From: Takakia lepidozioides
Lineage: Eukaryota; Plantae; Bryophyta
DNA: 64,000 nt
Assembly (NCBI GenBank): GCA_030704615.1
Contig: CM060733.1
Location: forward strand, 19,158,001-19,222,000
Reading direction: 5' to 3'
Shown here: positions 1 through 64,000 of the stretch, piece after piece
Position numbering within the stretch: the stretch's first letter is position 1
Layout: the number at the start of each line of letters is the position of its first letter
Notes under the pieces: model-generated
Seen by the model: only the letters and a program-made list of their open reading frames with translations
What the model was told of the DNA's origin: nothing
Database searches by the model: none
Translations under genes and position numbers: made by a program

Positions 1-542
1 ATGGCCAGACCCCACAGAACAGATCGCACACAAAATAACCGAGAGACGAATCCACACAAAACCCAACTAAACCCGAGTGAGGAAGACGCCAATCTCCTCT
101 GTTCCTGCTTTAGGGTATGGATTTCCAGACTTGTCACATAAACCCTCTCTTGAACCTTCAGCCTCTCCCACCCTCTCTGTAGTGAAAAACTTAGGTCAAG
201 GAGCCCACACCTACAGTTTACTGCCTCACTCCAGTCTTACTCCCAGTTCAAAGAAGGAAAGGATTGTCCACCACATATTCTCCAATTTCCATCAACTGAG
301 TTATGGGAGCACTAGATTCATTATTCCTTGAGGCATGAAGCTGAGGACATTATAACACTTGGTTGCACTCTCGAACAACTTGGAGGCTACAAAAACTTAA
401 AAGTAGCAGTGACATCACAAAGATCAGACATTGAACTAGTATCCTAATAGTCCTAGCTACATATATGATTTACACTTGGTGCGCCGCCATACAATGGTTA
501 CAGACCATCAGATCTCTGCACCAAAAGTAAAATGTGGTGGCT

Positions 543-3500
543 TCATTTCTTCTTAGTGGCTGGCTTTTTTTTGGCCTCTTTTGCAGGAGGGGCTGCCTCC
601 ACCTTCAGGACAGGTGGTGGTATAACATCTTCCTTACCTTCACCTGCCAAGACTAGCCTGCAGCCTCGGCCTCTGTAAACTTCAATCCATATGACTTCAT
701 GGTAAGCAATTGGCTCCAATGGCGAAAATGTGATTGTTACAATCTGCTTATGTGCTGCACTCATATAGCCTTGCCTACCAGGCAATCTGCCACTCTCAGG
801 AGTTGCAGCCCAAATAACTGGCCATATTTTATTCAGATCTCTCAAATATCCCTGCACATAATACCACTGGTTGAAAAGTGCAGCTTGGTTTTCTAATTGT
901 AGCTGATCCAGTTTAAGTTTGGTTTCATTTGCTGTTTGGTTGCTAGCTACACAATTAGGTGATTTTGTGGTTGCTAGCCCCATCTGGTGCCCCACTTGTT
1001 CTGAGAGAGAGTACTCTATCATGCAACTAAGTCCAAGCTAATCATCACACATCAATTGTACATAATCTGCATCACTTACCCAATCCACAAAACCATTCCG
1101 TGCTGCCCTTTCAACCATAACTTCGTGGCTTTCCTCAGTGACTATGCGCCATTCCACTTCAGCAAAGCTCATGTTTGATATACTGAAATCCATGGTCTGC
1201 ACGAAATCAGGGCAGACCACTGTCCCAAACCACAGGCTCTCGGTCTGCAACTGCACCTCTGGGAAGTAGAGGTCTGCATGAAGGCATATAGTCTGTACAT
1301 GCAAACAACATCAGTACTTAGCTTGGTTAACTTCCACGAACTGATTAGAGCTGGACATGTTCATTCAGACATCATCACCTAACAACATATCGCATGAAGA
1401 GTTGCCGATTGACACCATTACTCACTAGGAGTTAGGACAATGTCCCTTTCCTCCCTCTCTCAATGCCAAATGTCTATCTGTTCAGGGCAAGGCTTGAGCT
1501 TTGAATTCCTCTTTAGTCTCAAAGTTCTATGTGCTGAAGTTTTGTCCCTTCAGCCCCTAGGATCTCCTGCAGATATATTAAGTTTCTTTCCAGGCAGCTA
1601 ATTTTGATCAGTTTAGGGACTCACAGGCTTTGAAGGACCCCATGCAGTTTTGAGGACCCCAAAGTGCCTGGCAGCTTGCGTGCATGAGGCACTCAATCGT
1701 CCGTTCTTATTCGACGTCATTTCAAAGTGGTTTCTTGTTGACATTCTATTTTGTACCATGGGTCCTTTGGGCCCTGTGGATCTTATCAAGCCACTTTCTT
1801 TCTTTCTTTCTTTATAGGTTTTTCTCTTTCTCCATCTATGCGTCTCATGGAGGTACTTTCTTTCCTTTTTTTCTCCAAGCAATGCTTGGCGCCAGGAGCA
1901 CAACTCCATCTCAGATCCTAGGTGCAGAGTTCGCATGTGTACCATTGCAATCCGAGGCCCTCTTCAGGCTTACAATCTTTCTCCATAGATTGCAGGCCCT
2001 TCCACCCAAAGGGCTAGTGGCAAGGGCCCTCACAACATCTATGAGGCTCAAAGCTGCAGGTTTCAGGAACTCCTGGTATGCTCGAGTGGACAGTTTATTT
2101 CAACGTAACGGACTTTCTACTGCTTTCCTATTACCAATGAACCCAGTTGAGGTGGACATCACATCCAGACATGACCGCAACAGACTCATTCGGAGAGAGC
2201 TTATGGAATTACATGTCAAGAGAACTTGGATGCTACCCAATCTCACGACAAAGCTCCACTTCTATCGAGAGACATTCTTGGTGCTCCGCGATGATAGAAT
2301 CTTGAGACCAAATTACCTTTCAGCACCCTTATCTCCTTCCCTCTTGAGGGCATTGGGGCGGTTCAGGGTGGGTTCCCACAACCTACGGATAGAGACTGGC
2401 AGATGGGAAAACCTGCAACGGGAGGACCGCCTATGTCCAGCTTGCATAGGGCGCAGCAAGGAAATTGAAACTGAAGAACACTTCTTCTTCTACTGCCCTC
2501 TATACTACGAGATCTGTGGGAGATTTCACTGTTTATTCAGTGGAACCCAAACTCTCACTGATGTCTTTCACTATGAGGATCAAAAATGCGTGGCAGCCTA
2601 CCTACACGAGGCCTTCACCCTTAGACAATCGCTAGAACATTAATTGTGGTTTCTGGATTTGTTCCTCTCTCATGTTTTCTTCCATTTTGTCCCATAAGCT
2701 CTACGAGCTTTCCGCGGACGTTATAAAGCACCATTTCATTTCATTTCATTTCCTTTTGAAAGGCTACAATTTGTCCAGTCTCCACATCGCAGCATGGAAC
2801 CGGAGCACCACTTTTTCTGCTAATGCTACTAGATGGAGGGAGATAATATTGACTCTTAGAGCTTCCAATCCTTAGTGGAGGCCTTTCCCTTCAGCTTTCA
2901 AGATCTGAAGTGCCTCACGGCCTACCTGTTGAGGCACTTCATCTTCAGGTGACACATAATGTATTCTGAAGTACGTCTCGCATTGATCTACTCGGTTTCG
3001 TCGCATGGGCCCATCCGGATGTTATAAAGTTTTTCATTCTTTCCACTGAATTCCATAGGCTATCTGGGTCTCCCATACATATAACGAATCTACCCATTCT
3101 TTCTTGTTCGTATCTCTCCGCAACTCCTTTGGCCCTTTCAGCCTCCACTGTGCAGAAAAAATTCTCTTTTTCCCATGAATTTTCCTTGCCCCATCAGCCT
3201 TGAGGCATACTGTGGAAGTTTCTTTCTCTTACGCTTTTTTCTTTCTGCATGATGCACTTGGTTTTTGTCTGGGTGATAATAGTTCCATTTGACGCAGTTT
3301 CTGGTTTGTCCCAAGGCTTCTTGGGGTCCCTGTAACATCATGTTCTTCTCTCTCTCCTGCAAGTAACTATTTCTTCCTACTCACAATCTGTCAGAGCAGG
3401 TCTCAAGTACCATACCTGCTCATGTTTGTCTTGAAATCGAATTACCAGGTCGCGTTCAATGACTTCATCTGGAGGGTTCCAATCCCCCTCATCAACAAAA

Positions 3501-6500
3501 GGCCGAAAGCGAACGTTGAGTTGAAGTGTCCAATCTCTGGGTAACCTATAATAGTCCTTCTTAGGTTCAGAAGGTGGATCCTTCAATATGGATAGACGTT
3601 GCACTGCTTCACCATGGATTACTGGATCGAGAATGCCATGGCGGGTGGTGAACACATAAAAGGGAGGTGGGATTTCAATTGAGAACAGGACACGATCAAG
3701 GTAAGTGTTGGTTAGGAAAAGAGCATTTGTGACATATCTGGTTGCAACAGGTTCGCTACCAAATAACTCAAACTTCAGCCTCTCGTCAACATTCGCATAC
3801 AACCTGCATGAATAGTACCTTGATTAGAACACAGGGTAAAGTTTGTGTGGTCACTCTCACGTATACATGCTGGCCAAGTTCATGCCCAAGTGCTCCAATG
3901 CTGGGAAAGATATGGCAAAGATCTTTTCAAAGACTTTCATCAGTCCATTTCAATGTCCAAATGGATGATGGCTTTGTCTTCCCAATTGCTAAACCTTAAC
4001 AATAACAGCAGGGACAATCTTCCTGCAGTGTTGGTCACCTTGAAGCCAACCTTCCACCTATCCAGCTGATATGTGACCCATTTATCAAGCTGCATTGCCT
4101 GCAAGGTACTGGCGTACTGTGTTTAAAAATAGAATCACCAATGAATGATTTTTTCAAAGCTTATTTCAGTTTTCTCAACCCATGACAGCTTTTTCCACTT
4201 GTCTTTGGCTATAATAGGTCCATTAAGTGTTCAGCAGGACACTAATCCTAATGGAGCTGCTCACTTGCCACAGTGCATGGGGAACAGCAATAACAATGTT
4301 CCTATGGAAAAAAGGGAAGATATGCGAAAGTAAAGGTTGAGTCAGCAAACCTGGGCACAAGCAGGAGAGCCTGCAGCGAAATACGCAGTGGCCGGATTAG
4401 GTCAAGCTCAAGGTTTGGGGAAAATGCATCGGTAATCAAGGCATCAGGAACATCCAGGGTTGGCACTGCATACCCCTCTGCTATCAATGGCTCATCTGCC
4501 ACCGATGACTCATCAGAGTCAGAATCATGTTCCAGTCGGTGGACCATCGATCTTTTCCTACCAAAATCAGCCCAAGGCCCACCCTTCTGAGTGGGCTTCC
4601 TCTGATTAGGTTGCTCTAGATGCACATGGGCTCCGTCCCCTAGTGACGTCTTATGGATAAGCATAGACTGAAACTGAGAAGTCCGGTGAGAGAAGAAGGT
4701 GACCACATGTTCGCATATGTGCTTCGTTGAGGGTCGCCTGTATATGTATTGCTGGTTTATTGGCTCAATAGCACTGGCAAACTCAAATTTCTTGGGCGCA
4801 GGACGGCGCAGAAACTGGCCATCAAAAATTCGAGTTCTGCCCACCAGGACGGCGTGGAAGTTTCTAGCTTCCAGCGACTGAAATGTGACAACAAATTGTG
4901 AGCTGCCTGAGCCAAGTACTACCTGCCAAAATCCAGACAGAGCATGGGTCATGAGGTGACTTTCCGAATACTTTGATTGTGATCAGCAATAGAGATTAGA
5001 TCTATGAGACTGCAGATATGTATGTGCTCAAGACTAGGGTGAAAATGGGAAATAGACACTGCTGTTTCGGTTCAAACGAGAAACAGGAAGCTCTCAAAGA
5101 CAAACCACATGAATTGCAACATCCACATACGATTTGTCACCACTATCTCTGTATCAGTGCAGATGGACCTCCACTGCGTTAAGATTGTGCTGATAATATC
5201 TGTACACAACTGATCTCGGACATCCTGTGGGAACACCTGGGGAGGATTGATGAAAATTTTAGAAAGTGATACGTGTTTGGTACTGCCTACATTAACTGCA
5301 GAAATGCGGCCTGACACTTGAAACCTTTGTTGACTCATGTGACTAGTATACCTGTCTCTTGGGCACAATTCGGAAAGGTGGATTCTCAGGCGCAGCCTCC
5401 AGGAAATCTTTAAATGAAACATGCACCAGATCTTGGTACTCAACCCCCAAATGCTCTTGCAAAGATACCTGCATTGGTACATTTGGATATAGTCAGGTGA
5501 AGTCATCCCTTAGGTTAGAGCCTCACATTCTACCGATCAAAGAGATTTTTCTCTGGTCATCTCTATCCACTGTTAGTCCAGATCTAGGACTTTTTCTAGA
5601 GATAAATTTGCATACCCTCTTGCTCTGGTCAAGGATTGCATGACTAGAACCTCTAGGCCCATTTGCAGCAAGAGACTTTTAAGTGCAATCAATCCAGCAG
5701 ATGGCATCCTTCTGTTGGTTCTACGATTACGTAGCAAAAATTTTAGCCAGCACCTCATATTCACAACCAGATGCACTCACTGAACCAAAAAGAGGCTGGC
5801 ACATGCAGCGAAGGGCACCAGACATTTTTTATACATTCACATGGCATACAAATCGTTTAAGTTATACAATACTGACCACCACAAGTGTTTCATCTCCCAC
5901 GACTTTTGTCACAAGGATGGCATGCACAAGTGCCTCCTCTTCAATTTCCATCTCCATGGAACACAACAATCCATTCAGGTTTGGCTTCGACTCCTTCAGC
6001 TCCCACTCAATAACCACATGGAAGGGTGACATATTGGAGACCCAAAACGATCTGCGGACAATAGGATTGCCAGCTGGCATGGTATTCCATGTCATTATCA
6101 ACTCTGGGGTTTCTTTGATTTCTTGTAAACCACAAGGCTCCAAGTAGTTAATCCTGGAGACAAGAGGATTTCCTAGCAGCTCAATCTCCAATGGAAGATA
6201 GTACGGAGACAGATTGCCAATCTGCTTCAACCAGACATCCCAACTCACATAGTAAGGGACAATTGAAGTCATGACATCATGAGATGAACAGCAACAACAC
6301 ACCTGAACTAACGCTGCGGCTCTTGCACCATTGCAGGTTTTTGTCAGAGATTGCAAAATCTAGAATTCACGTAAGGGGGCACCTTATTAGAAAGACCCTG
6401 CAATCAGCTGGAAAGACTTGCAGAGTGAGGTTGAGGAAAGGTGATCACATCATTAAAGATAACATGAAATTCTACTATTGGTGCTACCTTGCTGGACCCT

Positions 6501-9500
6501 CAGTTCACAAAAGTAAATGGCCCACTCTCTGAAGCATACACAAGACTTTCTGGTGTCTGTCGGGCTGAGCAGTGCCCATGATAGACTCAAGCTCCTAAGT
6601 TTCTGAAGCGGTCCCATCATGAGGAAGCAACAGCTGTTCCGATGAGTAACGAGGCTCTAGCTGGCTGTCCTGCTCACTTGGCCTATAATCCAGTTCCTAA
6701 CTTGCATTCCATTGCAGTTTGGGGTGACCTGCCCATGAAAGGCCTGTAGCAAATACTGATTGGTAAGCTAGGAAGAACAAATCCCTTCAATTCAAGTTTG
6801 ACAAGATGGGCAGGTACAGAAAGAAAGAAATGAACACGTAAATAACTCTAATCCATGCCCAAGGTCCCATGACATTAAGTAGAAGAACAAGAAACAGCTT
6901 CGGAAAACACCACCCGTTGACCCAAGACGAAGAGCCTCGTGCCGGTGAGCTGCCAGGCACTTCAGGTCCTGAAAGCTCTTCCAAACCTGTTAGTATCTGA
7001 AGACACCATATTATCAGCCTTGGATAGAGCAAGGAAAACAATGGGGGAAAGGTACATTACGCATCAGAGACAGCAATCCAGTCTGAAGAGTTTCCAATTT
7101 GTCAGGTTCAGTGTCGTCAGCGTAATTAAAATGGTCAGAAAGCATACATTGCAGATGATAGTGTCCAAGTAAACGCCAGGTAGTGTGCTGAAGCAGACAA
7201 CCTCACAAGTCCACTCCGACCATGCCTTCAACACTCCAATTGGTGAAGGGTATAACAGAAATGCAATACTGCGGCCCTCCTTGATGAGTGCCTGATGCAT
7301 TGCACCCTCCACACGGCGCCATAGCATCGATTTCCCAGAACTAGAAACGTACCGAAAGTGGAGATTGTCCTCTCTTGATAGGAGCGGAGTCTGCTTCTTT
7401 CTGTTTATCATGGCTGCCTGGAAGGGATCTCTCCTGTTTGGATTGAGGGTGGACAGATGGCCAGTTAGAGATGAGAGCACCCAAAGTTCATCCTTTACAA
7501 GGGAAGAATTAGGTTCACTCCCATACTTTACCACTCTCAGTCTGACATTGGCCGTGATTGGAGAGTGGTTGCGTATGACTAACTTGAGTGAGTGTACCAT
7601 GCCAAGTGTGCACCGTCGGCCATAGTCTAAGCATGGAATTTCTGGAGCGTCAAGTGTTGGAATTTCATAGCGCCTTCCGTCACTGGTTGAACGTCGTGGA
7701 AGCAGCCTCTCTGCCCGAACCTTTTCTAGTCTCTCCAATTTAACACCCCGACCAGCCAGCTGCGACCCATCCTCCTTGGCAAGAGGAAATACATGGAAGC
7801 TCACCCGAATATCACAAATGTAGGCCTTCAGCAAAAGCCCCAGTGGAAACTGCATCTTAAAGACCTCACAAACTAGAATGCATTCAAAAGGACCTAGACG
7901 TCGGGGTGTGAACTTGAATGTTAAACTTTGTTCCTCTCTTGGTGGCACTTTGCCAGAACAGGGTGTCCACTTAATGTCCACTACCTTGTAGTCACCAACA
8001 CCATCTTGGCCCCACCAGTTGAAGCATGCAGGCAATGCTCTGAGGTTTAGCAACGTGACGTCTCTGTCAATGTCGATGTTGATGTATTGAATACCCAGAT
8101 CCATCATAGGCGGGAGTAAACAAGCCCTTGGGGCATCAATTTCAGCCCTGGCTATAGCCATCTCCGTGGGAGATCCCAGATCCGCAACTTCACACACAAT
8201 AGCTAAGCGTAGATACCCACGCTTGGTTCCAGTCAAAACCACCTTCATTCACCAAGAAATCCATTTTTGACATCATGCAAAGAGATTAGGTGACAGAGAG
8301 GAGCTTGTGCAGGTGCTCTCTGTTCGCAAGGGTAAATGGTTCAGAAAGGTCATCCTTCATTTCAAAAGCAAAGACTGGCAACCAATGATTTTAAGGATGT
8401 GATGAAGTTCTAGTGTTAATTCAAACTATGAAGCTGTCCCGACTGTCTGCTGGGCCTGAATAGCACTGAATTCCGGAGCACAGTGTCAGACACACAATGA
8501 TCCTCAACCAGGTAACATCAGGTTCAAAAATTTGGACAACATTTCCTTTTTCTTTCAGTTACAGATTACGATTGCCTAAATTAATGGACTGCCCCAAGTC
8601 CGTCACAGATAGTTGGGTGTTTCAACTGACCTTGACAGTTAAACATCCATATTTTGGAAGTTCACCACAACTTGGGTAGAAAACAAGGGCTTGCTTTACG
8701 TCATCTTCAGGATACGGTGGACCTGCGGGATACCGCACCCTTCCACACACAGTCGACAAAGGTAACAGTTCACCTTGAGAGCCCCGTCTTTCATGAGAGA
8801 ATGGTTGTTCGCATACGCCCTCATTTAATCGGTTAGAACAAGGCAGGGGGACCCCGTCTTTGAACAACTGCAAAGAGTCGCCAAACGCAGGCAGTGCCAC
8901 AGGCTTATTGTGGGAGGATCTGGAAGACAAAATGGCTGCACCTTCCGGGTCTGATGCTGAATACAGCTTGAAAGCAGCTGGAGTTGCACTCTTATTAGTC
9001 AATGTCAGGTCCAGCTCATATGGGCTGTCAATCTGCAACTTCCACTCTAAACCATATGAGAAAACAGAAAGAGGAAAAAGTAGCAATCAGTTCCTACTAA
9101 CTTCTAATATTTAACATGTTTGAGAATGTACACATTTACTGTGCCCTGTGAACATCCGCTGTGTGATACGGAAGAGGAAATGTTAAGACAGAAAACCTCA
9201 GTCACAATGGTAAAACACGCACTAGTAGCAATGAAACAGAGGACAACAGCAAGGTGTAGTGGTTCACTGTTCCAAGCTGCCATATGACTGAACAGGCAGG
9301 CCTCTGGAGGAGTCCTACCTGCAAGACAGTTAGACATAGGTGAACGAGTGTGATAACACCCCACAGCACTCATTCAGATAGACATTATATCAGCCAAAAA
9401 GAAAATCTTGAGAAGGTGACCACTGATCACAGACCATGCAGAAGGACCACTTGAAAGACAAAGTCCCTTCAAGGACAAGCTAAATAGTGGCAAGAAATGC

Positions 9501-12500
9501 AGAAAATTAACTGAACACCACCATTGACAAAGGCATGAATTGAGATAAAACATCTACTACAAGATAAATAAGTACAGGAGGGTAGCCATCCACAGACCTG
9601 AACAAGACCATAGTCAAGCATTGCAGGGGACAATGCTATGATGGGTCCCCGGACATGGCCTTCCACCTGTAGTGACAGAGGCAGCTCTCCCAGACCCAAT
9701 GGGCTAAAGACACTACAATTATGCTTTGCTTCAAAGGCTCCAATCTTCCGGGCCCTGAAAATGACTAAGACTGCCTGATTGCCATGTGCTGGTATTTCAC
9801 CAGTCAATGGTTGAAAGTAGACAGAATTTTGAACAACACCCTTTGTATAGGGTGTCCGCGGCCGCTCCCAGGAAAATCGCATTGCAGCAGGGCTGTTGTT
9901 CCTTACAATGATCTTGATATTGTGCACCATGCCAATTGTTAGGCCACCGGATACCACGAGGAGAGGAGGCACAATTTGCACGTCAAAGGGTACCCCTGTT
10001 CCGGACATATTCAATTCAAGAACTTTAAAAATCTGACCTTGATTATCTATCTTTCCTACAGTAAAGACCTCATCACAAAATCTGACAACTCGCTGGTATT
10101 CTGTGGCATCCTTCTCCATATTTGGTGCCAAGGCCTGTTTATCTTCACAAGACCCCTCTGCAAGTTTTGTCTCTTCATCTATTAGGCTTTCTACAATTAT
10201 TAGATTATCCTTGAATGATTTCCATTCATCGGAGCTAAGGGGGTGGTCCATTCGTGTGTCAATATACAAGCGGGCACGCTGTCGGTAGTTTGCCAGTTCA
10301 GGTGGTGTAAACTTGAATGTAATTGGCGTCTCAGCTTCTGCCGCAAAAACCCCAAAGCGAGGATCAGGTACAAATTCCCGTGCATCCTCCCAAGACACCT
10401 CCTTTGCATCAGGATCATCCTCCTCCTGTTTCAAAAGCAACCCTGAAGGAGCAACTTCTTCCTGATCAGCTACTCTCCAGTAAAATCGCAAAGGGACTGC
10501 GGTGTGGCTTTTAACAGTCAGTACCCTGCTCGTGTTTGCTGCAACACAACAGTTACCAAAAGTGATACCCAGCTTGAGCTCCCCTTGTCTCCATTCACGA
10601 CCATCAATCTTCTCAAAATTGACTTGGATGTCAACAGCATGCCCAGTAACTAATATTTCCCACTCCCGGCCTGTTTCAGTGGCAAGCTTTAACATGCCTG
10701 AAAATTTTCCAGCTCTAGGAGGCCGAAACAAAACAATGATTTCTTGTGACTTGTCTGCCATTAATCTCACCTTCCTCGGGTAAGCGACGAAAGGAGCAAA
10801 ATAAACAATATTTTTATCACAGTACTTTGGATCTAGATCTGCGAAACGGATGTCAGCATTCCATTCTGTCCCAATAAATGTCCATTCCAGATCATTGCTG
10901 AATCCCAACATCCCGAAATGGCCAGCTGCACCTTGGCTCACATACGTGTATGAGGTAGAGACAGAATGTCCCACCAAGCAACACCCTAGGTCCAGACTAG
11001 GAGGAAGAATCACAGTGGGAAGGGGGTGGATAGACATCAGTTTAACCGGACAGAAATCCATCTCTGATTTCACTAAAATTTCATCCTCAGCTTCATGCAC
11101 CGATGTTGGTGAGTACGTCACATCGAATTTGCAAAACATGCCTGAAATAAGTATTTTGCCTTGAAATGGGTCCTCTTCTGATGACAATGAGTATTGATCA
11201 CTCATGGGCTTTATGATCCTGCCACATTATCGGCTACTAAATCATATAGAAACAAACTAGAAAAAGGACAGCTTCCAGTATGAAAAGACCCAAAAAAAAA
11301 AGAAACGAGCCATTTTGTTTCCTTGAAGTTCACCTGCAATCCTTATCCTTTGCAAGGCTCCAAATGCAGAAGAAACCTTGTGACATCTCCCAAAATGGGA
11401 CAAGTGCGGAACGAACATAGAAAAACCAGCCTAAAAGGCCTACCAAACCAAAAGAATAAGAAACAAGCAAATTAGGGCTCATGGTGAACAGTAGAATGAT
11501 AAGAAACCCACATCAAAATACATGAAACGTGCCTGAAGACAAAGGGCTTCATGAGACATGAACTCCTTCCCAAATATTGGCTCCTTTTGAGGGCATAATG
11601 CTCCCAAGACACTTGCCAGGGTACATAAGACTCAATCCGAAATTGCCATGTGGGCACACCAGACGACAATTCGGAAAGGGGGTTTAGGCACGACATTGGT
11701 ACTATGCTAAGTGGCAAGAGGTTGTGCTGCTTAGCCTGCTCTGGAAATGAAATGCCATGTCATGGGGATGCATGGTTCCTGTTTGTGCCATTTGTTTTCT
11801 GGGGGTCACATTGGGTGGCAATTTTAGTCACCTCAACCCCTTGTTAGTGCTGAGGGTATCTCCAATAAGGAGTTTGCCAGCAGCCTCCCCTTGTTTCTTT
11901 TGCCTCAATTAAGGTTATCGGAAAAGAAATTGACTGTGCCACTAGTATTGTAGGTGTAACCTTGAGGCAATGTAGCGGAAACGAGCCCGCACAGAGCCAG
12001 TTATGAGGTTTCAGCCCAGCAGGGGATATGAGATTCAATGCTCGCCAATCACTCAGCACATCCGACAACAAACCATTCCAGGGGATTGAGTACTGTTCTA
12101 TGTGCTAAAGTAGTCATGATACTGAATATGAATTGGGTGATTCCAACACAGCTACTCTAGCCCCCTAGCGGACAGCAGTTGTGACAAATGTGGCTGTGAT
12201 AGTAACACTGGAAGAAAGAGGACAGAGCACAATTTATTATGACGGGCTGAAGAACATTAGTTCTGAAAGATCAAACCAAGAAGATGGCAAGCATCTACGA
12301 TGGAACAAGTCTAACAGAGAGCTGAAAGAGACAAAATGCAGAATGCTTAAATCAGTGTGTTTGGCACATGTATAATCTGTCAAGTCGGACGAGTAGCTTC
12401 AAATCAGAAATCAAGGGTAGAGAAGTGAAGGTACCGGAGTCGCTGGCTCCAAGGGCTCTTATTCAAGATGTGAAGGTGAGCTATGTAGCTTTTTCCAGGC

Positions 12501-15500
12501 TCTGCAGTTCAAGGGGGAAATCTCAGCAACCATCCATCTAGCCTCTCTTCCCACCCAGTAATATACCTCTCATCAATCACCATATGTAGCCAGCTTGACT
12601 TCAGCATATCACTCAAAAGTTGAATGCTCAATATTCGTAGATGCTGCCCATCTGTCCTTCTTAAGCAAAGAATTGAATGGTCACTGAGATTATCTAAGCA
12701 GCAAGAGAGATGCACAGCCTTGATCAGAGTCAAATGGTTGAGCTCCTCAGTTATGCTTCTTTAAGCATGGGGGCATTACCTCTGGCAATCATCTAGCGTA
12801 TGCACAAGGTCATGGTCTGCCGCCATGCTGTACTTGCCACCTTGGATTGGTGCTTATCTCATGCTTTGGGTTCTACCATAAGCTATGAATGTAAAACTAA
12901 GGACAACTGTGTACCTCAAATTGTCTTTGCAGCTTGAGTTCACGCTTATGTGAAGATTCCATACATCTTAGAGAGATTACCTTGCTGTGCTATACAGGTG
13001 TATAGTATAAGGGCGACAGGAAATGAGCCAAGCAAGTTTAAGAGAAAAAGGATTTCAACTGTCTTTCATTTTTTCACACTGGGTTTGATTGTGCAGGCAG
13101 ACAGAGTCTTCCCATGTTACAAATATTCTTTTGATCGTAGTATACTCCGTACAAAACAGATAGCTCTGTAATTAGTTTACAAGTGGGTAGCCAACTGCAA
13201 GTAGCCTTCTACTCTACTCTGAAGATAGTAGGCAATTGACGTGACAGCCTCTGGGAATACTACCTTCCCCTAAGTAGGATGGATGACCAACTGAAAATCA
13301 TGAGCAACCCAGGAACTAACTAAACATGTGGCCAGATAAGTAATCACCCCTGAGTCATTCTTCTTCTTCTTGTCAAATGAATAGTCTGAGAACACAAATC
13401 AACTCTCCCTTTGGCTCCCATTGTCTGTGATGGATCTTTTAAATGGTGTTAAGAAAAACATATCCATTTCTCCGATTACAGTCAAAAGTCCATGTGTTCA
13501 GTGAAGGAGGGCTTACCAAATCCATCAAACACAACAACCGGAGGATTCAAGTGAGTATATTCCGGAGGGCCTTTGCCTGGTTTCTCAATCCAATAAGGTG
13601 GCAGCCTGACTGGATCCTTCAACCTGTAAATCTCCAGGGCCTGAAAAGCAGACAAAAACTGAAGATATGAGTTTCTCACTGGAAAAATCATTGAAGGAGC
13701 TCAAGATGGTAATGATATGACAAAGCACAACTTCATGCCACATCAACAGTCAGTGTGCGAAAGTGGCAACCTGGAAACATCTCGGATTCCGGCTGTACCG
13801 TGGATTGTTGAGGTAATTTATCTTCCGCATCATATTTTCCAGTAGCTTAGCCTCCTGCATCATACAGAACAGCCAAGGGAATTTGGTCATTAAGTAAAGG
13901 CCTGACCTCAGTCTCCTACGATGAAGAGAGTCACACACATTTAGTCCAAAAATAACTCTCAAGATTGCAATTAGAAACCTTGAGAAACTGTCCTGCGGGC
14001 ATTTGCAATCTCCAGGCCTCACGCTCGGCCTCTGGTAGCAGACACCAATCCTGCCCTGGCTCTGGAAGAAATGTGAACAATACAGTTTTGAGCCTTCGAG
14101 GAAACTCCATTTTGTTGAAAAGTCTCCAGGGTATCCGCTTATGTGGTTTTGGGTGGTTGTGGAGGGGAGCCCTCCATGATTGCCTAAAAGAGCGCCTCCA
14201 CGGTCTCAGCTCACGATCTAGTAGCCTCTCCTGCATGCTCAACAGAAGCTATTAGCAGAAGTGATGCTTTTCGACTTCACCCTCTTCAATCGATCATAGT
14301 CATATTGCCCCTTTTTGGGTATTTCTTTCCAAAGCACCAACAATTGTTCAAATCTTCTTCCTTGAGCAGTTGCAACACAAAGCATAATCTTGAAATCTCA
14401 ATCCACAAGACATTGCCGGCCGGCTATGGCTGTGATGTTCCCACCAGTTTAACTGACGACATCTGTGGATCCTATACACTGGAAGGTTGACTCAATGAAT
14501 TGTCTGTACCACCCATATGGGAACTGGAGCTAAATCTGCACTGTAAATACTAAGTAGTTAAGAATTGCCAAAGCTCCAAACTGCGGCCAGAGCTTCAGTC
14601 AATGTCATTAATAACTACCAAGACTCCCTCAACGGTCTTATAATCCAAGACCATATCCTACTTGAAGCAGTACTTCATCCAAGGCTCTTGTTGGTAGATT
14701 GATACAAATTGGATACTTCAGAAGGCAGTCGATAGGCATCCAAAGAAAATGAAAAAGGCTAATCCAACAAAGACGACTGTAGTTAGATTTTGTCCGTTCA
14801 AAATAATTCGATTCAAAAAACAAGGACTGAACTTGCTCCATCCTGGCTGCTTCCCACATCCTTGCAGCCTCCTCCATCATGGCAGCCTCGTCCACACCTT
14901 CACCTTCCTCTCCACTTGCTGGAAGAGTATCTTCAACTCCATCTGGACTGGCAGCCAGAACATCTCCTTCAAATCCATCTGCACCTTCAGCTGAAACACT
15001 GCCTTTATCTCCATCCCCCCATGCCACTAGAACATCAGCATTGGTAGGTGGCACAGCCTTCATAGACCCTCCACTTGTTGCAACCAACTCTGACCCATCT
15101 ATTAAAGTTGGAGGGTTGGTCAAGTACTCTCCACCTGTTATGCTGTCCTTTGATACTCCCTTGGCGGCCTCCTTTTCTGCTGGCAGGGTCTTAGAAGCTT
15201 TCTTTGATTCTCTCTGTGTGTTTTGGTGTGAGTCTTTCCTTGCAATGGGCTTAATAAACTCCTCCATGCCTCTGGACTCATCATCCTTTGTCAGAGTGTC
15301 CTCTTTGCTGAAACGTACCCAGGGTATCCGTTGTGATGACCTTCTGTGATCATGCAGTGGGGGTCTCAGAATTGGCATTCTTTTTAGTCTTTTTGCTGCC
15401 CAATCTGTCAAGCCATCAGTCTGCATCCCAAATTGAAGTGTCAGCCAAGCTATTGCAGTATTCAACCAGTTTCTATCTACCGGAATCATTCCTTTGCTAG

Positions 15501-16282
15501 TTCTTTGATTCAGAGCACAAAACCGAATTACGAAGTCCACATAAACTGCCTACAATCTTTGTGAATTGGTTGTAGTAGTAAGAGTGCCTAGGAAACATAA
15601 GAGTGCAAGAGAACCGGACACAGACTTTTGGCAATGTAGTAAAATAGTCATTGACGAATGGACAAACAAATGTCCTGCTTCCCAGGTGAGCACAGTAAAT
15701 TTTACAATAATCTCTTTGACTATTTGAACAAACTTGAGGAGGATTTTGCTTAGCATGGAGAGCTACCCCTGAATTGGAGCAGCTGACAATTTTTTTAGAC
15801 GTTTATCACTTCTATACCTCCACAAATAGGCAATTGATGCTTTAGAAGCCAGGCTAAGAGGCCAAAGAAAACGTCAACACCGATTTTGCATCAATCAGCT
15901 CTTGACATAACATGATCTCAGCAGTGACATTGATGTCATTTGAACATTTCACGTTTCACATGTGACCACATTCAACAAATAGAAGAGGTGATGTGTTTGA
16001 GCTCACCTTATAAGCGTGTGGATCAACAACTTTTTCTGGCTCTGCACTAGCACTGGGATCACCTTCAGCAGGTCCTGATGTTGAAACAAAGTCAGGTCCC
16101 AAAGGTACTATTGGGTCAGGATTGGAGCCTCCTGCACCTGCTATGTTCTTCCTTCCTGCTGCCCCTGGTATGCTCTTTTGAGATGGCTTTTGTGCCGGCT
16201 CCTCCCTGGGATCCTTGGAAGCTTCCTTTGCCCCTGAAGACTTGGAGTCTTTCCTCGCCGAGTTCTTCTTTGATTTCTCCAT
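543..16282 (-). CDS. DLEC1: DLEC1/CFAP81 (FAP81)-like ciliary central-apparatus protein, multi-exon
   Basis: A chain of minus-strand ORFs (15956-16282, 14638-15540, 13931-14242, 13750-14022, 9469-11205, 8622-9086, 7064-8248, 5862-6356, 4302-4952, 3377-3802, 1038-1304, 543-1022) with GT-AG boundaries, e.g. exons 16282-16007, 5468-5352, 1292-1080, 851-543. Motifs MMRKINYLNNPR, ISGMFCKFDVTYSP..EDEILV..PTVILPPSLDLGCCLVG and FQDKHEQ|TICLHADLYFPEVQL are colinear with DLEC1 as recalled (FLKNPRF, PGMTCQYIVQFFP..DDFILV..PVLTLSPVLDCGYCLIG). Repeated ASH/PapD-like beta domains. The start exon and several internal exons are uncertain. Confidence 0.85.
1645..1813 (+). mobile_element. Old 3' fragment of LINE family A with (CTTT)n tail
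   Basis: Encodes FEDP/KCLAACVHEALNR (one frameshift), matching the family A C-terminus YEDQKCVAAYLHEAFTLR. Followed by a CATGGG-containing 3' region and a (CTTT)n run. Lies in a DLEC1 intron. Confidence 0.6.
1870..2750 (+). mobile_element. 5'-truncated LINE family A (RTE/RTEX-like), ORF2 C-terminus plus (CATTT)n tail
   Basis: The C-terminal part of ORF 1684-2643 has FRVGSHNLRIETGRW..RLCPAC..ETEEHFFFYCPLY, the CCHC-type C-terminal region of non-LTR RTs. Ends GTTATAAAGCAC(CATTT)4. Candidate TSD TTTCCTTTT at 1861-1869 and 2749-2757. Confidence 0.85.
2891..3043 (+). mobile_element. Old 3' fragment of LINE family A
   Basis: SFQDLKCLTAYL/EALHL C-terminal remnant, then CATGGGCCCATCCGGATGTTATAAAG and a T/C-rich tail, matching the family A terminus CGGA(C/T)GTTATAAAG. 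Confidence 0.6.
6818..6980 (-). mobile_element. Old 3' fragment of LINE family A
   Basis: The reverse strand encodes KSFQDLKCLAAHRHEALRL, followed by CATGGGACCTTGGGCATGG and a TTCATTTCTTTCTTTCT tail. Intronic in DLEC1. Confidence 0.6.
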
Positions 16283-17805
16283 GTCTCAAGGATGTAATGC
16301 TCACCTCTCCTTGTCAATGTGCATGCTTCAATGTTACCGTTTGGCACATTCAACACTGTGTCACACTAGACAAAAATAGGTTCCACATCCTACATTGTAG
16401 CATTGGCATAATGGAGAGTGTTGGTCGGCAACAGATTCCTCAAGTCCAGGAAAGATCTTACACGTGCAGTTCCATGAGGTTCTGTAGAGCAAGTGTGCTG
16501 CACTCATCTTTTGCAGAGGAATGGGGCAAAGGTTGGTTATAGCAGTGATGTAAAACTTGACACCTTCACATGTAATAAGCTACATCCTCAACAAGAGTGA
16601 TAGCATGTATCCAACTTTTTCCTTGAGAGCCGTGAATACATTAATGAGATCTTGCCAATGCAGCATCTGATTCCCAGGACGAGTTTCCCAAAGCATAATA
16701 CCTACAATGTATGCCTAACGAGAGGCAAGATTGCTGGACATCAATCTCATCCTTTTTACAGAAACATCACTGCAACATAGAAATACCATTGGGATTGGCT
16801 CAACTAAATATCTAATCCAGTACAATTGCCTTGTAACCTAGTCATCAGTGTTTAGTGTATGCAAAGGACAGATAACATGGCTTTGCAGCCATAGGCCCAC
16901 ATGATAAAAACATTCCCAGTTGGATGTCAATTCGGTACTAGATCCCACAGCTCTCCATGTCGTTTTCTAGAACGGGAATTATTGCTCAAGCTGGTCTTAA
17001 ATTGGAGGGACAAATATAACGGAAAGAAAGCCAGGCTTTGATATAGCAAGATAGTGGTCCTTCCTAGGATGATAATGAAATGATTCAAAAAGAATTTGCA
17101 AATGGGAGCCAAAGCAAGAGGCCGACCACTTATGACCTACTAACCATGTCTGCATTCAAAATGCCATAATTCTCTGCTTGATTAGCTGTGGATGGTGTAA
17201 AACCCAAGAATGTTGGTAATTGCGAATGGAGGGCTTACTAGCAGCGCAAAAGATAGTGGAGAAGTGACAGTCCTACCTTTAGTGCTGTGAATTCCGTTAG
17301 GTGGCCTTGTGACTTCCACTCCCTTATCTTACATACCAATGAATGTCTCGTACTCGCAAGCTACTTTGTTTCAGACCTCATTGTGTAGGATGGAGAGACA
17401 GAGCAAAATAGTTGCTGTCTGCAGATCAAAAGAAAAATGGCCATGTGAAGGAGGTTTACAGGTCATTCTTTCCGATTAAATTTGGTGAATGGCTGTGGAG
17501 GTGAGTAGAAGGGGTGTCCAAAAAGTAGAAGAACCTCACAAATGAGCAATCCAGCCTATTCAGAGATATTTAGAATTTTTAAGTTCAAATGCACGCAACC
17601 AAATTTCAGCTAGTATGAAGTGCAATCAGATGCGTCTACTATGTATGAACTCAGAACTAAAGGGAATTCACGTAAGCACAGAGCCAGATCATCAAGCCCT
17701 TAACGTGTGAAACGGGCAGATTGGGATTTCCTAACCACTGTAAGTGAAGGACACAAGATATGGTGCTCCCAAGAAATTTTTTATTCCAAATGGATTGCTT
17801 GATGC

Positions 17806-18573
17806 TCAGCTGGCAAGCTTGAATGCATCAATAAAGAGGCCATATGTGAATCCCATCTTGAAGTTGTTAAGAAGTGCTACAGGAAAGGTAACCCGCACCC
17901 GAGTGTGATAGAAGCGGGTTACATACTCTGTGAACAAGACGCACATGGCGGCAGCAATCACATCATTCACCCCAAGTGCCCCGAAAGACAGAGAGATGGT
18001 CTGCGCTACATAAAATCCTCCAAAGAGTGCAATGCCTCCAAACAATGCCCGTCGAAATGGGCTCTGGAAATACGCTTTAGCAAGACGAGGAATAGCGCGT
18101 ACCACGTCAACCAGCCGTCGCGGCTGCAGGTCCCCTTTCGTAGCCCTCACTCTCGTTTCTCGCACACCCGATATTCGGCCCTTGCCCCATTTTCTCTTCG
18201 CAAGCCAAATTCTTCTTCCCTCCCACGGTAATTGCCACAGGCTTTCACTTCTGACACCACCTGAATGCCTCCATATTGCGCTTTCTAGCTTCGTACATCC
18301 ATTTATATGCAACCTTCGAAGAGATAGAGGTCGTGACTGCGCTGCAGACACAGAGCATTGGCCTGAAGTCGGGGTAGAAGCAGAGAGAGGAGAGGGCCAA
18401 AATCCTGAGACAGAAGTAGTGGTACTGCACAGATATACTCCTACTGACGAAGATATTTTCTCATGGGTTGTACAGGAGACCCTTCGTTGTGCACTTTCTG
18501 GGATTCTGAATGCGATACGAGTTGTGCCAAGGGACCATAATTGGACAGGAGGAGGCCCAAGGACCTGCGACAT
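17806..18573 (-). CDS. NPQ6: Ycf20-like (DUF565) plastid membrane protein, single exon
   Basis: The C-terminus RALFGGIALFGGFYVAQTISLSFGALGVNDVIAA..LLNNFKMGFTYGLFIDAFKLAS is the plant Ycf20/NPQ6 signature. The Ser/Thr/Arg-rich N-terminus fits a transit peptide. Confidence 0.9.
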   Translation of the reverse strand: MSQVLGPPPVQLWSLGTTRIAFRIPESAQRRVSCTTHEKISSSVGVYLCSTTTSVSGFWPSPLSASTPTSGQCSVSAAQSRPLSLRRLHINGCTKLESAIWRHSGGVRSESLWQLPWEGRRIWLAKRKWGKGRISGVRETRVRATKGDLQPRRLVDVVRAIPRLAKAYFQSPFRRALFGGIALFGGFYVAQTISLSFGALGVNDVIAAAMCVLFTEYVTRFYHTRVRVTFPVALLNNFKMGFTYGLFIDAFKLAS

Positions 18574-18956
18574 ATGAGATAAACGCTCAAATAGGAGCGA
18601 AGGAGTTGGTCACACATCAAATGGCTCCTAGATAAAGCCTCTGGAACTGAAATTGAACTTCATGACAAGGGAGGAAAACGGTAAAGACAGTGAGGAAACA
18701 GAATTTCGGTTGTAGCAGCTGTATCAGAGTGGACAATAAAGCTTCAACAATGATCAGTTCCCTGTATCCTGCAATTCGATTTCACACACTGTGTGGCTGT
18801 CTACACGCACATCGTTGCGTCTGATGTCTGATCCTACGGAAAGGATCAGTATCCTTCTCTTCTCGCACGAGGGTTTCTGGTTGCCTTATGCAACGAATCA
18901 TCCAACTGCTCATCACTTGGAGATCTATCGTTCATTCATTCGTCTTGTCTCTTGCG

Positions 18957-18958
<2 letters not shown>

Positions 18959-18988
<30 letters not shown>
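18959..18988 (+). repeat. (TC)n microsatellite just upstream of the TAF1B start codon
   Basis: Directly visible. Similar (CT)n tracts follow the donor sites at 19741-19764 and 40669-40686. Confidence 0.95.
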
Positions 18989-18992
<4 letters not shown>

Positions 18993-19012
18993 CCCGTCTG
19001 GAGTCCAGTGCA

Positions 19013-22000
19013 ATGGCAGGAATGTGTGGAGTGTGTGGAAGCAGCGAGATGAGTTCCGGTGATGACGGGTTTTTCTACTGTACGCGATGTGGGTCACAGT
19101 CACAAAACTATTTGGAAGAAGCTTTTGATCGAGATGATGCGCACATGTTCAGCATGAGGCTCATCCGCGAGAAGAGGGTGGGTAGGAATGAGCAGCGGGC
19201 TGCCTTGGGGTCGCAGCCTGGGGGAGTCGATGGGGAACCGGGGTTGATGGGCTCTCAACCAGCCTCTCTCCCAGGTACACAGGACGGTGGGAATTTCTTC
19301 CAAGAATCTCAGTTTGGCTCACAATTCGCAGCGGAGATTGGGGGATTCACGCAGTTTGGATCGCAAACCGGCGCTGCAATCGGCACAGGCACTGACTATG
19401 TAGGGTCCGGTGGTGCTTTAGGGTCACAGCATGGTGTATCAGTGGGCGCGCAGCTGGGGATGCAAGCTTCTCAGGGGGAGCTGTCGGATGGGGAAAGGCT
19501 TATGACGAATATACGGAGGGTGTATGTAGAAGGGATGCAGAGACTGCTGCAAATGCAATGCGAGGTTTTAGTGCAGAGATTTGGGGTCAGTCCTCTGATT
19601 TGTGCCTTTGCGGGACCCATTTGGGTGAAGTTCGTGGCAAGCACTTGCGTGTTCGAGAAAGGATGGGCAGACGAGGCATTGGTCGTGGCCGAGGCTCGGG
19701 CACAGCAAGACAGGAGAAAATCTCAGCAAGCCTCTCAAGGTCTCTCTCTCTCTCTCTCTCTCTCCCTTAAGCAAATGACTTCGAGTCCAGTACAGTTTAG
19801 GAGTCACAAACTCCTACATTATCGCTTTGGGATAGGTCTGATCCTGCTCAATTGACCTTGGTGAATCACGGCTTATACCCTGCTTAAACCCTGCAACAAT
19901 TTTTATCAAGATCTTGCCCTTAAATTCAACCCCTTTAGCACAATATTCTGGAGATAACTGTTGGAATTTTGTGGTGCGCAGGGTTGCAAGGAGCAGAGAT
20001 ACAGGATAATGAAGATGACAAATCAAAAACCCCTGTGAAATTTTTAAAGAGGAAGCGGAGGAAGCGGGACCTTGTAGAACCTTGGACTTCATATGGAGAG
20101 AAGGCACGCTATGTGTGGCTGCGGAACCTTAAGGGACGAATTCCAGCACGGGCCACACTCGCCATTTCTTATCTCGTGTGCTATCTTGCCCGGGAGTCTG
20201 TTCTGCCGACTGACATCATACAATGGGCAGTGGAAGGCACTCTGCCCTACCTAGCAGCAGACAAAGAGATAGTGAAACGCTGTGAGTTGGGGTCTATACC
20301 CCTTCCCATTAGTTCAAAGGTAATGTTTAAACCCACAAATATGACAAACGCACGCGTAGTGGAGCTCCTATCTGGAATAATTGCGGAACGGATATGTCTC
20401 CAGCTTCCCCCTGTGAACTTCCATGCAATTTCTCTAAGATTTTTGAAGGAGCTGAGACTTCCAGTTGAGAAACTAGCAGTACATATTTGCAGAATATTTG
20501 AATGGCACCCGCTTTCTGGGCTTTGGCTTTCTCCCAATCCCAATAACCTACCCACCCGTGTCTACGTTATGGCATTATTGGTGGTTGTGCTGAAGGTCTT
20601 CTATAAACTTGATGGCAGAGTCACTGAAAGGCAGAAATCCCAACTAAGAGGGCATTTGTCTCATAGGCCTGAGGGCACTGAAGGGCTCAAAGGTAAAGTT
20701 GATATTGAGAATGAGCAGCCAAACAAGGGGCCGCAGGAAGAGACAGAAAATATGTGGGACACAAAGGAGATGCTTACACAAATGCAAGAGTGTCTTCACA
20801 AGGATCACCAGTCTATTGGTGGGTTTTTCCAGTCTTTCTTTCTTTCTCAGATGAATTTCTGGGGGGTTGTGAAATACAGGGAATGCGTAAATTACGGAGC
20901 AGAAGTGCTCTAATTCCTGTGATCGTTCAGAACCAACTAAGTGTACTGTGGCTCATTTTTTCTGTTTGATCCCCTCTCCCCGGCCGGCCCCACCCCATCC
21001 GCTTGATGCATAGTCTGGTAACCGGTTTTTGGTGAACCTTACAGTTAATATGGGTGTTGGGCTGGCATACACAACCAACAGGAGCTAGGATCAGTAGTCT
21101 ATTGGTGGGCTTTCCCAGTCTTTTCTTGCTAAGATGAATTTCAGGGGATTGTGGAATACAGGGAATGTGTAAAATTATTGAACAGATTCGCTCTAATTCC
21201 TGATGGTCTTTCGGGACCAACTAAATATGCTGTGGTTTATTTCTGTTCGATCCCTCTCCCGGTCCTGCCCCCACCCCATCTGCCTCCTCTCTTACTCCAA
21301 GAGCATAATCTGGTAACCATACTGTTGGTTCTTGGTGAAGCTTACATTTTGTATGGGTGTTGGGCTAGCACAGACAACCAGCAGGAGCTAGCAAATTATT
21401 TGAAGTACTGCCGAGAGGTTATTTTCGCAGGCAACAACCTGTCGGCTGATGAGGAACATCTTCGTGACCATTTTTGGGAGCTCTATGAGAAGTTCTTAAA
21501 GCAGGTTCAATCTACATATTTTTCCATTGAGCATCATCGTTGTGTCTGTGACTCAGTTCACTGGAGTTATATAGGGTGGTGGCTTCCTAAACAACTCTTC
21601 ATGTGGCTGAGTCCTATCTATTTATCAGCATGGATAGATGTTTTGTAATTTAACAAGAAATGTCTCTCTGTGCTGAACTTTTGAGTGGTTATTGTGGTCT
21701 GAGCCCTATCTAACCAAATTTGGTCATCAGCTGGTATGAGCCAGCTGATGGAATTGGGCTGACTGACCTACCATGGGGGGTTGAAACCCCCATGACAAGC
21801 TCTGGGGGTGTTTGATAGGCGCTGTACCCTCAAGTGTACATCAGAGCCAGAGCAGTCACGGGCTCTGACAATATCTATCCCTCCTCTCTCTCTCTCTTTG
21901 TGAAATTATCACACTGCAGATTGATGCTTGTGTGAAGGGTTTTCTAGAGGATATCTGGAAAACCCGGATTAATTCTTTATATGGAGGTAAGTCTTACTAC

Positions 22001-25000
22001 CAACGTCAGCCCCTGACAGAGGTAGGTTCTGTCCCTTTTGTTCCCGCTCAAACTGGGCACGGGGTCAATGGCCACAAGGCTACGGCAAACAACGTCTTAT
22101 GAGTACAATCTCTTTGTGAAATTATCAACAAGGGTTTGAGGTACGAGCATAGTATCTGGCTAAGGCTGAAACTGAAGGGCGGCATGAGTACGAAGGACCT
22201 CTTTGTGGGTTGTGTTTACATGCCCACAGAGGGGACCCTTAGTGCTGACGCAGACAAAGCCTTCGAAGATGTAAAGCTAGACTGTGCTTCTTCCTTGCCA
22301 AAGGTCAGGTGATTTTATTGGGTGACTTCAATGCCCGGGTGGGTAAAGGTCTCCATCAGGATGATATCATTGGGCCTTTTGGTGAGGACGAGTTGAAGTC
22401 TAATGGCAGACGGTTAATGAACTGTCTGGAAGAGCCTCAGCTTCTAGCCTTGAACAATAGGGCAAAAGGTGACCAAGTGCAGTGGACTCGTGAGAAAGCC
22501 CAAACTGGGGAACGTTCCATTGTGGATTATATCATAATGGACAAAAATTTGTTTCCCCAGACTGCCAATGTGTTGATCGACAGAACTGATATTGGTACCT
22601 CTGACCACTTTCTGGTTTGGACTGAGATCAAAAGGTGTTTTCCCAACACCAAGAGATCTGGGAAACGTTCGATTCGGAAGTGGCGCATAGAAAAATTCCA
22701 TAATGAAGAGGTCAAGGCTGAGTATGTCCAGGCCTTGCAAGAGGCTCTCCCCATTTTGTCCACTCGCTCCAAGACCTTCAGTCTCGCACTGACAATGCAA
22801 GAAATGAAGTCGAAAGAGCAGTGGATGCTTGGGAGAGTTTCGTCTCCTCTGCGGCTGACAAGATCATTGGGAGGAAACTAATTGTCTGCGGTAGAGCTGT
22901 TAATTGGTGGACCAATGAGATTAAACTCAAGATAGCTGAGAGACAAGTCCTTTATAAACAGTGCTGCAATTTGAAAACCAACAAAGAATTGTGGGCGAGG
23001 TACTACCAGATCCGTAAAGATATCAATCAGCTTGTAAGGGCTCAGAAGAAATTATACTGGGACAAGTTATACAGTGAAATAAACTCAAACCACCATGGTG
23101 GTAATGAAGAGATTCTGGTTGGCCCTTCAACGTTTGTACAAGCCGAAAACCTGTCAGCAAGTACAAGCGCTGAAGACTACTAAGGGTGCAGTGGTAACTT
23201 CATCGGTTGACATTGTCAAAACCTTTGAAACCCACTACAGTATCCTTGGCAGAACTTCTAGGTCTAACAGTGAGGGGTCCTCTGATGAATGGAAGGACAC
23301 AGTTGGTTAAACTGTTCCTATGATTCAAAACAGCCGTGATGAACTGGAGTATATTTCAAAAGCCTACAACGCTCCCATTAGTTCTTCTGAGATTGTGGAA
23401 GCAATTGAACATCTAAATGGATATAAGCAGGTGGTCCTGATGGCATAATCAACGAGCTTATCAAGCACGGGGGCGATCCCATGATAGAGGCCCTAGTTCT
23501 CCTCTTTTATCTGGAAGACTGAAATGATCCCCTTTCGCTGGCGACAGGGGGTCATTGTCAATCTATATAAGAAGGGTGACAGAGAAGACCCGGGGAACTA
23601 TCGTGGCATCACGCTTCTCAATGCTGTTGCAACATATTTTGCAGAGTTATAAGTACCCGTCTCGAGGTTGATCTGGAATCTAGAGGTTGTTTTCACGAAG
23701 GCCAAGCTGGCTTTCGGCGAAACAGGGGCTGTGTGGACATATCTTCACTCTAAGCCAGATTATCCAGGGAAGGAAAAAAGAAGGGGAACCCACTTATGTT
23801 TTTTTCTTGGATGTCAAAAAGGCTTATGACACAGTGTGGAGAGATGGTCTATGGCTCCGACTCTGGTCTTGCGGAATCAAGGGAAAAATGTGGAGAGTTG
23901 TCCATAACTTGTATGCTCACACCAAAAGCTGTGTCACTGTTAATGGACAGAAGTCTAACTTCTTTGACATAGACCAAGGTGTAGCTCAAGGATGTACCCT
24001 CTCCCCTCTGCTCTTCAATGTTTTCATCAATCAAACTCCTCGAGGATGTGGAACGTGAGGGATTTGGGTTAAGCGTGGGTGATGCCACCATTCCAGCCCT
24101 TATGTTTGCGGATGACTTCGCAGGCATAGGGGAGACTCCTTTCAACCTCCAGGAATTGATTGATTGCGCGAAGAGATACTTTGATCTTTGGGGGCTAGAG
24201 GCTAATGTCAGTAAATGTGCAGTGGTGGCATTCAACGACAGAGGAGAGGGAGGAAGTGATCTTAAGTGGCAGTGGGGTAGCCAAGAGATTCCAGTCCTCT
24301 CTTCCTACACATACCTGGGCGTTGAGTTTTCCTCCAACTGTAACTGGGATGCACATATCCAGAAAGTTGTTCAAACTGGCAAGGGCAAAGCGCTGAGTCT
24401 CACTAAATTTTTCCACTGGAGAGGGATTAACTCTGAGGTCAAGAAAACCTTGCTTTGCCGCGTTATTAGACCTGCCTTGGAGTACGGATCTGCTATATGG
24501 GTTGACAACTCCAACCAGGCTAAGGCTCTAGAATCCATTCAAGTGGGGGTGCTTAAGGAGTGCATGTCAGCATGCTCCAAAACAGCCAATGTGGCTGTTC
24601 GGGGTGAGTTTGGCATCCCTTCCTTAAGCTCCCGACGAGATGAATTCAAGGTCAGATGGTGGGGTCAGTTGCAACACATGTCCAACACCAGATACCCTAA
24701 GTTAATCGACTCTATATCTTGGAAACAGGACTGCCCTGTCAAACAGGCCAAGTCCTGGCAGAAGAGAGTAGAAGAGCTTCTCAAGGATCTGAATCTGGAC
24801 CCGTAAGTCTTGACCTTGCTGGATAAATCTGACTTAGAGACTGTAGTGTCCAAAGCCATGTCTGTTACCAGAAAATTGTCTGATGCAAATGAAGTTAGGC
24901 AGAAAACTTCCCTGAACCTGTTTCCAGTCTGTGACATGGGGGAGGATATCATGGATGACCTCAAGGGTCTACCCACTCTCGGCACCAGACTGAAATTTAA

Positions 25001-26138
25001 TCTCAGGGCAGGAAGCCTACGTTTGAACAGTAAACAGAAGCAGAGAGGAAAGGGAGAGTGCAATTGCCCGTTGTGTGGGCAGCCCGAAGACAATATTCAT
25101 TTTCTGATTCACTGTCCGGGGTACTCTCACCAGAGAGAAGCTCTCCTCCAATCTATCAAGAGAATTGTGCCTGTACCTCCGTTTACCAACTTTGAAAGTC
25201 TCGAGGCTGAGCCAAAAGTCCAGGCCCTTCTGAGGCCTAGTTTTTGGGCAAATCACACACAGCAGATTGATGCTTGTGTGAAGGGATTTCTAGAGGATAT
25301 CTGGAAAACCCGAATCAATTCTATGTATAAAGGTAAGTCTTACTACCAATGTCAGCCCCTGACAGATGTAGGTTCTGTCCCTTTGGTTTCCGCTCAAACT
25401 GGGCGCGGGGTCGATGGCCACAAGGCTACGGCAAACAACATCTTATGAGTACATTCTCTTTAGCATGTGCAGGATGCTCCAAGCAAGTTGGGCAATGTGA
25501 AGAAAGAAGAGATGGGAGGTGCTGTGGCCATGGAAGTGGACAGAGGAGAATCAGAGGAAAATTCAAGCAGGATATTGAGAGGGCATTCTCCATCAGCCAA
25601 TACAGAGAACAATCTACGGAATATTTCTTTCTCACCAAGAGCTGTGGAAGACAACAGTGAACTTGGTTATCACAGCATAGGAAGGAAGCAGCAAAAAGGC
25701 AGTTCCAATCCTAGCAAACGGCAAGAGGGAGATGGGCCCCATAAGGGGGAAGTGGGTAACACACAGGTGGAAACTGAGGCAGAAAGATGTGCAAAGGCAG
25801 AGGGACTACAGAAGGGAAAAGGACTGAAAATACTTATTCAGGACATGGAGGACCTGGGATTCCGTCTTCTGGAACCGCTGAGAAAATTGGCCCCTGATGA
25901 GTATATGAGGTACTGTTGGCGCAGAAAGGACACCAAAAGATCTGTGCATGCAGACTACTTTGTGGTACTACGAGCATGTGCAAGTATTATAGATGTCGAC
26001 CCTAATGCACTCCATTCTGGTGTTCAAATTGTGGAAAAAGGCCTAATACAAATTGAGAAGCAGATTGAGGGCTGTATGGGCTCATGGGATGCTGAAGCTC
26101 CACATGAGGGGGATGGGGGAGAAGAAGGAATGGAATAG
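19013..26138 (+). CDS. TAF1B: RNA polymerase I TBP-associated factor B (TAF1B/RRN7, MEE12-like)
   Basis: Exons 19013-19739, 19982-20818, 21374-21504 and 25473-26138 join in phase. N-terminal zinc ribbon [20 protein letters not shown]; motifs [61 protein letters not shown] and [12 protein letters not shown]. Confidence 0.9.
20801..21391 (+). repeat. Diverged tandem duplication (about 290 bp x2) of TAF1B intron 2 with its flanking exon ends
   Basis: Units 20801-21086 and 21087-21391 are colinear, from AGGATCA..AGTCTATTG|GTGGG to GGGTGTTGGGCT.GCA..ACAACCA.CAGGAGCTAG. Confidence 0.9.
21912..22108 (+). mobile_element. 197-bp 3' fragment of LINE family B with 19-bp TSD
   Basis: Closely matches 25258-25454. 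Flanked by exact TCTCTTTGTGAAATTATCA at 21893-21911 and 22109-22127. Confidence 0.92.
22116..25454 (+). mobile_element. LINE family B, about 3.3 kb, 5'-truncated and inactivated (APE endonuclease, RT, CCHC)
   Basis: APE motifs [34 protein letters not shown] motifs [47 protein letters not shown]-terminal [17 protein letters not shown]. Broken by frameshifts and stops (e.g. TAA at 23308 and 24804). Stop codon at 25446-25448, end GAGTACAT, TSD about TCTCTTT. Located in TAF1B intron 3. Confidence 0.95.
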
Positions 26139-28142
26139 GAGGATCAGGGAAGGCCTTTGATGGAAGTCCTTGTACAATGACAGGTGATTCTTTGGTGCTG
26201 GGACACCAAAGCCTCAAGTGAGAGTGGCCATTGTATGAAGACAAGCCATGCAAATCCTTGACACCAATGACTACATGTACAAATGTGTTCACACTCCAAG
26301 TCAAGAACCAAGCAAAGTGCCTTGAGAGATACATACAAATTGTCATGGGTCACCCCTCTTGTCTCTTCCAATGTTACAATTTGATCAGCATCTGCACACC
26401 GTCACTGTCAATTGGAGTAGTTGGGTTGGTTAGCCTTGGTTTGTTTCCGATCTATGCGAGGCAGCTCAGCATATCATTTTTAAGGAAATCTGACCCCAGA
26501 TAGCAGCATCTCAATGCCCAGACTCCTCTCCTCACAGGTGCGATTGCTGATCCTTCCAGCTTCATTTTTAAAAGCTGTCTCAATGTGACCTCTCGACTAT
26601 TTACAGTTTTTTTGGTACTAGTTCTTTTGGAATTAGTTAGTCTTTTTTCATGCTGCGTCCTTGAAGTTGGTACGTGAGAGTTCAGACAATGAGATGCCTG
26701 CCTTCCTCAGTTGGCAGCTCTCATTGAACGAACGTGATTGGGGGATTGTGTGCAATATCAGATGGGCTATCAGTTTGCTCAGTTTCTTCAGGGAGCAGCT
26801 TAGAAAGTGGAATCTAAGGGGGATTAAGAAGGAAAAAAATGTTTCGACATCGACTGGGGACCCAAGAGACAGGCAGCAAGTTTACTCAGCAGACACTGTT
26901 GGCAGTGCCTTGTAGGCATAGCCTGGTTTGGATGGAACAAAAATGTGGGAGTAGAGGGAAAAGGAGGAGAGCTGTCTTAAAGCCCACTAGCATCACTAAA
27001 GGCTATGTTGAATCCAGAGAACTCTTGATAAAAGCAACTATTGGATGTGAAAATTCACCTCAGAAGAAAGGAGAGAGAGATAAAGAACTGTTCGCAATCA
27101 AGGAGGTTAGACTACAGCTCTTAAACTCAGGTGGTGAATCATCCGGCCTGTGGCCCATTTCCGGTTTGAATAAAGTTAGCGTGTGGTGCGTGAGCTTTAA
27201 TCTTGCAATGCGTTTGTCGTGTGTCTTCTTGTCTTACCATACCTGTAATGTGTCCCTCCTCCCAGTAGCCACGAACATATGCAGTATGGAGACAAATCAG
27301 CTCGGTGAGGAGTCCTGGATGTGTTGAGGTGGGAGCAAGTGAGGGTGCCACTTTACCTTGTTCGAAAGTATGGTAGGTTTCAGTGCTCAGTAGAGAAGTG
27401 ACCCATTGGCCATCCACAGCAAAGTCTGGCTATGCCTGAAGGCTTAGTCCCTCGAGGACTCTAATCCTCCTGGAGCTGTTCGGCTTAAGGTTAAGCCACC
27501 GAAATGTGCATGCACAGTTTACAACAACCTGATTGTAGGGAATTTCTGATTTCTGATTTTTTCGGTGTGAACAATCAGGATCCATGGATTGCTTTCCTTG
27601 TTCCATTGTACGGTGAACGATTACATTTATCCATCAACAATTCACAATCATTGTGTTGGCCCAGAGAATTGGACTTCATGCATACTGCTATGTCAGTTTG
27701 GATTCAAAACTACACACCACAAAATGTTGGCAGCATTTTATTATCATGTGCTCCATCATGTTTCTATGCCCCACATATGTTTACCAAATTGGAGTTACCA
27801 CTTGGGTTCAGAACAGTCTGAGACTATGTCAGGTAGGGCACAAAAGATCCTTCCATGAGAGGGCAAGCCAATTTTAACAGCAATGCAAGCTATGCAGTTC
27901 TAATAAAAAATGAGAACTAATGTTCCATATGCAGGCTGCAAAGAACAGGATGGTGACTAGCTGGAGTGGCCTGCACACACTCAAAATCACAACTCTAATT
28001 CAATGGGGCCATTATCCCTTGCAAGTCCACCACATGCAATTTCATCTGTGAACATCACTGTACACCACACTGTACAGTCTTGAGAAGCAGCTTGGGCAAT
28101 GTGGCTCTTCTTTCACAATACATAATGAGACACGGTTCAATA

Positions 28143-31100
28143 CTAGTCCACCGGAACCTCCACCTCCATCTTCAAGCCAGCCTTTCCAAGAACCTACGCA
28201 AAGATAGCACCAAACGCATACCAGATCAAGGATAAAATATATATATATATACACAAACATAGGTTCAGTGCCAGTGAAGCAGGCAATTCAACTAGTGTGC
28301 TTAATTGACCATGGAATCTATGCTCACTGCTGCTAATCAGACCTGAGAGATAACATGAATATACGAAATGGATTACATTGACACATACAGTGGGGGTGAG
28401 TTTCTATAACCAGTGAGCTTAATGCAAATACAAAGATCAGATTGTGAGGGTTGAAATCACAACACAGGCAGTTTTTTAATAATTCCGCCACAGCTGAACA
28501 ATCGCTCTTACATAAAACTGAGTGAAACCCATCTTAATTTAGGAGTGCAACACGTAAGGTGGTAGGCAGTCTATGGAACATGATTAAAAAAGCACACATA
28601 CACCACCCTCCCATCTTTCAGGCTTCCTTGAGCATACTGGGGCCTCCCTGGGAGCCAGACAGTCTATCCCCAAATCCTTGAAACCTCCAGTGCTTGTGTT
28701 GTGCCTCCCCTGCCTGGGTTATATGAATACATGTTGTATAAGAGGGAAAGACATTTTGCCCAAAGATTGAACCTTACTTTGAGTTTTCAGGTCATTAACA
28801 GGGCCAACATCTTCAGCACAGAGGCACTTGGAAGAATTCAGGCACCATGAAAGCTCCTTAGTAGAAAAAAGGTAAGCTGACCTTTGTGAAATCTTGGGGT
28901 GTTAGCACTGAGTCATATGTGTAACCTGCTTCTTCCAGTGCCCGCTTCACCACCAGCTGCATGCCCCAACGTGTCCATTTATTCTTCTGGTTGACAATCA
29001 GTAGAAGGTGGTATATTTGGAATAAATGTGGGGAGAGAAAGGAAGACAGAAACTTTGTAAGTCTGAGGGCCAAAAGAGACAGAAATCTATGAGATCTACC
29101 GGAGGCCAGTGGGACAGTTGGGAACAATGGCGAAGAACTACAGAAACCAGAGAACAATTAAAACCCTAAGCATTACAGAGACAGAGATTGCACTAGTAAG
29201 ATGTTGTTTGCCGTAGCCTTGTGGCCACAGACCCGACACTCAGTTTGGGCAGAATGATTGCAGAGACAGAGAGAGCACTTGCCTCCAAAGTATGGTAATG
29301 CAGACCCTATAAGCTGTTGGATGTGGCTGCAATGCCGCACTAAACCCAAGAGTACAAATTCAAGAAAACATGTCATCACCAAGGGCTCCCAAGTAACAGA
29401 CCTGACGTTGCTCTTCCGTTAAGAAAGACCCTGACAGATCGCGTAAAACTTGCAATATGTCACTAGCAGTCACCTTGCCATTGCCATCTGTATCATATAC
29501 TCTGAAGATGACTGCCCAAACATCCCACTTATGTCAGAGGTTGCTGCAGATAACGAGGGAATGAGAGCAAAAGCAAGGATAGAGAAGGGGTAGAAGAGGA
29601 AAAACATGAGTTCCCATAAAAGTATGATAGTTCAAGGCCGCCATGAGCATGAACTTTATGCATTGCCCTTGTAAGTGAAGCCTAGGACTACAAGTGCAAG
29701 CCTGCCAGTACAACTGGATCTCTTACTATACTTCTGGGCTGGTCCAAATTGTGACACAAGTGCAGAGGAGGTGAGGAAAGGGAGGCAGAGGCAAAAATGA
29801 TGCTGGACTAAGACAGATTCATAAATGGAGGACTTACAATGCACTTTGTCATGAAGTGTGGCCCGTGCACTGAAGGCTGAAAGGACAGCCACAAACTCCT
29901 TGAAGTTCAAGAATTCCAACATCTTGAGGAGTCTCTGCAAGAAACATGCAACATCTACAGCCCCTACGTCAACTCCCGCTTCATCTCATTAGTCCAATTG
30001 CCTCAGAACTGCAAGGAAATTAATTTCAAACCCAACTATCTTAAAATTCAAATAGCTGGTTAGATCAAGGCCCATGGAAACTGGCACTAGCATTGGTAAA
30101 GTTCCGCAGTCTTCCCTGCAGCAGCACAGGGTGGAAGGAATGTGCTAGACAAGCAGTGGTAAGACGACACAAGTTCACAAGGTGTCATGGCTTCACATCT
30201 CCCATGGCATTCTTTAGCTGGGCTTAACCTGGCTCCTCCTCTCCGGTGACCAAAAATGCATTCTGAGCCTGGCAACACGGCTTATTTATGCTAACAGCTG
30301 GCGTCATCTCTTTTGTTGGTCACTCAACCAGGATAACCTTGTTTTTGCTTGGCATATCTAGTTCTGGAACTGAAGCTTTCCCCATGAATAGGGGGATTAT
30401 TTTCCATAACTGCATCCAACAATTACAAGGGTTTGCACACGTGATTGAAGTCACAGTTGGGGGAGGCAAATTGAATAGTTTAACTATTGAGAATAGGCTG
30501 TGTAAGGTGGTTAGTGACTACACCAGATTTGCTGTAGTCACTAACATCAGTAAAGTGCCAGGGGAGGTCATCTCCAGAGCAGCTCACCCTGATTCTCCAC
30601 ATGATAATTGCGTATGGGTAACCAACTTGTACTGGGTGTGAGAGGACACCACCCATGGGAGCCGTATGTCTACAGCATATCAAACATATTTAATCAAGAG
30701 ATTGTCATCCCTTGTGGGTTTGCCATGACTTCACTTGTGCAATGATGGGTTTATATCCACAACTGGATCCAGAAGGGTCACATTATGCAAGGAGTATTTT
30801 CACCATTGCTAACCATCCCAGGGAGAACCACCACTGAGCGGTCTCTTCCTTGTCCTTGATCTACGCCCCCTCCCCAACCTACGAAACCAACTCCTAGGAG
30901 ATAAGCCTAATAAGTAAAAAGGAACTCATGAGATGTTGTCCATACCTGAGAGAGTGGGTTCACTGCAAATTCCGGAACTCCCATAAACTCATCAGCAGAG
31001 ATGAAACCTTTTCCATTGCGATCGAGTGCACAAAACCTCTCGTACAATGCAATTATCTCCCGTTGTGAAACTGCGCAGAGAACGCACAAAGCATCCTTGA

Positions 31101-31586
31101 GCAGATCAACAAGCTGACAACCTAACACAGTAAAAGCCAATTCAAGTCTATTTTCTAAGGGGCCGTTTGCCCCACCCCTTCACACACGTCGACAGAAAAA
31201 AATAAAAATCGGACACACTCCTATTCCTATTACAGAGGGAGAAGATATCAGGCATCTCTCTAAGACCCAACACACGCACACGGGCTTATATCTCAGACAA
31301 AGCACATGCGCCTCCCAACCTTCACCACTCCTCTCCAGCTCTCCTCTTCAACGAAATCGAAGAAAGAAACTCTCAAGAGAAGTGCACATGGAGAGACAGA
31401 GCCTGAGGGAAAATCCAAACAAACTTTTCCACAGACACCTTAAATTATCCTACACAGCGGAACTTTCTTCACAGGTCTTGCAAGGAAATCATCACACGAA
31501 TCCACAAGCAACTCACAGCTATGCTTGGTGTGATTCTGCAAGTCTTCCAAGTCGTATTGCGTGAGCATTGACGAGTAATTCCCCAT
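28143..31586 (-). CDS. Calcineurin subunit B-like EF-hand calcium-binding protein
   Basis: Exons 31586-31517, 31070-30946, 29934-29838, 29511-29402, 28956-28882 and 28193-28143 give MGNYSSMLTQYDLEDLQ..LYERFCALDRNGKGFISADEF..FRVYDTDGNGKVT..KMEVEVPVD*. It has an N-myristoylation-type MGxxxS start and canonical EF-hand loops, and resembles the Arabidopsis At3g18430 type as recalled. Confidence 0.92.
29188..29256 (-). mobile_element. About 70-bp 3' fragment of LINE family B with 16-bp TSD
   Basis: Reverse strand reads ..GTGGCCACAAGGCTACGGCAAACAACATCTTACTAGTGCAA. TSD TCTCTGTCTCTG(C/T)AAT at 29257-29272 and 29172-29187, one mismatch. Confidence 0.88.
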
Positions 31587-31690
31587 ACCTGCCCTCCCCT
31601 GCTCTCCCTCCACATCCCCTGCCTGTACCCACGCCCACGCCCCCGCCCACAGTTCACCGACGGACGAAGTTTCTTTTTCCGTCCACATAC

Positions 31691-32110
31691 TTTTCTTTTT
31701 CTTTTTTTTCCTTTTGTTTTTTACATGAAAGGGGACAGCTGCCCTGTTACTCAAATTCAAAAGAAGCGAGGAAAAAATAACGATACAATCTGGGGAAAAC
31801 CCCCCCCCCCCACTGAGGGGAAAATTTCGAACTCGCGACTAACTAAGCACACAAACAAGGCTAGCAAAACCGGAAATAAGAAGGAAGAGAGGCCGTAATG
31901 GCCCTCCACATGGAAGACAAGCTAAAAAGGAGAAGACTCCGGCCAAAGCCGGCGTAACTAAGAGCCACTTCGCCTTGCCACTACTGCCCCTTTCGAGGGG
32001 TGGGCTGAGGCTCAAAACTCAGATGGCTTTGATCTTGGAATTGCGGTTCCTCTTATGTTTCCAATTAACATCGTCTTCCTCCTCCAAAGGACTCCCTCCT
32101 CCACATACTC
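31691..32110 (-). mobile_element. Possible 3' remnant of a poly(A)-tailed (L1-like) retroelement
   Basis: T-rich tract at 31691-31722 followed by GAAAGGGGACAGCTGCCCT, similar in layout to the element at 55183. No recognisable ORF or TSD. Confidence 0.3.
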
Positions 32111-32154
32111 AACATGATTTACACAATATGCTCAAGGATAGTATGTAAGATTCT

Positions 32155-32259
32155 GACACGTGCGCATCCCATATTGGTTCTCACATTGGCTGTAGAGACA
32201 AGTGATGACACGTGTCTTGTCCATTGCATGCATAATGTAGCCTCCGGGGTCTATAAGTA
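32155..32259. promoter_or_regulatory. Two G-box/ABRE elements, an RY element and a TATA-like motif
   Basis: GACACGTG at 32155-32162, palindromic GACACGTGTC at 32207-32216, TGCATGCA at 32225-32232, CTATAAGTA at 32251-32259. Function not shown. Confidence 0.4.
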
Positions 32260-32336
32260 GGTCTTCAAGGTCTTAGAATAGGCTTGTTTTCCTATGTGGG
32301 TTTTTACTTTTCTTTTGTTTAATTAGTACTCTGCAC

Positions 32337-32504
32337 TTCACTTGTGAGTTTACTGTTTGTGTGTGTGAAATCTTTGAATTCACTTGTGAGTTTACTCTAT
32401 GTGTGTGTGAAATCTTTGAATTCACTTGTGAGTTTACTCTTTGTGTGTGTGAAATCTTTGAATTCACTTGTGAGTTTACTCTTTGTGTGTGTGAAATCTT
32501 TGAA
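32337..32504 (+). repeat. Minisatellite, 4 x 42 bp
   Basis: Unit TTCACTTGTGAGTTTACTCTTTGTGTGTGTGAAATCTTTGAA; the first two units have one substitution each. Confidence 0.97.
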
Positions 32505-32762
32505 CATTGGGGTACGGTATGATGAAGATTGTATTCATCATGGACCCGTTGATTCAAAATTACAACATCTTATGATTGCACATCACTAGAAGAAGACATA
32601 TTTTCTTTAATAAAATGGTTTAGATTTATTTGTTTTAAATGGAAAACCTCATAACAACAATTGGACGTGGGGAGGAGGTGAGGTGAATTTTGATGGAAGG
32701 GTTGGATTCTGGAGTGGCGGAGCGGTTCCACGGCGTAAATCCACTTCAACCGCATCATCAAA

Positions 32763-33226
32763 TTAACATCCACACCATCCAATTCTTACTCAGAGATTTG
32801 GAAAAATGTACCCTCAATCTACCCTGAAATCTGTCTGGAATCCTGAGTAGATCAATAATTCAGTGTAGAGTAACGTAAAGTGTGAAAAAGATTGCACAAC
32901 CGAATAGAAAGTAGATAGGATGGCTGGTAGGTGGGTAAAAGGGAGGGTAATCCATTTTGACCGTGGGATCAACTTAACATCCACACCATCCAATTCCTAC
33001 GAGATTGCAAAGAATGTACCTCAATCTACCCTAATATTCCAGAAATCCAATTTGGAAATTCTGTCCGGAATCCCCAGTAGATTAATGGATTAGTACTTAG
33101 TGTAGAGTGATTTCGCTCCCAGGTTTCTTTTCAAAAAAAATCAAAAAAGAAAAGTGATGTAAGTGTGAAAAAGATTGCACAATCGAATGGAAGGTAGACA
33201 GGATGCCTAGTAGGTGGGTAAAAGGA
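32763..33226 (+). repeat. Imperfect direct duplication with indels
   Basis: TTAACATCCACACCATCCAATTC..AATGTACC.TCAATCTACCCT and AAGTGTGAAAAAGATTGCACAA..TAGGTGGGTAAAAGG each occur twice, in 32763-32945 and 32973-33226. Confidence 0.85.
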
Positions 33227-33805
33227 GTAGGTACCTAGACAGGCAGGTAAGTAAAGTTAGAGAGAAGGTAGGCCTGTAGGTGCGAGGTAGGTTGGTGTGT
33301 AGAGAGGAAGGTAGCAGCCGTGCAGCTTTGGATACTACCGTCGGTTTCTCTCGCGTGAGATCTCGAAGTTCGAGGTTGAAATAAGAGAGAGGGCAGATTG
33401 AGGTCGAAGGATTCTGGAGCGAGTGCACAGAGATTACATGTGCAGTGGTGGAGAGAGATGTTGAGGACAGTGCACAAGGAAGAGAGACACTGATCCAGTG
33501 TACAACTTAGTGCCAGCGGTTTCAACTTGGAGTTTACGAAGGTGCTGATGCATTCATATATCAATTCCTCACGAGTCTCGATCTAATTGAGAGGCTACCT
33601 TCCTCACCCTGCCTCACATTGTTGAGTTATGGAGCTTTGGCAGTTGAAGGTCGGTTGGGTCTGCGATGTATGGAAACTTAGCTAGCCAGACGTAGCATTG
33701 CAGCAGTACGTCTATAAAACTTTAATACTGCATTCATCGATGGGTTTTTATCCACTAAACGTTCGAGTATGTATCCTGTACAGGGACTTTGTCACGCGGA
33801 CGAAG

Positions 33806-36439
33806 ATGAAGTTTCCAGTGGAGGCCATTACCGGGCTGCTCAACGACTTTGTGGACCAGGAAGCTGTGAAGACTCAGAAATTGCTTGACAATGCTCTGAA
33901 AGAAAACGAAATTTACAAGCAGGTGAGCACTCGGGGGACGAATTCTTTGGAAGCTGTAACTGAAAGCCTGTTGAGGCGTGGTTTTTGCTCGGTGGCTTGC
34001 TAGAAATTGAGGTACTGCAGCGGTTGAAAAGTAAATGAAGCAAACAAAGGTGCAAGCCAAATTTGAATCTCTTAAGGAGATCCCAGAATATACAGCTGAA
34101 TTCACAAAGTTCTTGGAGATCTATATAACAAGGGTCAGTCTCAGTGAATCGATCGTCCACGTCTTATTTGCAGCTAGAGGAGTTGTTGAAATTGTTAAGT
34201 CGATGACAGGGTACGCGGAGTGCGCAGGAACTGCAAAGGGTAAATGATGAGCTGCAAGTCGAGAAGCTGAACGTGGATCGCCTGAACTGCGCCCTTCGTA
34301 GCTTGCAGTGGGAACAAGAGAACCTGAGAGAAAAATTCGGAAAGCTCTCCGAGGTGAACGAGAAGATGGTGGAGGACAACAAGCAACTTGAGCGAGATAA
34401 GGCGTTCATGTTGCAGCAAAGAAGAGTTGCATTTAACTACGTGCAGATGGGCCTTGCACAAGCAATGAAATCATGGGAGTGGCCCCATCCATCACCCGAC
34501 AAAAGTCCTGAGCGCCAACCGGCAGGGATTTTGAATGGGTCGGGCACCATGGACAATGCAGGCGCACCTGCTGATCCACTGCAAAGCGAAACGGCTAAGG
34601 AGAACAAACATGTGGTGCACAATGAAGTGATACCCCGTGCAGCCAAGAAGCCCAGTGGATCTTCTCCCCCGATCTGCTTATCAGATGATTCAGACTCAGA
34701 GGCGGCATCGGCGGGAAAAAGAGAGAAAAGACCTCGGTCGCCCCGGCATGACAAAGACCCTCTTCTCCACAAGAGGTTCCGTCCCGGAGCTGGCTCTCCT
34801 CCGAGTACATTTAAGGATTACTATCTCCCCCTGGCAATGTTTTGCGGCAACCCAACTAACTGTAAGACCGCCAGGACTGGAGGACTGGTTAATCTAACTG
34901 AAAGATCTCGGTGTGCTACTGTGCCAGCTATAACTTGCAATCGTCTGTCTAGAATTGCAGACCTATGTACAGGAGCAGGACACTGGATCAATATGTGTGG
35001 TCACATCCAAGTTAGGAGTCTTTGAGGTATAGAATTCAGACTAAGAATCTGATTTCCTTGCTTTCTGATCTGTGTCTCTGTGTTCTTGAACATGCTCAAC
35101 TCGCCAGCTCCCAGCCAAACCATTAGCACAAATGCCAAGCCTCCATTTCCAGCCTTGCTTCAGACGCCGACCACAGTCGAGAGCGAAGGAGCAACATCCC
35201 AGCCACTGGCAAGCACCCCCCAGGTATCTGACGGCATTACGTGGAACGCCAATAGCAGCACCATGTTCAAAGCTGCTCTTCAACAGGTGCTCTCTCCTTC
35301 TCCGATAAACACCAGAGAATGGATTCCTCTTAGTTAAACACCTGACCTTTTCTTCCATGTGCTTTTCAATTTGCAGGTAAACAAGAAAGCTGGAAGACCT
35401 CCAGAACCGCGCGCCATTGGTGATTGGCTGGCTGTAAGTCTAACTTCATGAATTTCTTGTTATTCTCACATTCATGACCTGTACATATACCTAGAATAAG
35501 CATCTTGACGCCTAAGCAATCTATTATTCACCGTGCAGTCTAGGGCAATCTGGAAGCAATGTCTGCAAATCGGACAATTGTGTACAGAGTCAGGTCTGCT
35601 GGTTTGCCTTATATTCGAGAGTACGAGTTCCGATTGTGTAGTACATGTACCACATGTGCAGAAGACACTGAATTTACCCCTGGATGCGCTGGTCCGTGGA
35701 GTGGAGAAGGAAGGCAATGACAGGGAGCAGCTGGTCAGGCAGGTCGACAGTCTTGGGAGTATTATGGCATGGCCGACCTTGTTGTCGCCCCTGCACTTCA
35801 AGCGCAGAAAGAGCACTGAGTCCGTCACATCCGTAGACTCTTCCTAAACTTTTTTCTGCATGAATGCTCGTTCACATGACTTCTACAAGCAGGCACTCTA
35901 GGATTTGACAATGTTGCTTGTGGTCACACTCGCCAGAAATCAGGCTTTGAATGAGGGAGCCATCAGGTTGGGCTTGGTATTTTGGTCATTGTCATAGCCT
36001 GGGTTGGATTGTTTAGGGGAAGCCATTGCCTGACTCTTAGATAAAAGCATGCCACATGCCCCTGGAGGCAAAATCAACCAGTGTCTAGGGGCTTTCCTTC
36101 GTCCCAATCACCATAGCCATCTAGATCACCTTGAATTTCAGCCAATTGTCTGGGTTTCTCCCTTCAATTCCCCCTGGAGTTTCATCTAAACATCCACGGC
36201 CCCTGAACAGGTACTGCATTGAGATTATCAACAGCAGCATTGGAAGAGCAGGAATCCTTCCAGCGCAAGCCAACGAGTCATCAGGGCTCGGCAAGGACAA
36301 AAACATGGGCTACTTCAAGGCCGTTGTCACCTCTCGCGTTGTGGGCCAAGCATTCCGGCATGCGCAGAAAGGACTACAGGAGCTGGGGAGGCCAACGCCA
36401 AAGCCAAAGCGGCCACTACGGAGTGCAAGATCCAAGTGA
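33806..36439 (+). pseudogene. Decayed multi-exon gene for an unknown coiled-coil protein
   Basis: Exon-like segments with GT/AG boundaries: MKFPVEAITGLLNDF..YKQ|GTGAG; LEELLKLLSR*QGTRSAQELQRVNDELQVEKL..; ..PLASTPQ|GT; VNKKAGRPPEP..; YCIEIINSS..GQAFRHAQK..*. In-frame TGA at 34204-34206 and a probable frameshift near 34035. No recognised family. Confidence 0.5.
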
Positions 36440-37182
36440 AGAGTGGGGCAACAGGCAACTGCATCCTATCGGTCAACCATTTTTCCTTAAGTAGGTTTCT
36501 ATCAAGATTGTATCAAGCAGTCCAGTTTTGATGGCAGATGGTCATCGTCTTCTACTGGAGCAAACACACATGGGCATGTTTGTATATATCAGATTTTTTG
36601 TTCTCGGTACAACCTTTCTGCAGGTATCTCATGGAGTACTTGTAGAGACCCAAACCACAAGGGCTGGGCTTCCTTGCCCAAGTGCAGAAGAGATGGGTTG
36701 GGAATATTAGCACAGAATCCCTGTGTTATGTGTCCTCTGGACTATGGCAGTAACAGGAAGCTTAGTAAGTACTGCTGCATTTTTTTGGGCTCCTCCCTGT
36801 AGGGAAACCATGCCTTGGTGCCAAAATCCTGAGACTGTGCCTCCCTTCCTTAGTACAATTCTACATGTTAAGGCTTTCTTCGGGTTTTTTTTTTGTCACA
36901 AGAATGCAGTGACTTTGTGCACCCAACCTGCTATTTAATGCAATGATTGTAAATATTTTTTTACAACATCAAAAGTTTGAGAGCAGAGGAGATGGTGTTG
37001 CATTTTTGGGTCCTGGGTTGCATTGTGGTTTGAATTGCATGTGGAAGAATCGAGAGTAGAGAGATGTGTGTGTTTGTAGGAGAGGGTGACGAGTGAGGCC
37101 TGAGTACATCATGTGGAGCAAGCTTTGTGGTTTTGGAGCATGGGTCAAGTAGGAGAAGTGTGAGATTTTGGAGGTGAGAAGC

Positions 37183-38016
37183 ATGAAGAGCTCAATCTCA
37201 AGGTACTGGGTTCGCGTCCTTGCCCAGCGGCAGACTACCTCGTGCGCTCTGCGGAGCACTCATCACATAGGCAGCTGGGCTTGTCGTGGAACATTCTCCA
37301 GAAGTCTCAATATATTCACAGTTTTCAGTAAGGAAGCCCGCGATAAGGAGCAAGCAAGGCTTAAAGATGAGCTGAATCGCGGCTACTTTGATGATTTGAG
37401 GGATCTGAAGAAAACTGGTGGGAAGGTAGCAATTGCAAGCCTTCATCTGGTACCCATTGCAGCTGCCCCCAAATTCCCATCTCTTGTTGTGCAATCGCCA
37501 CTTGGAGATACCCTAACTCTGCCAATCGAGGAGGATGTTATCGTCTCCAGTAGGGAGGGAGATAAGTCACAACCACTTTCAAGTGTGGCGCCGACTATTG
37601 TCTGCATAGCATTCCGGGCGAGCGCACAATCGATGGTCGAGTCATGGAGCATACCTTTTTCCAAAGCCTTCCAGTCGGCCAGTTCTGTCCAACTATTCGA
37701 GGTTTCTGTTATTGAACCGTGGGTGCTTTCTCTTCCGCCAATCAAGAGTTGGCTGCTTCGATCCATGCGAATATCACATCCTCCTGCGGAAGGAGATGAA
37801 GTGCTGAACCGACGGGCAGTATACGCTTTCGGAGACACTTATTTCTTCAGGAAGACTCTTGGTATACCGAATCTGATGTCTGGGTATGTATTTTTGCTTG
37901 ATAGAAAGGGAAGAGTGCGGTGGAGAGCAAGCGGAATGGCTACTACAGAAGAGTTGGGATCGATGGTGTCCTGCACATCGCGGCTCCTTGAGGAAGAAGC
38001 ACCAAATAGGTCTTGA
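37183..38016 (+). CDS. ATP10: Mitochondrial ATP synthase assembly factor ATP10, single exon
   Basis: Motifs RLKDELNRGYFDDLRDLKKTGGK, FRASAQSMVESWSIPF, YAFGDTYFFRKTLGIPNLMSGYVFLLDRKGRVRWRASGMATTEE. Arg/Ser-rich presequence from the ATG at 37183. Confidence 0.9.
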   Translation: MKSSISRYWVRVLAQRQTTSCALRSTHHIGSWACRGTFSRSLNIFTVFSKEARDKEQARLKDELNRGYFDDLRDLKKTGGKVAIASLHLVPIAAAPKFPSLVVQSPLGDTLTLPIEEDVIVSSREGDKSQPLSSVAPTIVCIAFRASAQSMVESWSIPFSKAFQSASSVQLFEVSVIEPWVLSLPPIKSWLLRSMRISHPPAEGDEVLNRRAVYAFGDTYFFRKTLGIPNLMSGYVFLLDRKGRVRWRASGMATTEELGSMVSCTSRLLEEEAPNRS

Positions 38017-38751
38017 AAGGTACTAGAAATGATATCAATAAGCAGACAAAAGGCAGAGGGTGATTAGCATGGCAGTCTCCCTTGACGGAGAGCCATGCAT
38101 GTTACTCTCTGTACAGCTGAGTACTCTGCCCACATTTGGATCATCAATTGCAAAGATTGGCAGTAACCAGTCCATCTCGATTCTTTCTCTCGGGCATTTG
38201 ACTCCGAGACTACCAAAAAGAAGCTGCTGTGGGTGTACCTCTGTTCAGTACAGTCCACTGCGTACCCAACATAGGGCAAGGCAGCACTTTCTCTGCCTTC
38301 TGCAACTTTGAAGATCTCATGTCTAGCATTGAGTGCGGATCAAGTGATGTGGCGGATCACAACGAAGCCGTCTGCATTGCTGGCCTCAATAGATGCTTCT
38401 CCACCGAGAGACATTGTAATTGTGTAGTGCATAAGCATTTGGTGTCAAACCAGTGAGAGATGTTTTTGCAACTCTTGAAGGTTGAGTCTAGGGTTTAGGG
38501 CTTTGGGCAGTAAGCTATGCATGGCCCATTCCTGCAAGTGTCAGATGAAATTTTCGGGGCTACCATAGTAGGCAGGAATTGTGGCTGTTATCTTTTGAGT
38601 AGCAGCTCACCATTGTCATGGCCATGTCTACCATATGTTGCACTGTGCACCTTCCTGTACATTTGGACATGAGCTGCAGGGTAGTCAACTGTTTGCCCAC
38701 TGTCTGGCCATCCTGTGAGTGATCACTAGAAGAAGGTTATGCATGCCTATG

Positions 38752-38804
38752 ATCTGTGAACCCTACAGACAAGTATCTGTGAACCCTACAGACAAGTATC
38801 TGTG
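38752..38804 (+). repeat. Tandem repeat, 2.3 x 23 bp
   Basis: ATCTGTGAACCCTACAGACAAGT twice, plus a partial third unit. Confidence 0.95.
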
Positions 38805-39375
38805 CCCACTCAATCTGTGTAACCTGTGTATGATCACTTGATACAATGGCCTGTGGTACTACATAATAGAAGAAACGAAGCCATGGCACCAGCTGTTGAA
38901 GGCCGTTGTGTTCACAGCCTTACTGGCACACACTCAAATTTGCAGGGATAGATAGATGTCCATTACTAAATCCTCATAGCTCTCTTAACAATAAATGTTT
39001 GGAAGTTCCTAATTGATAAAGGTCCACAGTTCTGATTGATGAAGTTTGAGGTTTCACTTTGCTCTCACAAATGGTCATAGTTTCCTCACAGCTCTCCGCT
39101 CTTTGCAAACTAGTGGTGTCTCTTCCCCATTTCAGGGATTAAGTAAAGTGGAAAAACTAAACACTTTGGGGCCAGGCAAGAAGCCCAATTTTTCTGTTTA
39201 TGTTTTTCTCAGAGAAAATTTGAAAAGTTTTCTTCTGTTCTGATTTGTTGCTGAGGCTTTTAGAGTATGAGTTGATATTTCATGCCTCTCTTCATTACGC
39301 ACTACATAAAGATTCTTTGTAGGATTTTACCAGTGTTGGTCTGGTACTACATAAAGATTCTTTGTAGGATTTTAC

Positions 39376-39923
39376 CAGTGTTGGTCTGGTATGGGCGAGT
39401 ACCAACCCTGGTATCAGGGACCAGACCAGCCCTGAATTCTACATACCAAAGGCGATACCATTGCTTGGCTTAGGGTAGGGTTTCTGAGAACAGGCAAATA
39501 CCATACCAGTCTGGTGTTGAGGGCAAGGGTTTAGTGTTGATACTCATTGCAAGCATTTCGCAACCCTTCTTCGACTGGTATCAATTCTTGGTGACAGGAA
39601 GTAGGAAAGAGTGTTATGGCGGCCATTTCGCAGCTTAGGGTAGGTGGATTGTTGGGCGAACAATCACGGCTGTGCATGATGCACTCATCAAGTGTTTTTT
39701 AAGTGAATTGAAGCCTTGTTTGATACCAGATCCCAGTATGTATACCAGCTGGTATTACTTGAGCACATTCGTTGCTTAAGTGATTAAAATTTCTCAGTAT
39801 CCTTACCAGATTGGTATCTAATTTGGAAAATATCCCTGGTACCAATAATCCCCTGGTATGTCATTTTGAAAGCCACCCATATACAGCCTGGTATCAAAAA
39901 CTGTTGATACCAGACCAACACTG
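39376..39923. mobile_element. Non-autonomous hAT-type MITE, 548 bp
   Basis: Perfect 17-bp TIRs: CAGTGTTGGTCTGGTAT (39376-39392) and ATACCAGACCAACACTG (39907-39923). Exact 8-bp TSD GATTTTAC at 39368-39375 and 39924-39931. Many internal TACCA/TGGTA motifs. An 8-bp TSD with CAG-starting TIRs is typical of hAT elements. Confidence 0.92.
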
Positions 39924-40177
39924 GATTTTACAGGGTAGATTGATGGATGGATGGAACCCACGTAGGCTTTCCTAGTTTTCTTGAGCGCTACTCATAGAAC
40001 GGATGGATGAATAGTGCAGTGCCGACCTAACTAGGGTTAAGGCACCAACTCCACACGCTTCTTCCTCCTGTGAGGGTCTGTGTGTTTGCTGCAGTGTGGA
40101 TGCATTCTTGCGCTCTTCGACAGGTTTGAGGATTTGGAAACGAAGCTTGATCGGCGGAGAAGAGGTAGGCATCCAAC

Positions 40178-43120
40178 ATGCTGGATTTCAGTGCACTGGA
40201 GCCCGAGACGCTCCACTCGTTTCCCACAACGTTGCAGCCGAATCTGTTTGCGGATCCCAGTTTTCCGCTTCCGTCTGTCGCTGACGTATGATGCATAACT
40301 CCTCAGATTGCCTCCTCAAAGTTGATCTGTGAAGTTTTCAATGTTTGTGAATTCAGGGCTTGGAGCTTGTGAAAGTTTGTGTTGGTGATTGGCAAGTTTG
40401 CAACCCTAGAGTTGACGTCCCCCACCGGCGCAAGTACTATGTCAGCAGATTCCTTGTGGGCTGGTCCGCTTAATGAAGGTTGATAAAGAACGTTCAACAC
40501 TGTAACTGACTAGCCTTATGTGGAGGCTTGCAGTTGGATGGGTTCCAAAAAGCATCAGTGCAAATGGTGAAGCCGGCAAAGGGTACCACTACCCTGGCTT
40601 TTGTGTTTGAGCATGGCGTCATTGTGGCAGCTGATTCTCGTGCCAGCATGGGGAATTACATCTGTATGCTCTCTCTCTCTCTCTCCAACCCAGCACATAT
40701 GGCAGAGGTTCAAATTTAGGTTTAATCTGGGAATTGTAGCCTGTACATTGGTTTGGTTGACCTTTTGAGGTAAGTTGGTGAAAACATTGTATGATCTATG
40801 GCAGCTTCACAGTCAGTGAAAAAGATATTGGAAATCAATCCGTATCTGTTGGGCACCATGGCTGGAGGTGCTGCCGACTGTCAGTTCTGGCAACGGAACC
40901 TCGGCACCCGGGTACTCCATTACATCCTTCCTTGTGCATGTCATCTCTAGGATTTTCTCCTATATTTTCCTTGAGTTGCTTGCCAGAGGGACAGACTGTA
41001 CTCCTGCAATTTGTAGCCTTGTGTCCATTGACCGCAGCTTTTCTTTTGGAAAGAAATAGAAACACTTGAAGAACTGTACATTACACCCCAGGAGAAGCAA
41101 GATCGCAATGAGTACTCACTCTAGAGCTTTGGAATGTTGCTTGAACAGTGCCGGCTGCATGAGCTTGCAAATAAGAGGCGTATCTCGGTGACTGGTGCAT
41201 CTAAACTGCTTGCTAATACCTTGTATTCATATCGAGGAATGGGCCTCTCGATGGGCACTATGATTGCTGGCTGGGATGAAACAGTATGCTCTATCTCAAC
41301 TTGGTTATTGAAATTATTTGCTGCTTTGAGTCTTGTTTGAGCAAGAGTGAAGTTGCTGGTCAATGTTGATGTAATTTCCAGTCGATGCAGTGCACTCTTG
41401 GCCAGTAGTTTTTCTTTGATCCGGAGCATTCCACAACAAGGGAAACCTTTTGGCCATCTTCTGGGTGTTTTCTCTAATCCTTTTTTCCCAGCAGCTTCAT
41501 AAACCCTTAAATTTGTGTTGAACCTGTACCGCATCCTTACTTGTCGGACCTGATCAAAGTTAAATGCACTGCAAAATGATTTGCTACTCCAGCCTGAGTG
41601 GATCAATTAGGGTTCTAAGGTCATATGAGAAGGGGATAGATACTGTAAGTCTGAAGTTCCCAGCAAGCATGAATAAACAGGCTGTTTAGATGTCATCTAC
41701 ACTTAGTTTGCCTTAGCCTAATCAAAATTTGAAACAAAATTCTACTACTCAAATTGGCTGTGTTGACTCTTTCTCTTTCTGTGGTGCGAAAAGAAGCCAA
41801 AGATCAGATCAAACTTTGTCAACTAATGACCTCTCTTCAATTTGGTGGGTGGTGCCGACCAATCAAGAAAAGGTGGCCAATCTTCGTTTTTTAATGATTT
41901 TTAGATGCACACACACAGTATTTGGATCGTGGCCAGCATTGCAAGTGATGGTCAATGAGTACATCTCCTGACATGTACATAATGTGACGAGCAACTCATC
42001 TTTTTATTGCAGGGTCCAGGCCTTTACTACGTGGATAGCGAGGGTGGTAGGGTGAAAGGCAAACGTTTTTCAGTTGGATCAGGCTCTACATATGCTTATG
42101 GTGTTCTTGATACAGGGTAAGAAGTTATAGCTAATACCCAAGGGTTTACTTGCTATTGTTAGGGAGGCACTGGTTCATTTGCAGTGTTGAGTTATTGACA
42201 GCCTGGAGACACCTCTTACTTTCAGTGCCTTGAATCCTGCAGGTTTCAGTGGGACATGTCAATTGAGGAGGCTGTGGAGCTTGCTCGACGTGCAATTTAT
42301 CATGCCACTTTCCGTGATGGAGCCAGTGGGGGTGTGGTCAGTGGTAAGTATGTTTCTATTTATATTTCATCAGTGTCGGGTGATGCAGAGGAAGGATGAT
42401 ACTGGTCAGAGCTAGCCCAATTTGTATTGCATGGGCACTTGTTCTACAACCGGGTTTAGTTTGGCTGCCCCGGTTTTTCTTTTGATACTCAAGACCCCTA
42501 CGTGCGTCAAGTTGCATATTACCCGTATATGGCTGCATTGAACATGTAGAATAGACTCCAACATAAGCATATGTGGGGTTGAACCAACCTATGCAATGGT
42601 GTTTGTACAGACTATTTGCTCAAATCTGCACAACCATAATGAGTATGATGCCATGGGTCTTGTCAAGTGTGTTGTAGTCAAACAAACTAGAACGCAGCTG
42701 TCTCCTTGTTGAGGGTGGGTACTTCTTCTGGTCACTTGTAGTACATTCAGGGCTGATTCTTTGGGCCCACTTCTCCATAGACCTCGAATCCCTGTATTTG
42801 GCACCTGGTATTGTCCACTTGAACCATTTAGGATAAACTCCATATACATTCCACAGTTTCGTGACTGACCTAAACACTTGGCTACATTCTGACAGAATTT
42901 CAAACCAGTTGAGTAGGATGCCATGCATCATTCTATTGCAGAACAAGCATTAGATCTTACTTAGAGCTTGGTGTGCATTGTTGTTGCAGTTTACTATGTC
43001 GGGCCGCAGGGGTGGAAAAAGATGTCAGGGGACGACGTTGGTGAGCTTCACTACAAGTACTACCCTGTACCGGAAGCTACTGTTGAAGCAGAGATGGGTG
43101 AGGCTGAAAGCTCATCATGA
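40178..43120 (+). CDS. PBE1: 20S proteasome subunit beta type-5
   Basis: Exons 40178-40285, 40534-40663, 40805-40911, 41149-41283, 42013-42116, 42243-42343 and 42990-43120 join in phase. Propeptide followed by catalytic G|TTTLAFVF; motifs [41 protein letters not shown]. Confidence 0.96.
40996..41035 (-). mobile_element. Degenerate 40-bp 3' fragment of LINE family B
   Basis: Reverse strand GCGGTCAATGGACACAAGGCTACAAATTGCAGGAGTACAG followed by TCT. In proteasome beta-5 intron 3. No TSD found. Confidence 0.55.
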
Positions 43121-44677
43121 TTTTGCACAACTCCCCAAATTAAGAGACTTTCTGCCTTCATCTACTGTGAAAACAAGGTGGTGGTGATTCAGGGGGATAA
43201 CATCCTTTGTTCCATTGGCAACAGACTTTGAGGGTGCATATCACCACACCTCAGCGGTCCATGGCATTCAATGGGAAGTAGGAGGCAGAAGTAGAGGCAC
43301 AGGTCGGACTTCAGGGGTGATGTAAAACAGAGGATGCATGTGGACAGAATGCTGCAATAAGCTGCTTTCACTATTTGTTTTTCCTCTCATTTTTATGTTT
43401 ATTGGGAGGGGAAGACAGCCAATCCATTGGCAAATACGGTCAAGTCGGGTCTTGGGAAATGATTTTGACATTACTTTAGTTGGTACCCAGTTCTGTTTTT
43501 ACAAGACTTCCACCACCCTTCCTTGCACCAAAACACTGATGGGTGTTTGGTGAAGGCAGCCAAAGTCCAGGAGAGAGGATTTGAACGAGGGTCAGGCCCT
43601 CAATGGCAACACTGGTGGTATACCTCAACGCAGATGTTTTCCTGTGAGCAAATCTTTGCACAAGGCAGGCAATAAAACTGAACACAGAAGTCACCTTCCT
43701 TCCCTTCATGTATCCAACAGGATTTCATCAGCAAAGGGGGATTGAATGATGGTCTTGGGCCTCCTCTTTCACCTACTCCTTCACATCTGTAGCATTTCAT
43801 TGTGTAGAAGTAGTGTCTGCCCATTGCCTAATACTAAGAATGCCTTGCAGATTATATAGTTTGAACAGTTGAAATTCTGCTCAAGCAGAGGGTGGAAGGT
43901 ATTTGGGTGGGTGGCCCAGCATGCACGTGCCAGGTTTCCTCAAGTCAATTGTGATGGCTTTGACTGGGAGTACTTATACACCCTTGCATCCATGGATCCA
44001 TGAAGCACTGATGATGTAAACTCAGAACCAGCCGCACGGCGCTGCTTTTTCCATTTTAGCTCATCCACATTGAAAAGCCCATAGGTAAGAAGGCCTCATT
44101 CTCCTGAGAAAAGACAAGTCTTAAGACTCGACTAGACTAGTTAAGAAATCCACCATCAGAAAGACTTGAAAAGGATGGGTTTCTGAGTAAAGATATGTGC
44201 CTCTGTCCCCTTATTTAAGGGAAAAAAAAGCTGAGACTTCACAATGGCTCTCTCAAAAGAATTGGATCTTCAAGAAGGATAAAAGGACACGGATGCGGAG
44301 AATGTGGTCACTCTTTCGAGAGAGAAAGGTCAGCCTCAAGTGTTTGGAGAGCCCTCTCTCACAATTTTCCTCCACTGCACAAACCACAGCGATTGCTTTC
44401 TGATTTGATGTCTGTCTGAGAAACCCACCTTCCAATTCTTCACATCAGCTCCTCGGACCTCCTCTTCTTGCAGAAGGCCTGATCACTCTACCATTGTTGC
44501 CCTTTCACACCATTTTGAGGTGCGGTTTGCTTCCTGTGCCTTCAGTCTGGAACTGGCGGATTAGTTCCAGGCGTGCAGTTGGAGGCTTACACATCTCGGT
44601 TGTGTTGTATCAATTCTCGCGGTGTGTTGTTTGTGGCAGGAACTCTTGAAGAAAAGAGTTGGATTTGGTAAGAAGCC

Positions 44678-46168
44678 ATGGATGGCAAAGGACTCTCGAG
44701 AATTGGGTTGGCAGGGTTGGCAGTGATGGGCCAAAATCTGGCACTGAACATCGCTGAGAAAGGCTTTCCCATCTCCGTCTACAACCGGACGGCGAGCAAA
44801 GTGGATGAGACTGTGGAGCGTGCCAAGCAGGAAGGCAATCTTCCTCTGAAAGGTTTCTATACTGCCAAGGAGTTTGTGCTCTCACTGCAGAAGCCTCGGG
44901 CTATCATCATTTTGGTGAAGGCGGGTGCGCCTGTGGATCAAACAATTGAGACCTTGTCACAGTACCTTGAACGTGGTGATTGCATCATCGATGGTGGGAA
45001 TGAGTGGTATGAGAATACCGAGAGGCGCGCAGCTGCGGTGAAATCCAAGGGATTACTCTATCTGGGCATGGGCGTTTCAGGAGGTGAGGAAGGAGCTCGA
45101 AATGGGCCTGCTTTGATGCCCGGGGGTACACTGGAGGCCTACCAATACATAGAAGATATTGTCAAGAAAGTGGCAGCTCAAGTTAACGATGGTCCCTGTG
45201 TGACATACGTGGGAGAGGGTGGTGCTGGCAATTTCGTGAAGATGGTGCACAACGGGATTGAATACGGTGACATGCAGCTCATCGCCGAGGCGTACGATGT
45301 TCTCAAGTCTGTAGGTGGCCTGACAAACCAGGAATTGCATGTGACTTTCAGTGAGTGGAATAAGGGGGAGCTTGAGAGCTTTCTGATAGAAATCACTGCC
45401 GACATCTTCTCGGTCAAGGATGATAAGGGCGATGGCGAATTGGTTGACAAAGTATTGGACAAGACAGGGATGAAGGGGACAGGTAAGTGGACCGTTCAGC
45501 AGGCTGCGGAGTTGTCTATTGCAGCACCTACCATTGCCACATCTCTGGACTTGCGTTTTCTCTCTGGATTGAAAGAGGAGCGTGTTGCCGCTGCCTCTGT
45601 CTTCAAACAGGCTGGGATCAGTGACCTGTTGGCCGCGAAGGACGTAAACAAGAAACAACTTGTGGACGATGTCCGAAAGGCCTTGTATGCTGCTAAAATT
45701 TGCAGCTATGCTCAAGGTATGAATCTCATACGAGCCAAGAGCATTGAGAAAGGGTGGAACCTGAACCTTGGCGAGCTCGCCCGTATCTGGAAAGGAGGGT
45801 GCATCATCAGGGCCATCTTTCTGGACAGAATCAAGCAGGCATACGACCGGAACGCCAAGCTGGCCAGCTTACTGGTAGATCCGGAGTTTGCTAAAGAGAT
45901 GGTGGAGAGGCAAGGGGCATGGAGGCGAGTTGTGACCCTTGCGATTGAGGTTGGAGTAAGTACCCCAGGTCTGAGTGCCAGCCTTGCCTACTTTGACACC
46001 TATCGTCGAGGTCGCCTACCTGCCAACCTTGTCCAGGCCCAGCGTGATTACTTTGGTGCTCACACTTACGAACGTATTGACATGCCAGGAGCATTTCACA
46101 CAGAGTGGTTCAAAATCGCCAAGAAGCACATCAGTACCAAGGAAGAAACAGTCAGAGCTGCAATGTAA
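44678..46168 (+). CDS. PGD: 6-phosphogluconate dehydrogenase, decarboxylating (no plastid transit peptide)
   Basis: 496-aa ORF with IGLAGLAVMGQNLALN, FVKMVHNGIEYGDMQLIAE, GMKGTGKWT, WKGGCIIRA and QAQRDYFGAHTYER. Probable 5'UTR intron at 44520-44639. Confidence 0.97.
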   Translation: MDGKGLSRIGLAGLAVMGQNLALNIAEKGFPISVYNRTASKVDETVERAKQEGNLPLKGFYTAKEFVLSLQKPRAIIILVKAGAPVDQTIETLSQYLERGDCIIDGGNEWYENTERRAAAVKSKGLLYLGMGVSGGEEGARNGPALMPGGTLEAYQYIEDIVKKVAAQVNDGPCVTYVGEGGAGNFVKMVHNGIEYGDMQLIAEAYDVLKSVGGLTNQELHVTFSEWNKGELESFLIEITADIFSVKDDKGDGELVDKVLDKTGMKGTGKWTVQQAAELSIAAPTIATSLDLRFLSGLKEERVAAASVFKQAGISDLLAAKDVNKKQLVDDVRKALYAAKICSYAQGMNLIRAKSIEKGWNLNLGELARIWKGGCIIRAIFLDRIKQAYDRNAKLASLLVDPEFAKEMVERQGAWRRVVTLAIEVGVSTPGLSASLAYFDTYRRGRLPANLVQAQRDYFGAHTYERIDMPGAFHTEWFKIAKKHISTKEETVRAAM

Positions 46169-47905
46169 CACTCTTTCCCACATTTCATAAAGGTCCTGTT
46201 TCTCTACAGCACTTCTTTGATCAGTCAAGCCAAGCACTAAATCGTTGCAAGCTGGTGACACTATTGAATAAAAACACGTTGTACCCCATTTCTGGTTCTG
46301 GTAGCATACATTTTTCTCATGTATTGCAACTGTGCATCGAACTGCTGGTGCTAAATTGTGTTACCGAATATCTTGAGGGGTGTTTTGTATGTGCTTTCAG
46401 CCTTTGCGAATCGCTGGTCACTAGTTATAGTGTCAAGGTCATCAAGTGTTATCCAGTGTTACCTGCTGTGGTCTGTAACAATGTCACTCTTGGGTAGCCT
46501 CGGAAGCGTGGGATTCTTGAAAGAGATTTGAAGTACACCAATCTGATCCAAACAAGTAGGCATGTATCTCATCTCTTAGCCCTTATCTAGTCATCATGTC
46601 AGTCTAAGAGGAGAGAAGATGGCCACAAGCAATGCATTCACTGTCAAGCGCTGTCTCAAAGTTCAACATGGCCTTGGGAACAGCCAATCTACCACAGCTC
46701 GACAAAATTTGAAGCTAATGAAAGGCTCACTAGAGAATCTGAAAGCAAGTTTTCCAATGTCTTCTTCTGTCTCTCCATTCCTGCTTTTGCATCCACAGTA
46801 CAGCAAGTGTGGCTCAGTGAGTGCATCTTGCTCACGACACCAGCCATGATGCACAGTGGTGATGGAGGTTCTGGGTCCAATTTCACAAAGGCACACCCAC
46901 GCTACTGGAAGTGCTATAATCTACTGCTGTGAAACATTAGAGCAGTGAACCCACGAGGCTTGTCAGTATGGTACCGTCTATATCTTGTTCTTCAATGGTC
47001 TCTTGGAATGTTTGAATGATCTCTCCTTGGCATATTATTTGCAATTCCTGCACTTGCGACGAGATTGTCCGCTTAAATTCCTCTGGACTTACTTTTGTAC
47101 GTTTGAACTGTCATCTTCACCTTTACATATTTGGCTCATGCAACTTGCAGCTTCACTATGCAGAATTTGACTACCTTGCAAGTCACCCCTCTCTATTATG
47201 CTCGCCTCTCATGACCTTCTTGAATCTACTTCCACCCTTTAAAAAATGGTGGGAGTTATATTTGCACTCTCACCCCAAATCTTCCATGTGAATGGTGAAT
47301 TTTCATGGGAGACTAGACAATGACCAGTCAATACCTAGTGACTCTACTGCACAGTTATAAGTAATTCCATGAATTCAAAGAAGGTATACAGGAGTGAGCC
47401 TGCAAAAGTTCCTGATTGCAGGTCACTGGACCCAACCTGTTTCCAAAATTGAAGAGTCTGTTCTTTGATCCGAAAATGTGCAGGCTTACTTAGACTGTGT
47501 GTGTCAAGAAATGTTTCCTAGGAATCATTTATCTCCTTAAGAAAGGTAGGTTTTGTGCCTCAGCATGCAACATAGTCAGTCAATTTGCAGAAGGATTGGT
47601 AATGGAAGTTCTGCTCTCAGGATCTCATAACAGACGAACAGATGAAGGGTGATTTGTCTCCTAGCTAGGGCGCTTCTTTAAAACATGGAAAACACCATTA
47701 TCAAGCTTTACAAATTGGAAACCTTAATAACCTGAGCCTCAAGCTTACACTTAGTCTCTGTTATCCATCTAGTCTTAGCAACTCCAATTTCCAACTACCC
47801 ATGCTGGAAATTTCTACTGATCGTTCCAGTTTTTCCTCACCTTTCTCATTCGCCAGAATCACAATAAGTTGGAGTATCAATTAGGATTAGAGGTCCCAAC
47901 AAATT

Positions 47906-50900
47906 CTAGGCTACAATCTCAGATCCACCCGCTTCAAGTTCCTTTAAGATTGCGATTTCTGCCCTTTGCGTCAAAATCTTGTTGTTATGGATCTACTCTT
48001 GAACAAAATTGTTGGAGGGAGCATGTGTAGCCAGCATCTTAGCCTGTGCCCACATGATTTCATTTCTTGCATTGCCACAACTTGTGCATTGAATTTCTGT
48101 ATTGGAATGTAATCCTGAACTTTTGAGTCATTAGACCAGCACTGCAATGAGATGGAGAAAAAGAGGGAAGAATGTGCCTGCTCATGGCATTGCTCTTTCA
48201 ACTCGTGGTAAGAAGCTACAAGCCTGTTGCAACGCACGTGGTGGTCTAACTGCAGCGGCCCTCCTGGTTTTGGATGTGGTGGTCCCATGGCCTTTCCCAT
48301 GACGCAGACATGCAGAGTTTGTCAGAGCAGGAAGGGAAGTGGGCTAGCTTCCCATTGATTGCAGTGCATGCCTTCAATGGATTGGAGATCCCAAAGTGAA
48401 ACACTTCAAGGGATGGATGCCATCCTAGTGGTGATAGTGACTAATGAATCTTACCAATGTTAATGGAAGAAGCCCCTAGAATACCCATTTGGCAATGCAA
48501 CTCCACCTGCTACTAGTTGGACCGTGCAGCATAGCCTCCAACATTGGCTAAGGGGCTAAGCCTAGGAGTTTGTCATCAACCACTATTTTTGAATGCAAAT
48601 CAACTTTAATGTGGCCAATTCCCTCACAAGTGGGCTACATGTTCTGAGGACATGCATCTGCTGTATGTTTAATCACCTAACAATGTGCATAGCAAAAATC
48701 ACAAATATGCCTACAAACAAGAGCAAGGATCCTAGTGAGAGACATGAAAACAGAGGCCTTTCTTTCCATACCTGTCGGGCAGCTGCAAGTTCTATAGTTA
48801 GAGCTTGGATCAGGAGATCGTCATTTGTGCTTTTTCCCAAAAGTAGTCCCATCTTCTGCCTTGCCCCCCTTATCTGTCACATTTCCAGAGAAACTATGTG
48901 GAAACTAGTGAGAACTTGATGCCAGTCTTACATAGACCCTGTAGGATAGATGTATCAGCTGTTTGCAAGTCATGGTAATGGCATTATAAATGTCATTATC
49001 AATATTCAGAAAGGAATTATCAGCAAGTAGATCTTTTCCTTTTGTGTTTGGCTACTGGCAAGCGAGAGCTGGCAGTATAGTAGTCTAGTATAGTGACCCT
49101 TCTACAGACTTGTCTCCAATAATAGGGTGCCTACCAAGTCCGTTAGTTCCTGTGAAGCGAAGAAGCCATCAGAGTCACAATAACTGTTCATGATGGTTTC
49201 TCATTGACCATGGAAGTAGTTTTGTTGTTGATTCTTGGCAATGTGCCCTTCTCACAGAGATTGACTAACAACCGAGACTGAGGTCCCACTGCCACACACT
49301 CAAGTTAGAGAGGGCACATCCTAAAAGAATAAGAAATAATAATGATCCAACTTGGAAGTGTTGGATACCTCTTTCTCCACGTTATTCTTACGTGCAATCA
49401 CAGCATCAAGCCTTTGCTTTTGCATCCCCCACGAAGTTCTCAAAGCCTGCATCATCATCAGAAATTTGAACAAGACCTGTTATGTTATTCACCTCAATGT
49501 CATCAAACCAACTTCTCATGGGGGGAGAACCAGCCTGGACACTGATAGTCACTGGCGGTCCCCATGACCATATGCACAGTTGAATAATGGCAGGCCACAA
49601 AACTGAAAGGTGAATGATGATCTGCCTATGAGCCTAATCCAAGGGGAGAGGAATGTTGTATTCCTGTCTTCAAATGTTGCTGCTTTCCAATGGATTGAAG
49701 GCCCCACAGAGCAATTTGATAGATTTAAACAATTTCCATTTTGAGCTCTACTGGAGGTAGCTTGCATCACAGCCAGCACTGCAATCTACTGCATATGAAT
49801 TGATCATGCTCGTACCCTTTCCAAAGTTATGGCAGTGTAGTAAACCTAGAAAACTATCTTCGCTAAATGTACCAAAAGTACCATGACTCACCAGAAAATC
49901 ATGGACCATTTTGTCATATTGTAGCCGTCGGTCCTTGTCCATTGCTTCAAGCTGGTTTCTATGAAGAATCTCAACAGTCCGATGCTCATCATTGAAAACT
50001 GTGTTGTAGCCAGGGTCAGAGGGTTGCAGCTCCTCGACTTGCACCTTCAACTCTGCAACCTTGTCCTGGAAGCATATGTATCCCATTTCAGGGGCTATGG
50101 CACTACCAAAAAGTATTAGATCATGAAAGAATGACTGGGTCAGTGGTCTCTGGCTGTGTAAGAATCATGTGTTCTGGCAATGAAGACTACACCAGTGCTC
50201 AAGTATCTCTATCCTACTCAGTGAGCCATGAATTGGTTTGTTGTTAAACGTACACCGAGATTCAGGGGTCAGCAGCATAGCAGGCATTTTTAACAACCAG
50301 TCAAGCAGGAAAGGGAATTCCATTACCCTGAGAAGAGATACTTGCTCACTACGCCCCACCCAGCCACTGCCTTCCTCCAAAACCTGGTGTCACATTCCAG
50401 TCCTTGATTTATAGGTCAAACCTGACTGCTGATCATTCTACTGTGAAGGTCTTGGCCTCTCCCCACACAACACTGAAATGAAATGAAATGGTGCTTTATA
50501 ACATCCGCGTGAATAAGCTCGCCTACCATGTGTGCATAAACCTGATCTTTTCTAACCCCTGCGATTTTTAGCAATTTAAAAACATTGAAACTGTTGTGAC
50601 CATGAAGTTGAGTAACCTCTATTGCAAGGAAGAGGGAAGACAGTCCGTTCAAGTCCCACCCTTATCCCTTTTGCATATAATTATCTAGTCATGATGGTTT
50701 ACTCAACATGTTCCAAAAGAACTGGAAGTGTTAAAAGACAATGCACATGGTAACACTATCATGAGATCCAGCAAAAGGAGGAACTACTGAGATGAATTAC
50801 TTGACAATCAGATAGTGCAAGAGATCATGCAGATAGACTCCAATCAGACCAGAAACTTGTGCAACCAAGCACTGAATGAGAGAACCTTCTGAAGAGGAAT

Positions 50901-53900
50901 GTGCTCGCCAACTTCACGCTGGATGATATGATGCAGTTTCGAAATTTTGCTTTCCAAAATTGTCTGGTTTGCCTGTACCTCCAAAAGCCTCCTGTTTGTC
51001 TGACCCACACACCGATCCACTCTCCCAGCTTACAAAAAAGATGTTTGATGGTACGTTACTCAGCATTCTGGAAAGCTTCTTTGAACATTCCATATAGAGT
51101 AGAGCTGTGGTGGGCAGGGGGACCAAGGAAGCGGTGATAGTCTACTTACAACCTTGGCCAGCGATATCTACGAAGAGGAGAGAAAACAGTGAACACTAAA
51201 CCTACAACTCTACATGCAAAGAAATCTGTGAAAAATATTGTCAAGTACACTCTACATTGAGTTGACAAGGGTGGATGCATTATCTCCTATACATACACAT
51301 GTATCAAATCACAAAGCTCCATGATTGATCAATATCTCCACCCACATCTTTGTGTCATGAAACCTGACCTCTCCAAGTACAACTTGTTCACAGACAACAT
51401 ATTATGGGCTCTAACAATAAACTATTCCAGCCTAAAACATAACAAAAGGCTCATGCATGAACTAATCAGCAGAAGGGAGCAAGAGGGAAACCCTATGATA
51501 CTTGTCCACCCAGTAATCAAGACCAGCCTTGATTGAGCTCTCATCTTCTCCCCTTGGCTGAGCTCTATTCAGCAGCTGCATTCCAAAAATAGCAAAAATC
51601 CCCTTACAAACAGCAACAACACTCCCTCTCTTTCATATCTACATGAAGCTCTCCCCCTTAGAGAATATTTTGTAGTTGACTCGTACTTTCTTGGTTTGTT
51701 GTGGCTGGGTGTTGCGGGCCCCACTTTCTTGTTTCTTGTTTCCTTTATTCCATTAGATGCTACCCAGATGTTCTTTAGTTTCATGTCATTTCATTTGAGT
51801 CATTTCTTTCTCTGCACCATAGGCTAAACTGTGATTCTACTAGCGCAAAATTCTGCAATGTTGCTGAAATTGTGGCTATTTGACCACAGAACTTGCACAA
51901 AGCACCACTGGTTTGCACCATGCTGGAAATTCTGCAAACCTTTTTATTCTGGCCATGACAGTGGCACCAGAAGGGAGCCACTGGCTACACTATGTTTGAG
52001 GACTTCTTAGCAGTCTTGTACTATGACAGTGATAAGCAATCTCCTATAATGACTAGGAATCAGTGATCTTGAGCTTGGTTAGCATCCAACAAGCACACGG
52101 AGCATTGGGTTTGAATTGAACTAAGGGAATTTTGGAGTCTAAGATCTTCCTGTATGAAGCTCATTTACATGGTCCCAAACATATGGTTGCACCCCCTCAG
52201 CTTTCTATCAGCCAACAAAGAGTTTCTTAGTTTTTCTAACCCACCATCTCTGGAAAGGGTAGAAATGCCATCCGCCATTGCTGAATATAATTCACAAGTT
52301 CAATTGATTACACCACTGACAAAACAGGACTACAACCTTCACATAAGAAGATAAATTTGAGATAGAAACTGGGAATTAATTCACCTCCTGTTGTAAGACT
52401 GCAAATGCCTGTCTTGTTTTGTTGTTACGAGTTCGCTCCCTCTCCAATTGCATATTAAGGAGCCGGTTCTATCACGCAAGAGCAACACTCCTCACTATTG
52501 CATTCATTTGGCATGTTATTTGAAGCAGAGACTTATGACTTGCCAAATTGGTAGGGTTTCCCTCCTTTGCATGAAACCTTCCGGTAAGAGACCCACAACC
52601 AATGGTCCTCCTACCCAAATTCTGGTGATCTCATATACATGAAGGAATAATCATTGGAAAGCACCGTGTATTAATGAAGCATGAGGGCCTGCACCTCATA
52701 TTATGTATCATTCCAGATAATGCCAAGAACATTGAATGTGGGGTCGGGTGTTAGCATCTTGCATGCCAGTCTCCAAAAAACACAAGTATATGGAAACAGT
52801 GTGACAAGTATATTCTGTCGCTTCATGCCTGAATGTTGTGTCCCCACATACCTCCTAATGTCCAGTTGACTTACATCTACTGAACAAACACCATCAGTGC
52901 AGAAGTAGTAACTATAACATACTACTGGTGGAAGTATGTGAAATTCATGGTGATTTTAAGAATTGGAGACAACACCACCACGATAACGACTAAAAATAAA
53001 TAATGCCAGTCATTACCAAAGAGTGGAAAAGTACCTTCTTAAACAAGTCTAGGATCTTGGACTCTCTTAGGTCACCTTCTCCACTCCCAATGATGGCTAA
53101 CACCTCCCTGCGAGTGTTGCAGGCGCAATGAGCATCTCCCTTCAACATGCAAAGTTATGTGAACCAAATGGCACAGAAATTACAGACCTTATTGTCACCC
53201 ACGATCTTGTAGCTGGAATAACAGTGCCTAGATTCCTGAGCAATGTATGCATACATTGGAGGTCTGGCAAATCTGCTGCTTGAAGGCTCATTGGTCAAAG
53301 CCTGTTTACTATGTTCTTTCAATAGTTGGATAGGATAGCTAATGAGTCAGATAGGATTGCGATGTTAAATTCCTTGGAAGAGAGCTTAATTATTCATGGC
53401 TTTCAAGTCTTGATTGGTTAACTGGCTATGCACCAGCAAACACTTTGTGTGGCTATATACCAACTGCACCCTTTTAAGGTTAGCCCTAAGTAGTAATAGC
53501 AACCTGGGATTCCATGAACATTTCGCCAGACACCTGCTAAGAAACTGCAACAAGGAAGTCTAACCACCCAATTGTGCTCAACATGTATTCAAAACTGGTT
53601 TCGCATTACCAAAGAGGTGTTAGTCACCAAACGGCTGATAGTCCAAAACTGTCTGTAATGCAGTGAGAGGCGCAATGTGCATAATCTCGCAGATAGGACA
53701 TTTTTTCATTTTGAAATGGCTAAGACTGTGTATCCATACTATAGCCTGTCAACATCTTAAGCCACGCAGTTTTTATTAATGTGTGAAAGAGATACTTGGA
53801 GTACCTTAGTTTTATGATTTCATCAGCCTGTTCATCGAGTTGTTCTTGCAGAGGATTTACTTCCGGTACCTGCATTAATTTATGGGATTTGATAAGAATG

Positions 53901-54405
53901 GCTGGCAAAGTGTTACTACCTCCGATATCGCACGTACCATTTCGAAGCCTGCGATACAATCTGAAGCAAGAACTCACCTCCCGTAGAACCCCGAAGTTTT
54001 TACGTTTACTTCTGTAGGTGGGCCTTCTATACTACCACTTGGTCATGTTGGCCGCTCGCGGTTGATAGAGGGAAATAAACATTAGGAGAGAAGGGTTTAA
54101 TTTCAGGGTTGCGCTAGGGCAAACAAAGGCTGCCAAAAAAATGTTCTTGGCACAAGAGGCGTCCAGCGGACAGGGGTTTAAAGTCTGTCTGCACAAAATC
54201 ATGGCCACTATTCGGAGTTTGAATCCGCAGGACAGTTTCTTCCATTGCAGAGTCTTAAAAAACTGAATGTGGACTGAAGGAAGGGGGATACGGAGAAAGA
54301 GAGAACTGCAGCCGCAGCCGCAGCCGCTTCTTCAGCTGCTTTCATTTCAGCTTCTTTCTTGGCTGCTTCATCGGCCTTTATCGATAATTTTTTCTTTGGT
54401 GCCAT
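47906..54405 (-). CDS. CCDC13: CCDC13-like coiled-coil ciliary/centriolar protein, about 12 small exons
   Basis: Exons mostly missed by the ORF track: 53107-53035 (GDLRESKILDLFKK), 52468-52385 (NRLLNMQLERER), 51575-51492, 50999-50886 (HIIQREVGEHIPLQK), 50383-50327 (GWVGRSEQVSLLR), 50065-49892, 49446-49369 (RLDAVIARKNNVEKE), 48873-48772 (LLGKSTNDDLLIQAL). These are colinear with CCDC13 motifs as recalled (TKIVELSKKNRLL, LAREVGED, WRGRAQQI, KGRHDDELIDAL). Terminal exons are uncertain. Confidence 0.8.
50474..50521 (-). mobile_element. About 50-bp 3' terminus of LINE family A
   Basis: Reverse strand CGAGCTTATTCACGCGGATGTTATAAAGCAC(CATTT)3CA, nearly identical to 2704-2748. In a CCDC13 intron. Confidence 0.85.
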
Positions 54406-55182
54406 GATGGCACCTGACTTGGATAGTGAAGTTAATGTGGGTAAATGGACCCCGAATCAAGTCTTGAAAATTCGGTGGCGGATCAACAATTATGAGCCCT
54501 AGGAAATCTGTGAGGTCTGGTCGTCTGGTCCTGATTCAGATTCGTGGGTCGTTGGCCTCTGAATCGACCCTATACCCGTGTATGCAATCACAGCGCCAAA
54601 CCCATGTCTGTGTTATGCTCTCTACGTCTCCCTTTACTATCCATATATGGGAGCCCTGAATAAATTCTACCACGAGAAATCCTGAAGCAGCAAACGGCCC
54701 AAGACGCCCAAGAATGAAAAAATCCTCTTTTCCGATTAGAGTGGAGTAGCGAGCGCGAAGAGATTTCACTTCTGGCAGGAACGAAGACAGACGCAGGCAA
54801 AGTAATGGTGAACGCAACGATGAACTGGGACTTTACCATGACAAATGCAGCAGAAACGTTTAAGAAGAAACACTCACAAACATTGAGAAGACAGAACAGC
54901 TAATCGTATAACGTCAAACAAGCGAAAGAAACGAAGAACCCAAACACAAGATTTCAAAAACTGATACTCAGAGAGCGAGAGAGGCAAACTTGTGATTGAA
55001 TTTGCCTTCCATTTGCGAGAGAGGGGAAGGGGAGGCTGGGCGCCCACAAACCCAACAATCTCAACCATCCATCGGGATCCGACGGCCCACACTAGGGAAC
55101 CTTAAACTACGTCATTAACGTTAAACTATTTGAAACTAACGACGCATGTACGCCGTCGATTCTTGATCGACTAAACAACCCA

Positions 55183-56077
55183 TTTTATTTTATTTTTATT
55201 ATTTTATTTTAAGGGGATGAAGCCCCGATAATTTATTTCTGGGGAAAAAATAAACCCCTGTGGGGCCATAAGGCATACACACCTTTCGGTGAGGGCGAAC
55301 CCGAGATACTTTTAACAACGAGAAAACCATCCGAGTGGATGAAAGTATTAACTCAAGAGGTACCCCTAGAGCCTGGCTATGGCTTGGCTATGGCTCACGA
55401 GATGCGAGCTTTCAAGAGAGAGAGAAGAATTGCGACGGGAGATTGTCAACAATGGAAGATGGGTTCTACAACAGCGATGAAGAGAAAACCCCATTACATG
55501 CAGCATACAGACGGAGAGCAGTCTGGACCGTCTGCTATAGGGGAAGAAGAAGCGTAGAATAAGCATTGATCTGGCAAGCAATGGAGGAGAAAAGTGGGGA
55601 AGTGCAGACAGGGATCTACGAAGGAAAGGGAGCCTGGACCGGCTGCAAATTGGGATTTCAGATAACCTCTGAACTCTGAAAAGTAACTATACGAGAGAGA
55701 AAGGACAGACAAGGGCGGAACTAAGTGAAAGGAAAAAAAAAAAAAAAAAAAAAAAATTGCCGCTCGCAAAGAGGAAGCCTGCATGGAGATCTACTAGTCG
55801 CAGCAGAGTCTGGTGGAGCGCTTCCCAATATGCTTCCGTTGACCTCCCTTTCAAATTCGGGTGATTCAAGGCGGCGAAGTTGCTGCGAACTGCCAGGAGT
55901 TTGGTGGGCTTTTGGACCATTGACAGCTTGACGTCGAAGAGCAGCTGCATAGGAACTCGTTTCTGCCCCCAAGATCTTTGGAATTTCCTGAGGAGCCCCG
56001 GTTCAGCCTCTGGATCCCTGCTGATGTCTGCATGCATTTTAACCCAAGCCTTTCTTGCCTCAATCTGGACCTCATGA
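55183..56077 (-). mobile_element. 3' fragment of an L1-like LINE (ORF2 C-terminus, long 3'UTR, A-rich tail)
   Basis: The reverse strand gives EVQIEARKAWVKMH..LRKFQRSWG/RNEFLC..CQW (frameshifted), resembling plant L1 ORF2 tails. Ends with a GGGGCTTCATCCCC hairpin and an (AAAAT)n-like tail. No TSD found. Confidence 0.5.
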
Positions 56078-57145
56078 AATATTGTAGACAGTAAAACAGA
56101 GAGACAACCTCTCTCGATTTAGAGTATTTAAATCGTATCTAAATTCGTACTTTATAATACCTTCTTCCCTCCTATAATACACTACTGAAGGTTATGTGCT
56201 CTTCATCATCTGTAAGGTTCACAGATTTCTCTTCTACCAGAAAGTTACTCTTTGCTGTATTATTTTGAAAGCCAAGCAGGCGGCTTCAACCTGAATTCAG
56301 TAGAGCAGAGACTCTTCAACATTGTGGACTGGACTGCATCTACTACCAGCAACCAACTCATGCAAGCTGCTCAATGTGTATCAGAAAGAAAAAGTAGCAG
56401 ACATTAGGCATGGGACTTGCAAGGTTTTTAGTTTTGCTCAAGTGGTGAATGCATGCGGCAAAAACCCTTTTACAGCAAACAGTCAGGTAGAAACTAGAAA
56501 CACTGAATCAAGTGTCCGTAATTCAACTCAAAAGAATATATCAAAGGAACACTACCCTGATCATTATGGCTGGGAATTATGCTTTGCATCAAGAGCAATG
56601 AAGACAAAAATACTGTTAAGAGTTGCATTGGATGGCAAGACCCCAGAGCTCTTGGGCTCTGGATAATGATCGATAATAAAATGGCCTTATGAGGAAGCAA
56701 GCACACTGCTAGCTTAGTCTCTACAGGTCACAATGCTACTCTCTCTTGCTCTGTTTCTCTCCTTCTCTCTCCAATGTACATATCAATCTCAGCAACTCGG
56801 GCAGAAATTTTGCCCGATTGACCCAGCAACCCTTCTTCTCATGTCCTCCCAAGCACCTGGCCAGCTAAAATCAACACATCAGCATCTTCCACTCTGAGAT
56901 CGAAACTTGAGGGTCAGATGCCAGACTCAACACAGGCAGAGAATTGCAACCATGTGAGCAACATGCAGAAATGGAGACAACACAAATTGTTTCTCCTGCC
57001 GTGTATAAGAGACTATAGGTTGATACTACTGTCTTCAGAGGCTACTCATCTTTGTCAAAGGATTCAGTCATGGGCTGAAATGCTTAGCTTCATGAGGCCA
57101 TCCCTTTGAGCAGCCATTCAGGGCTACTCTATTTTGGTTTTCAGC

Positions 57146-57590
57146 CCACTCTTGGCACTAGACTGAAATTTAAACTCAGGGCGGGAAGCCTGCCTTTGAA
57201 CAGCAAACAGAAGCAGAGAGGAAAGGGAGAGTGCAATTGCCCGTTGTGTGGGCAACCTGAAGACAATATTCATTTTCTGATTCATTGTCCGGGGTTCTCT
57301 CACCAGAGAGACGCTCTCTTCAAATCTATCAAGGGAATTGTGCCTGTACCTCTGTTTACCAACTTTGAAAGTCTCGAGGCTGAGCCAAAAGCCCAGGCAC
57401 TTTTGGGGCCTAGTTATTGGGCAAACCACACACAGCAGGTTGATGCTTGTGTAAAGGTAAGTCCAAGGTAAGTCTTACTACCAGCGTCAGCCCCTGACAA
57501 AGGTAAGTTGCTGTCCCTTTGTGTTCCGCTCAAACTGGACGCGGGGTTAATGGCCACAAGGCTACGGCAAACAACGTCTTATGAGTACAT
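57146..57590 (+). mobile_element. 445-bp 3' fragment of LINE family B with 18-bp TSD
   Basis: Closely matches about 24973-25454 with one internal deletion ([23 protein letters not shown]). Ends GAGTACAT. TSD TCTATTTTGGTTT(T/G)CAGC at 57128-57145 and 57591-57608. Confidence 0.93.
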
Positions 57591-57762
57591 TCTATTTTGG
57601 TTTGCAGCTGTTTCTTTGTTTACTCTGCATTCTTGTCCCACATGCTCTTCGACCTTCCTGTGGATGTCATTATTTCTCAAATTCTCTGATTCTCTCTCCC
57701 ACTCCGGGTAGACACTTACATCTGTGAAATAGATGTTGGGTCTCAGCAACTCTACCTGCGTT

Positions 57763-60700
57763 TTAAGCATTGTCTTCCACGTGATGGTTCACCTCGTTCT
57801 GACTATCCAAGGGCATGTACTGCGCCATGATGGCCCTTATCTCTGAATCCATATACGACTGCCAACACCCACCATTCATCGAAGGTTATTTAAGTCAGTG
57901 CCATGCAAGCAAACCATCAATTTGCACTAGAATAGTTCGTCTCTCAAAACCAGTTTTGCCAGATTACCAGTCGTGTTTGGTATCATATCCCAGCATGGAA
58001 ATGTACTGCACTTTCGTGGATTGTGTCGCATACAATCTTGATGTTTTGAATTCAACAAAACATCAACCAGAGGCCTAACTGAAAAAGGCCAGGTCATTCA
58101 GCATTACAATCCAGCAATGATCTCAAGTACACGTACCCGGAGTCTGTACTTATAGACAATGTAGCCACCTACTCCAACCACCGCCATGCCAGCGAGCACA
58201 AGGAGTGAAACCACCCATCCAACCCTTGTCTGTGAAGTTTTCTTGCCTGCAAAAACGGGGAGAGTAACAAAGATCTCCAACAGCTTCAAAAAGATGGCAA
58301 AAATTTGAAGCATCTATAGTAAAGCTTAATGTGCCAACAAGTCTCACTTTTAGCAGGAAAACTTTGCAGTGCACCAGCATAGAAGAACTATTTCATACCA
58401 AGGCAACAGGAAGGGGTGAAGTTGTGACTTACTGATGCATGTATCATGTTCTCTGAAATAGAGAAGGTCGCCTGAGCATCCGCATTCATAACCACCCCAT
58501 GTGTCTTTGCAATTGCATTCGGAACACTGACACTTGGTCTTCTCTTTGCATTCGTTGATATCTAGATCAAGTTAGAATCCAATTGTATGTCACTCATATA
58601 GATGACATCCCAAGGACATTGCGTCTCAAAGACCAGTTTGATAAACAGAATCACATGCAGAACCCATCAGGACCTGTGAAACACTCATGTTCCTCTTTGT
58701 TACTGGTGCAAATTGTAAAGAATGCCACCAACCATACCTGTTACATTCAAGTCTTGTTTATGGAGTTTCAATGAAGGCATGTAAGGCACTATGCCACAGT
58801 AAAGCCCAGGTGGTATTCTCACATGACATATTTGTCTTTCTATAGTTACCAGGAAGTGCCAACTCTTTTGATTGCAATGCGAGAGAGATGGAACAGAGGG
58901 AGAAACTGACAATGACAAACTAAAACCAACAGCACAAGCCATTTAATTAAGGACGTAGAGTCTACCAACACACTCGTTGATGCCATCCCCTATGAAGCCT
59001 TCTGGGCAATGGCACCCTTTGAGCTGTGTATCCTGCATCCATAGTTGGACAAACTCACCTCAACTTGCCTGTGAATCATTTACCAATAAATGTAATGAAG
59101 ATACAGCTGCTCCCTGGCTATTATCATCATAAATGAATATGCCATAGAAACATCAAGTGTTACCGAGCAAGCAGAGAAAGTAAGGTCGCCACGAGTATCG
59201 TGCCAGCAACCACCATTGTTAATTTTGCACCGTTCCGACCCCGTGGCTGTTTTGCAAACACGCAGTGTAATTAGAACACGCTCCTACAGCTGGAATCGAC
59301 TTTCGGCACCAGGAAAGATCCTCTAGATTTCGATTAGACACCTTCAGTGGGAAATGCTGCAAGAGCCCTCCTCCCTCCATTCCTACTCTTTTCTGGGATA
59401 TGAATGCAAACTGAGGACATAGGGACAACCAAATGAAATCAACAGTTTCAATGACGGTTGTCAGTACGTATGCATTTACAATCAGCTTACAGCAATGCAA
59501 GACTCAAAAATGTGAGCAGATCTGAAGTGGCAACAAGGAATATTACGATCAACAACGAGACAGAGAAAATCACCTTCACAGGAACTATAACCATCACCAG
59601 TGAGCTGAACCCCTTCAACCATGGGACACTGGCAGACACGGCCCCGAAAGGTATCCTGTGCATGAGAGCATCACATAGCTTTAGGCTGCGGAGACAGGCA
59701 GCAGTGCTGGTAGCCTTTCAAGTTATTAGAAAAAATCCTCTAATAACACCTGAACTGTATGGGGGTCAACAACTCCTCGACACATGGGGCCATGGCAGAA
59801 CAGACACAGGCCACTTTCCAGCCTCAAACCATCACCTTCATTAACCACCACCAATGACAATCATTTCATGGAACGAGCCACAAGTTATGGCCCTAACACT
59901 TTAGAAACATGTTTGATATAAACCAAGATATACAATGTTCAACTGTGTGAGATAGAAACTTACCTTGCAAGCAGAAACATTGGCTTTCTTGTCTTCCCAG
60001 CAGCCTCCATTGTTTGTCATACATTCATTAGACTCCACTCCTGCAAATGCAGGCAACCATCATGTGAAATCAAAGGTATCAGCCTGCCCAGCTGTATGCT
60101 GATGTGGTCAAATTCACTATGGTTCTAAAAACAAACTTTCAACAACCTTTCCCACATCAACTCATCCCACACCTTCTGTATCTGTGGAGCTACCAACTTT
60201 GAAGACCACATCTGGGGGGGGTGCAGCTTTCTCCAACATTCCAAAAATACCCATTTCAAGATATTGAATTAGGGTTCTACCAGTGTCTAATACGTATGTG
60301 TGTTCTTCCTCAGTTCAACATTGCTGAGAAGAGAAACACCTGCAACTCAGAATGAATGGTGGTCCCTGAGATTTTCCTGGTTTACACAGACTTCTCTGGA
60401 GCAAATTCCTCTTTTCCTCCATTCCAGTAGTGTGACTTACCTTGATATAAACACATAGTACGGGCTTTCCAGGTATCCCCTTCACAGAAGCATCAATCGA
60501 ACAGAGGTGCAGGAACCATGTTCTTGATGTTCCTGAAGAGGGTTACTCTCAGGTGAGACATTGTACCAGAAAATGGATATTGTCTTCTGGTTGCCCACAC
60601 ATCAGGCACTTACAATTTCCTTTTCCTCTCTGCATCTGTTGATTGCTCAAGGGTAGGCTCCCTGCCCTGAGTTTAAATTTCAGTATAGTGCCGAGGATAG

Positions 60701-63700
60701 GTAGGCCCTTCAGATCATCCTTAAGGTCCTTGCCCATGGCACAGACTGGAAACAAGACCAGGGAGATAAGTCCCAAAGTAGAAGCTGCTGCAGGAAGTTG
60801 TCAGACACGGTGGCGTCCAACAAATGGCGTAGTACTTAGGGCACAAGGCCGCCTTATATATGTTGAATGTCACCCGTTATAGCCAACCCAACTATAAAAA
60901 GGGGTCGTTGGGTCAACTGATCATTTAATGTGTGGCTTCCTTGAGTCTTGGGGAGGTTTGGGCAATCGCATTGCCCAGTTACGGCCGTTAGAAGGTTCCA
61001 AAAACGGAAGGCAGTAGCCCTGTGACACCATACTTTACGCTTGATTCGACAGGAGTCAACCCCCTCATGGACATCTAAGTTGTACATTCTGTTAATGTTG
61101 CACAATAGGATTGATAGTACTACTTGCACCTGTTGGCACCCAGTCAGAAGCTGAATGGAATGGACTCCATCCAGACGACAACAAAGTCTCGCAGATAATA
61201 CTCCCACCTCAGTTTCCAATGTGTGAATGTTTGGAAAGTGATGCCATACCATCACTCAGACAAACTGGTGGATCTGTGGTCTCCTTATATCCTGAACAGA
61301 TGGCCTTCAGTACAGCTCCCTTGTCTAGCTTCCCTGCAAGAAGGAAATGATACAGTATAATTGTGGGATGATATCTGATATACATTACTCTACATCGGTT
61401 TGGAATAAGCAAGAGGCCTATGTCCTACACAAGACTCGTATGTGCAACTCCCAAGGCCAAGCCAATGTTTGTGAATGTGCTTGTTCAATGTGTAATGCTG
61501 TCAAAATTCGTAATGGAGTGACCACGGTTAGGTTTCCAAATTAGTCTCAATTAGTCTTAAGTTCATGTAGTCTTAACAACGTCCCTGAGGGCAGCAGTCA
61601 TATGCAGGGTTCATAAAAAGAAAGAGTAAATTCCGGCCAGATCAGTGCAACACAAGTGAGCTTTCAAGTAAGCTCCCACATATATGGGGATTAAAAATCC
61701 ACTAATACGTGAAGTCCTAGCCGCCACTCTATAGCTGTCTTCTGATTTTGTTCTCAGCTAATTTCGTACACTGGATTTATGAACCAGATTAGATCATTGA
61801 ATCTTTACAGGAAACCCAACACTCACAAAGGCCCCGGCCACAAACCTCGGTACTGCCTGTTGTTGATAATGAGGGTGGGCAGAATGGTGATATCACCGCG
61901 TGAACCTGATCCCACCTGCCAGACTCAAATTCACCATGAGCAGAGGAAGGGCAGCTGCTTGGGACTGTTGTAAACCTCAGTATTCCCCTCTCTTGTCAGG
62001 GCTAATTCTTGTGATTAGCAGCAGAACTAATTTTGTAAGCTAAGACTTGAAGCAGTGCCCGCAAGCCCAAAGAAGTTAAGCAACACCCTGCATGAAATGT
62101 CTCTGACCGTAAGGATGCCTGTACTCTTTGAGTCCAGTGTTTGCTGCTGCCATATGACAACAGTCCCATGGTGCACTAATGGCTGAGATGACCTTGCAGC
62201 AACTTCCATTCCTGACAGAAGTCTATGTTGGGGTACCCTTGCCAAGTTCCCAAAGTCCTTAATGTGGATTCAGAAGAAGAAAACTGGCAAGTGTCACTGA
62301 GTGCATTCTTGATCCATTAAGGCTACTATGTCCTTCAGGAGAAGGTGGTTTGAAACAGCCATCTTATAGTTTTTTTTAAGTCTTCCACCAAGAACTCAAA
62401 GCCTCCAATGTCGAGGAGGCTCCACCTGCCACTACATTTACCAAATGCTTCCAACGCAGGCCGGAAGTGGATTTGAACCCAACATGACCTTTGGGGGCAA
62501 AGTGCCAACCACTGCTGTCTGCTGGAAGATTCAAAACATAACAGAGCGACAGCATAGGTCTGAAGAGAACCAGGCTCAAAATACTTTATATGCTTACTTC
62601 ATATCCAATCAGATAGGTCAGAGGGGAAAATAACTCGTCTACTATACATTCCCATGCTGCCAAAGCATTGAACAGAAATATTTACAATTCCTGATTACCA
62701 CCCATGAACGAATACAGATCATACCCACCTGAGCATCTTGCTCACTCTTCAAAAGAGGGTGATCCTCATCTGCTTCAGTATTTCGCATACAATCGCGAAC
62801 AGATTTGGCATCCAAAGCTGCAAGCACGTACACTTTTTTAATCTTCATAGTACTAAAAAGAAACCGTGTTAAACTTTGCCAGAATTACACCCTTCTGCAG
62901 ATTTATTAACTCTCTCTCTCTTTCTCTCCATGGCCACAAGGCTACGGCACACAACGTCTTATGAGTACATTCTCCATTCTACCCTTTGTGGGCACGGGGT
63001 CAATGGCCACAAGAAACAATGTCTTATGAGTACATTCTCTCCAACTGTTGACTTTGATTCCACAATAACATCTCTCTTCTGCTAAACATCAACCCTCTTT
63101 CAAGCAGGGAGGGAAGTTTACATAGAGACCGGAGAACTTCTTCTGCACACTCCTGGTTGTATTTCTTCTCCTTCATGGGACAACGGATTTGGAAATCGGT
63201 CACATAGTCCCACCATACCCAAGGTCGCTTGATGTCATTGGTAACCTTGAAAACACAAAGCTGCCTCAAATTCTCAATAACCACATCCTTCCCGTCATAG
63301 CCTGTGGTAAAATCCTGCTCTGGGTCAGGGGCACAGTACCGGCCATGATTGATGCACTGCGCTTTACACTGCTTACTAGTAATAAAGGCTTGGGGACAGA
63401 ACCAGGTGATGTAGTGGGGTGTGAAGAGTGTGTAACCCCCTTTCTCCAAAAGCTGGGCAGCGCCCTTGAAATTCTTCACAAAATCAATTTGTGCATCACA
63501 TTTGGACCCGCACTCATCGTTGCTATTGGTCCAAAACTCGTATTCTACACGGTCGTCCGGGTGAGGGAGTGCTTCCCGCCAGTCGAGGTTGATGTTCACC
63601 ATCTCCGACCCAGTTAATGCCTTCTTCAGATCATCGCCAAAGCCCTTCTCAATCAGCGCTGATGGAATTGTGATGTTCGGTAAAAAGTTTGCAAGGGGGT

Positions 63701-64000
63701 CCTCACCTGGCGAGTCCATTGTTAACAGTGGCTCCGCCTTGTCATCAGACACCAGCACCGCCGCAGCGCCTGCGTTCTGGGCGTTCCAGACCTTCAATGC
63801 AAAATAGCATTCTGCAAGGAACCAACCCCAACATTTAGTGCTTTTAGTGGCAACCAGATTGATCCTAGCCATGAATGGTGAAAGGCTGGCTTCCACACTG
63901 ATATGTGAGGCACCTGATCACATCCCACACGGAACACACATTGCCGGAGTGATATAAATTTGAAGCACAACATTAAGTTTGCTGTCATGGAAGCCAGTCG
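57763..64000 (-). CDS. VSR: Vacuolar sorting receptor (BP-80 family); first exon lies outside the window
   Basis: Large exon from 63811 with [15 protein letters not shown] (PA domain), [13 protein letters not shown] and [18 protein letters not shown]-repeat exons near 60045, 59690, 59245, 59030 and 58560. TM exon at about 58247-58136. Last exon 57858-57763 encodes [18 protein letters not shown] with the YMPL sorting motif. Confidence 0.96.
60425..60770 (-). mobile_element. Older diverged fragment of LINE family B lacking the 3' terminus
   Basis: [48 protein letters not shown], plus GATTGATGCTT.TGTGAAGGG..AAGGTAAGTC. In a VSR intron. Confidence 0.88.
62931..63035 (+). mobile_element. Two stacked ultra-short 3' fragments of LINE family B
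   Basis: Copy 62931-62970 has TSD TCTCCAT (62925-62931 and 62971-62977). Copy about 62977-63035 has internal deletions and TSD TCTCTCCA (62923-62930 and 63036-63043). Both lie directly after a (TC)n tract. Confidence 0.85.

Follow-up and report, generated by a model that had tools for sequence, protein, structure and literature searches.

Copies of the element family in the window

The window, a 64,000-nucleotide stretch of contig CM060733.1 from the moss Takakia lepidozioides, contains the following features of one retrotransposon family:

21893..21911, + strand: short copy's left TSD, 19 bp, beginning in a (TC)6 tract
21912..22108, + strand: short 3' copy, 197 bp, 5'-truncated, sitting in the long copy's left TSD
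22109..22127, + strand: short copy's right TSD; 22109-22115 doubles as the long copy's left TSD
22116..25454, + strand: long copy, 5'-truncated; contains ORF2 alone, interrupted by several frameshifts and stop codons
22116..22680, + strand: APE endonuclease, C-terminal two thirds (PF14529, E 8.5e-6; alignment to full-length relatives)
23433..24803, + strand: RT and thumb, frameshifted (RVT_1, E 4.6e-15)
25410..25432, + strand: predicted conserved 3' RNA hairpin, within the final ORF2 codons
25445..25454, + strand: terminal ATGAGTACAT; ORF2 stop TGA at 25446-25448, then a 6-nt 3' UTR
25455..25461, + strand: long copy's right TSD, TCTCTTT, immediately 5' of a splice-acceptor-like AG
29188..29256, - strand: 3' copy, 69 bp; 16-bp TSDs at 29257-29272 and 29172-29187, one mismatch
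40996..41040, - strand: diverged 3' remnant, then TCT; without detected TSD
57146..57590, + strand: 3' copy, 445 bp; 18-bp TSDs at 57128-57145 and 57591-57608, one mismatch
60427..60764, - strand: older fragment of the same family, 71-76% identical, without the 3' end
62932..62970, + strand: 3' copy, 39 bp; 7-bp TSD at 62925-62931 and 62971-62977; inside the next copy's left TSD
62978..63035, + strand: 3' copy, 58 bp, with internal deletions; 8-bp TSD at 62923-62930 and 63036-63043

All copies in the window are 5'-truncated, and the longest begins within the APE domain; other copies extend the element further 5', as seen from a contig loose end before 22114. The long copy encodes the C-terminal part of the APE, in which the GDFN, DY, and SDH catalytic motifs are kept, followed by the RT and a C-terminal CPLC..E..HF..C motif. 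The last 12 nt of 21893..21911 belong to the older long copy, as its first 12 nt, and translate as APE-coding sequence, and the short copy behind them has 90% identity to the long copy's end. Most copies are positioned between host-gene exons; three are antisense to host genes, which rules out a strict sense orientation in introns. The window also holds a second RTE-X family, whose (CATTT)n tail and TSD overlap.

Clade assignment

The family is very likely a high-copy RTE-X (RTEX) non-LTR retrotransposon of the moss, because the RT of the long copy has 49% identity across 456 aa to P0314, an Ectocarpus protein that matches RTEX-1_Ec32 by its motifs; the sequence-only reading had likewise called it an RTE-X-like plant LINE. 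The APE endonuclease lies N-terminal to the RT in one ORF (PF14529, then RVT_1), collinear with intact relatives, and the Cys/His region past the RT, in which C87, C90, E94, H98, and C103 are invariant, aligns with P0314 (E 1e-9). In homology searches, for which ORF2 was queried as separate pieces, the best protein matches were all RTE-X-like, which speaks against an L1/Tx1 placement; the C-terminal 213-aa piece gave no homologs under the length filter applied, and a PDB search with the APE piece matched no solved endonuclease. The RT trees consisted of RTE-X-like rows only, L1, RTE, CR1, and R1 references being absent, and broken ORF2 pieces were joined with X at every break. FastTree placed the element and P0314 in one clade (0.895, 0.923), while IQ-TREE grouped the nearest relative with support of 99/98 and placed P0314 as the next row beyond two metagenomic kin, with weak deep forks. 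Hallmarks of TPRT are present, namely, a fixed 3' end, variable 5' truncation, TSDs of variable length, and 5' microhomology.

3' ends and target sites

Seven copies retain the 3' end, at 22108, 25454, 57590, 62970, and 63035 on the + strand and at 29188 and 40996 on the - strand, and on inspection of the window each is directly followed by TCT, against a background of 0.022 per position. A 20-nt family motif allowing up to 3 mismatches finds 6 of the 7 ends (0.01 expected by chance); the seventh was missed owing to a deletion within the motif. The common stop point proposed from the letters alone was recovered, although the terminal TTATGAGTACA is exact in five copies and diverged in those ending at 29188 and 40996.

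The six proposed TSDs, of 19, 7, 16, 18, 7, and 8 bp, were confirmed, and all start with TCT. Left and right copies start at 21893/22109 (19 bp), 57128/57591 (18 bp), 62925/62971 (7 bp), and 62923/63036 (8 bp); in the 7-bp TSD of the long copy (left 22109, right 25455), 2 nt may be microhomology. The probability of a chance match is ~0.0006 for the TSDs of 16 to 19 bp and 0.002 to 0.004 for the exact matches of 7 to 8 bp. The six TSDs represent only four independent loci, because two copies are nested in an older copy's left TSD: 21912-22108 in that of 22116-25454, and 62932-62970 in that of 62978-63035. Since TCT stands on either side of the three long TSDs, it is target DNA, as had been suspected; its presence in the left TSDs rules out that it is the element's tail.

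Two further regularities had been proposed for these sites. C at -1 was found at 4 of 5 distinct nick positions (p ~0.03), a weak signal, as the positions are not independent. CT-rich siting holds for two loci in (TC)n and, moderately, for 29272, but not for 57128, where the target of the 445-bp copy reads C|TCTATTTT and is not a TC tract. Pure (TC)15, (TC)12, and (TC)8 tracts at 18959, 19741, and 40670 contain no insertions. Strict microsatellite targeting is thus ruled out, and what the element strictly requires is TCT plus pyrimidines rather than a microsatellite. These sites bear on the possibility that, as is supposed for Kibi and Koshi, insertion is directed solely by an endonuclease with (TC)n/(GA)n specificity, the RNA ending unpaired at the element's last base. 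Both nested insertions lie in a left TSD that retains its upstream TC tract, which, together with the C at -1, favors such an enzyme; the target at 57128 and the three empty tracts argue against it.

The copies have no poly(A), and no separate tail is seen in them, as had been noted, although the weight placed on this was too great, as RTE-X and RTE elements normally lack poly(A) (PMC3747384 Table 3). In all six TSD-bearing copies the left TSD accounts for the whole right flank and leaves no TC unit over; at sites 57128 and 29272 such a unit would show, and none is present.

Genome-wide junctions

The TCT rule was supported genome-wide by the junctions of assembled contigs. The best-supported loose ends past the 3' end in run X1 fall after TCT (132 + 101 contigs) or after TCTCT (265 + 122 contigs). 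Among these best loose ends listed, to which the counts refer (620 contigs), none falls before TCT is complete, whereas random flanks would put ~98% of breaks there. Runs X5 and X6 gave the same pattern; none of the runs is recorded as RNA, and no RNA 3' end turned up in their contigs. The consensus past TCTCT is a long TC run, and contig joints reveal head-to-tail copies with short TC-rich spacers between them; among the joints listed there was no empty-site joint. That most junction contigs run on as TCTCT and longer favors an endonuclease that by itself is specific for (TC)n, but 233 of the 620 depart from the reference immediately after TCT.

It is extremely improbable that insertion is broad and that copies survive mainly in intronic pyrimidine tracts, selection having removed the rest. 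The intronic position of most copies, and the resemblance of the long copy's empty site to a branch point, pyrimidine tract, and AG, would fit such a filter; selection, however, cannot keep three bases beside the nick exact throughout hundreds of junctions, and in the three antisense copies the pyrimidine tract on the element strand has no splicing role.

3' hairpin and relatives

An RNAalifold consensus of six families predicts a 3' hairpin with 3-bp and 5-bp stems and a 4-nt loop. In the alignment, 93.8% of cells are paired, compared with 8 to 48% in slid controls; 2 of the 8 pairs have compensatory changes, and the covariation score, drawn from six sequences only, was attained in 11 of 500 shuffles. 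Single-sequence folding z-scores of the region are not significant. ATGA is invariant at the 3' end in the six families. Searches with the degenerate 3' motif also yielded three matches in metagenome contigs, all non-LINE chance matches, and two in viral contigs, both phage genes.

In five relatives from other assemblies the hairpin is present and the 3' end reads ATGA(G) at the ORF stop. They end 1 to 7 nt from ATGA and are then followed by (TC)26, (CT)20, (CA)5, (TTA)4, and TTATT; TTATT adjoins the nearest relative, and for L011, from a brown-algal family, neither a further copy nor a TSD was found. That TC adjoins two distant relatives as well is again compatible with specificity of the endonuclease alone, but TTATT in the nearest relative and CA, TTA, or C in others make the adjoining repeat more labile than a specificity coded in the protein would lead one to expect, and we judge that explanation rather unlikely overall. 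Such a quickly changing repeat fits priming by the RNA end, and the relatives, which end alike yet adjoin other short repeats, hint that the RNA end helps choose the insertion site.

These relatives are single loci without a left TSD, so that the adjoining repeats could be tails and not targets. An ordinary RTE-X that has a (TC)n tail, a nonspecific, widely cutting endonuclease, and priming only from tail-complementary ends, and of which many genomic copies carry real tail units but those in the window happen to be tailless, would account for the 20 to 26 TC units after the ends of L002 and L006 and for the TC run in the loose-end consensus; RTE-X elements usually end in simple repeats (PMC3747384), and the second RTE-X family in the window has such a tail. 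The six copies without an extra TC unit, including the two at sites where one would be visible, speak against it, and we regard it as decidedly unlikely.

Proposed mechanism of integration

The reading that we prefer, with a probability of roughly 60%, is TPRT at TCT(Y) in which the hairpin is recognized, the target is nicked at AGA|N, and a read-through UCU end serves for priming. The ORF2 protein would bind its own RNA through the hairpin and the ATGAG end (stringent recognition), and the APE would nick the bottom strand at 5'-AGA|N-3' with a loose preference for pyrimidine/purine tracts. As TCT follows every genomic copy, the RNA would run past the element end GAGUACAU into UCU(CU), with which the freed AGA 3' end could pair. 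Reverse transcription would then begin at the element's last base, so that no tail is copied, and a top-strand cut 7 to 19 nt downstream would generate the TSD. Target and "tail" would thereby be one sequence, each renewing the other every generation. The 3' end is fixed 6 nt past the ORF2 stop, TSDs measure 7 to 19 bp with no tail units before them, and the left TSDs of older copies have been hit repeatedly by new insertions.

Endonuclease bias and read-through UCU priming had been posed as the candidate mechanisms, and this was the right pair. It has been found for L1 that primer-template pairing contributes to target choice (PMC3649969), and by analogy nicking and priming probably both contribute here. 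The C at -1 (4 of 5 nick sites), inexplicable by priming, leans weakly toward a role of the endonuclease. More tentatively, a widespread RTE-X sub-lineage in moss, brown algae, and metagenome eukaryotes may lack a tail of its own, its target being set mainly by the repeat behind the parent copy via read-through RNA; specificity would then be inherited in flanking DNA and could switch among C, TC, CA, and TTA with the endonuclease unchanged.

Microsatellite targeting by APE-type elements is described as poorly understood and is generally ascribed to the endonuclease (PMC3812793). The moss family offers a strict three-base rule in a high-copy plant family, and its kin share the hairpin and differ in their repeats; they form natural pairs for separating effects of the endonuclease from those of the RNA end. 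For the host, insertion at TCT(Y) places many copies in pyrimidine-rich parts of introns and builds tandem stacks. The searchable literature, Repbase and Dfam lying outside the search, yielded no account of a land-plant LINE that targets TC.

Comparison with known systems

Kibi and Koshi belong to the L1/Tx1 clade, and Waldo and Mino belong to the R1 clade. Kibi and Koshi (Tx1 group, fish) and Waldo and Mino (insects) are elements of the APE type whose insertion sites are TC, TTC, or AC repeats (PMC3812793). Their repeated insertion makes tandem copies, as in the moss family. They are described as microsatellite-specific, whereas the moss family needs only TCT plus pyrimidines and is not confined to TC/TTC microsatellites in the manner of Kibi and Koshi. 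The likeness, judged from published descriptions, is best read as convergent.

In stringent-type LINEs, the 3' repeat overlaps the target. These elements (L2/UnaL2, CR1, and plant RTE) have a conserved 3' stem-loop beside the terminus (PMC3747384), and the moss family shares this trait in predicted structure. Their stem-loop lies in the 3' UTR, and their copies retain tail repeats, whereas the moss hairpin overlaps the final ORF2 codons, followed by a UTR of 6 nt.

Within RTE-X, green algal elements end not in poly(A) but in (CA)n, (CAA)n, (CCAT)n, and the like (PMC3747384 Table 3); by description, no TC repeat or TCT target is listed for them. RTE-X also occurs in a bryophyte, in the centromeres of Marchantia (bioRxiv 10.1101/827881), where it is described by chromosomal position and not by target sequence, and the comparison is by description only.

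The closest parallel is with RTEX-1_Ec32 and RTEX-2_Ec32 of the brown alga Ectocarpus, which, as tabulated in the supplement, have a (C)n 3' end and C-rich TSDs (PMC12477816 Suppl. 3). The searched passages of that source tabulate the repeat and do not discuss targeting or a 3' hairpin. A simple-repeat 3' end equal to the TSD start is thus on record, and on this point the first interpretation was overstated. Going by the same passages, the two share an EN-RT ORF with a C-terminal CxxC..E..H..C region and terminal VxG motif, a 3' end that lacks poly(A) and abuts a simple repeat matching the TSD, a nonautonomous partner in tandem, and a copy number in the thousands (PMC12477816 Suppl. 2 and 3). 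In contrast to the (C)n ends and C-rich TSDs tabulated there, the moss family, in a land-plant host, has TCT(Y) as its core and shows no tail units beyond it.

Target sites and nesting of the TCT family

The TCT-targeting feature is real. The seven 3' ends reported in the sequence-only reading lie at 22108, 25454, 57590, 62970 and 63035 on the + strand and at 29188 and 40996 on the - strand, and all seven are followed immediately by TCT, a trinucleotide with a background frequency of 0.022. The terminal consensus, claimed there for every end, is exact in five, those at 29188 and 40996 having diverged. All six target-site duplications (TSDs), of 19, 7, 16, 18, 7 and 8 bp, were recovered, two with one mismatch (chance rates for such matches, 0.0006 to 0.004); no TSD was found at the remnant ending at 40996. 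Each of the six begins with TCT, and because TCT is therefore present on the left side as well, it is target DNA. TCT as a mere element tail is ruled out by the left TSDs.

The 19-bp TSD of the short copy (21912-22108) consists of the 7-bp TSD of the long copy (22116-25454) plus the first 12 nt of the long copy, which are APE-coding. A TSD that includes the start of the long copy shows the short copy to be the younger of the two, inserted into the long copy's left TSD. The copies at 62932-63035 show the same nesting, and with two nested pairs the six TSDs thus represent four independent loci. Counted by locus, the CT-rich setting proposed earlier holds in part: at two of the four the insertion lies at the 3' edge of a (TC)n tract, a third is moderately CT-rich, and that at 57128 is neither. 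Strict microsatellite targeting is rejected on the latter site, which has no TC tract, and on the window's three longest pure TC tracts, all unoccupied by the family. The proposed C before TCT is a weak preference, seen at four of five distinct nick positions (p about 0.03).

Genome-wide junctions

Contigs from four public runs were placed on window positions 21800-25600. Among the best-supported positions in the same-organism DNA run, loose ends after TCT comprised 132 contigs on one reference copy and 101 on the other, and those after TCTCT 265 and 122; these are counts of contigs, not copy numbers. The three positions before completion of TCT, where random 3' flanks would place about 98% of ends, were absent from these best-supported positions, the smallest of which stood at 72 for that run. 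Random 3' flanks genome-wide are excluded by these loose-end positions. The pattern was repeated in two further runs, and the family is plainly highly repeated. At the joints, copies lie head to tail with short TC-rich stretches between them, as within the window; no empty allele was seen among the listed contig joints, nor any RNA end in the runs.

At joints 22107/25459 and 22111/25457, some contigs link 3' ends of opposite strands (tail-to-tail copies). A second species (run X10) carries the element at 90-99% identity over most of its length.

Host genes and other features of the window

28861-31838, -, EF-hand (calcineurin B-like) protein
37168-38016, +, ATP10
40510-42400, +, proteasome beta subunit
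44678-46168, +, 6PGD, intronless
58107-63917, -, vacuolar sorting receptor
32337-32504, near-perfect tandem repeat, 42 bp x4
38752-38804, near-perfect tandem repeat, 23 bp x2.3
39301-39391, near-perfect tandem repeat, 45 bp x2

Three members of the family lie antisense to their host genes, two of them copies within the vacuolar sorting receptor gene and the third the remnant in the proteasome gene, and a strictly sense orientation in introns is therefore rejected; that selection explains the distribution is very improbable. The 6PGD is closest to that of Sphagnum (89%), the next proteins being at 85-87%. At 4300-11226 (-), long ORFs encoding CFAP65/DLEC1 Ig-like domains mark a cilia gene, and hence a plant with motile sperm, the host being a flagellate land plant.

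Once both copies are removed, the sequence at 21860-25470 resembles a branch point followed by a (TC)n pyrimidine tract and AG; a 3' splice site downstream of the TAF1B/Rrn7 ORFs was thus probably interrupted by the insertions. An open frame of 224 codons begins at 25464, and the TAF1B/Rrn7 coding region has, at its end, a tandem duplication of ~290 bp (20801-21391, 76% identity). At 57128-57145 and 57591-57608, both TSD copies finish with a T-rich run and CAG, resembling a splice acceptor; around 57128-57608, no gene was identified on the + strand.

The window also holds a second, unrelated RTE-X-like family, an ordinary counterpart that does carry a tail. Its 3' fragment (1876-2757, +) ends in a (CATTT)n tail, which is overlapped by a candidate 9-bp TSD, TTTCCTTTT (1861 and 2749); a further short copy lies at 50474-50521 (-).

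Coding content and classification

The long copy contains a 5'-truncated, frameshifted ORF2, searched piecewise rather than as a joined frame, with APE (PF14529) and RT (RVT_1) domains and a C-terminal Cys/His motif; its stop lies 6 nt upstream of the element end. The closest proteins are from metagenomic contigs and the closest named ones from Ectocarpus. Over 456 aa, the window RT shares 49% identity with an Ectocarpus protein (P0314) that carries three motifs from the published protein of RTEX-1_Ec32. In trees of RTE-X-like sequences only, FastTree placed these two in one clade (0.895, 0.923), and IQ-TREE grouped the window RT with metagenomic proteins P0319 and P0151 (99/98) as the sole supported group, deep forks being weak. 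These comparisons make the family very likely RTE-X; the earlier RTE/RTEX-like plant assignment agrees with the RT identity and the FastTree clade.

At 56%, identity of the moss RT to the P0319/P0151 family exceeds that to any plant protein among the matches, and so does its 49% identity to Ectocarpus proteins. The distribution may be patchy, or horizontal transfer may have occurred.

A shared hairpin and changing repeats

Many related proteins end in a common C-terminal motif, VxG, which translates a nucleotide motif that is itself conserved. For five relatives with this end (42-55% GC), DNA was recovered. RNAalifold predicts a hairpin common to these five and the window element (3 + 5 pairs, 4-nt loop), with 94% of cells pairing versus 8-48% in slid controls and a compensatory change in two pairs. 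All relatives with the hairpin terminate in ATGA or a near variant; at L012, the locus of the nearest relative, the motif follows the stop and is thus conserved beyond coding. The sequences adjoining the 3' ends are as follows.

L002, (TC)26
L006, (CT)20
L007, (CA)5
L011 (brown-algal family), (TTA)4
L012 (nearest relative), TTATT

Two relatives without the motif (L003, L004) had no comparable repeat after the stop. The apparently rapid repeat turnover among relatives (n = 6 loci) favours a large priming role. For each relative there is one locus, which has no left TSD, and the adjoining repeat could therefore be either tail or target. In the window, none of the six copies with a TSD has an extra TC unit between element and right TSD, and a genuine (TC)n tail combined with a loose endonuclease is improbable.

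Proposed mechanism

Mobility is most likely by TPRT. The ORF2 protein would recognise the hairpin and terminus, and APE would nick the bottom strand at AGA/N. The freed AGA end could then pair with UCU of read-through transcripts, which would carry UCU because TCT adjoins every copy; reverse transcription would begin at the last base of the element, and a second cut 7-19 nt away would generate the TSD. The left TSD retains a complete target and so could be hit again. In L1, primer-template pairing supplements endonuclease preference (PMC3649969). We consider it probable (about 0.6) that both are at work in the TCT family; an endonuclease that alone sets the target is unlikely, if less so than the tail-based explanation.

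Comparison with known systems

Green algal RTEX elements have simple-repeat ends rather than poly(A) (PMC3747384), and Marchantia has RTE-X (bioRxiv 10.1101/827881). The absence of poly(A) pointed out earlier is genuine here, but RTE-X normally ends without it, so its lack is no surprise. According to Suppl. 3 of PMC12477816, Ectocarpus RTEX-1 and -2 end in (C)n and have TSDs rich in C. No account was found in the searchable literature (Repbase and Dfam lying outside the search) of TCT targeting in a land plant, of an RTE-X keeping no tail, or of a hairpin shared across a lineage with changing repeats. Unlike Kibi and Koshi, the TCT family is not restricted to microsatellites and, without sign of sharing their clade, it resembles them in insertion outcome (PMC3812793).
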